A model generated the notes under the pieces. It saw nothing but the letters and a program-made list of their open reading frames with translations. It was not told where the DNA came from and searched no databases. Below, in pieces: positions 1 through 13,401 of a DNA stretch of 13,401 nucleotides. The translations under genes and the position numbers were made by a program. The stretch comes from a virus (taxonomy: Duplodnaviria > Heunggongvirae > Uroviricota > Caudoviricetes), in IMG/VR virus record IMGVR_UViG_2737471844_000004, positions 1 through 13,401 of that record, one strand, 5' to 3'. Numbering within the stretch: the stretch's first letter is position 1; each line of letters opens with the position of its first letter.

Positions 1-762
1 ATGTGTTGTAAAATCAGTCGAAGCCTAACAAGTGTGAATGACCTTTTAACCATGACGCAAGTGTTCAATGTTTACTGTGATGAGTCCTGCCATTTAGAAA
101 ATGATGGTCAAAAAGCAATGGTGCTCGGGGCTGTTTGGTGTCCTCTCAATAAGAGGTTTGGTATTGCTAATCGAATACGAGAGATAAAGCTCAAACATGG
201 CTTGGACCCACGTTTTGAAGTCAAATGGACTAAGGTTGGGGCTTCTAAAATTGAGTTTTATAAAGATTTGGTGGATTACTTCTTTGATGATGATGATCTT
301 CATTTCCGGGGATTGGTTATTCCTGACAAAACTCAGCTAAAGCATGATGATTTCGATCAAAGTCATGATGACTGGTACTATAAAATGTATTTTGTCATGT
401 TGAAAACTATTTTTGAGCCAGGAAGTCAATATAGAGTCTTTATTGATATAAAAGATACTCTTGGTCATGAGAAAATACTCAAGTTACATGATGTATTATG
501 TAACAATGCATATGATTTCTCTAGGAAAACAATTTCTAATATTAAGAGAATTAATTCTCATGAAGCTGAGCAATTGCAACTTGCTGATTTATTAATAGGT
601 GCCCTTAGTTATATGCATAGAGGTTTAAATGAAAGTAAGCCAAAACTTTTATTAATTAACAGGATCAGAGAAAGGAGCGGCTATAATCTAACCCAAAATA
701 CTTTGCTTCGAGAGTTAAAGTTTAATCTAATGATCTGGCAATCTAATGGGGGATGTCGATGA
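1..762 (+). CDS. DUF3800-like protein, function unknown
   Basis: Complete 253-aa ORF. 'NVYCDES' near the N-terminus and 'EQLQLADLLIGAL' near the C-terminus match the two hallmark motifs of Pfam DUF3800 as I recall them (YxDES ... QxAD). The ATG at nt 1 sits on the window edge. An internal ATG at nt 52 (MTQVFNVYCDES) gives the short N-terminus typical of the family, so the start is uncertain. About 30% G+C in a hand-counted 60-nt sample. Confidence 0.75.
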   Translation: MCCKISRSLTSVNDLLTMTQVFNVYCDESCHLENDGQKAMVLGAVWCPLNKRFGIANRIREIKLKHGLDPRFEVKWTKVGASKIEFYKDLVDYFFDDDDLHFRGLVIPDKTQLKHDDFDQSHDDWYYKMYFVMLKTIFEPGSQYRVFIDIKDTLGHEKILKLHDVLCNNAYDFSRKTISNIKRINSHEAEQLQLADLLIGALSYMHRGLNESKPKLLLINRIRERSGYNLTQNTLLRELKFNLMIWQSNGGCR

Positions 763-1244
763 GTCCGGTTTGGCTACCCGAGCAAATTTTATTAGAACAC
801 TATCAAGGTGAGTGGGAGGCCTACTTTGATAGTGTTTATCAAGCATTCCACCGCGATTTCGTTTTATCTAAACCAGTTTTTCGTGGCGTTCGATTAGGAT
901 TGAAACGTCATCCAGAATATGAAGGTAAATCAGCCACATTCTGGCATATGATTAGCACTGGAAATGTAGAAAGTGAGAGAGTGCCGGATATTCGGCGCTG
1001 CGAAAGAATTAGTTGGCCTAAGCCTGTTATAGATAATAGTACCGATACCTGTTTGAAAGTCTGGGCTGAGCCCAAAGGTAAAAATAGACGTATCCACATT
1101 TGGTTTGAGGATGAGGGATATCTGGTGGTTTTAGATGATAGAGGCGATTTTATGCTTCCATGGACAGCGTTTTATATTGAACATAACCATCAACGAAAGA
1201 AATACAATAAGAGATGGGAAAGACACAATCATAACGGTATTTGA
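753..1244 (+). CDS. Hypothetical protein, partner of the DUF3800-like gene; no family recognised
   Basis: 163-aa ORF overlapping the upstream stop. The ATG at 759 forms an ATGA overlap with the TGA at 760-762 and lies 5 nt after the SD-like GGGGGA (748-753), so 759 is the likelier start; the track start is 753. Distinctive motifs: FWHMISTG, RRCERISWPKPVI, LVVLDDRGDFMLPWTAFYIEHNHQRKKYNKRWE. AT-rich like its neighbour. Confidence 0.7.
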   Translation: MSMSPVWLPEQILLEHYQGEWEAYFDSVYQAFHRDFVLSKPVFRGVRLGLKRHPEYEGKSATFWHMISTGNVESERVPDIRRCERISWPKPVIDNSTDTCLKVWAEPKGKNRRIHIWFEDEGYLVVLDDRGDFMLPWTAFYIEHNHQRKKYNKRWERHNHNGI

Positions 1245-1253
1245 TAGTAGGCT

Positions 1254-1282
1254 GGCCGCGCCCTTCCTAGAAGGACGGGGCC
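1254..1282 (+). other. Imperfect GC-rich hairpin just after the two-gene operon (possible transcript-end or stability element)
   Basis: GGCCGCGCCCTTC-cta-GAAGGACGGGGCC: 11 paired positions, 2 mismatches, 3-nt loop, starting 10 nt after the TGA at 1242-1244. No T-run follows, so it is not a canonical intrinsic terminator. Confidence 0.3.
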
Positions 1283-1548
1283 GTAACTCCTTCTACACTT
1301 ACGCTAGAAGCTGGTAGATGAGATAGCCTAACTTTAAGTAAACCTGCCTTGCGAGTCAATTAACATTAGAAAGCGATTATGTAAATGTGGATGCTGACTT
1401 GGCGAAAAATCCTTATAAATCAATAGATAGTAGGTTTATTTTCAACTCATAGTTTTTGACTATTAATAGTATGTTATCTATCTAAAAAAAGTTTTCTGTA
1501 TTCATCGCAAAATCAATACTGCTTTAGCATTGTAGTTAGCCATCAGTT

Positions 1549-1574
1549 GCAAAAAGCCTTACCCGTAGGCTTAA
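1549..1574 (-). terminator. Weak intrinsic terminator closing the island's minus-strand transcription
   Basis: On the minus strand AAGCCT-acgggta-AGGCTT (6-bp stem; plus-strand arms 1554-1559 and 1567-1572) is followed by TTTTTG. It lies about 40 nt after the stop of the 59-aa ORF. The short stem makes it moderate at best. Confidence 0.4.
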
Positions 1575-1611
1575 CGTTTGGCTTGGCTGTAGTCTTACCG
1601 TAACGCTCCGC

Positions 1612-1791
1612 TCACCGTCGTGGCCTGTCCGGTTTCTTCCACTGATACGGCCTCACATCATCCTGCTGGTGGCGTTCCTGTTGCAGCACAACGGAAACAG
1701 GCGCTGAACACCTGTTAATTTTGCTTGCTGGTTGTTTGATTTCGGCAATGCTGCGGATCATCTCCAGCATATCGGCTTCGGTGATGGTCAT
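1612..1791 (-). CDS. Small hypothetical protein (59 aa), absent from the ORF track (below the 60-aa cutoff)
   Basis: Hand translation from the ATG at 1791: MTITEADMLEMIRSIAEIKQPASKINRCSAPVSVVLQQERHQQDDVRPYQWKKPDRPRR, stop TGA at 1614-1612. A strong SD, AAGGTG, lies 6 nt upstream of the ATG. Same strand as the island operons and followed by the hairpin at 1554-1572. Confidence 0.45.
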   Translation of the reverse strand: MTITEADMLEMIRSIAEIKQPASKINRCSAPVSVVLQQERHQQDDVRPYQWKKPDRPRR

Positions 1792-1798
1792 GATTTAC

Positions 1799-2082
1799 AC
1801 CTTAGGAAATCTTAGGGGGCTGGTTGACACTTTCCGGCTTAAGACCTTAACAAACCTTAACATCGCAGGTTGACACACTTGACACTTTTTCGCGAAAAAC
1901 CTTATCAAACCTTAGCATTTCTAAGCATGGCAACTTGACACTTTTCGCGATTTTTTTCGGCTTTTTGACGTGGTAAATCTGGCGCAAGGCCAGTAACGGC
2001 GGGGCTTACAGCGAGGTTGACACTTTTTCGCGTTCAGAGTGTAAAGTGTCAACCCGGCAAGCTGCTCAACTTGACACTTTTT
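1799..2082. repeat. Interleaved two-family repeat array; candidate packaging-specificity (cosB/pac-like) or other multi-site protein-binding region
   Basis: Family 1, TTGACAC(TTT): direct at 1824-1833, 1870-1877, 1879-1894, 1935-1949, 2017-2032, 2071-2082; inverted at 2043-2052 (AAAGTGTCAA). Three copies extend to TTGACACTTTT(T)CGCG. Family 2, ACCTTA(N), occurs in pairs phased 10 bp apart: 1799/1809 (second copy ATCTTAG), 1844/1854, 1899/1909. There is also a palindrome CTTAGcatttCTAAG at 1911-1925. The two families alternate along the 295-bp gap between the TerS-like gene and the 59-aa ORF. Confidence 0.85.
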
Positions 2083-2086
2083 GATG

Positions 2087-2614
2087 TCATTGATGGTCTG
2101 ATTTTTCCCATTCAGCTAGGGCGTTTAGCCCGGCTTCACTCCATGATTCCAGTTCATCGGCATAATCACCTGCAACATAGCAGAGTTCGCAACGCAGCAT
2201 ACTAATTGCCAGCCTGGCATTACCTCGCAAATTGTATTGTTCAAAGTAATGCTGCCCGTCGCAATCCTCAAGGCAGATAGCACCATCATCAAGAAATTGC
2301 ACTTCCCAGCCTAATTCCCCGGCTGCATCCAGCACACGCTGCTGTATGCCCTCGTCCGTTGCTGGCGCAGGAATTTTACCGTCTCTGGCCTTAACTGCTT
2401 TCCAGAACTCGCCCCACGTCATTTCCAGCGTTCTCTCTGGCCACATTTCAGAAACTGTGTCTTTTCCCTGTGCTGGTGGGCTGTTCCGCTGCTCTGTCGC
2501 TTCCACATCGATTTTTTTACCGGACATGACCACTTCGCCTTTCTCGATCCAGTCGTAAACTGTCTGGCGGCTTACGCCTTTGTGTTTGGCATATTCTGCC
2601 TTACTCATCAGCAT
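2087..2614 (-). CDS. Terminase-small-subunit-like HTH protein; candidate packaging-redirection (Rpp-like) factor
   Basis: 175-aa ORF. The N-terminus MSKAEYAKHKGVSRQTVYDWIEKGEV is a helix-turn-helix of the type at the N-terminus of lambda Nu1-like small terminases. No large terminase, portal or capsid gene follows. It is the last large gene of the operon and abuts the repeat array. An SD-like GGGTGAG precedes the ATG at 2614. Confidence 0.5.
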   Translation of the reverse strand: MLMSKAEYAKHKGVSRQTVYDWIEKGEVVMSGKKIDVEATEQRNSPPAQGKDTVSEMWPERTLEMTWGEFWKAVKARDGKIPAPATDEGIQQRVLDAAGELGWEVQFLDDGAICLEDCDGQHYFEQYNLRGNARLAISMLRCELCYVAGDYADELESWSEAGLNALAEWEKSDHQ

Positions 2615-2620
2615 TATGAC

Positions 2621-3292
2621 TCACCCTTCTTTTTCCAGTTGAGCCAGCCGCCCGGATATTTCTTCCAGTTTTTCCAGGGCTGGCTTGCAGGCCGCATCAA
2701 TAACGTCCCGGACCATTCCGGCAAGCTGTTCTTCTGCTGTCGGCGTTGTTACTTCCACGCCCGATGGTTTCCCGCCCTTATCCCAAACACCAAGCGGCAC
2801 GAGCGCAACGTGATCGATAAGAAATGGCGTACCCTCAATAAAAAAATTGTCCTCGCCCATTACATCAGGAACTTCTGCCCCACCTGAGGCACCACAAAAC
2901 ACAACCGACGGACTGGTGGATACCTCCCCTCGGGCTTTCTGGATGTAATCGATGATTTCCTGTCCGTAAATCCGGCATACGCCCCACACCTCGTCACCGC
3001 GAATATACGGCAACATGACGGTGCCAATAATGCGCGACCGTTCGCCCACGTCTTCAAGGGTTTTGCTTTCGGGATGGTCGATAATGACGGGTACTCCGGC
3101 GCAACGTTCCAGGAACTGCGGATTGAGATAAGTTTGCGGTGAACGCCAGACAAATTCTTTTTCTTCGGCGCGGTAGGCCATTCCGGTTCCTGTGATACGC
3201 AGGTTAACCAGCCACATGTTGGAAAACTGATAAGGCGACGGTAGCTGTCCGTCCCGAATCTGCTTCGCCGCCTCAATTTCTGTTAAAAGCAT
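2621..3292 (-). CDS. DUF2213/XkdF-like prohead protease or scaffold-like protein (morphogenesis-related candidate)
   Basis: 223-aa ORF. The pattern VPVIIDHP ... IIGTV ... GDEVWGVCRIY ... EVSTSPSVVF ... IDHVALVPLGVWDKGG resembles the DUF2213 layout as I recall it (H..., lS.GY, NH.ALV..GRAG). The C-terminus LEKLEEISGRLAQLEKEG looks coiled-coil. The family call is from recollection only. Confidence 0.45.
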   Translation of the reverse strand: MLLTEIEAAKQIRDGQLPSPYQFSNMWLVNLRITGTGMAYRAEEKEFVWRSPQTYLNPQFLERCAGVPVIIDHPESKTLEDVGERSRIIGTVMLPYIRGDEVWGVCRIYGQEIIDYIQKARGEVSTSPSVVFCGASGGAEVPDVMGEDNFFIEGTPFLIDHVALVPLGVWDKGGKPSGVEVTTPTAEEQLAGMVRDVIDAACKPALEKLEEISGRLAQLEKEG

Positions 3293-3316
3293 AATGTTAT
3301 CCGGTTATAAGCAATA

Positions 3317-3340
3317 AGCCCCGCCAAATCCGGCAGGGCT
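3317..3340 (-). promoter_or_regulatory. Intergenic hairpin between the 192-aa and 223-aa genes (possible attenuator or processing site)
   Basis: Plus strand AGCCCCGCC-aaatcc-GGCAGGGCT: 9-bp stem with one mismatch. On the minus strand it is followed by TTATTGCTTAT, only partly T-rich. Confidence 0.3.
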
Positions 3341-3356
3341 GAACTCAGCACGTTTT

Positions 3357-3935
3357 TCATGCCCCCGCGAGGCTTGCAACGTTAATTTTGACCAGGCGAC
3401 GGGGAGGGATTTTGAAGGCGTTCAGCCAGACGTTCGGATCTCCCTGATATTCAGTAATACGACGACCAGCTTCATCCATTCTTACGGTTTTACCCAAATG
3501 GCCCGGCGTGTTTTCCACGGCCCACTGAGCACTTTCCTGAGCAGCCTTGTAAATCTGATCTTCCAGCACCGCCAGCGTTGCAGAATCTGAAACGGAACGA
3601 ATATCCACATCACTGAATTTTTTAGCCAGCTTCTGTGCGCCAATTAATGCACGTTTGCGGTAATCCATCGACTTTTCACCAGCAAACGGGGCCGGAGCGC
3701 GACGGCCCATATTGCTGTATGCGGAATCCGCTTTAGCCTGGGCTTCTGCCAGTGAGGATTCATCTTCGACTGACGCGACGATGTTTTGATTAGCGTTATC
3801 CTCTTTTATGAAATCCTGTGCGGGGATCGCATTCAGAATTTCGATAATCTCCTGCGGAGTGCTTCCCTGCGACTCTGACAGAGCGTTAACCACCTCCATC
3901 AGTTTTAATCGCAAATCTTCTTTGCTTGCTGGCAT
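3357..3935 (-). CDS. Hypothetical protein (192 aa) of the morphogenesis/packaging operon
   Basis: The track ORF runs 3357-3944 from a GTG. The ATG at 3935 (MPASKEDLRLKLMEV...) has the SD GAGGTG 6-7 nt upstream and is preferred. The N-terminal half is acidic and helical-looking. No family recognised. Confidence 0.65.
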   Translation of the reverse strand: MPASKEDLRLKLMEVVNALSESQGSTPQEIIEILNAIPAQDFIKEDNANQNIVASVEDESSLAEAQAKADSAYSNMGRRAPAPFAGEKSMDYRKRALIGAQKLAKKFSDVDIRSVSDSATLAVLEDQIYKAAQESAQWAVENTPGHLGKTVRMDEAGRRITEYQGDPNVWLNAFKIPPRRLVKINVASLAGA

Positions 3936-3974
3936 TTTTACCACCTCTCTTTTTTCACCAAAAAATCACGACCA

Positions 3975-4148
3975 TCAGGCCGGACGTTCTACGGGATAAA
4001 GCGCCCGCTGCATTAAACGCCGGGCGACCTCATGAATGCTCGGAGCAATCCCCAGCGGAGAATTGCGGCGTTCCTCGTCCTGGATGCGCTGTAATGCTTC
4101 AATCTGATCACGAGCGAGTAAAACGGGTTTCACGCTGGCTTTTCTCAT
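3975..4148 (-). CDS. Small ribbon-helix-helix-like protein, first gene of the morphogenesis/packaging operon
   Basis: The track ORF is 3975-4172. The ATG at 4148 (MRKASVKPVLLARDQIEALQRIQDEE...SIHEVARRLMQRAL) lies 7 nt after AGGAGA; an alternative ATG is at 4154. The strand/helix/helix pattern suggests a CopG/Arc-type fold by eye. Confidence 0.5.
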   Translation of the reverse strand: MRKASVKPVLLARDQIEALQRIQDEERRNSPLGIAPSIHEVARRLMQRALYPVERPA

Positions 4149-4275
4149 AGTCATATCTCCTGAACAAAACAATGATTATGATTGCACAAACTGAAATGAC
4201 GATCTACATCATTGCAATTTATGAAACAATAACGCATGATGATCGCGTTCTTCCCATTGACTTCAATCACCTGCA

Positions 4276-4314
4276 AAAATAAAACCCGCAACACTTCTGG
4301 CTGCGGGTTTTTTA
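4276..4314. terminator. Bidirectional intrinsic terminator
   Basis: AAAAATAAA-ACCCGCA-acacttctggc-TGCGGGT-TTTTTT: 7-bp GC-rich stem (4284-4290 / 4302-4308), with an A-run upstream and a T-run downstream, so a U-tract follows on either strand. Confidence 0.7.
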
Positions 4315-4321
4315 CTGGCAC

Positions 4322-4345
4322 AAAAAAGCCGGGAAAAATCCCGGC
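4322..4345 (-). terminator. Intrinsic terminator right after the PerC-like gene
   Basis: Minus strand GCCGGGA-tttt-TCCCGGC followed by TTTTTT (plus-strand A-run 4322-4327). It begins 6 nt after the stop at 4351 and sits in tandem with the 4276-4314 terminator. Confidence 0.75.
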
Positions 4346-4350
4346 CTCCG

Positions 4351-4638
4351 TCACTGACTGCAATTTTTCGATCCAGGGTATTTCCTGAATGCCTTACCAT
4401 TGGGCTGATGTAATCCCATCCCGGCATGTGCCCGGCTGATGGTTTCGCGCATCTCCCCGAAATTATCCTGCCGTGCTGGTGGGCGTGCTGCCTTGCGGAT
4501 ACATTCCGCGCGACGTTTTGCCGCCTGTTCCCGTGCCTTGTCATCATTCGCCAGCATGATGACCTCAGCCCACCGCGCCGCCGCTCTCCGGTACAGACCA
4601 CGCGCTTCCAGTGCTTCCGCTTTGCTGTCGTGAATCAT
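4351..4638 (-). CDS. PerC-family-like transcriptional regulator
   Basis: 95-aa ORF. 'AEALEARGLYRRAAARWAEVI' matches the conserved LE..G.YRRAA.RW core I associate with PerC/Pch proteins. Its ATG (4638-4636) overlaps the upstream stop as ATGA. Confidence 0.6.
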   Translation of the reverse strand: MIHDSKAEALEARGLYRRAAARWAEVIMLANDDKAREQAAKRRAECIRKAARPPARQDNFGEMRETISRAHAGMGLHQPNGKAFRKYPGSKNCSQ

Positions 4639-5183
4639 GCGCCTGTTTTCTCCTTTGCTGCCCGGCGCTGACGTTTGCGCTTCTCATTCAGCGCCACCAG
4701 CCGCGTTTCTGCGTCCTGTTGTTCCTGTGGTGTCACCTCGCCGCACGGCTGGCCTTTCAGGTCGTAGCGTACCCCACCAGCCATTAAGGCGCGGTAATAG
4801 CGCGGACACTGCGCATAAGATGCCAGCGTCGCACGTAATGCCCCTGGCCCGAATGCCAGCCCCCTGACGGCGAGATCCTGCATCAGGTCGTCGAATATCC
4901 CCACCTTAAGCGGCTTCGGTGCTTCCCGGCTGAATAATTCAGGCCACAACTCAGTGAGGCGGTTAATGCGCCTGCGGTTTTTTCGCTGCCGTTTGGTCAT
5001 ATGCCGCCACGGTGTCGCCCCTGTGGGCTTCTGCTGCGCTTTCTGGTTACCGGGCATCACTTTATGCGCCGATGTGGTTTTATCCTGCTGCTGCTGCTGC
5101 TGCTGCTGCTGCGCCGCCTGCGTCGTTTTCTGCGGCGTGCCGTAAATGCCTTTCGGTTTTCTGTTAATAGTCAGCTTAGTCAT
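4635..5183 (-). CDS. ProQ/FinO-domain RNA-binding protein with an N-terminal poly-Q tract
   Basis: LTELWPELFSREAPKPLKVGIFDDLMQDL ... LRATLASYAQCPRYYRALMAGGVRYDLKGQPCGEV aligns by eye with E. coli ProQ ([22 protein letters not shown] ... [35 protein letters not shown]). The track ORF extends to 5231. The ATG at 5183 (MTKLTINRK) has GGGG 6 nt upstream and is preferred. Confidence 0.75.
   Translation of the reverse strand: MTKLTINRKPKGIYGTPQKTTQAAQQQQQQQQQDKTTSAHKVMPGNQKAQQKPTGATPWRHMTKRQRKNRRRINRLTELWPELFSREAPKPLKVGIFDDLMQDLAVRGLAFGPGALRATLASYAQCPRYYRALMAGGVRYDLKGQPCGEVTPQEQQDAETRLVALNEKRKRQRRAAKEKTGA
5085..5111. repeat. Perfect trinucleotide repeat (CTG)9 on the plus strand = (CAG)9 encoding Q9
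   Basis: Nine uninterrupted CTG units counted directly. In frame, giving QQQQQQQQQ in the ProQ/FinO-like protein. Confidence 0.95.
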
Positions 5184-5236
5184 GCTTTGCCCCATCGTTT
5201 TTACTGATTGTTTCATATCCGGTACTTTCATCTTCT

Positions 5237-5522
5237 GGGTAGAGGGGTAGACGGCGGGTAGATAACAAAAAATAGTCCTCTACCCACTTAACTTAATGAA
5301 AAAAAACAACTTTCACACATTAGGTAGAGGGGTAGACCGTAAAATAGAAAAGTTTGAAACTTACTTTCTTACAATCTGTGTTTTCCTCTCGCTGTATAAA
5401 AAGTTTTTTGAGCGGGGATGTTGTCTACCCCTCTACCCACTTCTCTGAAAGCCTTGTGCTACGAGGGATTCAGCGGGTAGACAATAAAAAATCACCATCT
5501 ACCCTGTGTCTACCCATCTACC
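5237..5522. repeat. Iteron-type replication origin (candidate ori) just downstream of the primase/helicase gene
   Basis: Core GGGTAGA(C): direct at 5237, 5245, 5256, 5323 (GGTAGA), 5330, 5475; inverted (G)TCTACCC at 5279, 5423, 5431, 5498, 5508, 5517. The 16-mer GGGTAGAGGGGTAGAC (5237-5252) has an exact reverse complement at 5423-5438, and its 15-mer recurs at 5323-5337. AT-rich blocks at 5286-5320 and 5338-5410 lie between the iteron clusters. Confidence 0.75.
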
Positions 5523-5539
5523 TGTTACGGGTATTACTC

Positions 5540-7288
5540 TTATAAAAATTCCTCGGTTCTCTCCGTTTGTATAACGTTGGTTTGTATTCGTCCTTTAAAA
5601 CCTCTTGTCAGGTATTCAGCCCCATATTCTCTTGCTGCTGACTTCATGGCCTTACCAAAATCACCGACACTTAATATTTCTTCTTCCCCCATATACTCCA
5701 TAAAGGCGAGATATAGTCTGTACAGGCTTGTACGCGGATTAAGATCAGTTAATCTCTTACCGCCTCCCATCATCATCCCATGCGGTTCATCAAGAAATGC
5801 AAGCGCCGCACATAACCCAATGACAGGATCAGTTTCCTGTTTTATTTTCAGAGCTTCGGCACCGTCGCGCTGCTCCAACAATAATTCCCGTGCTTTTTCT
5901 GGATCGGAAAAGTTAGCCAGTAATCGACGAATAATGACAGGTATTTCCGCCGCTATCTTTTGCGGTAACTCTTTATCCTTTTCGGTCTCCCTTACAATAT
6001 TATCGAACCGAAAAATTACACGTCGACGCGCAACGCCTCCGGCCCGTTCGGTGAATGTCATCGGCACGTTATTTGTTGCCAGCACGACGGACCTGATAAT
6101 TGTTGTGAAACGCTTTTCATATTTCGGGTTAATTTCAACTGGATCTCCACCCGTTATTTTTTTGATGCCGGATCCTTCACCTGTATATTTCGGCTGGTCT
6201 GCCAGGACAATAAGACGACTTCCGACAACCTGCGCACGCCCGCCAGCATCATCAAGCGATGTCATTTCAGCGCTTACCGTGTTCTGTTTCCCTGCCAGAA
6301 GGGTGGCTATGTGCGTGATTGTGCTCTTGCCGCTCCCGCCTTCCCCTGTGGCCTCAATAAACATCTGCCAGTCGTACCGGTTCGCCATAATCATGTACAG
6401 CGCGGCGCATATACGCATCATCTTTCGCGGGTCTTTTCCTGCGGCGTGATCAAGCCATTTATGAAAGTTTGGCGCGTTGTCGCGGATGTTCTCCCCTGGT
6501 ACTGGTGGCGTGTACTCAATGCCGTTATGCGTGGTGATCCAGTTATCCGGCGAGTGCGGGGAAAATTCGCCAGTTTTCATGTCAAGCACGCCATTAGAGA
6601 ACGGCAATAAATCACCTGACGGTTCCCCCATTGGCCTGGCCATAACTTTTAAAGCATCCACAGCATTACTTATTGCTCTCCGACTAAACGATGTTCCGTT
6701 TTCTTCGTAAATAGCCACCATTTCACGACTAAGATCCAGTGTGCTTACCGGAACCCAAAAATCATCGCGCCAGACGTGGACAACCTCACTCTCCTGATTC
6801 ATTGCTACATCCTGAAATCGTTCAGCTAAAAGTTTTGCCCTTTGGCTGTCCGCCATTCTGGAAAGAGATATTTTGTGTTTTTTCTCGGTCCTTCCTGACA
6901 GAATTTCTCCGCGCTCAGCCTGTTCGCGGATCCGTTGCAGGTAGTCGCGCCAGTTCTCCGGTTCCTGGTCGGTGATGCCTTTGTATAATTTCGCCTCCTG
7001 TACGCCAGCCAGCGCCAGCTTTTCAGCGATAGTATTGATCTGGATTGGCTCTATCTCCCCCGCGATATAGACACGCGCAAAACGGCGTTTCTCGTCAATA
7101 ATGCGGATATTCGCCAGGTCTGCCAGTTGCTTTGGCCCCAGGTAAACAGGAGGCACGTTATCGCCGTGTTTTCGTCCTTCACTTTCAATCCAGTGTTGAG
7201 CATGGGCGTAAGCATCCGTCCCGGCAAAAATGATTACCTCAGTGAATTTATCCTTCGGCTGATATTTTAGACTCGGTGCGTTTTTCAC
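5540..7288 (-). CDS. P4-family phage/plasmid primase-helicase (D5-type NTPase), replication initiator
   Basis: 582-aa ORF. Walker A GEGGSGKS is encoded at 6346-6323; a Walker-B-like LIVLADQP lies downstream. The overall pattern resembles the C-terminal domain of P4 alpha / D5-family primases. GTG start at 7288 with the SD GGAGG 6 nt upstream, overlapping the upstream stop as GTGA. An iteron ori follows. Confidence 0.85.
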   Translation of the reverse strand: MKNAPSLKYQPKDKFTEVIIFAGTDAYAHAQHWIESEGRKHGDNVPPVYLGPKQLADLANIRIIDEKRRFARVYIAGEIEPIQINTIAEKLALAGVQEAKLYKGITDQEPENWRDYLQRIREQAERGEILSGRTEKKHKISLSRMADSQRAKLLAERFQDVAMNQESEVVHVWRDDFWVPVSTLDLSREMVAIYEENGTSFSRRAISNAVDALKVMARPMGEPSGDLLPFSNGVLDMKTGEFSPHSPDNWITTHNGIEYTPPVPGENIRDNAPNFHKWLDHAAGKDPRKMMRICAALYMIMANRYDWQMFIEATGEGGSGKSTITHIATLLAGKQNTVSAEMTSLDDAGGRAQVVGSRLIVLADQPKYTGEGSGIKKITGGDPVEINPKYEKRFTTIIRSVVLATNNVPMTFTERAGGVARRRVIFRFDNIVRETEKDKELPQKIAAEIPVIIRRLLANFSDPEKARELLLEQRDGAEALKIKQETDPVIGLCAALAFLDEPHGMMMGGGKRLTDLNPRTSLYRLYLAFMEYMGEEEILSVGDFGKAMKSAAREYGAEYLTRGFKGRIQTNVIQTERTEEFL

Positions 7289-7575
7289 TTCTTACCTCCC
7301 GCAACCAACATTGCCCGGATTTTTTTTATATTCGTGGCTGCACGTCTCGCCACTGCCTGTTGTTTGTTTTCCACCAGAATAAAATCACGATCAAACTGAC
7401 GGCGCGGCATTACGCAGTCATATTCGTAAGCCTCACGGCGGTAGGTGATATTGCCTGGCGTAACGTGACGAATAACCACCCGTCCCCCGCGTCTGGTGTC
7501 CCGGAAAATATCACCGGGGCGGATTTCAGGCCGAGAGAGGCCGCTGGCAGTAAAGCCAGAATTTTTCTTTTTCAT
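7285..7575 (-). CDS. Small basic protein, possibly DUF4222-like
   Basis: 96-aa ORF. 'IRPGDIFRDTRRGGRVVIRHVTPGNITYRREAYEYDCVMPRRQFDRDFILV' resembles the DUF4222 pattern I recall from genes just upstream of primases in P4-like prophages. Confidence 0.45.
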   Translation of the reverse strand: MKKKNSGFTASGLSRPEIRPGDIFRDTRRGGRVVIRHVTPGNITYRREAYEYDCVMPRRQFDRDFILVENKQQAVARRAATNIKKIRAMLVAGGKK

Positions 7576-7579
7576 GGTT

Positions 7580-7780
7580 TTATTTTCCTGTCAGCAGTTC
7601 CGGTTTTATTTCCGCACGAATACAAAGTTCAGAAAAAAATTCAGGAGAACCAACAATCTCATTACTTTTCAGTCGGCATTGTGATTTCACTTTCCCTTTA
7701 TCCAGGTAAACCAGTACGCGTCCGGTGAAATCATCTGGCACATTAAGCACTACGGGTACATGCACTTCATGATTATGCAT
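7580..7780 (-). CDS. Hypothetical protein with one copy of a ~45-aa 'D-FTG' repeat domain
   Basis: 66-aa ORF. Its ATG overlaps the upstream stop as ATGCATAA. The domain FTGRVLVYLDKGKVKSQCRLKSNEIVGSPEFFSELC aligns with both repeats of the 7999-8364 product. Confidence 0.6.
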   Translation of the reverse strand: MHNHEVHVPVVLNVPDDFTGRVLVYLDKGKVKSQCRLKSNEIVGSPEFFSELCIRAEIKPELLTGK

Positions 7781-8006
7781 GGCTTACATCCTCCGTGAAT
7801 TTTCTTCTGTAACGCGCCTCTGCCACATATTCCGCATAGTCCGACGCAATACTAAGAATCATTTCACCCTCTGACTTGTAGCCACTGGTATTGATAAGAA
7901 AATATGCAGCTTTCATCATGTCAGCAACGCTCAACAATGCGCCCGATGTATCTTCCGGTGCGCCATCAAATTCCCGTTTCAGGGAATTAAAACGATCATC
8001 ACGCAT
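7773..8006 (-). CDS. Hypothetical small acidic protein
   Basis: 77-aa ORF, overlapping both neighbours by 8 nt. No family recognised. Confidence 0.55.
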   Translation of the reverse strand: MRDDRFNSLKREFDGAPEDTSGALLSVADMMKAAYFLINTSGYKSEGEMILSIASDYAEYVAEARYRRKFTEDVSHA

Positions 8007-8364
8007 GTTTACCCCCCTGAATGACCTGATAACCGCAACTGGTCAGCAACTCGATAAATTCCGGCAGTGTGCCGAAACAGCAATCATCACGCAGCCGTTC
8101 GCAGGATACCTCGACGCCGTTTTCGTAGTGACTCACCATACGTCCGGTAAAATGCAGATCATCATCGTGATGGCTCGTTGACGGCTTAATCAGTCGCGCA
8201 CGTTCCGCCAGTTCCAGCAATGCTTCAACGCTTCCGGCAATTGCACCATCCGGCAGGTGGTAATTACGCACTATGCGCCCGTTCTCCACATGGACCAGTA
8301 GCTGCCCGGTAAATTTCTCGTCAAACTGAATGCTGTTAAGGTCAGAAATTGACAGGTTATGCAT
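7999..8364 (-). CDS. Hypothetical protein with two tandem 'D-FTG' repeat domains
   Basis: The track ORF extends to 8382. The ATG at 8364 (MHNLSISD...) overlaps the upstream stop as ATGCATAA and is preferred. Repeats: FTGQLLVHVENGRIVRNYHLPDGAIAGSVEALLEL and FTGRMVSHYENGVEVSCERLRDDCCFGTLPEFIELL. Confidence 0.65.
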   Translation of the reverse strand: MHNLSISDLNSIQFDEKFTGQLLVHVENGRIVRNYHLPDGAIAGSVEALLELAERARLIKPSTSHHDDDLHFTGRMVSHYENGVEVSCERLRDDCCFGTLPEFIELLTSCGYQVIQGGKHA

Positions 8365-8581
8365 GGTGCACCTCCTGCACATCAGCCATGATAATTTTTC
8401 CGGCCTTATCCAGTGCCTGATCGGCTTTTAGCTGCACAAATGCTAAATAATGGGAGATGCATTCTGATTCTCTGGCTGCGTGTTTATGCGCCACACCAGC
8501 GATAGCAGAAATCTCAATAAGTGAATCCATCAGCGTTTTGATAGCGTCTACCGCTGCATCAGGCCATGTTGCATTACACAT
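8357..8581 (-). CDS. Hypothetical small protein
   Basis: 74-aa ORF. Its ATG at 8581 overlaps the upstream stop as ATGTGTAA. No family recognised. Confidence 0.55.
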   Translation of the reverse strand: MCNATWPDAAVDAIKTLMDSLIEISAIAGVAHKHAARESECISHYLAFVQLKADQALDKAGKIIMADVQEVHHA

Positions 8582-8939
8582 GTTCCACCTCCTGGCGAAT
8601 ACGGGCGGCGAATACCATCACGCAGCCATCAGGAGATTGCTGACGTGCTTCCTGTTCGCTGGTGGCCTCGATGTGAATTACGCGCGGTTGTGCCGTGCTC
8701 AGGGCGATAAAACGCCAGATAAAATTGTTCTCGCATTTCTGAATAAACAGCGTGTTTTCTTCGCGCCCTTTCCATGTTGCCGAGATATAGCCCATGTCAT
8801 TGAGCATCTCGCAGGCATCAACCAGCGTATCAGCAGCTACGTGTACAGTGTTTTTACCGTCAGCTATGCAATCACGGTGCACCGCCAGGAAGGTGTATAT
8901 AAATTTAGGGTGAGTTTGGGTATGCTGTGTTCCAGCCAT
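8574..8939 (-). CDS. First gene of the replication operon; possibly Icd-like (host cell division inhibitor-like)
   Basis: This is the 3' part of the 510-aa track ORF. An internal ATG at 8939 (MAGTQHTQTHPKFIYTFLAV..., 121 aa) has the SD GAGG 8 nt upstream and lies about 90 nt downstream of a good sigma70 promoter. 'HPKFIYTFLAV' resembles N-termini of proteins annotated Icd-like in P4-like prophages; this is weak recollection. Confidence 0.5.
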   Translation of the reverse strand: MAGTQHTQTHPKFIYTFLAVHRDCIADGKNTVHVAADTLVDACEMLNDMGYISATWKGREENTLFIQKCENNFIWRFIALSTAQPRVIHIEATSEQEARQQSPDGCVMVFAARIRQEVEHV

Positions 8940-8969
8940 AATCGTTACCTCATTTAACGGTTTGGTTAG

Positions 8970-9003
8970 ACGCCCCGCTACTGCCGCAAACAGTTCGGGG
9001 CGT
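8970..9003 (-). promoter_or_regulatory. Leader hairpin in the 5' UTR of the replication operon
   Basis: ACGCCCCG (8970-8977) and CGGGGCGT (8996-9003) form an 8-bp GC-rich stem with an 18-nt loop, between the predicted TSS (~9030) and the ATG at 8939. No U-tract on either strand. Confidence 0.35.
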
Positions 9004-9028
9004 TGTCGTTTACATCCTCTTACTGAGG

Positions 9029-9104
9029 TGTGATTTAAATTAAATTTAACTGAATCACAGGTCAAGTATTTTTTGTGATTCTTTTTTGTGTATACTGAAT
9101 CACA
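9029..9104. promoter_or_regulatory. Twin palindromic operators in the divergent switch region
   Basis: O1 is TGTGATT-N17-AATCACA (9029-9059). O2 is TGTGATTC-N15-GAATCACA (9074-9104). Both span 31 bp and are offset by exactly 45 bp; CTGAATCACA is repeated at 9050 and 9095. O1 covers the minus-strand promoter. O2 covers the putative plus-strand -10 TATACT (9091-9096). Confidence 0.6.
9037..9065 (-). promoter_or_regulatory. Sigma70-type promoter for the minus-strand replication operon
   Basis: On the minus strand: -35 TTGACC (9065-9060), a 17-nt spacer, then -10 TAATTT (9042-9037). It overlaps operator O1. Confidence 0.5.
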
Positions 9105-9126
9105 TCTTTTGTTTAGGAGAATGCAC

Positions 9127-9432
9127 ATGGCAAAAAACACTATCAACGACAAATCAAAACAGATTTCAATTCGTATCCCACATGATGCTTTTGAAGGCAT
9201 GGAATCCGTAAAACTGGACGGTGAAAGCAACGCCGGATTCATAGTAACCGCCATGCGCGGTGAGATCGCCCGCCGCCAGGCAGAAGGAAGCGGAGAAAAT
9301 CCCCTGGTTTCTTCGCTCGATGCGCTGGCGCAGGTGGAAAAAATCGGAGTCAAAGCTGCCGAGGAGATCGGGCAGCTCGTCACCGTCGCACGTGAAGAAC
9401 TCCAGCGCCGCAAGGCCAAAGAATCAGAATAA
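9127..9432 (+). CDS. Small DNA-binding regulator (ribbon-helix-helix-like N-terminus, coiled-coil C-terminus); candidate switch repressor
   Basis: The track ORF starts at 9088. The ATG at 9127 (MAKNTINDKSKQISIRIPHDAFEGMESVKLD...) lies 6 nt after AGGAGA (9115-9120). 'QISIRIPHDAFEGM' looks like an RHH beta-strand plus helix. It is divergent from the replication operon, with the operators in between. Confidence 0.65.
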   Translation: MAKNTINDKSKQISIRIPHDAFEGMESVKLDGESNAGFIVTAMRGEIARRQAEGSGENPLVSSLDALAQVEKIGVKAAEEIGQLVTVAREELQRRKAKESE

Positions 9433-9489
9433 TAACTATCATCGCCGTGGTGTGAGGAACTCCGGCGCATTGCTTTACAGGTACACAGA

Positions 9490-9684
9490 ATGACCAACAA
9501 AGAATCAACCAATACACCATCACCGGCACGGAAAAGACGGCGCAGAAAGATAGAGCACGAATCAGAAAGATTCGCGCCATGTGCTTTTGCCCTTGAGCAA
9601 TTCCTTAAAGAGTACAGGCGCACAAAAATGGGATCGCATACCTGGAAAACATCGCGGCATGGCAATGTTAAAGAGCATGAATAG
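9490..9684 (+). CDS. Possible small basic protein (very uncertain)
   Basis: 64-aa ORF downstream of the RHH-like gene (MTNKESTNTPSPARKRRRRKIEHE...). There is no convincing SD, and it lies antisense to the long minus-strand frame. Confidence 0.2.
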   Translation: MTNKESTNTPSPARKRRRRKIEHESERFAPCAFALEQFLKEYRRTKMGSHTWKTSRHGNVKEHE

Positions 9685-10106
9685 CCCACCAGCAAGCCAG
9701 CACACTGATCACATTGCCCACCAGCCGCAAATCTGGCATTGTTGGCAATGTGTTCAAGTGTGTAGCTTTCCCACTGGTGGCCCTCTGCAGTCGCCTTTGT
9801 TTTATCCAGAACGAAATCAGACATCAGATTGATCAGCACCTGGTGACCTGACAAAATCGCATCAGTCACGCCACCAGCAAAATTTTTTGCTTTCCGGACA
9901 GCGTGGCCAACGGCATTTTGCAGCGAAATATTCTGCATTTCTGGCGTGCTGTAGTAACGGTGATCAGTGCCTTCACTCTGTGCGACCACAACGCTATAAT
10001 CTGCCTCGTAGACAGTAAGCAATATGGCGCAGTAGGCTATTCGTTCACAAAGGCGCTCCGGCAACGGGGCGCTTTCTCTTTTTGTAACGGTCAGAGCGTT
10101 ACACAT
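9685..10106 (-). CDS. Coding-looking 5' segment coupled to the antirepressor gene; 3' end unresolved (no stop until 8574)
   Basis: The ATG at 10106 overlaps the upstream stop as ATGTGTAA. The first ~135 residues (MCNALTVTKRESAPLPERL...YTLEHIANNARFAAGG) have protein-like composition, after which the frame turns Ser/Cys/Arg-rich. The lower coordinate is a judgement, not a stop codon. Confidence 0.3.
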
Positions 10107-10899
10107 GGCTGTTTTCCTCCATGCGACGGGCTAACCAACGCTGCGAAAGGCGAATTAATTCAGCTTTCCGCTGGTGGTAGTCCTGGCCTAACTCAATCAG
10201 CGTGATATTGCTCTGCTCAAGGTAAGAAAGGTGCTCAAGCTGCAACACGCTCATGTGGTCGCGTGGTTCACCTGTAATGCCGTTCGCCTGCGCCCACTGT
10301 TTTGCAGTCATGCCACCCAGCACGATACGCGCCAGCATGTTCGCTTCCGTGGTGTAGTGGTGCTGGAGTGTGTTTTTACCCAGTTCAGCCCGGTACGCCT
10401 CCAGCGCGGCACACATTGGCTTAAAGTAGCTGGCAACTGTGATACGGGCTTTCAGTTCCCGGCGTAACGCTGCGGAACGTACAGGCGCAACCTTGTGTAG
10501 CTCCTCCTCGCATTTGATAAAGTACTGACGAACGGCGCGCCCCTGTTCGGTGCGCTCGACCATCGCCAGTTCTTTCGCCATGTTGATAGTGCTCAGGTAG
10601 TCGTGCTCTACACGTTGGCGAGATTTTGCGCTCACCGGATTGGGGGAGGTCAAATTTTCTACGAATTCAAAATCCACGCCCTTTTTAAATCCGTACTCAT
10701 CAATGCGTCCTTTAATCCAAGTTGTGAAATCACGCTTCACACCCAGCGCCTTATGCAACGCTCTGGCGCTAACAATATTGGTTTCACGCCCGCCAATAAC
10801 GCCGGAAATAACCGGGATAATTTCGCCGAAATTTTGTTGGCTCTGGTTTTCAGGCCGAACGAAGCCCTGCCCCTGTACGGGCGTTTTTCGCAGTTTCAT
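10099..10899 (-). CDS. Phage antirepressor-type protein (AntA/Rha-like N-terminal domain)
   Basis: 266-aa ORF. 'IVSARALHKALGVKRDFTTWIKGRIDEYGFKKGVDFEF ... DYLSTINMAKELAMVERTEQGRAVRQYFIKCEEEL' matches the AntA/AntB antirepressor pattern as I recall it (ARdLh..Lgv..dFs.Wik.rI..y.f..g.Df ... dy.l.l.mAKel.Mve....G...R.YFI..E). The SD AGGAG lies 5 nt upstream. Confidence 0.75.
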   Translation of the reverse strand: MKLRKTPVQGQGFVRPENQSQQNFGEIIPVISGVIGGRETNIVSARALHKALGVKRDFTTWIKGRIDEYGFKKGVDFEFVENLTSPNPVSAKSRQRVEHDYLSTINMAKELAMVERTEQGRAVRQYFIKCEEELHKVAPVRSAALRRELKARITVASYFKPMCAALEAYRAELGKNTLQHHYTTEANMLARIVLGGMTAKQWAQANGITGEPRDHMSVLQLEHLSYLEQSNITLIELGQDYHQRKAELIRLSQRWLARRMEENSHV

Positions 10900-10977
10900 A
10901 AAAACTCCTGCTATCGAATTAAGTTACTTTTTATTTGCTGGTGGATAGCTGGGGCTTCTGGCCCCGTAGCTGTTTTA

Positions 10978-11196
10978 TCAGGCTGATGTGTTTCGGCGTT
11001 CTTCCAGCCAGCGATTAACCTCTACCGCATCGAATGCAGTGCTTTTCTCACCCAGTTTGATGGGCTTAGGCATCTTCCCGCTACGCACCCAACGATCGAG
11101 CGTTGATAAGCTGGTACCCAGCAATTCAGCCAGGCGATAGCGGCGGATATAGCCAGTTGCAGGGATTGCGGTTTGAAGTATTGGTTGGTTTTTCAT
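10978..11196 (-). CDS. alpA: AlpA-family transcriptional regulator/excisionase-like HTH protein
   Basis: 'YIRRYRLAELLGTSLSTLDRWVRSGKMPKPIKLGEKSTAFDAVEVNRWLEERR' fits the AlpA (Phage_AlpA) pattern. The track ORF extends to 11289, but that upstream part looks non-coding. Likely starts are the ATG at 11196 or 11205. Confidence 0.8.
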   Translation of the reverse strand: MKNQPILQTAIPATGYIRRYRLAELLGTSLSTLDRWVRSGKMPKPIKLGEKSTAFDAVEVNRWLEERRNTSA

Positions 11197-11308
11197 ATGC
11201 CCCATTACCTTTGTTGTTGGTTTGTGATTCGTAATAGGGGCATTAAATAACAAATGAAATGATGTGTGTGTGAGTTTTAGAAAAAACACTGTGACTTTTC
11301 TTATTTCA

Positions 11309-12091
11309 CTATCTAAAACGCTCTCGCCAGCTTTTCCAAGTGTTCTTATCTGGTTGTGGGATTACAATGCCTTTTTGAGCACCTATTTGTGCAATTTTTT
11401 TATTTAACTTGTTAGGCGGCAAAGATATTATCTCATTGTCTGTTAATCCGGCAATTCTTAATAATCCATATATCATTTTAAATTGATGTATTGTTAATCT
11501 TGGTAACTTGTGATTTTCTTTTTTTATAGTGTTGTTTATGGAGTAAATTGGAAATCCATTTGTTATTGATTTATAAAGGTTGTCAATGTGCTCTCTGGTT
11601 ATTAATAATGAATCAGGTGTAATCTTAATGTTGCCGCTTGTTTTTGCATGGCATGAAAAAATAAATGTGGGATTCGCAGTGCGACGTGAAAGCGGTATGG
11701 ATGTATTCATAGAGATAGTTTTGTTTCTTACTATAGTCTCTTGAATATCAAAAACTCCAGAAACCTTTGCCTCAAAAATAACACCATTTTCTTTTATTTC
11801 ATCACTATATTCATGAATAATTATGCCAAGAGAGGAAATTTCTTTTTTGATGAGAAAAGAAATAAAATCAATATAGTCTTCATCCTTTGGCCATGTAAAA
11901 TCACGATAACCAAAATACCCCTCACAGTAAGCATTTTTTATTTTTGTGGCAAAATTAATTCTGTTAATATCCTGCCAATGCCATAAATCATCTATCTCAC
12001 ATTCTAAAATTTGAGCTGCTCTATCTAAAGAGCAGAATTCTAATGGAGGTAATTGTTTTTTTTGCCATATTGTTTCATTAATATTTGTCAT
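11309..12091 (-). CDS. AT-rich orphan protein (260 aa) between int and alpA; function unknown
   Basis: Complete ORF, about 33% G+C in a hand-counted 60-nt sample versus about 50% or more in the island core. No family recognised. The N-terminal 'LEFCSLDRAAQILECEIDDLWHWQ' and C-terminal 'LTDNEIISLPPNKLNKKIAQIGAQKG' look loosely HTH-like. Confidence 0.7.
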   Translation of the reverse strand: MTNINETIWQKKQLPPLEFCSLDRAAQILECEIDDLWHWQDINRINFATKIKNAYCEGYFGYRDFTWPKDEDYIDFISFLIKKEISSLGIIIHEYSDEIKENGVIFEAKVSGVFDIQETIVRNKTISMNTSIPLSRRTANPTFIFSCHAKTSGNIKITPDSLLITREHIDNLYKSITNGFPIYSINNTIKKENHKLPRLTIHQFKMIYGLLRIAGLTDNEIISLPPNKLNKKIAQIGAQKGIVIPQPDKNTWKSWRERFR

Positions 12092-12147
12092 GATTGCACT
12101 ACCGTTATGAAAAAATATATTCGTTAATGAATTAGCCTTAATGTCTA

Positions 12148-13401
12148 TTATTTATTAGATTGCGTGATGTCAGAACATATCATGTTTTCTAAATTCACCA
12201 GCAAATCAGTCCACTGTGCCAGCGCCGCTTTGCGCTCATCAAAATATTGATGGCGGTTATAAATGCCCTCTACGCCTTTTATGCGGTGGTTAAGGCATCG
12301 TTCAGCAACGATCGGGTCAACTCCCAATGCTGCTAAATGTGTTCGTGCTGTTCGCCGGAAGTCGTGAATTGTAAAGTTGGGGACGTTCGGCATTTCTGCT
12401 CTGACTTTTGCCAATGCAACAGGAAGGGTGCTTTCCTGGATGTGAGGGATCATTCTGTGCTGCATTTTTCTGGCAGGTAATACCCATGCGCTATTGCATG
12501 AAAATGTGTGCAATTCTCGCAACCATTCTATGGTCGCTGGTGGTAATGGTATGTCGATAGCATCGCCATTTTTAGTTCGTTGTTCTGGTAGATGCCAAAT
12601 CGCGCCATCTAAGTCGAATTCATCCCACCTGGCGGCGCATAACTCCATTTTTCTGACACACAATGCTAAGAGCAACTTAAAGGTTAATTCGTTCTGGCGG
12701 CTGAATCCTTTGGCTTTACGCATGGCCTGAAAAAATTGGATTAATTCGTCACGGTTCAGCCAGCGATCACGAGATAATTCTTTCCCACCAGCATCTGATA
12801 CTTCAAAAGCTGAGCAGGGGTTAACCTCCAAAGCAAGGCGTTTAATACCGTAGTCAAATATTCGACGTGTCCACCGAAGAACGTCAGTAGCAATTGTTGG
12901 AGCGCCTCTATCAACAATGCTTTTAAGCATGGCATCAATATGGCGTGGTTTTACATCTTCAACCTTCATGTGGCCTATGGCAGGATTTATGTCTTTATCA
13001 ATGCGCCTGCGGAGAATATCTGGGTGTTTCCATCGGGGAAGTATTTGCCGTGCAAAGTATTCGGCGGCAAGTTCAGAAACATGCAGCGCGTTTTTTTCAG
13101 CTTCTATTTTTGCCAGTGCTTCGGCTTTACGCTGCTGTTTTTCTGCGGCTACGTCATATCCCAAAGCAACTCGTGCGGAAAGTTCTTTTGCCAGTTCCCT
13201 GGCTTTTGATAACGATAATTCAGAATATGAACCAATAAGCATGGCACGAGATTTTCCTGCCAGTTTATATCGAAACCGCCATGTCGGGGATCTATCCACC
13301 TCTCTATACCGGAGATATAGCCCACCACCATCAGCACGACCTTCGAAATGTTCTCCGGCTTTTATCCATGCGCGGATCTGCATATCTGTGAGTTTTGGCA
13401 T
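12148..13401 (-). CDS. int: P4-type tyrosine integrase (DUF4102-like N-terminal domain)
   Basis: 417-aa ORF starting at the window edge. The N-terminus 'LTDMQIRAWIKAGEHFEGRADGGGLYLRYR...WRFRYKLAGK' is typical of P4-family integrases. Catalytic-type motifs are present: CVRKMEL (Arg), HDFRRTARTH (His-x-x-Arg), LNH, GIYNRHQY (Tyr). Confidence 0.9.
   Translation of the reverse strand: MPKLTDMQIRAWIKAGEHFEGRADGGGLYLRYREVDRSPTWRFRYKLAGKSRAMLIGSYSELSLSKARELAKELSARVALGYDVAAEKQQRKAEALAKIEAEKNALHVSELAAEYFARQILPRWKHPDILRRRIDKDINPAIGHMKVEDVKPRHIDAMLKSIVDRGAPTIATDVLRWTRRIFDYGIKRLALEVNPCSAFEVSDAGGKELSRDRWLNRDELIQFFQAMRKAKGFSRQNELTFKLLLALCVRKMELCAARWDEFDLDGAIWHLPEQRTKNGDAIDIPLPPATIEWLRELHTFSCNSAWVLPARKMQHRMIPHIQESTLPVALAKVRAEMPNVPNFTIHDFRRTARTHLAALGVDPIVAERCLNHRIKGVEGIYNRHQYFDERKAALAQWTDLLVNLENMICSDITQSNK

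Follow-up and report, generated by a model that had tools for sequence, protein, structure and literature searches.

A predicted antisense small RNA gene is conserved beside rlfAB-like DUF3800 gene pairs and recurs without them in phages

Phage P1 carries two adjoining genes, rlfA and rlfB, which correspond to the adjoining rapA and rapB of phage P7. The P1 operon lies 3' of repL, and a C1-controlled operator (formerly Op55) sits just 3' of repL and upstream of rlfAB; this suggests that the operon is expressed in lytic growth, not in lysogens, so a role in prophage defence fits P1 poorly. The genes are annotated by position only in the P1 record, and no RNA is annotated after rlfB. P1 can form plaques without rlfA and rlfB (PMC10695390), which neither supports nor excludes defence, and in P1-like plasmids rlfA-rlfB-pmgF occupies a slot for replaceable cargo (PMC6906374). 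The same kind of pair appears as PDC-M04, one of 145 phage defence candidates predicted by guilt-by-embedding (preprint 10.1101/2024.01.29.577857), a set that papers from 2025-2026 still call not (all) validated. Our literature searches found the name PDC-M04 in no paper, no phenotype report for an rlfAB-type pair and no paper tying DUF3800 to a tested phage-defence phenotype.

DUF3800 genes have also been linked to structured RNA. Weinberg et al. (2017, PMC5737381) described the DUF3800-I to -XI motifs, which are structured small RNAs (sRNAs) lying on the opposite strand to a DUF3800 gene, and proposed no function for them; we found no follow-up on their function in the literature. In type VII retrons, a DUF3800/RNase H2-like protein is accompanied by a dedicated structured non-coding nucleic acid, and the retron-linked DUF3800 proteins lack the Q of the QxxD motif (Mestre et al. 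2020, PMC7736814).

The stretch of viral DNA analyzed here, which we call the window (13,401 nucleotides), begins with an rlfAB-like pair on the plus strand. Gene A (52..762) encodes a DUF3800 protein of 236 aa from ATG 52, the start used in RefSeq (E. coli A17); starting from the in-frame ATG at base 1 would lengthen it to 253 aa. In the A17 genome (NZ_CP028757) the cassette occupies 4702287-4703479. Gene B (759..1244) encodes 161 aa from ATG 759; the 163 aa given in an earlier sequence-only reading is obtained only from ATG 753. That reading correctly described two same-strand frames overlapping as ATGA at 759-762 (ATG 759-761 of gene B, TGA 760-762 of gene A) and a Shine-Dalgarno-like GGGGGA, which lies within the 3' end of gene A at 748-753, 5 nt upstream of ATG 759. 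Of 93 related loci, 53 join the two genes by a 4-nt overlap and another 15 by a 1-nt overlap, and gene A is immediately 5' of gene B in all 79 testable species genome loci, which come from many phyla. Judged from gene layout, the translational coupling of genes A and B that had been proposed is borne out, and the two genes do co-occur elsewhere.

Base composition and surroundings agree less evenly with what had been read. Both genes had been put at about 30% G+C, and we measured 34.9% for gene A and 40.5% for gene B; the broader point, that they lie below the island core, holds (37.2% for 1-1244 vs 49.7%). The AT-rich spacer of about 300 bp exists 3' of gene B, but it measures 367 bp (1245-1611), and its 39.8% G+C makes it no richer in A+T than the genes are. 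Across it the pair converges on minus-strand island genes, as had been stated, the first being a 59-aa ORF at 1612-1791. The cargo position is likewise upheld: the cassette is the terminal cargo of a satellite-like island with integrase, AlpA and primase genes, next to dinD, and the primase gene (5540-7288) is at the opposite island end.

Protein A scores 48 bits with Pfam DUF3800 (PF12686), where the gathering cut-off is 21 (E 2.8e-12), over profile positions 1-148 of 149, in line with the family assignment made earlier from its YCDES (residues 8-12) and QLADLL (residues 176-181) motifs. Residues D10, E11, D132, D135, E171, Q176 and D179 are invariant among 37 homologues. The protein has both the N-terminal DE (D10-E11) and the C-terminal QxxD (Q176-x-x-D179), and its DE...D...QxxD set agrees with published descriptions of DUF3800 (PMC7736814, PMC10910872). 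Its structural model is a folded alpha/beta protein; protein A, with a putative RNase HII-like fold and none of the acidic motifs missing, is a candidate nuclease.

Protein B had been said to belong to no recognizable family, and sequence searches of Pfam, NCBIfam and PDB found nothing for it, even with a 71-sequence profile; none of 71 family members had a Pfam match either. The family is nevertheless large, with 1,897 cluster representatives at 50% identity. The motifs of the window protein are FWHMISTG (residues 61-68), RRCERISWPKPVI (residues 79-91) and LVVLDDRGDFMLPWTAFYIEH (residues 122-142), and residues P7, F61, W62, H63, R74, R80, R83, W102, Y121 and V123 are invariant in the family. 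The structural model is compact alpha/beta (pLDDT 93.7) and includes this invariant His/Arg/Trp/Tyr/Phe set; Foldseek gave a weak match to BECR-type (RelE/ParE-colicin D) RNase toxins, with a best E of 0.37.

Protein A is 54.6% identical to P1 RlfA (tblastn E 3e-70, coverage 97%) and protein B is 37% identical to P1 RlfB (tblastn E 5e-26, coverage 83%), and the two genes adjoin in the same order as in P1 and P7. Over their full model lengths, the PADLOC-DB models PDC-M04A and PDC-M04B match proteins A (E 8.3e-98) and B (E 8.8e-74), so that at component-model level both parts of PDC-M04 are present and, with their 4-nt overlap, adjacent. By homology, then, the pair is already catalogued as P1 rlfA/rlfB, P7 rapA/rapB and PADLOC candidate PDC-M04, and the suggestion that it was undescribed does not survive. 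The settings differ, with the P1 operon 3' of repL behind its C1-controlled operator and the window cassette at the end of a chromosomal satellite-like island. PDC-M04 is also a two-protein prediction for which the PADLOC models are protein-only, and the window cassette has a further part that falls outside that definition.

This further part is a predicted sRNA gene of ~75-80 nt on the minus strand, running from ~1324 to ~1247 and directed towards gene B, which is supported by conservation, covariation and a promoter. DNA directly 3' of gene B is conserved across phyla, and the sRNA is conserved in 81 aligned loci. A promoter scan identified a sigma-70-type promoter at 1331..1359 (minus strand), with -35 TTGACT (1359-1354), a 17-nt spacer and -10 TAAAGT (1336-1331). 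Of the 81 loci, 79-81 keep the TTG of the -35, 80 keep A2 of the -10 and 77 keep its T6; 68 have a 17-nt spacer, and in 78 the -10 stands 8-9 nt from an invariant CUCA. We infer the 5' end (~1324) from the promoter. A covariance-model match spans 1243-1329, and the 3' end is approximate (~1247-1250). It is also uncertain because the stem is followed by no U-run in the window or in other enterobacterial loci, whereas most other loci have one.

The predicted RNA consists of two stem-loops. The 5' stem-loop (1287..1322, minus strand) contains the invariant CUCA and an AAGGAG stretch and has helices P0, pairing CUC (1322-1320) with GAG (1289-1287), and P2, pairing UCUAC (1318-1314) with GUAGA (1296-1292); its loop is variable, and the window copy adds a small extra hairpin there. 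The 3' stem-loop (1254..1282, minus strand) is terminator-like and is followed by a conserved CAGCC. Its stem (columns 54-63 with 80-89 of alignment A5) has compensatory changes in seven of nine pairs and keeps one U·G pair in 63 of 76 sequences, and the gene B stop codon lies -1 to +12 nt from the stem base in 65 of 76 loci. In the 5' stem-loop, helix 1 remains 99.5% paired even as its pairs vary (CG/UA, UA/UG/CG, AU/GU). Over all 76 sequences of the alignment, 98.3% of cells are paired vs 89.6% after shuffling, a level that none of 500 shuffles reached, and nine pairs show compensatory changes, which is significant against both shuffles and slid controls. The single-sequence fold of the window copy equals the consensus structure (z -2.13). 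Unpaired stretches are very strongly conserved in primary sequence and nearly invariant across phyla.

Strand was assigned from the asymmetry of G·U pairs. Read as minus-strand RNA, the alignment is 98.3% paired with 135 G·U pairs; read as plus-strand RNA, it is 88.1% paired with only 3. This bears directly on the sequence-only reading, which had the operon end in a GC hairpin at 1254-1282 and proposed a two-protein system with a DUF3800 hydrolase as effector and its partner as sensor, regulator or antitoxin. An imperfect GC-rich hairpin lies exactly there, and the strict linkage and translational coupling of genes A and B, together with the putative nuclease-type fold and the motifs of protein A, fit such a system. 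The hairpin, however, has no plus-strand U-tract, was not called in our terminator scan and pairs properly only on the minus strand, and we rejected it as a plus-strand 3'-UTR element or operon terminator. It belongs to a predicted RNA that carries a promoter of its own and is also found without the proteins, and a model limited to two proteins leaves out what is, among the non-coding features here, the most conserved. As a full account we consider such a model very unlikely; the DUF3800 assignment and the linked partner stand, and the proposal was incomplete in missing the conserved antisense sRNA.

Covariance model R1, built for this RNA, has a sole match in the window (E 6.6e-18). Elsewhere each locus has a single match, which is invariably antisense and lies directly 3' of gene B, and these matches include held-out loci and P1, where the sRNA lies at AF234172 52904-52982 (L002 4653-4731) on the minus strand, just 3' of rlfB (E 6e-13). 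When metagenomes were sampled by the RNA first, genes A and B (or gene B alone at a contig end) adjoined it in about 53 of 74 well-flanked loci. Among complete E. coli genomes only three contain the element; all three are cassette carriers, and extra copies are absent. At gathering score, Rfam gave no match for the hairpin or spacer in the window, and the 4,227 models of Rfam 15 gave none to the sRNA at E up to 5-10 in locus L001, window positions 1200-1620 or a short-variant locus. We are highly confident that the cassette is a conserved three-part module and that its RNA is real. As far as these comparisons reach, the sRNA appears to be the third part of the cassette at every locus, P1 included, and is newly found here.

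Other identities for the conserved element were considered. A small ORF was rejected, as 12-18 nt loop insertions are tolerated, stem substitutions are compensatory, and the AUG of the short variant is missing from long variants. An attC-like DNA recombination site is unlikely given the fixed-distance -35/-10 and the U-run in most loci, and is further disfavored by copies of the element that are co-oriented inside tRNA arrays (see below). On the other side of the cassette, an apparent conserved non-coding element 5' of gene A was discarded, its cross-phylum blast matches being the 3' ends of hsdS genes.

How the three-part cassette relates to the RNA-linked systems depends on the class considered. 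Like the DUF3800 RNA motifs, the window sRNA is a structured RNA that adjoins a DUF3800 gene on the opposite strand and ends in a terminator-like stem, but it matches none of those motifs in Rfam 15, a comparison made through Rfam models only. If the RNA checks a nuclease and phages carry an RNA antidote, as proposed below, the cassette would resemble type III (ToxIN) toxin-antitoxin systems. It departs from that class in having two proteins, one of them putatively RNase H-like, and a single-copy sRNA that is downstream, convergent and under its own promoter instead of a tandem-repeat array upstream; R1 matched once per locus, antisense to the two genes and 3' of them. The convergent 3' overlap recalls type I systems, in which a small membrane peptide would be expected, and here the proteins are 236 and 161 aa with folded alpha/beta models. 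Because it has neither a repeat array nor a small membrane peptide toxin, the window cassette falls outside the canonical RNA-antitoxin classes. A type VII retron shares the combination of a DUF3800 protein, here putatively RNase H2-like, with a dedicated structured non-coding nucleic acid (PMC7736814), yet protein A keeps the Q of QxxD and its partner is RlfB rather than a reverse transcriptase (RT); the ten other window proteins scanned yielded no RT domain, and Rfam detected no retron RNA.

The genomic neighborhood of the cassette points towards defense. The gene immediately upstream is a type I restriction-modification (R-M) HsdS in 35 of 76 genome loci and the gene downstream is of HsdR type in about 11-12 of 64. 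Roughly half of the bacterial cassettes lie inside type I R-M operons, a context that agrees with the route by which PDC-M04 was discovered. TIR, SEFIR, Mrr and GmrSD genes and integrases are also among the neighbors. The P. aeruginosa cassette comes after a type I R-M system and a reverse-transcriptase-like gene, and the Yersinia one is the terminal cargo of a primase-bearing element. Given HsdS upstream in 35 of the 76 loci, an anti-phage role is plausible, and we put defense or abortive infection slightly above an even chance as the role of the cassette.

The same neighborhoods tell against a function in replication, in which RlfA and RlfB would be accessory proteins (for example in RNase H-type processing of primers or R-loops) and the sRNA a replication regulator as in ColE1. 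Such a function is suggested by P1, where the operon is directly 3' of repL/oriL with the C1-controlled operator between and the record reads 'possibly associated with lytic replication', and by the PHROGs label 'replication protein' for the B family. We rejected that label, which derives from the position-based P1 annotation only. The P1 genes are also non-essential (PMC10695390), the window cassette and the primase gene sit at opposite ends of the island, and the roughly half of bacterial cassettes found in type I R-M operons have no nearby replicon. A replication role is, in our judgment, highly improbable.

The sRNA also occurs on its own. Among 30 viral contigs with the sRNA, 28 have neither gene A nor gene B, and these orphan copies, in genuine phage genomes, neighbor portal, terminase, T4-type tail and DNA polymerase genes. 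Phage phi3T and Vibrio phage 1.084.O are among the carriers. Several are inside tRNA arrays, on the tRNA strand. Others adjoin Rfam DUF3800-VII RNA (L094), DUF3800-VIII RNA (phage phi3T) or two DUF3800-IX RNAs (L136), all detected by the same Rfam library that had no match to the sRNA. Orphans keep the fold through compensatory changes and are 97.6% paired, a value reached by none of 500 shuffles; among 20 metagenome orphan pattern matches, L150, L152 and L179 were unconfirmed by the covariance model and were left out. Phage-encoded pseudo-ToxI RNA neutralizes the ToxIN type III system. The orphan copies in phages, taken with the linked sRNA of the cassette, suggest an RNA-controlled anti-phage toxin module.

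In the reading that we consider best overall, RlfA- and RlfB-like proteins would form the nuclease effector of an abortive-infection or toxin-antitoxin-type module, and a short-lived sRNA would hold it off, either by binding protein (type III-like) or by base-pairing to the rlfAB transcript at its 3' end (type I-like). Once infection shut off host transcription or degraded RNA, the sRNA would run out and the nuclease would be set free, and a phage could escape by supplying its own copy of the sRNA. We hold this combined reading, an RNA-restrained nuclease module with phage copies as decoys, to be about as probable as all others together; that the sRNA is an inhibitor or antitoxin, taken as a separate claim, falls a little short of even.

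A selfish addiction module would need no direct anti-phage function, and would instead stabilize satellites, P1-type plasmid prophages and R-M islands. The cassette does travel on mobile elements (the window island, the Yersinia primase-bearing elements and phage P1), its convergent antisense-RNA arrangement is similar to that of 3'-overlapping type I toxin-antitoxin loci, and the rlfA-rlfB-pmgF slot of P1-like plasmids is replaceable (PMC6906374). Stabilization, however, poorly explains orphan sRNAs in lytic-type phages, in tRNA arrays and beside DUF3800 RNAs, and the strong tendency of the cassette to lie inside type I R-M operons is characteristic of defense genes. We consider pure addiction unlikely, while noting that addiction and defense roles are compatible with each other.

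Alternatively, the sRNA could be a cofactor or guide with which RlfA and RlfB recognize or cleave a nucleic-acid target, the phage copies then being competitors or sponges, or an RNA that serves the phage's own purposes. An RNase H-like fold is common to PIWI/Argonaute and Cas nucleases, DUF3800 proteins have been linked to Cas12a2 and to eleven other ncRNA motifs (PMC10910872, PMC5737381), and the strong conservation of the unpaired parts of the sRNA suggests recognition by a specific protein. Single strands that are nearly invariant across phyla, however, cannot encode a target specificity that varies between systems; apart from the insertion-tolerant loop there is no spacer-like variable segment, and it is not obvious what a phage would gain from the cofactor of a host nuclease. 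We think a guide role improbable.

Extended beyond this cassette, the RNA-restrained reading would make DUF3800 nucleases in general abortive-infection effectors, each subfamily held off by an sRNA of its own, with phages carrying antidote arrays beside their tRNAs. The subfamily sRNAs would be the eleven DUF3800 motifs of 2017 together with the sRNA found here. This generalization is conceivable, and we are inclined to doubt it.

The rlfAB-like pair has so far been known as a prediction only, with a misleading 'replication' label in P1. A dedicated antisense sRNA with solo copies in phages joins two questions, the role of rlfA/rlfB and PDC-M04 and the purpose of the DUF3800 RNA motifs. It also means that cloning the two ORFs alone may give toxicity or no phenotype, because the clone would omit or cut short a third component. 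If the preferred reading is true, an RNA-controlled RNase H-like nuclease module would join the known defense systems, and phages would possess a new kind of counter-defense gene that is invisible to protein-based annotation. If the general reading of DUF3800 were true as well, the DUF3800 RNA motifs would gain a function, RNA-antitoxin systems would gain a new class with an RNase H-like effector, and phage-borne arrays of such RNAs would represent a broad RNA-based anti-defense strategy.

A conserved three-part unit occupies the left end of the window, comprising an rlfA-like gene (A, 52-762, plus strand), an rlfB-like gene (B, 759-1244, plus strand) and a structured small RNA on the minus strand just 3' of B. 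As the sequence-only reading had described for 1-1244, the two open reading frames share a strand and overlap as ATGA (TGA of A, 760-762; ATG of B, 759-761), the SD-like GGGGGA lies at 748-753, and every peptide motif quoted there was located in the two proteins. RefSeq annotation of identical DNA in E. coli A17 starts A at 52, as a 236-aa 'DUF3800 domain-containing protein' (the ATG at base 1 would give 253 aa), and B at 759, as a 161-aa hypothetical protein; the earlier length of 163 aa is obtained from an ATG at 753. Both genes are lower in G+C than the island core (49.7%), but at 34.9% for A and 40.5% for B rather than about 30%, and a spacer of 367 bp with 39.8% G+C, against the earlier estimate of about 300 bp, separates them from the convergent island genes. 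Of 93 loci compared, 53 have a 4-nt start/stop overlap and 15 a 1-nt one.

Assignment of A to DUF3800 is borne out by a PF12686 match of 48 bits against a cut-off of 21. Residues D10, E11, D132, D135, E171, Q176, and D179 are invariant across 37 homologues, in agreement with published descriptions of DUF3800 as having an RNase H-like fold with DE and QxxD motifs (PMC7736814, PMC10910872), and the predicted fold of A is RNase HII-like. B had been placed in no recognised family, and even a 71-sequence profile found no Pfam match and no NCBIfam or PDB sequence relative. Its family is nonetheless large (1,897 cluster representatives at 50% identity), with P7, F61, W62, H63, R74, R80, R83, W102, Y121, and V123 invariant. 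The structure model of B is confident (pLDDT 93.7), a Foldseek search with it gave no significant match, and a weak resemblance of the model to a tRNase toxin fold is a lead only. B proved linked to DUF3800 genes throughout: of 80 species genomes with a B homologue, 79 have an A homologue immediately 5' of it and co-oriented, and in the remaining one the contig stops 40 bp before B. These genomes span Gammaproteobacteria, Desulfobacterota, Nitrospirota, Planctomycetota, Verrucomicrobiota, Chlorobiota, and Acidobacteriota.

The pair is not without a name in defence databases, since the PADLOC-DB v2 candidate-system models PDC-M04A and PDC-M04B match A (E 8e-98) and B (E 9e-74), respectively. 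PDC systems are 145 untested candidates identified through genes that lie within BREX, DISARM, and type I R-M loci (preprint 10.1101/2024.01.29.577857); papers of 2025 and 2026 still call the set not (all) validated, and our literature search found no mention of PDC-M04. By tblastn, the pair also has homologues in rlfA/rlfB of phage P1 and rapA/rapB of P7, with 54.6% identity for A and 37% for B. The proposal of an undescribed anti-phage system thus keeps its candidate defence system but loses its novelty to PDC-M04 and rlfA/rlfB, while the observations behind it were largely correct. The P1 record lists both genes as 'possibly associated with lytic replication' and places a C1-controlled operator just upstream. 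CRISPRi mapping found rlfA and rlfB non-essential in P1 (PMC10695390), and the rlfA-rlfB-pmgF segment is often swapped for other cargo in P1-like plasmids (PMC6906374). An rlfA/rlfB-like pair (50% and 32% identity) in Bifidobacterium phage Bbif-1 (GQ141189, 34952-36153), an actinobacterial phage, brings Gram-positive phages into the range of the two genes.

All-against-all comparison of the DNA just 3' of B gave 1,728 pairwise matches among 82 loci, some of them 20-nt exact matches that join P1 to Desulfobacterota or Marinomonas loci. Alignment delimited a strongly conserved element of about 70-90 nt, whose helices were derived with RNAalifold and explicit pair counting. Read on the minus strand, it has a 5' stem-loop in which CUC/GAG stacks on UCUAC/GUAGA, with a loop that accommodates an inserted hairpin, followed by a GC-rich 3' stem. 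This stem (1254-1282 in the window) is the GC hairpin previously taken as the end of the A/B operon; the hairpin is there, but it has no plus-strand U-tract and a terminator scan made no call. In an alignment of 76 sequences, 98.3% of cells were paired against 89.6 ± 0.5% in shuffles (0 of 500 reached it), 9 pairs (127 cells) carried compensatory changes against a shuffled mean of 5.5 pairs (45.6 cells), and sliding the partners by 1-3 columns left 40-55% of cells paired. The strand is indicated by 135 G·U pairs at 98.3% pairing on the minus strand versus 3 G·U pairs at 88.1% on the plus strand, and 63 of the 76 sequences share one U·G pair. The window RNA alone also folds to the consensus structure (z -2.13).

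A promoter of the sigma-70 type lies ahead of the element on the same, minus strand (-35 TTGACT, 1359-1354; 17-nt spacer; -10 TAAAGT, 1336-1331). Across 81 loci, the TTG of the -35 is retained in 79-81, A2 and T6 of the -10 in 80 and 77, the 17-nt spacer in 68, and a distance of 8-9 nt from the -10 to an invariant CUCA in 78. The stop codon of B falls -1 to +12 nt from the base of the 3' stem in 65 of 76 loci. Most non-enterobacterial loci continue after this stem with CAGCC and a U-run; in enterobacterial loci, this window included, the U-run is absent. A covariance model of the RNA (R1) gave a single match at every locus, in each case antisense to B and immediately 3' of it, even in loci outside model building; the P1 match lies at 4653-4731 (minus strand) of the P1 locus, L002. 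No Rfam 15 family matches the RNA, and that library includes DUF3800 motifs, several of which were detected elsewhere in this analysis. Eleven different structured RNAs have been reported beside DUF3800 genes, on either strand and several terminator-ended, with no function proposed (Weinberg et al., PMC5737381). The new RNA fits this pattern and appears, as judged against the Rfam 15 models, to be a further, unlisted DUF3800-associated RNA.

Copies of the RNA also occur apart from the proteins. A degenerate core pattern matched 30 viral contigs, all confirmed by R1 (E 1e-18 to 4e-9); two have A and B and represent the same element as the window, and neither tblastn nor family HMMs found A or B in the other 28. 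Neighbours of these orphan copies include genes for portal, large terminase, T4-type tail sheath stabiliser, tail tube, tape-measure, and DNA polymerase proteins. Orphans lie on the tRNA strand within phage tRNA arrays in L099 (31 tRNAs and a tmRNA), L114 (37 tRNAs), L117, and L122; one is abutted by a tRNA in L097, and the metagenome sample adds further tRNA-associated copies (L176, L202, L203). Among named phages, copies occupy unannotated intergenic DNA in Bacillus phages phi3T and SPbeta-like Goe11-14, Vibrio phages 1.084.O and 1.121.O, and Geobacillus and Mammaliicoccus phages. Phage or viral DNA also carries defence-associated sRNAs in small clusters that lack a nearby DUF3800 gene: a DUF3800-VIII RNA (Rfam) 57 nt downstream of the orphan in phi3T (L124, KY030782, 3496-3687), a DUF3800-VII RNA just upstream in viral contig L094 (2653-2931), two flanking DUF3800-IX RNAs in metagenome contig L136 (4643-5224), and a nearby abiF RNA in L104 (6925-7798). 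Such clusters give the impression of 'RNA arrays' that recur in phage genomes.

An RNA-first sample of 80 metagenome loci was classed by flanking A and B. Both genes were adjacent and convergent in 42, B was adjacent with A missing in 7 (mostly through contig ends), 4 had the cassette beside the RNA yet were scored 'elsewhere' by the distance rule, 1 had a marginal B match only (L149, E 1.6e-4), 20 lacked B although 700 nt or more of flank was available (17 confirmed by R1), and 6 had too little flanking sequence. The fold is retained in the 42 orphan copies: in an alignment fitted to the model, 97.6% of their cells were paired, whereas shuffles gave 86.7% and none of the 500 reached the observed value, and 11 pairs showed compensatory changes.

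The complete cassette lies in defence and mobile-element contexts. On the upstream side it adjoins a type I R-M specificity subunit at 35 of 76 loci, and on the downstream side an HsdR-type gene at about 11-12 of 64; as neighbours, TIR, SEFIR, Mrr, and GmrSD genes and integrases were also seen. In P. aeruginosa it ends an operon-like run of HsdR, Mrr-like, HsdM, HsdS, a reverse-transcriptase-like gene, and a no-match gene, which together with the cassette may form a larger composite defence operon. The last two genes of this run, directly upstream of the cassette (L083-L088, 5433-9300) and within a type I R-M island, encode proteins of 737 aa (weak reverse-transcriptase match) and 557 aa (no match) from overlapping coding regions. 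In Yersinia, the cassette is the final cargo of an element with a P4-type primase.

The cargo position proposed for this window was likewise found, the cassette being the terminal cargo of an island whose genes include integrase, AlpA, AntA, D5_N/DUF5906 primase, ProQ/FinO, and DUF2213. The insertion site of that island in E. coli A17 lies between yicC and dinD, the latter a pseudogene there. Comparison of the A17 island (L001, NZ_CP028757, 17087-28890) with window 2087-13401 showed the same cassette and flanking head-related genes, and a RepA-family helicase in place of the D5_N/DUF5906 primase, an exchange of the replication module with the cargo kept. Beside the integrase, a 260-aa open reading frame (11309-12091, minus strand) has the lowest G+C in the window (31%) and matched neither Pfam nor PADLOC; it may be another foreign cargo gene, located at the opposite island end. 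The C-terminal residues 171-255 of the AntA-domain protein (10099-10899, minus strand) match a further untested PADLOC candidate, PDC-S22 (E 2.5e-10), and a 510-aa open reading frame (8574-10106, minus strand) of odd low-complexity composition, overlapping several others on both strands, is probably not a real gene. The ProQ/FinO-family RNA-binding protein (4635-5231, minus strand; E 9e-24) contains a poly-glutamine run. As sRNAs with a terminator stem at their end are bound by ProQ/FinO proteins, it is conceivable that this one is linked to the new RNA.

Together, A and B could constitute a nuclease effector that the sRNA would hold back, whether it binds the proteins or pairs, as an antisense RNA, with the rlfAB transcript at its 3' end; loss of the RNA upon infection would then free the effector. 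Several observations count against this model: the P1 C1 operator implies lytic-growth expression of rlfA/rlfB, the layout matches no canonical RNA-antitoxin type, and the 3' stem lacks its U-run in the enterobacterial loci, this window included. Between the two modes of restraint, the near-invariance of unpaired nucleotides across phyla favours protein recognition over a purely antisense role. Orphans among phage tRNA genes and the weak tRNase-toxin resemblance of B hint at tRNA as the target, which is speculation. Phage pseudo-ToxI serves as an antidote against ToxIN, and phages may similarly bring their own copy of this sRNA as an antidote to the effector. With the protein pair already catalogued, it is the sRNA and its phage-borne orphan copies that are the new result of this analysis.

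Follow-up and report, generated by a model that had tools for sequence, protein, structure and literature searches.

The stretch of DNA analysed here (13,401 nucleotides, the window) carries phage-like genes for integration, regulation and replication and raises the question of whether these belong to a phage satellite or to a prophage in decay. A preliminary description had favoured a PICI-type satellite over a prophage remnant, and this is supported by att repeats, housekeeping flanks and homology to EcCICFT073. With a probability of roughly 0.87 the window covers the inner part of a ~13.8-kb E. coli PICI that is integrated at the 3' end of yicC and belongs, with EcCICFT073, to the AlpA-regulated lineage of Gram-negative bacteria. 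EcCICFT073, located at the ycfD-phoQ site of E. coli CFT073 (Fillol-Salom 2018, 2019), is the prototype of the Gram-negative cos PICIs, and experiments have demonstrated its Pri-Rep/ori, its packaging by cos and its dependence on a helper (PMC6092414; PMC6739421). The satellite type is the well-known E. coli PICI, an ordinary element. This particular island is a novel mosaic within the described family, since yicC-dinD is a published att site and the primase is 70% identical to Pri-Rep of EcCICFT073 over its full length.

All genes between 13401 and ~1550 except two small ones are carried by the minus strand. From 13401 onwards a P4-type integrase, AlpA, an AntA antirepressor, a divergent regulatory region and an Icd-like operon are followed by a D5_N/DUF5906 primase-helicase, a four-iteron origin, ProQ/FinO and PerC proteins and a short late module. 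The preliminary description had listed int, alpA, antirepressor, switch, primase-helicase and iteron ori, and each was found where it had been placed. It had also claimed that structural genes were absent and that the remaining genes were intact and tightly coupled. Indeed, scans of all coding-strand ORFs against Pfam, PHROGs and NCBIfam gave no match to capsid, portal, TerL, tail or lysis families, and the genes are undamaged, most neighbours overlapping by 4-8 nt. The two accessory slots, one between int and alpA and one behind the last core gene, agree with those described for PICIs (PMC10085698).

The ends of the island were read in its nearest relatives, L012 (99.8% identical to the window over 11.3 kb) and L020 (98.8% over 5.2 kb). 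In both, a 20-bp direct repeat TTACTCAATATTCTGAATCT in the 3' end of yicC bounds the element, as the preliminary description had anticipated, and agrees with the empty K-12 site. Carried over to the window's own copy, the att repeats would lie ~190 bp outside both window ends. Integration is into the 3' end of yicC and not into that of a tRNA gene, which had been expected; the island provides a synonymous replacement of the last yicC codons (QIQNIE*). One flank of the relatives reads yicC-rph-pyrE-slmA-dut and the other dinD/yicG-ligB-gmk-rpoZ-spoT. The missing structural genes, which were to be looked for there, are present in neither flank. In an IMG/VR contig two PICIs stand in tandem, joined by a hybrid att junction whose 20-bp core is identical. 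The integrase (417 aa, 12148-13401, minus strand; Arm-DNA-bind_3, Phage_int_M and Phage_integrase domains) occurs as the exact protein in 545 contig blocks and adjoins yicC in all six places read.

In a 2018 survey yicC-dinD is given among the att sites of PICIs, and the relative in ABU 83972 appears there as 'PICI?' (PMC6092414 supplement). The catalogued PICIs at this site, EcCIRM13514, CfCIP10159 and the ABU 83972/CFT073 island (4152946-4166644), share att site and core sequence with our element. The ABU 83972 island is 93-97% identical in the segments int to antA, the small ORFs, PerC/ProQ and the 175-aa gene with its array. It differs by another primase allele, by two small ORFs in place of the protease and scaffold-domain genes described below, and by its cargo, a 662-aa RNA-binding-domain protein.

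The regulatory genes follow behind the integrase on the minus strand. AlpA (10978-11196; PF05930, HTH_17) comprises 72 aa from an internal ATG in an ORF that extends to 11289, and RefSeq annotates a 219-nt alpA gene in relatives. The AntA/AntB-type antirepressor has 266 aa (10099-10899; PF08346, E 5.5e-23; phrog_5817). The divergent control region, or switch (8940-9126), contains a GC-rich hairpin and lies between the Icd-like operon and a plus-strand gene for a YlcI/YnfO-family protein (101 aa, 9127-9432; NF041551, E 3.7e-18; phrog_6522), a candidate regulator. A 64-aa ORF (9490-9684, plus strand; phrog_21027, E 5e-28), annotated in L001 and L012, lies downstream of the latter. Substitutions in the switch amount to 63, 54 and 47 by codon position, which is no codon-phase bias. 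For the first gene of the leftward operon the corresponding values are 2, 1 and 33. This gene encodes a 121-aa protein with a C-terminal Icd-like domain (8574-8939, minus strand; NF033153, E 6e-23) and has a ribosome-binding site and an ATG at 8939. Four overlapping small ORFs of 66, 77, 121/127 and 74 aa (7580-8581, minus strand; phrog_340, 24341/2512, 5146), with homologues in EcCICFT073, continue this early operon.

A DUF4222 protein (96 aa, 7285-7575, minus strand; PF13973) overlaps the start of the primase-helicase gene (Pri-Rep, 582 aa, 5540-7288, minus strand; D5_N and DUF5906, TIGR01613, phrog_864). Directly 3' of the primase gene lies the replication origin (5224-5522), in which 15-bp iterons and half-sites surround an AT-rich core. 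The iteron GGTAGAGGGGTAGAC is present in four copies, two direct and two inverted, at 5238-5522, compared with 0.08 by chance; tested PICI origins share this layout (PMC6092414). Genes for a ProQ/FinO-domain protein with a poly-Q tract (198 aa, 4635-5231, minus strand; PF04352, E 9e-24) and a PerC-family regulator (95 aa, 4351-4638, minus strand; PF06069, E 2e-32) follow. Two tandem terminator-like hairpins lie behind perC on the same strand (4278-4347). A weak Rfam match to ncr1175 at these positions was rejected, as it reflects only the tandem hairpins.

EcCICFT073 shares with our island a size of 11-14 kb, unidirectional transcription and the order int, alpA, divergent YlcI/YnfO gene, Icd-like operon, DUF4222, primase and iteron ori, followed by PerC, late-gene homologues, a wHTH protein and accessory genes. 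Besides the primase, the Icd-like (74%), PerC (53%) and DUF4222 (51%) proteins are related. However, the integrase is merely 27% identical and the att site is another one. The window has a ProQ/FinO protein where EcCICFT073 has SSB, an additional AntA antirepressor and no lambda-type cosN. It also lacks RppA, 9 of 25 residues matching inside the HTH only. Finally, the late module of EcCICFT073 consists of homologues of the lambda E/D capsid and decoration proteins, whereas that of the window encodes a Rac-SA53-type protease and a scaffold-domain protein.

Downstream of the hairpins lies a 57-aa ORF (3975-4148, minus strand), which is annotated in relatives and gave no family match in profile scans. 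The next gene encodes a protein of 192 aa (3357-3935, minus strand; 195 aa from a GTG at 3944) that matches phrog_6216 positions 409-544. Over its last 130 residues it is homologous to the C-terminal domain of the Rac-SA53 head protein (64% identity to residues 295-423), and this region probably corresponds to the scaffold or capsid-binding position of that protein. The neighbouring DUF2213 protein (223 aa, 2621-3292, minus strand; PF09979; phrog_6216 positions 115-328) is 54% identical to residues 3-226, the N-terminal domain, of the same 430-aa head protein. A Foldseek search of the PDB with its AF2 model (pLDDT 87.3) returned almost exclusively herpesvirus proteases and T4 gp21 as top matches; by this model it is a predicted prohead (assemblin-type) serine protease fold. 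H73, S127 and H161 are invariant among the homologues, which keep a length of 223-229 aa from E. coli to Klebsiella and Pantoea. Together the two genes are a split homologue of a Rac-SA53-type prohead protease-scaffold protein, whose gene lies in the phage between portal/MuF-like genes and the major capsid gene. Compared with the phage gene, the two homologues stand in the opposite order and so are not a simple frameshifted relic. The minimal morphogenesis set of the preliminary description is present in all its parts; what it had termed DUF2213-like has this protease fold, and its TerS-like protein has only a wHTH domain.

The island's candidate phage-hijacking genes represent an unstudied type. 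We propose that the 192-aa protein competes with the helper protease-scaffold protein for the capsid protein through its homologous C-domain, and that the protease of the island takes the place of the displaced helper enzyme. CpmA/CpmB of SaPIs and Ccm of SaPIbov5 are capsid-remodelling proteins. Like these, our candidates would be a satellite's version of a helper head-assembly protein, related to it or imitating it, that engages the helper capsid protein; the comparison carries no claim of size redirection. Those proteins, among which Ccm is mentioned in PMC6092414, are unrelated in sequence to the two homologues in the window, one corresponding to a prohead protease and the other to the C-terminal domain of a protease-scaffold fusion.

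Alternatively, both genes could be helper late-gene fragments that a PICI captured recently and that have no part in hijacking. This is possible, though we do not think it likely. Such capture by PICIs is known (PMC10111431), EcCICFT073 can do without its capsid and decoration homologues in interference and transfer (PMC6092414; PMC10111431), and related yicC-site PICIs lack the protease/scaffold module. However, the module consists of two intact genes of fixed length with invariant catalytic residues across several genera, an identity of just 54-64% to the phage protein argues against recent capture, and genomes with the module tend to carry the matching phage head module as well.

The last point comes from 5426 E. 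coli genomes, 34 of which contain the PICI late module and 90 the Rac-SA53 head module. Both were found at separate loci in at least 21 genomes compared with 0.55 expected (hypergeometric p ~1e-30, ignoring clonal relatedness). Many genomes of this set are pig ETEC, and the count is a lower bound because ~30 of the 90 phage-module genomes lay outside those compared. E. coli A17 and JNU are examples of strains in which the island is accompanied by a Rac-SA53-type prophage. The type of the late genes and the co-occurrence point to Rac-family prophages as helpers of the island. These candidates have a Terminase_6N/Terminase_2 terminase pair, which we take to indicate headful packaging. A cos phage, suggested as helper before, is doubtful in view of this evidence and of the missing lambda or P2 cosN.

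On induction of the helper prophage the AlpA-dependent leftward operon would be switched on, Int would excise the island at the 20-bp core, Pri-Rep would fire the iteron origin and the island DNA would be packaged into particles made by the helper. No Rpp homologue, lambda or P2 cosN or full-length TerS was found in the island. A candidate for the recognition step is the 175-aa protein (2087-2614, minus strand) at the position of rppA in EcCICFT073. It combines an N-terminal wHTH of the MerR/Xis/TerS type with a C-terminal alpha/beta domain that matched no known fold. Its likeness to TerS, Rpp and Xis proteins is confined to the wHTH in the 42-residue N-terminal domain, and the fold of this wHTH is equally close to excisionases (Xis, Cox, RdfS) and to TerS and Rpp.

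Adjacent to this gene lies a repeat array (1824-2086; repeat families D1, D3 and D5), a candidate cis site for packaging or recognition. Here TTGACACTTTT occurs in six copies at 1824-2081 compared with 0.41 expected. On the gene strand these read AAGTGTCAA, five direct and one inverted, at a spacing of 54-82 bp, accompanied by four copies of TGYTAAGG in two pairs ~10 bp apart. L001 and L002 retain the array, and in Enterobacter both motifs are found downstream of a 37%-identical homologue of the 175-aa protein. Neither the Rac-SA53 late region, which includes terS, nor GenBank phages contain the motifs. The 175-aa protein may bind the AAGTGTCAA/TGYTAAGG array and mark the island DNA for the helper terminase, in a manner analogous but not homologous to Rpp (redirecting phage packaging; RppA, RppB, RppC). 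Gene position and an adjoining island-specific repeated DNA site are shared with the Rpp system. In contrast, RppC has a three-helix coiled-coil dimerisation domain (PMC6739421) where the 175-aa protein has its unmatched alpha/beta domain, homology is undetectable beyond the HTH, and cosN is missing nearby.

The element could also be a PICI in which protein and array have no part in packaging but serve in transcription or recombination directionality, in the manner of Cox/Xis, or control the cargo; packaging would then be achieved by other means, for example lateral or generalised headful packaging. TTGACA hexamers in the array, just upstream of a 59-aa ORF and the cargo, and the missing motifs in the candidate helper's late region, terS included, fit this idea, which we nevertheless consider rather unlikely. 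The gene occupies the rppA position at the end of the late module, rppA having an adjoining cos site, and it stays together with the array at 37% protein identity. The array is at least 1.8 kb from attR, too distant for an excision-directionality site, and Rpp uses exactly such an island-specific site, unlike that of the helper (PMC6739421).

Decay of a prophage with loss of structural and lysis genes, leaving no functional satellite, would account for the phage-like integrase, antirepressor, Icd-like protein and primase and for fragments homologous to a phage head protein. We regard it as very improbable: housekeeping genes lie directly outside the 20-bp repeat on both sides of an element of only ~13.8 kb, pseudogenes are missing, genes overlap by 4-8 nt, the layout recurs as a modular unit in hundreds of contigs across genera, a tested PICI has a homologous core, and the protease homologues keep length and His/Ser/His from E. 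coli to Klebsiella/Pantoea. A P4-like satellite dependent on a P2-type helper is hardly credible, even though the integrase architecture, AlpA and the C-terminal 'phage/plasmid primase, P4 family' domain would suit it and int, AlpA and primase alone cannot separate P4-like satellites from Type C PICIs according to SatelliteFinder (PMC10085698), as no ORF matches the Psu, Sid, Delta or Epsilon families, no P2/P4 cos sequence occurs even at 3 mismatches, the target is not a tRNA, gene order and small ORFs agree with EcCICFT073, and the late-gene homologues derive from a lambdoid Rac-type phage and not from P2. For the PICI, the five-component scheme of SatelliteFinder would give a low-confidence class, Type B or C, because its capsid-morphogenesis and TerS components are represented only loosely.

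Both accessory slots are occupied. Between int and alpA lies an orphan of 260 aa with 31% GC (11309-12091, minus strand), which gave no match in Pfam, PHROGs, NCBIfam or PADLOC; the ABU 83972 island holds another gene there. The last conserved core gene is the 59-aa ORF (1612-1791, minus strand), annotated in relatives, and matches to other PICIs start at ~1550. The preliminary description had let the island begin at 1549; this does not hold, as positions 1-1549 lie inside the att repeats and contain a PADLOC PDC-M04 candidate defence pair as cargo in the second slot. Gene B (PDC-M04B, 161/163 aa, 753-1244, plus strand; PDLC04357, E 8.8e-74; phrog_16230) overlaps gene A (PDC-M04A, 236 aa, 52-762, plus strand; PDLC04353, E 6.6e-98), which encodes a DUF3800 protein (PF12686 in relatives) at a low GC content of ~37%. 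The exact gene A protein is present in 190 contig blocks and was located at the dinD/yicG end of yicC-site PICIs in all six places read.

The window comes from E. coli: a megablast search with its whole length found partly matching sequence in 2018 of 5426 complete genomes, two of which covered more than 80% of it at 97.9% identity. From position 13401 down to about 1550 the minus strand carries every gene but two small ones. The series starts with a P4-type tyrosine integrase (12148-13401), followed by an orphan of 260 aa and 31% GC (11309-12091), AlpA (10978-11196) and an AntA-type antirepressor (10099-10899). In the regulatory region a YlcI/YnfO-family protein of 101 aa (9127-9432) and a 64-aa ORF (9490-9684) are encoded on the plus strand. 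The leftward operon begins with an Icd-like protein of 121 aa (8574-8939) and continues with four overlapping small ORFs and a DUF4222 protein. Then follow a D5_N/DUF5906 primase-helicase of 582 aa (5540-7288), the replication origin 3' of the primase gene, a ProQ/FinO protein (4635-5231) and PerC (4351-4638), after which two terminator hairpins are located. A 57-aa ORF separates these hairpins from the late module, which consists of a 192-aa protein (3357-3935), a DUF2213 protein (2621-3292), a 175-aa HTH protein (2087-2614) and a repeat array (1824-2086). A 59-aa ORF ends the minus-strand order, and two overlapping low-GC cargo genes (52-1244) lie on the plus strand.

Family searches with all ORFs of the window revealed no match to capsid, portal, large terminase, tail, holin or endolysin families. 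The only structure-related genes encode a protein with a predicted prohead-protease fold and a scaffold-domain homologue. The 15-bp iteron GGTAGAGGGGTAGAC occurs in four copies at 5238-5522 (0.08 expected) and the array motif TTGACACTTTT in six copies (0.41 expected). Thus, the preliminary description, which had reported the lack of capsid, portal, TerL, tail and lysis genes as well as an iteron origin and a repeat array, was confirmed.

The ProQ/FinO protein contains a run of nine glutamines and varies between 174 and 198 aa among close relatives, which suggests repeat slippage. An antisense RNA resembling P1 c4 was not found upstream of the Icd-like gene when the whole window was searched with Rfam; the sole Rfam match reflects the two terminator hairpins. 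A minus-strand ORF of 510 codons (8574-10106) is also open in relatives (503-518 codons, 82-95% identical, with indels). For its first 390 codons it was rejected as a real gene because codon-phase bias is absent there, and coding-type substitution bias was confined to the last 121 codons and to the parts that overlap the two plus-strand genes in antisense. The segments 8940-9126 and 9685-10106 are stop-free, yet without codon-phase bias, and the former shows net indels of +21 and +3 among relatives. Possibly, the open frame is a translated-through leader coupling antA to the Icd-like operon, or it is open by chance.

The start codon of the integrase gene is the very end of the window; relatives were therefore used to locate the boundaries of the element. 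The exact integrase protein was found in 545 contig blocks. Each of the six places read has the integrase gene at a distance of 189 bp from the yicC 3' end, beyond which rph, pyrE, slmA and dut follow; one of these places, the contig L012, matches the window with 99.8% identity over 11.3 kb. The exact DUF3800 protein encoded at 52-762 was found in 190 contig blocks, and in six of six places read its gene marks the other end of islands at yicC, adjoining dinD or yicG, with ligB, gmk, rpoZ and spoT farther on. A second contig, L020, is 98.8% identical to the first 5.2 kb of the window. The att core was identified by aligning the empty K-12 site with both island junctions. The attB of the empty site reads TTATTCGATGTTCTGAATCT. 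The identical sequence TTACTCAATATTCTGAATCT is present at attL (L012) and attR (L020 and a further relative, L019), and the predicted arrangement of attP is …AAATCG-TTACTCAATATTCTGAATCT-TATTGTTGAG…. The last six yicC codons (QIQNIE*) are replaced synonymously by island sequence, and integrase arm-type repeats similar to GGTGTACAC are found inside both island ends. Thus, as judged from its near-identical relatives, the window appears to lie wholly within the island, with about 190 bp missing per projected end. The island measures about 13.5 kb in the relative L001; for the window, a size of about 13.8 kb was projected with the att positions of L012 and L020. PICI-type islands occupied the yicC site in 12 of 12 places read. 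The target is the 3' end of yicC, not that of a tRNA gene as had been expected, and position 1549, formerly taken as the left edge of the element, is the junction of the conserved core with variable cargo, beyond which the island continues. In L012, the genome closest to the window, a reverse-transcriptase (RVT_1) gene for 319 aa (6142-7101) lies between slmA and pyrE, 3 kb from the island; it is absent from the other relatives.

The element was compared with the features of Gram-negative PICIs described by Fillol-Salom et al. in 2018 (PMC6092414). An integrase, an AlpA-type regulator and a primase-replicase are encoded in one direction of transcription, in the order of EcCICFT073 and by homologous proteins. 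EcCICFT073, for which experiments have demonstrated a functional Pri-Rep/ori, dependence on a helper and packaging by cos (PMC6092414), is located between ycfD and phoQ in CFT073 and has the gene order of the window. Its primase is 70% identical over the full length, and 74%, 53%, 51% and 27% identity were found for the Icd-like protein, PerC, the DUF4222 protein and the integrase, respectively. PICI origins are placed directly 3' of the initiator gene with two iteron sets around an AT-rich region (PMC6092414), and the four 15-bp iterons are arranged accordingly. Structural and lysis genes are lacking, and the projected size falls within the range of about 10-15 kb between att repeats. SatelliteFinder defines a PICI by five components: integrase, regulator, pri-rep, capsid morphogenesis and small terminase. 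Here, the morphogenesis-related genes encode a protease and a scaffold-domain homologue instead of the usual capsid homologue, and the TerS profile matches the 175-aa protein only in residues 1-42.

A temperate prophage or its remnant is not in agreement with the flanks, which consist of yicC-rph-pyrE on one side and dinD/yicG-ligB-gmk on the other and contain no tail, lysis or head genes. A capsid-forming PICI (cfPICI) would encode its own major capsid, portal, head-tail adaptor and connector, and TerL, all of which are absent. A P4-like satellite was rejected, as PHROG and Pfam searches yielded no Psu, Sid, Delta or epsilon match and the P2 cos site was not found with up to three mismatches. 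Of the two sequence-based outcomes that would have spoken against the preliminary description, a lack of att repeats and the presence of structural genes beside the island, neither was observed. Gene order, homology to EcCICFT073, the att repeat and the housekeeping flanks therefore support the PICI-type satellite of the preliminary description over a prophage remnant.

The classification itself is nothing new, since E. coli PICIs have been known since 2018 and the att site is catalogued. In the supplement of the 2018 survey, PICI att sites include yicC-dinD (EcCIRM13514) and yicC-yicG (CfCIP10159, with the att sequence ATCGAGTAAG), and the yicC-site island of ABU 83972 is entered as 'PICI?' (PMC6092414). 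ATCGAGTAAG is the reverse complement of part of the att core of the island. The ABU 83972 island shares with the window, at 93-97%, the segments from int to antA, the small ORFs, PerC/ProQ and the 175-aa gene with the array, but carries another primase allele and other cargo and lacks the DUF2213 module. In further relatives the same integrase is accompanied by a RepA-type helicase or by other late genes. The shared segments in differing combinations indicate that the element is one mosaic member of a known, abundant and catalogued family. In L147 (IMGVR_UViG_2617271084_000003) two different PICIs form a tandem at the yicC site, and the hybrid junction between them (1749-1784 in the contig L080) contains the exact 20-bp core. 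The first has at its end the PDC-M04 cargo also found in the window; the second begins with the identical integrase and carries SSB and homologues of lambda-type capsid and decoration proteins. Since the two primase copies of the contig are only 89% identical, the attP-like junction in L080/L147 was rejected as evidence of an excised circle.

The DUF2213 protein corresponds to positions 115-328 of phrog_6216 and the 192-aa protein to positions 409-544. Both parts are joined in a 430-aa protein of phage Rac-SA53, in which a DUF2213 domain (54% identical to the island protein) is connected by an Ala/Glu/Lys-rich linker to a C-terminal domain that shares 64% identity with residues 61-189 of the 192-aa protein. 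The gene of this phage protein is flanked by the portal/MuF-like genes on one side and the major capsid gene on the other, the usual place of a protease-scaffold gene. The AlphaFold model of the DUF2213 protein (pLDDT 87.3) matched in Foldseek searches of the PDB almost exclusively herpesvirus assemblin proteases and T4 gp21, at modest scores (probability up to 0.97, E 8e-3 to 0.1, TM 0.3-0.47). His73, Ser127 and His161 are invariant in 36 homologues, and their spacing resembles that of the His/Ser/His triad of cytomegalovirus assemblin. The model thus assigns to the DUF2213 protein a predicted fold of the assemblin/HK97-type prohead serine proteases. In the island the gene of the C-terminal domain precedes that of the protease, and no linker is present. 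Judged from this arrangement, the module is an evolved split and not a frameshifted relic. DUF2213 proteins of 223-229 aa are kept in Citrobacter, Salmonella, Enterobacter, Pantoea and Klebsiella. The genes of the 192-aa and DUF2213 proteins are separated by a terminator-like hairpin on the minus strand (3317-3340); the two halves may therefore be expressed at different levels. If true, a prohead protease encoded by a satellite along with a detached scaffold C-domain would represent a novel mode of interference with capsid assembly of the helper.

The 175-aa protein occupies the rppA position of EcCICFT073. BLASTP aligned it to RppA, one of the redirecting phage packaging (Rpp) proteins, over the HTH only (9/25 residues), and its C-terminal alpha/beta domain gave no convincing structural match. 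None of the three late proteins matched in PDB sequence searches. GenBank phages contained neither the 175-aa protein (tblastn) nor the array (blastn), and the protein family is restricted to Enterobacterales. Lambda cosN, GGGCGGCGACCT, is absent from the window with up to two mismatches, and the P2/P4 cos sites with up to three. Consequently, a cos-PICI of the EcCICFT073 or P4 type was rejected. Members of the Rpp family would share homology over both the DNA-binding and the dimerisation domain and have a lambda-type cosN/cosQ beside their gene; the 175-aa protein, without homology to Rpp beyond the HTH, does not belong to that family.

The alternative that the array is a copy of the pac site of the helper was dismissed, since its motifs are absent from the late region of Rac-SA53 (lysis genes, terS, terL, head genes and first downstream genes). 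In Enterobacter a homologue with 37% identity is followed by an array that consists of the two motifs of the island array, AAGTGTMAA and doubled TGYTAAGG, which ties gene and site together. A degenerate scan of IMG/VR for doubled TGYTAAGG gave 120 loci, all but one due to chance; the single real match is a PICI, in the contig L080/L147 with the tandem described above. Rpp proteins act as island-specific wHTH proteins that read an island-specific site (PMC6739421). From this analogy and from the association of gene and array, we favour with moderate confidence a role of both in packaging specificity. The main rival is a Cox/Xis-like regulatory role of the 175-aa protein. In three Klebsiella pneumoniae contigs (L021-L023), a 57%-identical homologue (9001-9516) is the last gene of small int-primase elements, which are surrounded by late genes of myovirus-like prophages (tail sheath, tube, capsid fragment) and resemble helper-embedded PICIs (PMC10111431).

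Complete E. coli genomes were surveyed for the protease/scaffold-domain module of the island and for the head module of Rac-SA53 (portal to major capsid). The former is present in 34 of 5426 genomes; the latter is found in 90, in 81 of them complete. Both occurred at separate chromosomal loci in at least 21 of the 34 (0.55 expected; hypergeometric p ~1e-30 with kinship ignored, many of the genomes being related pig ETEC strains), a count that compared all 34 module genomes with about 60 of the 90 phage-positive ones. E. coli A17 (NZ_CP028757) and JNU (NZ_CP083263) are examples of strains with both the island and a Rac-SA53-type prophage. Rac-SA53 encodes a Terminase_2 TerS and a Terminase_6N TerL, a pairing from which we infer headful packaging. 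Co-occurrence and terminase type make intact Rac-family prophages the best helper candidates. The earlier suggestion of cos phages as helpers is thus doubtful: lambda cosN and P2/P4 cos are missing, and co-occurrence points to Rac-family prophages instead. ETEC1732 (NZ_CP122823.1) carries a full-length Rac-type prophage at ttcA (1-29574 of the segment L196) and a related PICI adjoining smrA (36162-49901 of L196), separated by six chromosomal genes (~6.5 kb); this proximity might allow lateral transduction of the PICI. Its late module also encodes a 205-aa protein and a 687-aa protein with a lytic-transglycosylase domain. The DUF1073/Phage_portal_3 portal gene of Rac-SA53-type prophages is named 'anti-CBASS protein Acb1 family protein' in RefSeq; Pfam and PHROGs identify it as a portal protein, and the RefSeq label may be misleading here.

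Taken together, we consider it possible, with a probability of roughly one in three, that the island represents an unstudied PICI sub-lineage which parasitises intact Rac-family lambdoid prophages through two devices not described for PICIs. Its helpers would possess the Terminase_6N/Terminase_2 pair and probably package by headful. As the first device, the protease-scaffold head protein of the helper would be split into a free, catalytically intact prohead protease and a separate capsid-binding C-domain protein, which together would remodel or sabotage the assembly of helper capsids. As the second, the non-Rpp wHTH protein would recognise the island-specific AAGTGTCAA/TGYTAAGG array and direct packaging. 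The co-occurrence would then name intact Rac-type prophages as the helper of a PICI sub-group with non-Rpp/cos packaging and interference genes. The value of the analysis lies in three testable leads, namely the helper family, the satellite-encoded prohead protease and the candidate defence cargo.

The genes at 52-1244 match both components of PADLOC PDC-M04 (E 7e-98 and 9e-74), the DUF3800 gene and that of its 161-aa partner. PDC-M04 was not mentioned in the papers searched, and the pair is regarded as a candidate defence system. DUF3800 genes are known as retron effectors, with structured RNA motifs reported upstream (PMC7736814, PMC5737381); the window includes only 51 nt upstream of the DUF3800 gene. 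The 260-aa orphan matched nothing in Pfam, PHROGs, NCBIfam or PADLOC. Two accessory slots have been described for PICIs (PMC10085698). These known sites for immune systems are filled here by the candidate PDC-M04 pair and the low-GC orphan. In ABU 83972 the slot between int and alpA holds a different gene of 208 aa, and it looks like a second cargo hotspot.

Follow-up and report, generated by a model that had tools for sequence, protein, structure and literature searches.

A conserved TTGACAC repeat array beside a TerS-like HTH gene in enterobacterial phage-inducible chromosomal islands, a candidate packaging-recognition site

The island and the gene beside the array

The DNA analysed here, a single stretch of 13,401 nucleotides that we refer to as the window, corresponds to a phage-inducible chromosomal island (PICI) of the EcCICFT073 type. 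Its gene order agrees with that of EcCICFT073, the prototype Gram-negative PICI (Fillol-Salom et al. 2019, PMC6739421), and it has the features by which a PICI is recognised: an AlpA-type regulator, a primase/helicase gene with an iteron origin behind it, and the lack of a complete set of virion or lysis genes. Every core gene lies on the minus strand. The integrase gene (12148-13401) forms one end of the island, and early genes occupy the interval between it and the D5_N primase-helicase gene (5540-7288). The island origin, which consists of about 12 GGGTAGA iterons around an AT-rich core (5232-5540), comes directly after the primase-helicase gene, and is followed by the genes for ProQ/FinO (4635-5231), PerC (4351-4638), a 195-aa protein (3357-3944), a DUF2213 protein (2621-3292) and a 175-aa HTH protein (2087-2614), the proposed reader of the repeat array that lies immediately beyond it. 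On the far side of the array are a 59-aa ORF, also on the minus strand (1612-1791), with the C-terminal motif YQWKKPDRPRR, and a two-gene cargo on the plus strand (1-762 and 753-1244) that matches the PADLOC candidate defence system PDC-M04. The 59-aa ORF is an optional third member of the module: it follows the array in 14 of 89 loci, belonging to three lineages, and its only phage match is weak and falls in a capsid-forming PICI.

The 195-aa and DUF2213 proteins jointly match one phage protease/scaffold family, phrog_6216, and represent a split homologue of it, which is the only virion-type gene of the island. The DUF2213 protein is 54% identical to the scaffold/protease (head protein) of phage Rac-SA53, whose terminase is of the Terminase_2 / Terminase_6N type. 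Terminases of this type go with headful packaging. In Rac-SA53 itself we found neither a TTGACAC cluster near terS nor the core element described below. An identical copy of positions 1500-2700 of the window is carried by E. coli A17, inside an island located between yicC and dinD and flanked on both sides by a 21-bp direct repeat, GTTACTCAATATTCTGAATCT, which constitutes the att core. The cargo located after the array differs among islands encoding an identical 175-aa protein, being PDC-M04, SIR2, DUF4747 or Abi_2, and a related island with an 83-89% identical protein carries a DUF4435 plus AAA ATPase pair that is PARIS-like by gene content alone. The array marks the core/cargo boundary, next to a hotspot for cargo and defence genes. 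The corresponding hotspot of P4 and P2 adjoins cos (PMC9122126).

The gene beside the repeats had been described as TerS-like in the original prediction, and this held for its DNA-binding part. The best family of the 175-aa protein was phrog_57, terminase small subunit (E 1.4e-7), and over a 38-aa stretch of its N-terminus, identity to TerS of Citrobacter phage phiNP, whose terS gene precedes terL, W and portal, reaches 45% (E 8e-9); the likeness to phage TerS is confined to the HTH. In the AF2 model (pLDDT 88), a disordered linker joins the winged HTH (residues 1-45) to an alpha/beta domain, and the recognition helix reads GVSRQTVYDW. The HTH fold was about as close to excisionases as to TerS DNA-binding domains, RppC and BldC, and it also matched Cox, AlpA and MerR-type regulators. 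The Pfam HTH_17 match was below the family cut-off, the best NCBIfam match was a weak one to an excisionase-type domain, and some homologues are labelled MerR-family regulators in RefSeq. Among the hallmarks of small terminases, the protein has the Nu1-type N-terminal winged HTH and lacks oligomerisation/TerL-binding domains homologous to those of phage TerS. Its C-terminal domain showed no similarity to any terminase part and gave no fold match; a profile of this domain retrieved no more than 37 relatives out of 1.84e9 representatives, and no phage protein was among these. Distant homologues of the C-terminal domain without an HTH were also seen, on contigs too short for gene context. No full-length homologue was detected by tblastn in 50,697 phage records, and no phage of the searched collection carried the repeats of the array. 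The family occurs in Enterobacterales only; the first 42 residues are almost invariant, while identity over the remainder goes down to 35-60%. An AntA fusion protein (P0080) considered as a domain shuffle was rejected, being a deletion derivative of an island.

Organisation and conservation of the array

The array fills the 295-bp gap (1792-2086) that separates the 175-aa gene, at its stop codon, from the ATG of the 59-aa ORF. All seven TTGACAC copies of the 13.4-kb window are located within 1824-2077, six of them direct (plus strand, starting at 1824, 1870, 1879, 1935, 2017 and 2071) and one inverted (2046-2052, minus strand), the number and orientations being those of the original prediction. 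Shuffled sequences contained 1.7 ± 1.3 copies, and none of 200 shuffles reached seven. The three longer units of 15-16 bp noticed at the outset, TTGACACTTTT(T)CGCG, were likewise recovered, at 1879-1894, 1935-1949 and 2017-2032. When sequences were pooled over genera, the conserved unit was about 10-12 nt long, AAAGTGTCAA(C/G).

The array as a whole (1792-2086, without assigned strand) is made of a distal cluster (sites F, E', E and D, together with phased CCTTA units), a central core, and a proximal cluster (sites C, B and A). In the distal cluster, all on the plus strand, site F (1824-1833) reads TTGACACTTT, sites E' and E (1870-1894) read TTGACAC-AC-TTGACACTTTTTCGCG and site D (1935-1949) reads TTGACACTTTTCGCG. 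In the proximal cluster, site C (2017-2032, plus strand) again reads TTGACACTTTTTCGCG and provides the left arm of a perfect 12-bp inverted repeat (2015-2026 / 2043-2054). Site B (2043-2052) is the inverted copy, on the minus strand, the plus strand there reading AAAGTGTCAA. Site A (2071-2080, plus strand; TTGACACTTT) is separated by 7 nt from the stop of the 175-aa gene. Read in the direction of that gene, the order is A>, B<, C>, repeat-free centre, D>, E>, F>. The B-C, C-D and E-F spacings are constant in all arrays, at 27, 81 (±1) and 55 bp respectively, while the D-E spacing is 46, 56 or 66 bp depending on the island.

A second kind of element is found between these sites. Three pairs of ACCTTA had been proposed in the gap; the three 10-bp spacings are real, but the partner of the copy at 1799 is ATCTTA (1809) and not ACCTTA. 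Five of the eight ACCTTA copies of the window lie in the gap (1799, 1844, 1854, 1899 and 1909), and their number over the whole window is not significant by itself. On the plus strand, the distal CCTTA / ATCTTA pair (1799-1815; ACCTTAGGAAATCTTAG) is the last conserved element before the variable part, and locus L003 departs from the window immediately past it. A further CCTTA pair is located between sites F and E (1844-1860, plus strand; ACCTTAACAAACCTTAA), and a run of 10-bp-phased units, CCTTATCAAA / CCTTAGCATT / TCTAAGCAT, occupies 1899-1929 on the same strand. This run includes a dyad, CTTAGCATTTCTAAG (1911-1925), which is kept in Raoultella, Pantoea and Serratia-like arrays. The 10-bp unit TTTGWTAAGG, of the ACCTTA family, is present in one, two or three copies depending on the island, so that the D-E spacing takes the values 46, 56 and 66 with helical phase kept. 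An 8-bp unit located between sites B and A (2057-2064, plus strand; GCAAGCTG) occurs as one to five tandem copies in other islands, where the A-B spacer grows in 8-bp steps and phase is lost. Upon sequence inspection, no IHF consensus was found to be conserved in the CCTTA units.

We also searched the region for other kinds of signal. A structured RNA was rejected, the array having no Rfam match and a fold z-score of -0.78. No sigma-70-like promoter and no terminator was detected in 1400-2700, and GATC clusters, DnaA boxes and a marked AT-rich unwinding element were all lacking from 1792-2086. The GC content of the array is 0.44-0.46, with no AT-rich trough.

The array was present in 166 of 5426 complete E. 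coli genomes (about 3%), and the gene-array module was also found in Klebsiella, Enterobacter, Serratia, Pantoea, Yersinia and others. Motif clusters occurred right after the gene in 18 genome loci and 80 viral-contig loci. In the 80 viral contigs, comparison of the 400 bp after the gene with the remainder of each contig gave 315 motif matches in 29.7 kb against 91 in 894 kb, a 104-fold enrichment. Conversely, a scan based on the DNA pattern only retrieved 109 contigs, with the HTH gene adjacent in 101 of them. Viral contigs ending 3-27 nt after the gene were considered as possible physical ends and were judged to be provirus-trimming artefacts. Among 29 distinct E. coli-type sequences, the motif columns were 0.96 conserved, which is the level of first and second codon positions, whereas the spacers were 0.874 conserved, compared with 0.893 for the third codon positions of the adjacent gene. 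This pattern suggests that the array is under purifying selection at its motif columns, while the spacers drift like third positions.

The array was unchanged in islands with four unrelated replication modules, each bringing its own iterons; CCTCACTTTT, CGGGATA and the P4-type TGTTCACC are the iterons of other islands that share it. It was also constant across islands with other integrases and other att sites, and stayed so where downstream genes varied or were missing. The gene-array pair is independent of the replication module, att site, capsid genes and cargo. EcCICFT073 carries AlpA and PerC and has neither the 175-aa gene nor the array, so AlpA and PerC are not the readers of the array. 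The array is a real, conserved and highly non-random cis element.

A sister protein family and relatives of the central core

Two contigs matching the DNA pattern without the 175-aa family pointed to a second family of proteins, 190-195 aa long (for instance L232 9001-9588), which we call type 2 and whose islands have a PICI backbone of the same kind as the window. The type 2 protein shares 30% of its residues with the window protein across 104 aa (E 9e-7). Its identity to phiNP TerS is also 30%, across 124 aa, so that its TerS likeness is longer than that of the window protein, which covers the HTH only. The arrangement also differs. In type 2 islands the TTGACAC array, 190-fold enriched, lies upstream of the gene, whereas that of the window lies downstream. 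The type 2 gene is then followed by a homologue of the 59-aa ORF (47% identity over 34 aa, E 2e-8) with the WK(K/R)P...RR tail.

The type 2 array is preceded by ATGGGTCCTTCCTG-N20-CACGGGCATTGCGCGCCGCG, and this cosQ/cosN segment has 77% identity with the DNA that immediately precedes terS-terL-portal in phiNP. The type 2 cosN 12-mer, GCATTGCGCGCC, is identical to the annotated cosL (12-nt left cohesive end) of Serratia phage BZS1, in which GCATTGCGCGCC is followed by GGTAACA repeats from +48 and then by terS. The first TTGACAC of type 2 islands, at +47/+48, takes the place of GGTAACA in BZS1 and of R3 in lambda (lambda/BZS1 layout; Murialdo and Feiss 2022, PMC9026076). Since an identical cosN 12-mer is followed by repeats of their own, type 2 islands keep a helper-type cosQ/cosN and replace cosB. 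Keeping cosN while replacing the recognition elements has been shown experimentally for Rpp islands (PMC6739421, PMC9026076). The type 2 repeats occupy the place of cosB next to an authentic cosN, and the type 2 family strongly argues that repeats of this kind can serve as cosB.

Recognition helix and repeat sequence were found to vary together in this family. The seven loci with the helix MSRQALY contain 5-7 TTGACAC and no TTCACAC, and the four loci with the helix MSRR(A/S)FY (Klebsiella, Pectobacterium and two viral contigs) contain 4-6 TTCACAC and no TTGACAC; there was no exception in the 11 loci. The window protein has the Q form of the helix, and its repeats are TTGACAC. This covariation is the strongest computational evidence that an HTH of this type reads these repeats, and it provides a putative recognition rule: repeat position 3 is G where the helix has Q, and C where the helix has R. 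The 175-aa protein very probably binds the repeats of its own array.

The repeat-free centre of the array contains a conserved core (1987-2014, plus strand; AGGCCAGTAACGGCGGGGCTTACAGCGA) with an invariant 11-mer, CCAGTAACGGC, at 1990-2000. This 11-mer was found exactly once per locus in 76 loci, and always in the C-D gap in loci of the family; type 2 arrays have no CCAGTAAYGGC core. Relatives of the core outside the family were detected at L266 and L259, at the genome ends of Ymer-group phages, and in the oriR spacer of P1-type phage-plasmids. In L266, an integrase-linked contig, the core is flanked by TTTCCGGT repeats that replace TTGACAC. In the Ymer-group Pectobacterium phages it lies at nt 31-60 of the linear records, among TTCCCCAC repeats, and this left-end core is 180 nt upstream of terS. 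In P1-like oriR, 25 of 28 positions match the core, which is placed between five RepA iterons and the part containing GATC and DnaA boxes; the G+C-rich oriR spacer of reference P1 is a diverged copy (18/26). Finally, in L279 a 16-mer occurs just after a primase gene, among GTGTCGGG repeats. On these occurrences, the core travels with arrays of differing protein-binding repeats, in packaging-like and in origin contexts. It could serve for cutting, for the binding of a host factor, or as a spacer. Two further resemblances, a 10/13 match between the core and lambda GTTACGGGGCGGC and, 47 nt ahead of site C, an ACG-N12-CGC pattern, were set aside as either attributable to chance or not shared by other genera.

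Candidate role of the array and competing explanations

The closest point of comparison is the cos-Rpp system of EcCICFT073 (PMC6739421, PMC9026076), an island whose backbone is common to the window: int, AlpA, YlcI, Icd-like, DUF4222, primase, ori, PerC and capsid-gene homologues. In EcCICFT073, the final core module ahead of the island end consists of cos1 (GGGCGGCGACCT, at 2558 of L220), rppA (2659-3093) and cos2. In the window this cos-rppA slot is taken by the 175-aa gene and the array, after which only the cargo and att follow. In both cases a protein is paired with island-private DNA elements that differ from the cosB of the helper. In contrast to the single proposed R3 of EcCICFT073, the site in the window is a seven-site array spread over 260 bp; it lies downstream of the gene, and the C-terminal domain of the protein is unlike. 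The homology to RppA/B/C that defines the Rpp family is lacking from the 175-aa protein: alignment of the family profile with RppA by hhalign covered 28 HTH columns only (hhalign probability 29%), and a PDB sequence search gave no RppC match at E ≤ 10. As already noticed at the outset, no cosN-like nicking site of the lambda, phiNP or P2 type could be found in the window. The lambda-type GGGCGGCGACCT was present only with at least three mismatches, which is the chance level, and searches for cos of the lambda, P2, phiNP or CFT073 type in the window gave nothing beyond chance. A lambda-type cosQ-cosN immediately upstream of the 175-aa gene is absent, only 6 nt separating this gene from the upstream one.

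Lambda cosB has the order R3-I1-R2-R1, the R sites being bound by gpNu1 and an IHF site lying between them. The array resembles it in having short repeats in both orientations over 100-200 bp with a second type of element in between, and the HTH of the 175-aa protein shares its fold with the winged HTH of gpNu1. It differs in that the repeats are unrelated in sequence and have a 55-bp spacing with 10-bp quantised variation, no adjacent cosN was identified in the window, and no IHF consensus is conserved in the CCTTA units. At the pac sites of P1 and SPP1, the cleavage region is bordered on either side by a cluster of short repeats. The array is comparable to this layout, being bipartite, with four copies and three copies around a repeat-free conserved centre; however, there is no sequence similarity to these pac sites and Dam sites are absent from the array.

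We consider that the array is probably, although by no means surely, the private packaging-recognition site of the island, equivalent to lambda cosB or to pac and read by the island's own TerS-derived protein. The cosB/pac interpretation proposed from the start gained the TerS-type HTH, the coupling of gene and array, the cosB position of the type 2 repeats and the cos-rppA slot, and is weakened by the lack of a cosN in the window. Other features also speak against it. The array of the window is downstream of the gene, unlike the recognition sites of lambda, Rpp islands and type 2 islands, which are between the cut site and the gene start; the C-terminal domain is unlike terminase parts; the HTH fold is equally excisionase-, MerR- or BldC-like; and the closest annotated relative of the core is in the G+C-rich spacer of P1-type oriR.

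This last relationship could point to an origin-like or iteron element, that is, a second origin, a copy-control (handcuffing) site or an enhancer site like P4 crr or P1 incA, in which the HTH protein or a helper protein may bind the repeats and the G+C-rich core may act as in P1 oriR. Besides the matches of the core to P1-like and reference P1 oriR and the position of the L279 16-mer just after a primase gene, the repeats are 5' of the core on the GCCAG...CGA strand in the array and in oriR alike. However, the repeats of the array are 55 bp apart instead of 21 bp, GATC repeats, DnaA boxes and a marked AT-rich unwinding element are all missing from 1792-2086, the window encodes no Rep_3-type initiator, and the protein is TerS-like and not Rep-like. 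Moreover, type 2 islands place these repeats in cosB, and the left-end core of the Ymer group lies upstream of terS. As the main reading, a replication origin was rejected, since the true, canonical iteron origin is at 5232-5540 and the array stays constant across four unrelated replication modules. An origin-like role is still given a small place, though an unlikely one, because the core is found in both packaging-like and origin contexts. We regard as equally doubtful that the array is a transcriptional operator or insulator, at which a MerR/Xis-type protein would coat the gap and control late-operon read-through into the 59-aa gene and cargo, or repress cargo promoters. The N-terminal fold, no closer to TerS than to Xis, BldC, Cox, AlpA and MerR-type regulators, the weak NCBIfam match and the RefSeq names would fit such a role, as would the location of the array exactly at the core/cargo boundary. 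Nevertheless, at least seven sites over 260 bp with fixed long spacings would be atypical of an operator, 1400-2700 is devoid of sigma-70-like promoters and terminators, the array is constant where downstream genes vary or are absent, and the type 2 array is tied to cosN and not to a regulated gene.

Two further explanations are very improbable. Seven perfect TTGACA hexamers within 260 bp could be read as a cluster of sigma-70 -35 elements, acting as promoters or as a trap for RNA polymerase or sigma, an alternative that was raised with the original prediction. No hexamer has a -10 partner at 16-18 bp, however, and no promoter-like site was found where 1.5 were expected; conservation spans AAAGTGTCAA(C/G), beyond the hexamer, and one type 2 lineage has TTCACAC throughout, with the matching change in the HTH. 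The interleaved direct repeats, the phased units and the Xis-like fold of the neighbouring protein also recall an attP arm with integrase arm-type or excisionase sites. This reading was rejected, being contradicted by the anatomy of the island: the att core GTTACTCAATATTCTGAATCT is about 2 kb away from the array, with cargo genes in between, the int-proximal arm contains other repeats, of the GGTGTACCCAAAC type, and no TTGACAC, and the array is identical in islands with other integrases and att sites.

If the array is a packaging-recognition site, the following sequence of events can be proposed. Upon induction by a helper phage, the island would excise, and its own origin (5232-5540) would drive its replication. 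The AAAGTGTCAA sites would then be bound by several molecules of the 175-aa protein, each using the invariant helix SRQTVYDW for recognition. Owing to spacings that are fixed or vary in 10-bp steps, and to the phased CCTTA units, these sites would come to lie on one face of the double helix, so that the DNA would be wrapped or looped into one complex. The variable, family-specific C-terminal domain would couple the complex to the terminase of the helper, which would cut nearby, possibly in the conserved centre, and package the island DNA. Of this scheme, we only infer that an array placed downstream of its gene serves in packaging, that the complex is coupled to the terminase of the helper, and where the DNA is cut.

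The module is an uncharacterised form of a known satellite strategy, which combines a private recognition site with a specificity protein, and no description of it was found in the literature searched. More tentatively, the protein derived from a TerS DNA-binding domain, the private repeat array and the small basic protein could form together a new, portable packaging-specificity cassette of enterobacterial PICIs; we hold this composite view to be possible and not probable. Under it, the cassette may exist in two architectures. One may keep the cosQ/cosN of the helper and swap only cosB, and the other, that of the window, may have dropped any recognisable cosN and been built around the mobile G+C-rich core. 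This core may serve wrapped nucleoprotein machines in general, as an element for their assembly or for cleavage, and islands of the window type may hijack headful (Terminase_6N) helpers via the C-terminal domain, without the TerS of the helper.

In many enterobacterial PICIs, Rpp, a TerS homologue and a recognisable cos are all missing, which leaves their packaging unexplained; among those published, EcCIMP1 is such a case (PMC11773190). For such PICIs, the gene-array module offers a concrete candidate for both the cis site and the trans factor. If confirmed, it would provide a compact packaging signal for engineered transducing particles. The position of the array at the edge of the defence hotspot also helps to delimit the cargo and to predict which islands can be co-mobilised.

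The G+C-rich core, the array spacers and phage cosB-like repeats

The spacer between the proximal sites A and B of the array (window 2053-2070) is a variable-number tandem repeat with an 8-bp unit, CAGCTTGC, which is present in one copy in the window and in up to five copies elsewhere (L142, L145-L147). Helical phase is not kept by this 8-bp unit, in contrast to the 10-bp D-E unit, which keeps it. The core of the array (window 1987-2014) was found again in three other settings, with different flanking repeats in each: a second integrative element, the Ymer-group phage records, where it lies at the left end, and P1-type oriR, where it lies in the G+C-rich spacer. These recurrences are located at 700-900 in an integrase-linked contig (L266) and, among the phage and P1-type oriR records, at L299 31-60, L298 2501-2528 and L300 5793-5831. 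The G+C-rich core is a portable element.

Repeats of a different kind, GGTAACA, begin at +48 of the cohesive end in the phages phiNP (L249 3585-3837) and BZS1 (L250 48-75), and four further copies are present in phiNP within the 5' part of terS. The TerS helix of both phages is GVSRKTV. The GGTAACA repeats look like the cosB of these phages.

Genes beside the array

In either architecture of the module, with the array downstream (type 1) or upstream (type 2) of the HTH gene, a small ORF accompanies this gene (window 1612-1791, minus strand; L232 9695-9886); its product, 59-63 aa long, carries a basic tail, [YFW]xW[KR][KR]PxxxRR. It was found in only 14 of the 89 type-1 loci.

The two cargo genes of the window (1-762 and 753-1244, plus strand) match the PADLOC candidate defence system PDC-M04, with E-values of 8e-98 for gene A (DUF3800) and 9e-74 for gene B. 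SIR2, DUF4747 or Abi_2 occupies the same position in islands encoding an identical 175-aa protein, and a related island carries there a DUF4435 and AAA ATPase pair. The cargo position next to the array is a defence hotspot.

The DUF2213 and 195-aa proteins (window 2621-3292 and 3357-3944, minus strand) jointly match phrog_6216, a single phage family of 545 positions, and they share 54% identity with the 430-aa protease/scaffold of phage Rac-SA53. The two genes are a split homologue of a phage protease/scaffold, possibly with a role in capsid-size redirection. Both are missing from some islands with the same array.

Replication modules, integrase-proximal repeats and decayed islands

The replication origin of the island (window 5232-5540), directly 3' of the D5_N primase-helicase gene, has an AT-rich core (5340-5410) surrounded by some 12 GGGTAGA(G/C) iterons, some direct and others inverted. 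Related islands have different iterons beside different replication genes. One island with the same array (L025) carries TGTTCACC repeats directly after the primase gene (10298-10524), a sequence that is the P4 type-I iteron, although the sid, psu and delta genes are absent from this island.

Repeats of the GGTGTACCCAAAC / GGTGTGTACACC type, located between int and the att core just outside the window on the int-proximal side (L001 26400-26480), are probably integrase arm-type sites.

Two decayed islands were also observed (L026 7001-7146 and L214 6001-6681). One of them has lost the HTH gene and keeps the array only partly; in the other, the HTH gene is represented by its C-terminal half, which a deletion has joined to a gene for an AntA-domain protein.

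Follow-up and report, generated by a model that had tools for sequence, protein, structure and literature searches.

What do the four small genes between the Icd-like gene and the replication genes of an E. coli phage satellite encode, and does their arrangement record the duplication of a two-gene unit? The stretch of DNA analyzed (the window; positions 1 to 13,401 of IMG/VR record IMGVR_UViG_2737471844_000004) is an E. coli phage satellite of the thrW type (PICI/P4-like). At 99.9% identity, the region matches an island of E. coli JNU that adjoins tRNA-Thr and proA and encodes an integrase, an AlpA-type HTH protein, AntA, an Icd-like protein, DUF4222, a primase, ProQ/FinO, and PerC. Its early operon runs in the order Icd-like, H1, F12, H2, F3, DUF4222, and primase (Table 1), in which F12 and F3 carry two copies and one copy, respectively, of a repeat domain here termed FTG. 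All four small open reading frames (ORFs) are labeled hypothetical proteins in RefSeq. An earlier note, made from the letters alone, had assigned the FTG genes to the early region ahead of the primase, and this placement, between the Icd-like gene and the DUF4222-primase genes, holds.

Table 1. Features of the early region of the satellite, in window positions
Feature	Position	Strand	Basis or remark
P4-family primase (D5_N / DUF5906)	5540-7288	minus	Pfam/NCBIfam-level matches; last gene of the operon
DUF4222 gene	7285-7575	minus	Pfam PF13973, E 3.9e-19
F3, single Rem-family (FTG) domain, 66 aa	7580-7780	minus	BLASTP vs F12, E 9e-9
H2, 77 aa, predicted helical	7773-8006	minus	PHROG 24341, E 1.2e-47
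F12, two Rem-family (FTG) domains, 121 aa	7999-8364	minus	internal repeat, E 6e-7
H1, 74 aa	8357-8581	minus	PHROG 5146, E 1.7e-48; without known family or structure model
Icd-like gene, 121 aa in RefSeq (E. coli JNU)	8574-8939	minus	NCBIfam NF033153 phage_ICD_like, E 5.8e-23
YlcI/YnfO-family protein gene	9088-9432	divergent from FTG operon	
Junction cassette (Shine-Dalgarno + 8-nt ATG/stop overlap)	7773-7793, 8357-8377, 8574-8594	minus	direct-repeat family D1
Junction cassette variant	~7999-8019	minus	junction sequence
G6 tract (C6 on plus strand)	8012-8017	minus	doubles as H2 ribosome-binding site

The three FTG copies are truly similar to one another, as the earlier note had proposed, and BLASTP and shuffle statistics are significant for every pair, with E values from 9e-9 to 5e-4. 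The first copy in F12 (R1, ca. 8173-8364) aligns with F3 at an E of 9e-9 (shuffle z of 14) and with the second copy in F12 (R2, ca. 8002-8181) at 6e-7 (z of 9), and the most distant pair, R2 and F3, aligns at 5e-4 (z of 5.4), a score reached in 2 of 2,000 shuffles. The duplication of the domain is old, because no long DNA repeat was found in the region. All four ORFs are real genes, given dN/dS values of 0.09 to 0.35 over the informative comparisons (0.35 for H1 and 0.19 for H2).

The domain had been thought novel, and this proved incorrect: FTG corresponds to PHROG 340, which F12 matches in two stretches (E of 4e-30; 7e-41 against the FTG HMM) and F3 at an E of 1.7e-20. Homologues carry the Pfam domain PF27490 (“Rem”), and the FTG profile itself matches E. 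coli Rem. Judged by profile comparison and by this recent Pfam entry, precomputed for close homologues of the window proteins (P0022, which is 85% identical to F12, as well as P0023, P0135, P0141, P0185, P0186, and P0215), the FTG domain belongs to the known but barely studied Rem family; it has a length of about 45 aa and a predicted beta-hairpin followed by a helix. The FTG profile aligns with the Rem alignment A5 over 45 columns at an hhalign probability of 96.9% (E of 2e-10) and with K-12 Rem alone at 95.3%; in an hmmsearch of 191 ORFs of the Qin prophage, the FTG HMM ranked Rem first (E of 7.7e-9). In the reverse direction, an HMM of three Rem sequences ranked F3 first and F12 second among 191 window ORFs, at weak E values of 0.013 and 0.05. 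The AlphaFold2 (AF2) model of F3 (mean pLDDT of 86) places the hairpin at residues 21 to 37 and the helix at residues 46 to 55; a structure search with the FTG domain returned no match among solved and viral predicted structures, and a tblastn search with F12 and F3 returned none among 50,697 GenBank phage records. Weak multi-stretch matches of the FTG profile to long repeat proteins, among them the MORN-like protein P0168 and the low-complexity protein P0119, were taken as resemblance of beta-hairpin motifs and not as homology.

Elsewhere, the domain is in places joined to or beside domains of antirepressor type. It lies C-terminal to an antirepressor-type N-domain both in P0135 (Bro-N) and in Gifsy-1 STM2616 (ORF6N; hhalign probability of 84%), and an FTG gene adjoins an ORF6N gene in Hafnia and in the early-left operon of a prophage. 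FTG/Rem proteins also occur away from Icd-like genes, in the nin region of Qin, beside lysis genes, and in prophage left operons. Rem itself is, according to genetic data, the Qin-prophage antirepressor of DicA: expression from dicBp rises 165-fold with Rem, and the resulting filamentation is Qin dependent (PMC10448788).

With a probability of roughly 45%, we therefore read F12 and F3, on sequence similarity and analogy, as candidate satellite-encoded antirepressors directed against prophage repressors of the DicA/Gifsy type and diversified by domain duplication. The activity, its target, and its benefit to the satellite are predicted by carrying over the function of one characterized relative at about 22% identity. 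When the early operon fires, FTG proteins would disable the repressors of resident lambdoid prophages by binding them, namely repressors of the DicA/GfoR/RacR type, none of which is encoded in the window. Loss of the repressor would derepress the prophage, a potential helper, as P4 epsilon does for P2 from the same slot. Three diverged domains could widen the range of repressors targeted, and the tandem F12 could work as a covalent dimer. Among the early functions suggested in the earlier note, manipulation of the helper phage is thus the direction in which the evidence points, and a role in replication is retained as a low-ranked alternative.

The target of Rem is the repressor of the very prophage that encodes it, and the FTG operon diverges from the YlcI/YnfO-family gene, two observations that would suit FTG proteins that inactivate a candidate regulator of the satellite itself (e.g., the YlcI/YnfO-family protein), locking the early operon on by positive feedback. 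We regard this as distinctly unlikely: Rem and the Gifsy antirepressors are known to target XRE-type DicA/GfoR repressors, the window encodes no XRE/DicA-type repressor, and in characterized E. coli PICIs the reported master activator is AlpA (PMC11773190).

The arrangement of the genes argues against duplication of a two-gene module. FTG genes are paralogous, but H1 and H2 are unrelated (no BLASTP alignment at an E of ≤100; shuffle z of −0.9) so that nothing indicates duplication of such a unit as a whole; moreover, gene order varies between islands. H1 has no match in Pfam, NCBIfam, PADLOC, or PDB, and profiles of H1 and H2 returned nothing meaningful against PDB sequences. H2 also matches the C-terminal half of PHROG 2512, and its helices are visible solely in a low-confidence model. 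In P0181, two FTG domains flank a fused H1-like segment (H1 aligns with the middle of this protein in BLASTP at an E of 5e-10), and because of such fusion, H1 is probably a partner or adaptor of the FTG proteins.

The two helical-FTG pairs had also appeared to share a distinctive junction. The 10-mer CCATGCATAA does occur exactly at 7773-7782 and 8357-8366 (two occurrences versus 0.07 expected by chance), but the junction is not specific to these pairs. The first five genes of the operon are a single translationally coupled string: it is opened by the Icd-like gene, whose stop codon lies in an 8-nt overlap with the start of H1, and from there four consecutive junctions are linked by a Shine-Dalgarno sequence and an 8-nt start/stop overlap. 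Since the overlap is also present from the Icd-like gene to H1 (EHV*) and from F12 to H2 (KHA*), it is not peculiar to helical-to-FTG pairs. Both the 10-mer and the (H/S)HA protein endings follow from a GGAGG Shine-Dalgarno sequence combined with the 8-nt overlap CATGnnTAA/TGA, such that the endings result from the overlap between start and stop codons and are not a protein feature. A gap of 4 nt separates F3 from DUF4222. Predicted internal promoters and terminators between 7000 and 10200 show no excess over chance, and no Rfam families were detected in the window.

The G tract ahead of H2 is polymorphic in length. A G5 tract joins F12 and H2 in frame to give a 196-aa protein, and G9 adds one glycine; fused F12-H2 alleles are represented by P0002 (156 members), P0006 (105), and P0012 (46), and the 196-aa gene is present at locus L022. 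An AF2 model of the natural fusion P0002 had a mean pLDDT of 50.6 and was unusable for domain packing or for the fold of H2.

At least part of the block is present in 1,010 of 5,426 complete genomes (a single scan of genome contigs with DUF4222 as the query gave 2 loci), and its small genes recur in related islands in other orders, fused, or absent. In Erwinia and Yersinia, the order is Icd, FTG, and DUF4222, without a helical gene; in O157:H7, it is Icd, FTG, an H1-H2 fusion of 154 aa, and X; and one E. coli island (L024) has H1, F12, and DUF4222, without H2 and F3. Small overlapping genes on a mobile element could suggest that H1/F12 and H2/F3 are two toxin-antitoxin-like pairs, but we give this very little credence. 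Such pairs are not conserved, as the FTG gene stands alone in Erwinia and Yersinia, precedes H1-H2 in O157:H7, and lacks the second pair altogether in L024, and the supposed partners are often fused in frame; nor do any of the four proteins match a toxin-antitoxin or anti-phage defense family in PADLOC, Pfam, or NCBIfam.

One association is constant. In every satellite locus examined, the FTG gene has DUF4222 as its downstream neighbor, and FTG immediately precedes DUF4222-primase in E. coli, Erwinia, Yersinia, and a metagenomic satellite. Synteny this tight counts against the antirepressor reading, as it could just as well indicate a role in replication, in which FTG proteins would be accessory factors working with DUF4222 and the primase or helicase, and one family member, P0164, carries a DnaG-type CHC2 zinc ribbon as a fusion. 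Nevertheless, the block remains unchanged while the replicase is swapped (the D5_N/DUF5906 primase is replaced by an AAA_25 RepA-like helicase in other islands), family members occur in phage contexts without an adjacent primase, and the sole functional datum for the family is antagonism of a repressor, all of which make a replication role improbable.

A further alternative follows from the Icd-like gene. In E. coli ECOR61, an Icd-like gene, the two small ORFs that directly follow it (61 and 63 aa; QOYT01000045.1:8940-9317), and a primase are among six linked genes, all of which are required for the cell death triggered by the phage accessory protein orf24, and suppressor transposon insertions fell in the Icd-like gene and in both small ORFs (Silas et al., bioRxiv 10.1101/2023.04.06.535777). 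Compared by layout and lengths, that operon resembles the one in the window, with an Icd-like gene, overlapping small ORFs, and a primase as one unit, and by the listed coordinates the first small ORF and the Icd-like gene share about 8 nt. The role reported for it is abortive defense and not derepression, which counts against the antirepressor reading. The FTG and helical proteins of the window might accordingly be sensors or regulators of the Icd-like effector in an Icd-like-dependent module for programmed cell death or superinfection exclusion, in which an incoming phage protein is sensed and division is stopped or the cell killed. We consider this unlikely, although less so than the alternatives above: the lengths of the ECOR61 ORFs differ from those in the window, PADLOC models match none of the four proteins, and some FTG/Rem proteins are encoded nowhere near an Icd-like gene.

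Returning to the antirepressor reading, its consequences would extend beyond this locus. In the standard PICI model, the helper phage induces the satellite. We can envisage, as a possible though doubtful extension, that in E. coli PICI-type satellites a recombining array of Rem-like antirepressor domains with helical partners, located in the epsilon slot, induces resident heteroimmune lambdoid prophages whose repressors are of the DicA/RacR/Gifsy type. Such a satellite would wake its own helpers and not only await them, and its target range would be retuned by domain duplication, repeat-to-repeat recombination, and the slippery G tract. Should F12 and F3 be antirepressors, E. coli satellites of a widespread group would be equipped to wake resident prophages, with implications for prophage induction, for the movement of prophages that include those with Shiga toxin, and for the spread of satellites; the Rem family would also be placed in another biological context, and its natural variants (single, tandem, fused, and recombinant) would offer a set on which to map specificity. 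Should they be components of an Icd-like cell-death module instead, they would shed light on how such a module senses phage proteins.

Among known systems, the closest is Rem of the K-12 Qin prophage (b1561). Both Rem and the FTG proteins are small, are encoded on mobile elements of Enterobacterales, and share an NG beta-hairpin and, after it, a helix that ends in AG[YFW]. Apart from the low identity given above, they differ in that Rem has an additional N-terminal half-repeat and its gene adjoins hokD in the nin/Q region of a lambdoid prophage, whereas the FTG copies lie in the early operon of a satellite and include, as a feature of the window, the tandem two-domain form F12. DicA, the target of Rem, is a short, non-cleavable lambdoid repressor. 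A PSI-BLAST search that started with GfoA and FsoA, antirepressors of the Salmonella prophages Gifsy and Fels-1, led to Rem (PMC10448788). GfoA, GftA, and FsoA are likewise small proteins; they bind short non-cleavable repressors and thereby inactivate them, and some act across heteroimmune prophages (Lemire et al. 2011, PMC3121763). FsoA is encoded in an early-left operon, as are some FTG members. The FTG profile matches Gifsy-1 STM2621.1n (presumably GfoA, as it lies downstream of the dinI homologue) only weakly, at a probability of 22% and an E of 1e-3. GfoA and GftA are LexA controlled, whereas the window operon has no LexA box above chance (4 one-mismatch matches in the window versus 3.7 expected, none upstream of the operon).

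To our knowledge, active derepression of a helper by a satellite is so far represented mainly by P4 epsilon. Homology of epsilon to the window proteins was not detected (BLASTP E of >0.3 for all four; no match of the FTG HMM in P4; probability of 2% for the H1 profile against epsilon), and H1, F12, H2, and F3 likewise show no similarity to P4 orf151 or orf106. Position, on the other hand, is shared. P4 is laid out as cI-ORF (Icd-like; 8168-8584), epsilon (7888-8175), orf151 (7440-7895), orf106, and alpha, with the same 8-nt overlaps as in the window from cI-ORF to epsilon and from epsilon to orf151. Like the FTG block, epsilon, the “helper derepression protein,” therefore follows an Icd-like ORF, lies upstream of the primase, and is joined through overlapping start and stop codons; its likeness to the satellite proteins is one of position and proposed role, not of family membership.

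The stretch is a PICI/P4-like phage satellite of Escherichia coli, and its 7200-9000 segment shares 99.9% identity with an E. coli JNU island adjoining tRNA-Thr and proA. Most of its genes form a single minus-strand series, in which four small ORFs (H1, F12, H2, and F3) separate an Icd-like gene from a DUF4222 gene and a primase. The overlapping PDC-M04 pair at the cargo end matches a candidate defense system of PADLOC; in JNU, the closest genome, this end carries an orc1/cdc6-family gene instead, which suggests a swappable defense hotspot. A stop-free frame begins at an ATG in 8-nt overlap with the stop codon of AntA (10099-10106) and extends to the Icd-like C terminus, crossing the annotated YlcI/YnfO gene in antisense. 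Its counterpart is open for 252 to 340 codons in other islands, and a separate 144-aa ORF is called after AntA in one genome; the frame may correspond to a single long protein, to two genes, or to no more than a shadow frame.

Gene map of the satellite, with features of comparison loci (L numbers); minus-strand genes are in reading order, right to left
Feature	Position	Strand	Remarks
Tyrosine integrase		-	First of the minus-strand series
260-aa protein		-	No assigned function
AlpA-type HTH protein		-	
AntA/AntB antirepressor-family protein		-	
Open frame	8574-10106	-	510 codons
Icd-like protein	8574-8939	-	
H1	8357-8581	-	RefSeq: hypothetical protein
F12	7999-8364	-	RefSeq: hypothetical protein
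Homopolymeric G tract	8012-8017	-	F12/H2 junction
H2	7773-8006	-	RefSeq: hypothetical protein
F3	7580-7780	-	RefSeq: hypothetical protein
DUF4222 gene		-	Directly after the four small ORFs
P4-family primase		-	
ProQ/FinO-domain protein	4635-5231	-	After primase; N-terminal extension with unbroken run of ten glutamines
PerC and DUF2213 proteins		-	After primase
YlcI/YnfO-family gene	9088-9432	+	Divergent from the Icd-like operon
PDC-M04A	1-762	+	PADLOC E 8e-98; DUF3800 domain
PDC-M04B	753-1244	+	PADLOC E 9e-74
X (77 aa), Y (76 aa)	L015 2771-3004 and 3795-4025; L016 2771-3004		Icd-to-DUF4222 slot
Tail-type genes	L027 5217-8295		Directly after DUF927 primase
P4 orf151	L014 7440-7895		

The four small ORFs lie where the earlier note placed them, all are annotated in RefSeq, and their dN/dS values of 0.09 to 0.35 in informative comparisons with other islands mark them as real coding genes. 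The three copies of the ~45-aa FTG domain (R1 and R2 in F12, the third in F3) are, as had been claimed, significantly related by BLASTP and shuffle test: R1 versus F3 gives E 9e-9 (z 14), R1 versus R2 E 6e-7 (z 9), and R2 versus F3 E 5e-4 (z 5.4). Tandem duplication of a two-gene module, which the same note had proposed, is not supported, as the putatively helical proteins H1 and H2 are unrelated (no BLASTP alignment at E ≤ 100; shuffle z of -0.9) and the order of the small genes varies between related islands. The 10-mer CCATGCATAA does occur at both junctions for which it was reported, with 0.07 chance occurrences expected, but neither it nor the (H/S)HA endings are protein features. Embedded in the end of each upstream gene is a Shine-Dalgarno sequence of GGAGG type, with CATGnnTAA/TGA after it, which places the start codon of the following gene in an 8-nt overlap with the stop. 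One such cassette recurs at four sites, Icd-like>H1, H1>F12, F12>H2, and H2>F3 (upstream C termini QEVEHV, QEVHHA, QGGKHA, and EDVSHA, respectively); it serves the operon as a general means of coupling genes and does not single out helical>FTG pairs.

The FTG domain had been considered novel but is already catalogued, as PHROG 340 and as Pfam PF27490, which is named “Rem” in gene tables. F12 and F3 are both assigned to phrog_340 (function unknown in PHROGs) and have no Pfam or NCBIfam match; the Pfam result is misleading because the version used predates PF27490, and E. coli Rem itself has no match in it. PF27490 is recorded on FTG homologues in a large protein collection, including a cluster 85% identical to F12 (P0022). 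A profile built from 42 FTG members aligns with a Rem alignment at an hhalign probability of 96.9% (E 2e-10 over 45 columns) and with K-12 Rem alone at 95.3%, and among the ORFs of the Qin region, Rem scores best with the FTG HMM (E 7.7e-9). Conversely, a three-sequence Rem HMM has F3 and F12, in that order, as its best matches of 191 window ORFs, but with weak scores (E 0.013 and 0.05). Membership in the Rem family is thus well supported. When the profile was searched exhaustively against 1.84 billion representatives, about 100 clusters emerged, mostly single-domain proteins of 60 to 90 aa, with named sources in Escherichia, Salmonella, Erwinia, Yersinia, Cronobacter, and Hafnia. The AlphaFold2 model of F3 is confident (mean pLDDT of 86.2) and has a beta-hairpin at residues 21 to 37 and a helix at 46 to 55, with no structural match in PDB or BFVD.

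The small genes between Icd-like and DUF4222 are exchangeable cassettes. Erwinia and Yersinia islands have one FTG gene there, before DUF4222 and primase, and no helical genes; E. coli O157:H7 TW14359 has a single-domain FTG gene, a 154-aa H1-H2 fusion, and X before DUF4222 and a RepA helicase; a UPEC strain has Y>H1>F12>H2>X; and another E. coli island (L024) has H1>F12. X and Y are unrelated further small proteins without Pfam matches, and therefore at least five unrelated cassette families circulate in the slot. The block itself appears mosaic: nucleotide identity to the UPEC island falls from 97.8% in F12 through 86.9% in H1 and 69.7% in H2 to 59.6% in DUF4222, and of 5426 complete E. coli genomes, 1010 contain some or all of the 1010-bp block, whereas just 155 contain 80% or more of it. 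In-frame hybrids are numerous in the protein collection, joining the R1 leader to the R2 body (P0047), the F12 head to the F3 body (P0065), AntA to R2 (P0053), or H1 to the F12 tail (P0037), and other clusters have internal deletions (P0034, P0041, and P0046). Among islands that share the Icd-like protein unchanged (L017 to L026), an Icd>H1>F12>H2>F3>DUF4222 block continues with either a D5_N/DUF5906 primase or an AAA_25 RepA-like helicase (~470 aa); the replicase is therefore swapped as a module directly 3' of DUF4222. The synteny FTG>DUF4222>primase and a fusion of FTG to a CHC2 zinc ribbon (P0164) suggest that FTG proteins are replication accessory factors, although this free exchange of replicases, and family members far from any primase, argue otherwise. 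Toxin-antitoxin pairs are unlikely, given the lack of family matches, the unconserved pairing, and the common fusions.

H1 does have a genuine link to the FTG domain: a 240-aa protein of a metagenomic satellite (P0181), encoded in the same slot before DUF4222-primase, has the layout FTG-H1-FTG, its middle matching H1 at E 5e-10. That locus (L027, SRR31861024_114879) also has Dit_like, Pam3_gp18, E217_GP41, and Apex genes, unusual for a small AlpA/primase element. The G tract varies in length between genomes. Most loci, the window among them, have G6; Escherichia ruysiae has G9; and CP117668 has G5, where the shortening puts F12 and H2 into one frame as a 196-aa fusion. Fused F12-H2 alleles are common in the collection (156 members in P0002 and 105 in P0006), and the tract may be a slipped-strand switch between separate and fused products. 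Because of both kinds of fusion, the four proteins probably work together.

Rem is the sole characterized member of its family; ectopic Rem raises dicBp expression 165-fold, causing Qin-dependent filamentation, and PSI-BLAST from the antirepressors GfoA (Gifsy-1) and FsoA (Fels-1) led to it (PMC10448788). These Gifsy/Fels-1 antirepressors bind short noncleavable repressors, whose ranks include DicA and RacR, and remove them from DNA; Gifsy complexes are A2B2, and some of the antirepressors, among them FsoA from the Fels-1 left operon, work across heteroimmune prophages (PMC3121763). Our FTG profile matches the presumed GfoA ORF weakly (probability of 22%) and resembles the C terminus of the Gifsy-1 ORF6N protein STM2616 (84%). 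In P0135, the FTG domain is fused C-terminally to Bro-N (Pfam records Bro-N and Rem), a Hafnia prophage has an FTG gene beside an ORF6N gene, and another prophage has one within its early-left operon, contexts that would fit repressor antagonism.

Rem homology, this association with antirepressor-type domains, and the position of the FTG genes in the slot that epsilon occupies in P4 agree with one another, and the window also encodes no XRE/DicA-type repressor. We therefore propose an antirepressor role for F12 and F3, which would be produced once the early operon of the satellite is active. Their targets would be the DicA/RacR/Gifsy-type repressors of lambdoid prophages resident in the cell, and binding to these would cause derepression; three diverged domains could widen the target range, and tandem F12 might act as a built-in dimer, as in the A2B2 complexes. 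We infer activity, target, and benefit alike, and hold this proposal tentatively, at a probability of roughly 0.45. Action on the satellite's own regulator, such as the YlcI/YnfO-family protein, seems to us quite improbable. It is also unlikely that the small ORFs belong to a cell death or exclusion module like that of ECOR61, whose six linked genes include an Icd-like gene, two overlapping small ORFs downstream, and a primase, and were all required for cell death triggered by the phage protein orf24 (Silas et al., bioRxiv 10.1101/2023.04.06.535777); its described gene layout resembles that of the window operon.

Already known are the domain and the role of one member of this poorly studied family. 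Within the literature searched, Rem-family domains at the epsilon position of PICI/P4-like satellites, their tandem and recombining copies in satellites, and their association there with partner helical proteins appear undescribed. In P4, the cI-ORF>epsilon and epsilon>orf151 junctions are 8-nt overlaps too, as in the window. The N terminus of P4 orf151, PGEIYRSAGFPDVAVVG..., by eye resembles the window DUF4222 motif RPGDIFRDTRRGGRVVI..., with a BLASTP match spanning 7 residues only, and suggests that orf151 may be the P4 counterpart of DUF4222.

Follow-up and report, generated by a model that had tools for sequence, protein, structure and literature searches.

A candidate ribbon-helix-helix repressor, its split operators and a predicted antisense RNA at the replication switch of a PICI-like satellite island

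Introduction

What holds back the replication genes of a Gram-negative PICI? These islands have been described as unidirectionally transcribed, with a global repressor that is "unclear" (PMC6092414), and AlpA is the master activator in characterised relatives (PMC6092414, PMC11773190). The window analysed here, the whole stretch of 13,401 nucleotides, is a PICI-like satellite island with int, AlpA, AntA, a switch region, an icd-like gene, small ORFs, DUF4222 and a D5 primase-helicase (Table 1). It has the Gram-negative PICI layout, with the integrase at one end, AlpA adjoining it and the primase and replication genes downstream (integrase domains, PF05930, D5_N/DUF5906). The minus-strand genes are packed tightly into a single operon whose last gene encodes the D5-type primase-helicase; the alpA gene lies upstream of it in the same orientation. 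Transcription is not unidirectional in this island, as the strand opposite the operon carries the gene of a ribbon-helix-helix (RHH) protein and a 64-aa ORF, and the divergent promoters stand back to back. The original prediction saw in this region a divergent genetic switch, in which the RHH-like protein would be an autoregulated repressor of replication.

Table 1. Features of the switch region and of the island, in window coordinates.
Feature	Position	Strand	Basis or sequence elements
D5_N/DUF5906 primase-helicase	5540-7288	-	
DUF4222 gene	7285-7575	-	
Remaining operon	5540-8581	-	five small ORFs with overlapping stops and starts, DUF4222, primase-helicase
Icd-like protein, 121 aa, first operon gene	8574-8939	-	NCBIfam phage_ICD_like; RefSeq annotation of a 99.9% identical locus
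Candidate antisense promoter	8898-8926	+	putative -35 TATAAA (8898-8903, weak), N17, -10 TATGCT (8921-8926)
Predicted cis-antisense sRNA, ~80 nt	8933-9012	+	two-hairpin fold, terminator
O1, palindrome TGTGATTTAAATTAAATTTAACTGAATCACA	9029-9059		arms HS1 TGTGATT (9029-9035), HS2 AATCACA (9053-9059)
P(-), promoter of the icd-like-to-primase operon	9037-9065	-	-35 TTGACC (9065-9060), N17, -10 TAATTT (9042-9037)
O2, palindrome TGTGATTCTTTTTTGTGTATACTGAATCACA	9074-9104		arms HS3 TGTGATTC (9074-9081), HS4 GAATCACA (9097-9104)
P(+) -10 TATACT, RHH gene	9091-9096	+	SD AGGAG at 9116-9120
YlcI/YnfO-family RHH protein, 101 aa	9127-9432	+	NCBIfam YlcI_YnfO_N, fold model
64-aa ORF 3' of the RHH gene	9490-9684	+	
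Stop-free "bridge" frame	8940-10106	-	in frame with icd-like; reaches up to an ATG overlapping the antA stop
AntA/AntB antirepressor-family gene	10099-10899	-	
AlpA-family regulator	10978-11175	-	PF05930, 35.3 bits (cut-off 21)
Tyrosine integrase, island end	12148-13401	-	integrase domain matches

Results

We gathered related loci by a genome-wide locus search (12 loci), by exact-protein look-ups and from E. coli records. A locus of E. coli JNU is 99.9% identical to the window, and its attachment site is the tRNA-Thr adjoining proA. The island also codes for a ProQ/FinO-family protein and for PerC. Among 5426 complete E. coli genomes, 1717 contain parts of this region.

The two 31-bp palindromes of the original prediction, lying 45 bp apart, were confirmed as the sole matches to TGTGATT-N17-AATCACA in 13.4 kb when up to two mismatches were allowed. 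The number of matches expected by chance was 0.07, and two were reached in only one of 200 shuffles. The 11-mer ACTGAATCACA is repeated at exactly 45 bp, the four half-sites are spaced by 24, 21 and 24 bp, and one 76-bp span holds four of the window's seven TGTGATT heptamers. Given the shuffle test and this clustering of heptamers, the palindromes are unlikely to be products of chance. The spacer of O1 (17 bp, AT-rich) contains the minus-strand -10 and that of O2 the plus-strand -10, and the two operators bracket the core elements of both divergent promoters.

The hexamers proposed for these promoters, TTGACC and TAATTT on the minus strand and TATACT on the plus strand, were found at the positions given. 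The minus-strand promoter had been called good: its position is conserved in 22 loci, but its strength was overstated, since the -10 scores only 3/6. A consensus promoter scan made no call within 8700-9400 of the window; the same scan called the homologous P(-) in two related loci, L002 (10/12) and L004 (9/12), and TTGAC(N)-N17-TAAnnT is conserved on the minus strand across the 22 loci. No recognisable -35 was found for P(+), where there is only a T-run at 9067-9073. A plus-strand TATAMT lies 28-31 bp from the divergent -35 in the loci of specificity classes 1-3 and 5-6 (classes are defined below) and in two of the four class 4 loci. The putative starts fall near 9030, within HS1, for P(-) and near 9103, within HS4, for P(+). 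Because the -10 of P(-) is weak and P(+) lacks a -35, activation, for instance by AlpA, may be as important as repression.

The protein encoded downstream of P(+) models as a ribbon-helix-helix DNA binder. It matches NCBIfam YlcI_YnfO_N with 65 bits, the sole curated model passed, which describes a family without assigned function. The predicted elements follow the RHH order of an N-terminal beta-strand and two helices: a recognition strand at about residues 11-17 (KQISIRI), a helix at 19-28, a GES turn and a helix at 35-54. The G-x-S/T/N turn expected between helices A and B is read as GES, GET or DES at residues 32-34, and E33 is invariant among 25 homologues. An AF2 model (pLDDT 79, and 83-89 at residues 11-50) has an extended N-terminus followed by helices at the same positions, and a C-terminal helical domain with an HhH-like motif is predicted at residues 59-100. 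No Pfam RHH model reached its threshold: the best, PSK_trans_fac, scored 16.6 bits against 28.3, and 17 of the 25 family members match it, all below threshold. RHH antitoxins are numerous among the best structural matches; Foldseek with the full model returned no match. When solved structures were searched with a profile, the sole match was a weak one of HhH type, between the C-terminal half and Hef (E = 0.0076), and a tblastn search of 50,697 phage records with the protein gave no match.

Across about ten genera, 22 related loci keep the half-sites in position around both promoters, and the arm sequence varies in step with the N-terminal strand of the RHH protein (residues 11-17), which defines six specificity classes among these loci. 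The strand KS(K/R)QISIRIP goes with the arms TGTGATT/AATCACA in E. coli, Klebsiella and Edwardsiella, in proteins that are only 63-73% identical, and QL(T/F)TVRVP goes with TGTGTTTC/GAAACACA in Xenorhabdus, Photorhabdus, E. coli, Serratia and Enterobacter. The remaining pairs are QSLTARIP with TGTAAG/CTTACA, QQLNARFP with GGTATTCA/TGAATACC, QMTTLRVP with GTGAGATATAC, and Q(L/V/M)KN(I/V)R(I/F)P with GTGTGTATTTA. The four half-sites of any locus switch sequence together, and R16 and P18 of the protein are invariant. Among loci of one class, identity is 88-100% in the arms and 59-81% in the O1 spacer. O1 shows the same degree of conservation as O2, and in every locus it brackets the divergent promoter. 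Co-inheritance as a single DNA block contributes to the association, because the operators lie less than 100 bp from the codons of the recognition strand. That the four sites change in concert and that the arms are more conserved than the spacers argue against linkage as the only cause.

The arms do not track the AlpA or the Icd-like protein. The locus L034 encodes an Icd-like protein identical to that of the window (WP_000929266.1) and an RHH protein with a near-identical C-terminal half, and it differs in both strand and arms. Similarly, L032 shares its AlpA-like protein (WP_000072422.1) with a window-type locus and has different arms. The half-site positions are kept, and what the arms follow is the N-terminal strand, not these two other proteins; it is therefore very probable that the RHH protein binds the arms and represses both promoters. 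The role first proposed for it, an autoregulated repressor of replication, is thus favoured by co-variation of arms and strand and by operators that bracket both promoters.

Other binders, and other roles for the RHH protein, have to be weighed against this reading. The arms of the window include TGTGA and TCACA and could be sites of a host global regulator such as CRP, with the RHH-like gene as an unrelated neighbour. CRP half-sites are separated by N6, whereas the window has TGTGA-N21-TCACA, and elsewhere the same positions are occupied by TGTAAG, GGTATTCA or GTGAGATATAC; arms that differ between loci while their positions are kept require a locus-specific binder, which leaves CRP a negligible chance. 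Such a binder could be AlpA, a known master regulator of Gram-negative PICIs (PMC6092414), or the Icd-like protein, whose C-terminus matches PHROGs labelled transcriptional repressor, and the RHH protein would then serve elsewhere, e.g., in partition or centromere binding like ParG or omega. We regard this as very improbable: identical Icd-like and AlpA-like accessions each occur with two arm sequences, and a gene for a ParA-type partner was not found. The antitoxins among the structural matches, the small ORF 3' of the gene and the palindromic operators at its own promoter, typical of toxin-antitoxin autoregulation, would suit a type II antitoxin paired with the 64-aa ORF, controlling its own operon only and overlapping the replication promoter incidentally. 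This too is improbable, given that the ORF is missing from many loci with the full switch (L014, L017, L023 and L025) and matches no toxin family, so that no conserved toxin adjoins the gene, and that O1 is conserved as well as O2 and the divergent promoter is bracketed throughout. There is somewhat more to be said for an RHH protein that binds the arms as an activator or architectural factor, acting at its own promoter like Mnt at Pmnt or through an O1-O2 loop, and not as a repressor of replication. The missing -35 of P(+) and the weak -10 of P(-) would fit activation, and spacings of 24, 21 and 24 bp could suit higher-order complexes, but at each promoter the -10 lies between arms that also cover the putative start, the classic geometry of steric repression; we consider this role unlikely.

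The GC hairpin noted in the minus-strand leader (a perfect 8-bp stem, 8970-8977 paired with 8996-9003) does lie there. It is not merely a leader structure, however, as it folds much better as plus-strand RNA. On that strand the region forms two hairpins: SL1 (8934-8967) has the anti-AUG within its stem and the anti-SD CCUC within its loop, and the GC-rich SL2 (8969-9004), with the U-rich tail after it (9005-9012), has the form of a terminator. The same two hairpins are folded by all 20 loci compared (z = -4.1 for the window RNA), and a scan of L002 called a terminator on the plus strand at the homologous position. The second helix is 96% paired, with seven doubly changed pairs and many G.U cells; its covariation was 0.36 against 0.164 in shuffles and was reached by none of 500. 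To judge from these comparisons, selection maintains the GC hairpin on the plus strand, as the terminator of a conserved, predicted antisense RNA. In 20 of 20 loci the complement of the start codon is preceded, at a distance of 5-12 nt, by a TAnnnT hexamer, often TGn-extended, which is kept despite three different N-termini of the first gene. Yet coding constraint could mimic conservation of an antisense promoter, because the antisense -10 overlaps conserved codons (Q/N-H-T).

Alternatively, the hairpin might act within the leader of the minus-strand mRNA, either stabilising the message or serving as an attenuator like P4 CI/P1 C4, with no antisense RNA at all. The minus-strand fold of the window reaches -21 kcal/mol and the candidate antisense promoter is weak in the window, both of which speak for the leader. 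Nonetheless, the plus strand folds better in 20 of the 21 loci (by up to 14 kcal/mol; summed -509 against -369 kcal/mol), as G.U pairs turn into A.C on the minus strand, and only the plus strand has the U-rich tail. Searches of all Rfam families with the whole window at gathering thresholds, and with 8800-9300 at permissive E-values, gave nothing credible, C4 and related models included; the best weak match, Plasmid_R1162, had 19 bits against 55 and lay on the minus strand. The leader is hence not a known C4, CI or IsrK-type RNA, and we find a leader-only hairpin doubtful. The predicted antisense RNA appears to be a previously unnoticed second lock besides the RHH protein.

Discussion

Taken as a whole, the best explanation, which we hold to be probable, is an RHH repressor acting on four half-sites, with an antisense RNA as a second layer. 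One RHH dimer would occupy each half-site, and the C-terminal helical domain would probably bridge the pairs in O1 and O2, giving a NikR-like dimer of dimers on each operator. O1 would then bracket the spacer, the -10 and the start site of the minus-strand promoter, and O2 the -10 and start site of the repressor's own promoter; such occupancy around the promoters would shut off the replication operon and make the repressor autoregulated. The operators and the N-terminal RHH domain are probably exchanged together among islands as an immunity-type cassette. The antisense RNA, if constitutive, would pair with the leader, SD and AUG of the icd-like mRNA and block its translation, probably with downstream polarity like that of C4 RNA in P1 immI.

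The island resembles EcCICFT073 and EcCIMP1 in its int-alpA-(antA)-icd-like-primase layout, its PerC gene and its size, and EcCIMP1 also in its tRNA-Thr/proA attachment site. EcCIMP1 differs in that it works without the RHH cassette; helper-phage induction, packaging and transfer have been shown only for this relative. The place of the RHH gene, between the integrase side and the replication module, is that of SaPI Stl and Gram-positive PICI Rpr (PMC6092414), and like these it is divergent from the replication operon, with the predicted operators in between. Stl and Rpr are HTH proteins without similarity to the RHH protein; the element here is of the Gram-negative AlpA type. A literature search found no relevant paper tying YlcI/YnfO, RHH or Icd-like proteins to PICI regulation. 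Arms about two helical turns apart had been thought notable for an RHH protein; the operator of NikR, GTATGA-N16-TCATAC, is a precedent (PMC7055735), and the arms are not exceptional in this respect. NikR is unlike the protein studied here in its biological role and in its C-terminal domain, a metal-binding ACT-like tetramer in place of a long helix with an HhH-like motif. The RHH protein omega of pSM19035 differs as well, reading contiguous heptads where the arms here are 24 bp apart. We rejected TraM as a precedent for the 24-bp spacing, as the motifs read by one TraM tetramer lie 12 bp apart.

The immI region of P22 encodes two RHH repressors, Mnt and Arc, and has the divergent promoters Pant and Pmnt and a short antisense RNA, sar, that covers a ribosome-binding site; Mnt carries a C-terminal oligomerisation domain. 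As in P22, a small RHH gene here is divergent from the operon to be silenced, and operators overlap back-to-back promoters. The operators of P22 are compact (17-21 bp), whereas the window has two split palindromes of 31 bp; an antirepressor is controlled there, icd-like and replication genes here; and there is no detectable sequence similarity, in line with the tblastn result. In the immI of P1 (c4 RNA - icd - ant), the RNA masks the ribosome-binding site of icd and the downstream operon is controlled by polarity. The predicted RNA would likewise cover the ribosome-binding site of an icd-type first gene, but C4 is a co-transcribed sense RNA acting in trans on nearby targets, and the RNA of the window is predicted to be cis-antisense. 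Its two-hairpin shape of about 80 nt is that of FinP, in an island that codes for a ProQ/FinO-family protein.

Gram-negative PICIs are abundant in Enterobacterales, and a candidate repressor whose operators are defined and whose predicted specificities fall into six types offers a testable handle on satellite silencing, on the sensing of helpers and on the mutual immunity of co-resident islands. The natural pairs of strand and operator are a ready data set for RHH recognition. The antisense RNA and the bridge frame described below, if real, would add control at the levels of RNA and translation to satellite biology.

A frame without stop leads from antA through the whole cassette to icd-like; the operators, the RHH gene and the 64-aa ORF all lie antisense to this frame. 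We rejected it as a real protein family, as it has no Pfam or PHROG match and no third-position substitution bias. It is conceivable, though rather unlikely, that many Gram-negative PICI-like satellites have a hitherto undescribed three-layer gate made of the immunity cassette, the antisense sRNA and this non-conserved bridge frame, in which case these elements would have their missing "global repressor" in the RHH protein. In such a gate, read-through from alpA/antA, driven by AlpA or by a helper, would be translated across the reversed cassette into icd-like; this translation would escape Rho polarity and bypass both locks.

Island context of the switch

The window is a phage-satellite-type island (table of features). 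After the switch, the operon that starts with the Icd-like gene continues through five small ORFs and a DUF4222 gene to the primase-helicase, downstream of which lie ProQ/FinO, PerC and DUF2213 genes. Around the switch, only the gene at 9127-9432 and a 64-aa ORF (9490-9684) occupy the plus strand. E. coli JNU encodes a 99.9% identical island at tRNA-Thr, beside proA, the attachment site of EcCIMP1, a PICI that has been mobilised experimentally and whose PerC homologue represses LEE in Citrobacter (PMC11773190). EcCIMP1 itself (E. coli MP1), at the same tRNA-Thr site, lacks the cassette of operators and ribbon-helix-helix (RHH) gene, which is therefore an optional module in this PICI lineage; the feature immediately before its icd-like gene is an ash-family pseudogene. 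Of 5426 complete E. coli genomes, 1717 contain parts of the 8500-9700 region, and only about 43 share the operator-bearing intergenic sequence itself. At window 1-1244, plus strand, the products of the two distal genes, a DUF3800 protein of 253 aa and another of 163 aa, match components A (E = 8e-98) and B (E = 9e-74) of the PADLOC candidate defence system PDC-M04. In the JNU island an orc1/cdc6-family gene takes their place, and this end looks like a cargo hotspot.

Features of the switch and of the surrounding island
Feature	Coordinates	Strand	Remarks
PerC-family gene	4351-4638	minus	4-nt overlap with ProQ/FinO gene
ProQ/FinO-family gene	4635-5231	minus	downstream of primase
D5_N/DUF5906 primase-helicase	5540-7288	minus	
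Icd-like	8574-8939	minus	first of tightly overlapping operon after the switch
Stop-free ORF	8574-10106	minus	510 aa, icd-like frame
O1	9029-9059		31-bp palindrome, TGTGATT / AATCACA arms, 17-bp AT-rich spacer
P(-) -10	9042-9037	minus	TAATTT
P(-) -35	9065-9060	minus	TTGACC
O2	9074-9104		31-bp palindrome, TGTGATT / AATCACA arms, 17-bp AT-rich spacer
P(+) -10	9091-9096	plus	TATACT
AntA antirepressor-family gene	10099-10899	minus	
AlpA-family regulator	10978-11175	minus	PF05930
Tyrosine integrase	12148-13401	minus	

Operators and promoters

The original observation of two palindromes 45 bp apart was confirmed. A search of the window for such palindromes with at most two mismatches matched only O1 and O2 (0.07 expected; two reached in one of 200 shuffles). 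The two start 45 bp from each other, which is also the exact interval at which the 11-mer ACTGAATCACA recurs, and the centres of the four half-sites (HS1 and HS2 in O1, HS3 and HS4 in O2) are spaced by 24, 21 and 24 bp. Four of the seven TGTGATT heptamers of the window fall inside 76 bp. Two lone heptamers upstream of alpA (11223-11229 and 11509-11515) have no palindromic partner; with 2.4 heptamers expected per window, this pair is within chance, and they are probably not operators.

The minus-strand promoter P(-), which would drive the icd-like-to-primase operon, has its hexamers where proposed, but calling it good was too strong for the window alone, since its -10 has only three of six consensus matches and a consensus scan of 8700-9400 called no promoter. 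The pattern TTGAC(N)-N17-TAAnnT is nonetheless kept in nearly all of 22 related loci, and the scan calls P(-) at the homologous position in two of them (10/12 in L002, 9/12 in L004). HS2 adjoins the -35, and the -10 lies within the O1 spacer beside HS1; the inferred start, at about 9030, is within HS1. The proposed -10 of P(+), the presumed promoter of the RHH gene, does overlap O2 as noted. This promoter has a conserved TATAMT -10 adjoining HS4, no -35, and a presumed start at about 9103, within HS4. Each operator thus encloses the spacer, -10 and start site of a single promoter, an arrangement typical of steric repression. Their 45-bp offset results from the back-to-back arrangement of the promoters, and is conserved.

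A short inverted repeat separates the terminator described below from HS1, both in the window (9016-9028, CCTC-N5-GAGG) and in Xenorhabdus loci (L004 2864-2889, CCTTGA-N4-TCAAGG). Once transcribed, the repeat would fold into a stem-loop at the extreme 5' end of the icd-like mRNA, and could be an mRNA stabiliser or a further binding site. In two Edwardsiella loci (L028 and L029) an additional CTGAATCACA half-site directly follows the terminator, upstream of O1, and may be a fifth binding site of that lineage.

Co-variation of operator arms and RHH protein

We compared 22 distinct related loci from E. coli, Klebsiella, Enterobacter, Serratia, Edwardsiella, Erwinia, Xenorhabdus, Photorhabdus and others, taking as common anchor the invariant -35, which reads GTCAAG on the plus strand and precedes the RHH start codon by 64-69 nt. 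All 22 have four half-sites at the same positions. The sequences of these (arms) vary by locus, and residues 11-17 of the RHH protein, its predicted recognition strand, vary with them (table of classes). Within classes, the arms are 88-100% identical and the O1 spacer 59-81%. In the inward-pointing class (L003, L005, L017 and L032) the half-sites keep their positions and differ in orientation. Direct repeats thus flank the -35 and the switch becomes one large palindrome instead of two, which recalls the orientation freedom of omega heptads.

Recognition-strand classes and their operator arms
Residues 11-17	Arms	Remarks
K/R-QISIRI	TGTGATT	E. coli, Klebsiella, Edwardsiella; proteins only 63-73% identical overall
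QL(T/F)TVRV	TGTGTTTC	five genera
QSLTARI	TGTAAG	
QQLNARF	GGTATTCA	
QMTTLRV	GTGAGATATAC	
Q(L/V/M)KN(I/V)R(I/F)	GTGTGTATTTA	inward-pointing; two direct repeats each side of -35

These comparative data favour the RHH protein as the factor that recognises the arms. Binding by CRP or another host factor is excluded by the concerted change of arms and strand across loci, and binding by AlpA by the occurrence of one AlpA-like accession with two arm types. The Icd-like protein is excluded by locus L034, which encodes one identical to that of the window, together with a near-identical RHH C-terminal half, but has a QQLNARF strand and GGTATTCA arms. This mosaic indicates that the unit exchanged by recombination consists of the operators and the N-terminal RHH domain. 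The strand-arm association is not phylogenetically independent evidence, because of the physical linkage between operators and strand codons, but linkage alone would less easily explain that four separate sites change together and that arms are conserved above spacers. Binding by the RHH protein and repression of both promoters are thus strongly suggested by comparison, and the proposed switch as a whole is partly supported.

The RHH protein and known systems

RefSeq names the product 'YlcI/YnfO family protein', and NCBIfam YlcI_YnfO_N spans its residues 9-50; Pfam gave only a sub-threshold match, to the RHH-type PSK_trans_fac. The AlphaFold model (alignment of 25 homologues as input; pLDDT 79) has an extended N-terminus followed by helices 19-28 and 35-54, then a long one at 59-100. 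The family keeps the GES turn, and R16, P18 and E33 are invariant. The conserved C-terminal half (window 9286-9429, residues about 54-101) contains the helix-hairpin-helix-like 'LDALAQVEKIGVKAAEEI' and weakly matches the profile of the helix-hairpin-helix module of Hef (E = 0.0076), although the model shows one long helix. It may have a role in oligomerisation, non-specific DNA contact or inducer binding. Homologues are common across Enterobacterales islands, and tblastn against 50,697 phage records gave no match.

The predicted switch would function like the Mnt/Arc region of P22 immI. The RHH gene occupies a position equivalent to Stl/Rpr of Gram-positive PICIs, but the Stl family is HTH and does not include this protein. 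Widely split arms are less exotic for RHH proteins than had been claimed: the NikR tetramer, with its two RHH dimers, binds GTATGA-N16-TCATAC (PMC7055735), a split geometry resembling that of O1 and O2. TraM is no precedent for a 24-bp spacing, as its motifs are 12 bp apart (PMC3159463). Unidirectional transcription, a published criterion for Gram-negative PICIs (PMC6092414), is not found in the window. In these PICIs AlpA is an activator and the global repressor is 'unclear' (PMC6092414); our literature search for YlcI/YnfO or RHH proteins in PICI control found no paper. A long-standing question in Gram-negative satellite regulation gains a concrete, testable candidate repressor.

A predicted antisense RNA and a stop-free frame

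Two further layers beside this candidate are worth checking. The GC hairpin previously assigned to the minus-strand leader is real (perfect 8-bp stem, 8970-8977 / 8996-9003), but was placed on the wrong strand. For 20 of 21 loci, folding of the stem-loop (8969-9004) favours the plus-strand RNA over the minus-strand one (energies sum to -509 vs -369 kcal/mol), because its frequent G.U pairs would be A.C mismatches in the minus-strand leader. Only the plus strand has a U-rich tail after it, and a plus-strand terminator is called at the homologous site in L002. Across 20 aligned sequences, pairing in the terminator helix reaches 96%, and seven pairs are doubly changed. A second, upstream hairpin folds in every locus, with the complement of the icd-like start codon in its stem and, in window-type leaders, an anti-Shine-Dalgarno CCUC in its loop. 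Covariation of the two-helix structure is 0.36, against 0.164 +/- 0.014 in shuffles (0/500) and 0.07-0.14 in slid controls; the window RNA at 8932-9012 has z = -4.1. All loci have a TAnnnT hexamer 5-12 nt upstream of the start-codon complement, often TGn-extended (TGgTATGAT, TGaTATGAT), which persists across three unrelated first-gene N-termini and is weaker in the window (TATGCT, 8921-8926).

From the folding, tail and hexamer we infer an sRNA in cis-antisense, some 80 nt long (8933-9012), predicted to span almost the whole icd-like 5' UTR, with the Shine-Dalgarno sequence and AUG. An Rfam search gave no match to any family. C4 RNA and icd of the P1 immI operon are a precedent for a block of first-gene translation with polarity. 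By analogy, the antisense RNA would block icd-like translation and exert polarity on the replication genes. The ProQ/FinO gene of the island suggests a partnership like that of FinP/FinO, with the ProQ-like protein as candidate chaperone.

Upstream of the icd-like ATG, this gene's frame has no stop for 397 codons, and the first in-frame ATG is met 389 codons away. The resulting ORF runs from that ATG, which overlaps the antA stop, into icd-like, passing antisense to the 64-aa ORF and the RHH gene and then through both operators and the leader. A family search with its peptide gave no match. The AT-rich intergenic region is stop-free in this frame in 15 of 22 loci (chance per locus 1-3% in dinucleotide shuffles), with 2-9 stops in each other frame (5-9 when one locus is set aside). 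In a comparison of the window with L032, the large indels (45 and 6 nt) are divisible by three, as is either total length; smaller ones within the diverged intergenic part cancel out, and substitutions show no third-position excess. Together, these data indicate that the frame is kept open while its amino-acid sequence is not conserved. We speculate that read-through from the AlpA/AntA side would stay translated, escape Rho and enter icd-like past both proposed locks, repressor and antisense RNA.

What the first reader, a model, noticed from the sequence alone, without database searches (positions are those of the whole stretch)
11309..12091. Compositionally foreign 260-aa orphan between integrase and alpA: second cargo or immunity locus
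Seen: this ORF is far more AT-rich than its flanks (int and alpA) and matches no family I recognise. Two readings. (a) It is a single-gene accessory or defence cargo in a second variable slot. (b) It is a master-repressor analogue: in staphylococcal SaPIs the repressor Stl sits next to int, and this protein has loosely HTH-like segments at both ends. Either way it is the least explained gene in the island core.
Basis: partly seen in the sequence, partly recalled or inferred. Interest (0 to 1): 0.6.

Follow-up and report, generated by a model that had tools for sequence, protein, structure and literature searches.

The report
Hypervariable satellite gene between int and alpA
The AT-rich "orphan" is real, but it belongs to a sizeable unnamed protein family found almost only between the integrase and alpA genes of phage satellites, where its fast-changing middle domain makes it a good candidate for the still-unknown link between helper phage and satellite induction.

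Summary
ORF 11309-12091 (- strand, 260 aa) has 31% GC, against 46% for int and 52% for alpA, and it matches no Pfam, NCBIfam or PADLOC model.

It is not a true orphan. A profile search finds 391 cluster representatives of 260-330 aa. In 13 of 17 loci examined (E. coli to Aeromonas, many att sites) the gene lies int -> X -> alpA on one strand. It was absent from 50,697 phage records.

- a conserved N-terminal winged helix of the MerR/Xis/AlpA type, unusually acidic;
- a hypervariable alpha/beta middle domain;
- a conserved basic four-helix C-domain.
No enzymatic domain was detected.

X diverges far faster than its neighbours (int 90% and alpA 91% identical, X 26%). Two genera carry tandem paralogues. 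Other islands hold unrelated AT-rich genes in the slot, or nothing.

Best reading (about 0.37): a non-enzymatic, phage-sensing regulator of the island's alpA/int switch, which works like SaPI Stl but is not related to it. Main rival (about 0.3): a position-bound anti-phage or interference accessory protein. The function is inferred, not shown. The slot is already known as an accessory site; the family is new.

The parts
11309..12091 (-). Gene X (260 aa; WP_001529476.1 in RefSeq). It is a member of an unannotated family specific to phage satellites.
   Evidence: ORF. It is 100% identical to an annotated 'hypothetical protein' in E. coli A17. The family is defined.
11954..12067 (-). N-terminal domain (residues about 9-46): a beta-alpha-alpha-beta winged helix of the MerR/Xis/AlpA type. 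It is the most conserved part and is net acidic.
11552..11953 (-). Hypervariable alpha/beta middle domain (residues about 47-180). It is the proposed specificity or sensor domain.
   Evidence: AF2 pLDDT is 64-92. Fold matches are weak only, to ferredoxin-like/ACT folds and Cas6. Mean pairwise identity is 15%; the only invariant residue is the Gly of the SG(V/L)(F/W) motif.
11498..11551 (-). Predicted disordered linker (residues about 181-198).
   Evidence: pLDDT is below 50 for residues 184-197. Length and sequence vary across the family.
11312..11497 (-). C-terminal basic four-helix domain (residues about 199-260; R.T.HQ..MI..LL...G ... KG....PDK.TW..WR..F). It is a candidate nucleic-acid-binding or oligomerisation domain.
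   Evidence: AF2 pLDDT is 81-91. Net charge is +7; family mean is +2.8. Mean identity is 33%. No Pfam or PDB relative was found; the PPR hits come from a single hairpin motif summed over designer repeats.
12092..12147 (-). The 56-bp int-X spacer. No terminator was found, so X is probably co-transcribed with int.
   Evidence: The terminator scan found none on the - strand. In relatives the spacer is 0-134 bp, and the unrelated PU-1 slot gene overlaps the int stop codon.
12148..13401 (-). Tyrosine integrase (417 aa), immediately upstream of X. It integrates between yicC and dinD.
   Evidence: Pfam hits to Arm-DNA-bind_3, Phage_int_M and Phage_integrase. Chromosomal context comes from strain A17.
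11270..11289 (-). Imperfect palindrome or weak hairpin (GTGTTTTTTCTAAAACTCAC) just after the X stop codon, about 75 nt upstream of the alpA start. It could be an operator or a leaky terminator.
   Evidence: It is unique in the window. Related GAG(A)TTTT-N-AAAACTC elements sit at the same place in L005, L008, L017 and L019. Loci with the other C-domain type carry a different hairpin with compensatory changes.
11199..11241 (-). alpA leader stem-loop (GCCCCTATTAC-N22-GTAATGGGGC) that ends 2 nt before the alpA ATG and covers the Shine-Dalgarno region.
   Evidence: MFE is -17.2 kcal/mol, z = -3.06. In 9 islands, 5 of 9 predicted pairs show compensatory double changes. No Rfam family matches.
10978..11196 (-). 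alpA (72 aa), the AlpA-family activator and master switch of Gram-negative PICIs, immediately downstream of X.
   Evidence: Pfam Phage_AlpA 1.4e-8 and HTH_17 3.8e-8. Its role as activator is taken from PMC6092414.

Best explanation
X is a non-enzymatic, three-domain protein that belongs to the regulatory end of AlpA-type phage satellites (PICI-like islands).

Proposed mechanism:
- X is made together with the integrase while the island sits in the chromosome.
- Its two conserved end domains anchor it to a conserved partner. The ends are an AlpA/Xis/MerR-like winged helix and a basic four-helix domain. The partner would be DNA in the int-X-alpA control region and/or AlpA or Int themselves.
- Its hypervariable middle domain recognises a phage-derived protein.
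- Binding of that phage protein changes X's hold on the alpA/int switch. Which phage can induce the island, or be blocked by it, would then depend on the X allele.

In function this resembles the SaPI repressor Stl. In sequence, fold and gene orientation it is unrelated to Stl.

Shown here: the family, its positional lock, the domain architecture, the fast and modular divergence, and the absence of an enzymatic domain.

Inferred: DNA or partner binding, phage sensing, and any effect on alpA.
For: 1. Positional lock. 13 of 17 distinct loci have int -> X -> alpA on one strand. They span E. coli (two alleles), Leclercia, Raoultella, Pluralibacter, Dickeya, Citrobacter, Klebsiella, Enterobacter, Serratia, Yersinia, Pectobacterium and Aeromonas, at different att sites and with integrases only 23-28% identical to each other.

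2. Satellite-specific. Three diverse members gave no tblastn hit in 50,697 phage records. One 'plasmid' hit is an excised PICI circle with the same gene order.

4. A specificity-module signature. L008 vs L009: int 90%, alpA 91%, X 26%. Window vs E. coli 64A:C: int 86%, alpA 68%, X 24%. Domain identities are N 46%, middle 15%, C 33%. Tandem paralogues X1-X2 (31-32% identical) occur in Leclercia and Pluralibacter.

5. Gene arrangement. X lies directly upstream of the alpA control region, which holds a palindrome and a covarying leader hairpin. No terminator separates X from int.

6. An open question it would answer. [quoted passage not shown] The inducer is unidentified, and whether a repressor exists is described as 'unclear' (PMC6092414).
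Against: 1. The slot is not always filled by this family. Unrelated proteins sit there in PU-1, JNU/TUM9757 and K-12 CP4-57 (yfjH, on the opposite strand). PapRG-04-4, which shares the same island core, has no slot gene at all. X therefore cannot be a universal master regulator.

2. In EcCICFT073 the wording 'ORF3' for the gene after alpA suggests that int is followed directly by alpA. Helper-dependent alpA induction was nevertheless seen there (PMC6092414). This is my inference from the text; I could not locate the island to check it.

3. The N-domain's second helix carries an invariant Asp and usually a Glu where AlpA has Ser/Thr/Arg. The domain is net acidic, which argues against classical DNA binding by that domain.

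4. AT-richness, rapid turnover and duplication are also hallmarks of accessory or defence cargo. The interval is described as an accessory-gene site (PMC10085698).

5. Three Klebsiella species carry a lone copy without int or alpA nearby.

Confidence: 0.37

Rival explanations
1. X is an accessory anti-phage or interference protein carried in a satellite hotspot. Its variable middle domain binds a protein of competing or helper phages and blocks that protein directly, by sequestration rather than by an enzymatic effector. This would protect the host and the satellite. It would not regulate alpA or int.
For: - The int-regulator interval is a recognised accessory site in PICIs (PMC10085698). PICIs and PICMIs carry defence genes (PMC10803314).
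- The gene is strongly AT-rich and turns over or diverges far faster than its flanks.
- Tandem duplication occurs.
- The slot can be empty or hold unrelated genes.
- The same island carries a PADLOC candidate system, PDC-M04, at its other end.
- EcCIMP1 gives superinfection immunity with no known defence system, and has an unexplained gene in the same slot (PMC11773190).
Against: - X has no PADLOC match and no effector-type domain.
- Defence genes normally appear in many genomic contexts. This family is almost confined to one interval of one kind of element and is absent from 50,697 phage records.
- The conserved AlpA-like N-domain and basic C-domain are not explained by a pure sequestration role.
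Confidence: 0.3
2. X is an architectural or recombination-directionality accessory factor for the neighbouring integrase. It would be an Xis/AlpA-like domain protein that shapes the attL/attR or attP complexes and biases integration against excision.
For: - The N-domain has the excisionase/AlpA fold.
- The gene lies immediately downstream of int and is probably co-transcribed with it.
- The C-domain is basic.
Against: - X does not co-vary with int. Integrases 86-90% identical are paired with X proteins 23-26% identical, and the same family accompanies integrases only 23-28% identical at unrelated att sites.
- AlpA already supplies the Xis-like function.
- The hypervariable middle domain has no obvious role in this model.
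- Some islands with the same int type lack X.
Confidence: 0.1
3. X is a silenced or decaying passenger with no current function. It would be AT-rich DNA, bound by H-NS, that simply persists next to int.
For: GC is very low. The gene is rare in E. coli, in 12 of 5,426 complete genomes.
Against: - The reading frame is intact in all 12 E. coli copies at 99.6-100% identity.
- Length, domain order and specific residues (C31, D35, Gly of the SG motif, Q, W) are conserved across hundreds of clusters and several bacterial families. That implies purifying selection on the end domains.
Confidence: 0.05

Closest known systems
SaPI Stl / Gram-positive PICI Rpr master repressors
   Same: Encoded next to int in a phage satellite. 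Highly divergent between otherwise similar islands. The proposed logic is the same: a constant anchoring part plus a variable part that recognises a helper-phage protein, which sets helper specificity (role of Stl from PMC6092414).
   Different: No sequence or fold relation. X lacks an XRE-type HTH and has a MerR/Xis-type winged helix instead. X is co-directional with alpA, not divergently transcribed from the operon it would control. Gram-negative PICIs are switched on by an activator (AlpA). X is absent from some islands.
AlpA / excisionase (HTH_17, Phage_AlpA) and MerR-family winged-helix domains
   Different: No Pfam hit, and hhalign probability is only 21%. The second ('recognition') helix is acidic, with an invariant Asp. 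There is no MerR-type long dimerisation helix. X carries two extra domains that AlpA/Xis proteins lack.
Accessory and defence hotspots of phage satellites (P4 psu-int hotspot; PICI 5' and 3' accessory regions; PICMI prim-fis hotspot)
   Same: A fixed interval of a satellite that holds AT-rich, rapidly exchanged, mostly uncharacterised genes. In this window's island family it is occupied by different families or left empty.
   Different: Known hotspots hold many unrelated, context-promiscuous defence systems. Here one family with conserved ends recurs at the same position across genera and is essentially not found elsewhere.
Other occupants of the int-alpA interval: EcCIMP1_002, YfjH of CP4-57, WP_001059729.1 (PU-1), WP_000565286.1 / WP_069915395.1 (thrW islands)
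   Same: Same position, also AT-rich, also without a known function. The thrW-island family also diverges much faster than its flanks (67% against 99.5-100%).
   Different: No significant sequence similarity to X. The PU-1 protein shows only a weak, in-register match to the C-domain (9.9 bits). yfjH is on the opposite strand.

Membership tests
AlpA / excisionase (Pfam PF05930 Phage_AlpA, PF12728 HTH_17) | Significant match to the family HMM | tested here: not met
   X has no Pfam hit at E <= 0.1. None of 60 family members matched either model at E <= 0.01.
AlpA / excisionase (Pfam PF05930 Phage_AlpA, PF12728 HTH_17) | Winged-helix fold beta-alpha-alpha-beta of about 50-70 residues | tested here: met
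AlpA / excisionase (Pfam PF05930 Phage_AlpA, PF12728 HTH_17) | Profile-level homology to AlpA proteins of the same islands | tested here: inconclusive
   hhalign of the X N-domain alignment against an alignment of 13 AlpA proteins is in register over the HTH, but probability is 20.8% and E = 1.1e-3.
AlpA / excisionase (Pfam PF05930 Phage_AlpA, PF12728 HTH_17) | Basic or polar DNA-contacting second helix; small single-domain protein | tested here: not met
   The second helix is C-E-(I/V)-x-D-(L/I)-x-H-W, with invariant D35 and E32 in 22 of 37 members. The domain's net charge is -3, against +6 for AlpA. X is 260 aa with three domains.
MerR-family transcription regulators | N-terminal winged HTH followed by a long antiparallel coiled-coil dimerisation helix; match to PF00376 or PF13411 | tested here: not met
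SaPI Stl / PICI Rpr master repressors | XRE/cI-type HTH DNA-binding domain | tested here: not met
   No HTH_3, HTH_XRE or related Pfam hit. The fold of the N-domain is MerR/Xis type.
SaPI Stl / PICI Rpr master repressors | Divergently transcribed from the operon it represses (stl <-> str) | tested here: not met
   int, X and alpA are all on the - strand, in the order int -> X -> alpA.
SaPI Stl / PICI Rpr master repressors | Represses island genes; repression is lifted by binding a helper-phage protein | not testable with these tools
   This needs reporter assays, EMSA and interaction assays.
Known anti-phage defence systems (PADLOC-DB v2) | Match to a defence-protein HMM | tested here: not met
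   X gave 0 PADLOC families at E <= 1. The same search readily detected PDC-M04A/B at the island's other end.
Known anti-phage defence systems (PADLOC-DB v2) | Measurable protection against phage | not testable with these tools
   This needs plaque and liquid-infection assays.
Variable accessory slot of PICI-type satellites (int-regulator interval) | Interval between int and the regulator whose content differs between otherwise related islands | tested here: met
   Islands sharing the core 1550-10982 carry different int-slot-alpA blocks. Slot contents seen: X, a 216-aa protein, a 253/265-aa family, or nothing. The interval is named as an accessory site in PMC10085698.
The X family itself (unnamed) | About 250-330 aa; N-terminal PLEYC..RAA.LL.C..D..HW block; SG(V/L)(F/W) motif; L.ITR..IE helix; usually an R.T..Q..MI..LL...G...KG...P..D..T...W C-terminal block | tested here: met
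   The window protein has all of these blocks. It scores 255.6 bits (E 8e-77) against the HMM of alignment A3, of which it is itself the first member. The independent support is the match to relatives at 23-38% identity.

The most novel reading that the evidence does not exclude
The X family is the missing helper-phage sensor of AlpA-type (Gram-negative) phage satellites. In this reading it is a modular protein made with the integrase. Its conserved ends hold the alpA/int switch off, or occlude AlpA. Its hypervariable middle domain binds a specific helper-phage protein to release the switch. The X allele, and tandem X1-X2 pairs, would then set each island's helper range. X would be the functional counterpart of Stl, evolved independently from an AlpA/Xis-like scaffold.
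Probability: 0.22. Interest if true: 0.8.

Novelty: new variant of a known kind. Interest (0 to 1): 0.55.

Why it matters
How helper phages switch on Gram-negative PICIs is unresolved. [quoted passage not shown]

This family gives a concrete candidate that can be cloned. It is position-locked, it has no enzymatic domain, its N-domain resembles AlpA, and its middle domain is swapped or diversified while int and alpA stay 90% identical. If it is a sensor or regulator, it would explain helper specificity and allow host-range prediction for satellites that move virulence and defence genes.

If it is instead an interference or defence protein, it would be a new effector-less anti-phage family specific to satellites. 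Either way, several hundred 'hypothetical proteins' in Enterobacterales would gain a defined family, an architecture and a context.

Tried and rejected
- Family libraries. Pfam, NCBIfam, PADLOC and PHROGs on X gave nothing usable. Pfam on 60 members and on 26 isolated C-domains gave only scattered noise.

- PDB sequence profiles. The full-length and C-domain profiles hit designer PPR proteins only. I rejected these: each repeat scores 3-9 bits, and the E-value comes from summing identical repeats. At most this is a helix-hairpin motif resemblance.

- Structure prediction and fold searches. AF2 with 5 sequences was unusable (pLDDT 41); it was redone with 31 sequences. Foldseek against PDB and against BFVD gave no hit at E <= 1e-3. 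The ACT, S6 and Cas6 resemblances of the middle domain are too weak to use. afdb50 was unavailable.

- Locus scans. The search for related loci with the broad alignment failed for lack of a conserved stretch. The narrower alignment returned only 6 loci.

- Other slot occupants. I tested whether they are hidden family members. PU-1 gives 9.9 bits to the C-domain, which is suggestive only. The JNU/TUM9757 family and YfjH give no match.

- EcCICFT073. I tried to locate it in CFT073 to see whether its slot is empty. Two 45-kb fetches missed the island, so that point rests on the paper's wording only.

- Promoters and Rfam. The promoter scan in the AT-rich gene is not above background in any informative way. 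Rfam has no hit for the alpA leader.

- Literature. The Cell 2022 paper on PICI immune systems is not in the library. No paper mentions WP_001529476.

- Readings rejected. An RDF for int, because X does not co-vary with int. An Stl homologue, because fold and orientation are wrong. Recent foreign acquisition as the sole cause of low GC, because the bias is family-wide and slot-wide.

Full report
**The window**

The 13.4-kb window is a phage satellite of the PICI type. All core genes are on the - strand:
- integrase, 12148-13401;
- the ORF in question, 11309-12091, called X below;
- alpA, 10978-11196;
- an AntA-type gene, 10099-10899;
- a D5-type primase, 5540-7288;
- a DUF2213 capsid-module gene, 2621-3292;
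- an HTH/TerS-like gene, 2087-2614.

In E. coli A17 the same int-X-alpA block sits between yicC and dinD. At the far end of the window, on the + strand, is a DUF3800 gene pair that matches the PADLOC candidate system PDC-M04A/B.

**Checking the observation**

- X is 260 aa with an ATG start.
- Its GC is 31.2% (GC3 24.5%), against 45.8% for int and 51.6% for alpA.
- It has no Pfam, NCBIfam or PADLOC match, and only a noise-level PHROG hit.

**Not a true orphan**

A word-indexed search of 5.8 billion proteins finds only four relatives at 36-38% identity, in Leclercia, Raoultella, Pluralibacter and one metagenome. The gene itself occurs in 12 of 5,426 complete E. coli genomes at 99.6% identity or more.

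A profile built from those five sequences was searched exhaustively against 1.84 billion cluster representatives. It finds 391 proteins at E <= 1e-3 and 157 at E <= 1e-10. Nearly all are 250-330 aa and match through the N-terminal and C-terminal blocks. Every source name attached to these proteins reads 'hypothetical protein'. None of 60 members has a consistent Pfam hit.

X is therefore a member of a real, sizeable family that has not been described.

**Where the family lives**

I recovered the genomic context of 17 distinct loci.

- In 13 loci the order is int -> X -> alpA on one strand. These are two E. coli alleles, Leclercia, Raoultella, Pluralibacter, Dickeya, Citrobacter, an excised 22.9-kb K. 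pneumoniae PICI circle deposited as a 'plasmid', Enterobacter soli, Serratia, Yersinia, Pectobacterium and Aeromonas caviae.
- They sit at many different att sites (yicC, thrW/proA, der, folD and others). Their integrases are as little as 23-28% identical to the window's.
- In Pantoea there is an upstream int, a truncated X and no alpA.
- Three Klebsiella species have a lone copy.
- Leclercia and Pluralibacter carry two tandem paralogues, 31-32% identical to each other, between int and alpA.
- Three diverse members gave no tblastn hit in 50,697 phage records.

**Architecture**

With a 31-sequence alignment AlphaFold2 gives a usable model, with mean pLDDT 78.3 and pTM 0.59. Its parts are:
- residues about 9-46: a beta-alpha-alpha-beta unit, pLDDT 90-95;
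- residues about 47-180: a beta-rich alpha/beta domain;
- residues 184-197: a disordered linker;
- residues 199-260: a four-helix domain, pLDDT about 81-91.

A profile-profile comparison with the islands' own AlpA proteins aligns the HTH in register, but weakly: probability 21%, E = 1e-3.

The middle domain has only sub-threshold resemblance to ferredoxin-like, ACT and Cas6 folds. The C-domain has no Pfam or PDB relative. There is no viral structural match.

No enzymatic or effector-type domain is detectable. The only invariant residue in the middle domain is a glycine.

**An unexpected detail in the N-domain**

The N-domain is net acidic: -3 in the window protein, family mean -2.0. Its second helix reads C-E-(I/V)-x-D-(L/I)-x-H-W, with invariant Cys31 and Asp35. 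AlpA has Ser/Thr/Arg at the corresponding positions.

The C-domain is basic: +7 in the window protein, family mean +2.8.

From this I infer that the C-domain is the likelier nucleic-acid binder. The N-domain may be a repurposed winged helix used for protein contacts. This is inference from sequence only.

**Evolutionary behaviour**

X changes much faster than its flanks.

| Comparison | int | alpA | X |
|---|---|---|---|
| Pluralibacter vs Dickeya | 90% | 91% | 26% |
| Window vs Pluralibacter | 88% | 58% | 38% |
| Window vs E. coli 64A:C | 86% | 68% | 24% (different C-terminal domain) |

Across 37 members, mean pairwise identity is 46% in the N-domain, 15% in the middle domain and 33% in the C-domain.

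Every member is 7-15 GC points below its own int and alpA. The low GC is therefore a property of the family, and of the slot, rather than a sign of one recent import.

**The slot as such**

The island core (window 1550-10982) has matches in about 2,000 E. coli genomes. Several of the best-matching islands carry a different int-slot-alpA block. In those blocks the slot holds:
- a 216-aa protein that overlaps the int stop codon (PU-1, TW10598);
- a 253/265-aa family in thrW islands;
- nothing at all in PapRG-04-4.

In the thrW islands the slot protein is 67% identical between two islands whose int is 99.5% and whose alpA is 100% identical. K-12 CP4-57 has yfjH in the slot, on the opposite strand. 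All of these genes are AT-rich and unannotated.

[quoted passage not shown] The EcCIMP1 study treated the gene in this position as a possible accessory gene of unknown function (PMC11773190).

**Control region next to X**

- No terminator separates int from X.
- Just after the X stop codon there is an imperfect palindrome or weak hairpin (11270-11289). It recurs in related form in several islands. Loci with the other C-domain type have a different hairpin there, with compensatory changes.
- Directly before the alpA start codon lies a stem-loop (11199-11241) that covers the Shine-Dalgarno region. Its arms covary between islands: 5 of 9 pairs have double compensatory changes. MFE is -17.2 kcal/mol and z = -3.06. 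No Rfam family matches.

This hints that alpA translation is held in check on read-through transcripts. I did not pursue it further.

**Interpretation**

Shown: the family, its positional lock, the three-domain architecture without an effector, and the modular hyper-divergence.

Best-supported mechanism (confidence about 0.37): a phage-sensing, non-enzymatic regulator of the alpA/int switch. The conserved ends anchor it to a conserved partner, either DNA of the control region or AlpA/Int. The variable middle domain recognises a phage protein. This works like SaPI Stl, but X fails the Stl membership tests on fold and on gene orientation. It also cannot be universal, because some related islands lack it.

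Main rival (about 0.3): a position-bound interference or defence accessory protein that acts by sequestering a phage protein.

Minor rivals: an integrase accessory factor (about 0.1), disfavoured because X does not co-vary with int; and a silenced passenger (about 0.05), disfavoured by the conserved ends.

**Novelty and interest**

The slot is known and the family is not. I rate this as a new variant of a known kind, with interest 0.55.

It offers a concrete candidate for the unresolved question of how helper phages trigger Gram-negative PICIs. PMC6092414 leaves the repressor 'unclear' and the inducer unidentified. The functional claim, however, is entirely inferential.

Noticed in passing
window 11199-11241 (- strand), just 5' of the alpA ATG at 11196: Stem-loop GCCCCTATTAC-N22-GTAATGGGGC that covers the alpA Shine-Dalgarno region. 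The arms covary across islands (for example CCCGTAAC/GTTACGGG, CACGTAAC/GTTACGTG, CCCTGTAAC/GTTACAGGG). 5 of 9 pairs show compensatory double changes. MFE is -17.2 kcal/mol, z = -3.06. No Rfam family matches. It is a candidate translational control element for the satellite's master activator.
   Followed up: partly
window 11270-11289 (- strand); L005, L008, L017, L019; L010, L026, L028: Each subtype of X is followed, right after its stop codon, by its own palindrome or hairpin. One type is GAG(A)TTTT-N-AAAACTC. The other is GAAACGGGC...GTCCGTTTC, with compensatory changes. It could be an operator, or a weak terminator that insulates alpA from int-X read-through.
   Followed up: partly
window 1-762 (+) and 753-1244 (+): A DUF3800 protein and an overlapping 163-aa partner match the PADLOC candidate defence system PDC-M04A (8e-98) and PDC-M04B (9e-74). 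Windows within the pair read 32-41% GC. They lie at the att-distal end of the island, which is the island's other cargo slot.
   Followed up: partly
L005 8001-9569 (Leclercia) and L008 8001-9572 (Pluralibacter): Two tandem paralogues of X, 31-32% identical to each other, lie between int and alpA. The second copy's C-domain is the one most like the window protein's.
   Followed up: partly
L004 14810-15571 (JNU) vs L020 14267-15064 (TUM9757) and L022: A second, unrelated slot family (MIDIHAELNEYKK..., 253/265 aa, with a coiled-coil segment) occupies thrW-site islands. It is only 67% identical between islands whose int is 99.5% and whose alpA is 100% identical. Fast divergence is therefore a property of the slot and not only of X.
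   Followed up: partly
L012 = NZ_CP033626.1, whole record (22,859 bp): A K. pneumoniae 'plasmid' is in fact a circular PICI-like satellite with int -> X homologue -> alpA. A block of about 4.5 kb is assembled twice, which suggests an excised, replicating or concatemeric satellite captured by sequencing. Several other 19-22-kb Klebsiella 'plasmids' also hit X.
   Followed up: no
L013 5998-6879, L015, L016 (Klebsiella spp.): Lone family members without int or alpA nearby. In K. pneumoniae the copy lies between wbuC and cynR, next to a prophage integrase on the other strand. These may be relics of a decayed island or a domesticated copy.
   Followed up: no
window 10982 and 1550 (block boundaries): Homology with the many E. 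coli islands that share the core stops at window 10982, just past the 3' end of alpA (10978). The int-X-alpA block therefore appears to be exchanged as a unit, relative to the replication and packaging core. The replication gene also swaps: D5 primase here, RepA helicase in A17.
   Followed up: partly
window 8574-10106 (- strand): A 510-aa ORF with no counterpart in the annotation of related islands. In those islands this stretch holds a + strand YlcI/YnfO gene, an Icd-like gene and small hypothetical genes. The long ORF is probably spurious.
   Followed up: no
window 4635-5231 (- strand): This ORF corresponds by position to the gene annotated ProQ/FinO-family in related islands. It carries a run of nine glutamines (QQQQQQQQQ) near its N-terminus.
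   Followed up: no
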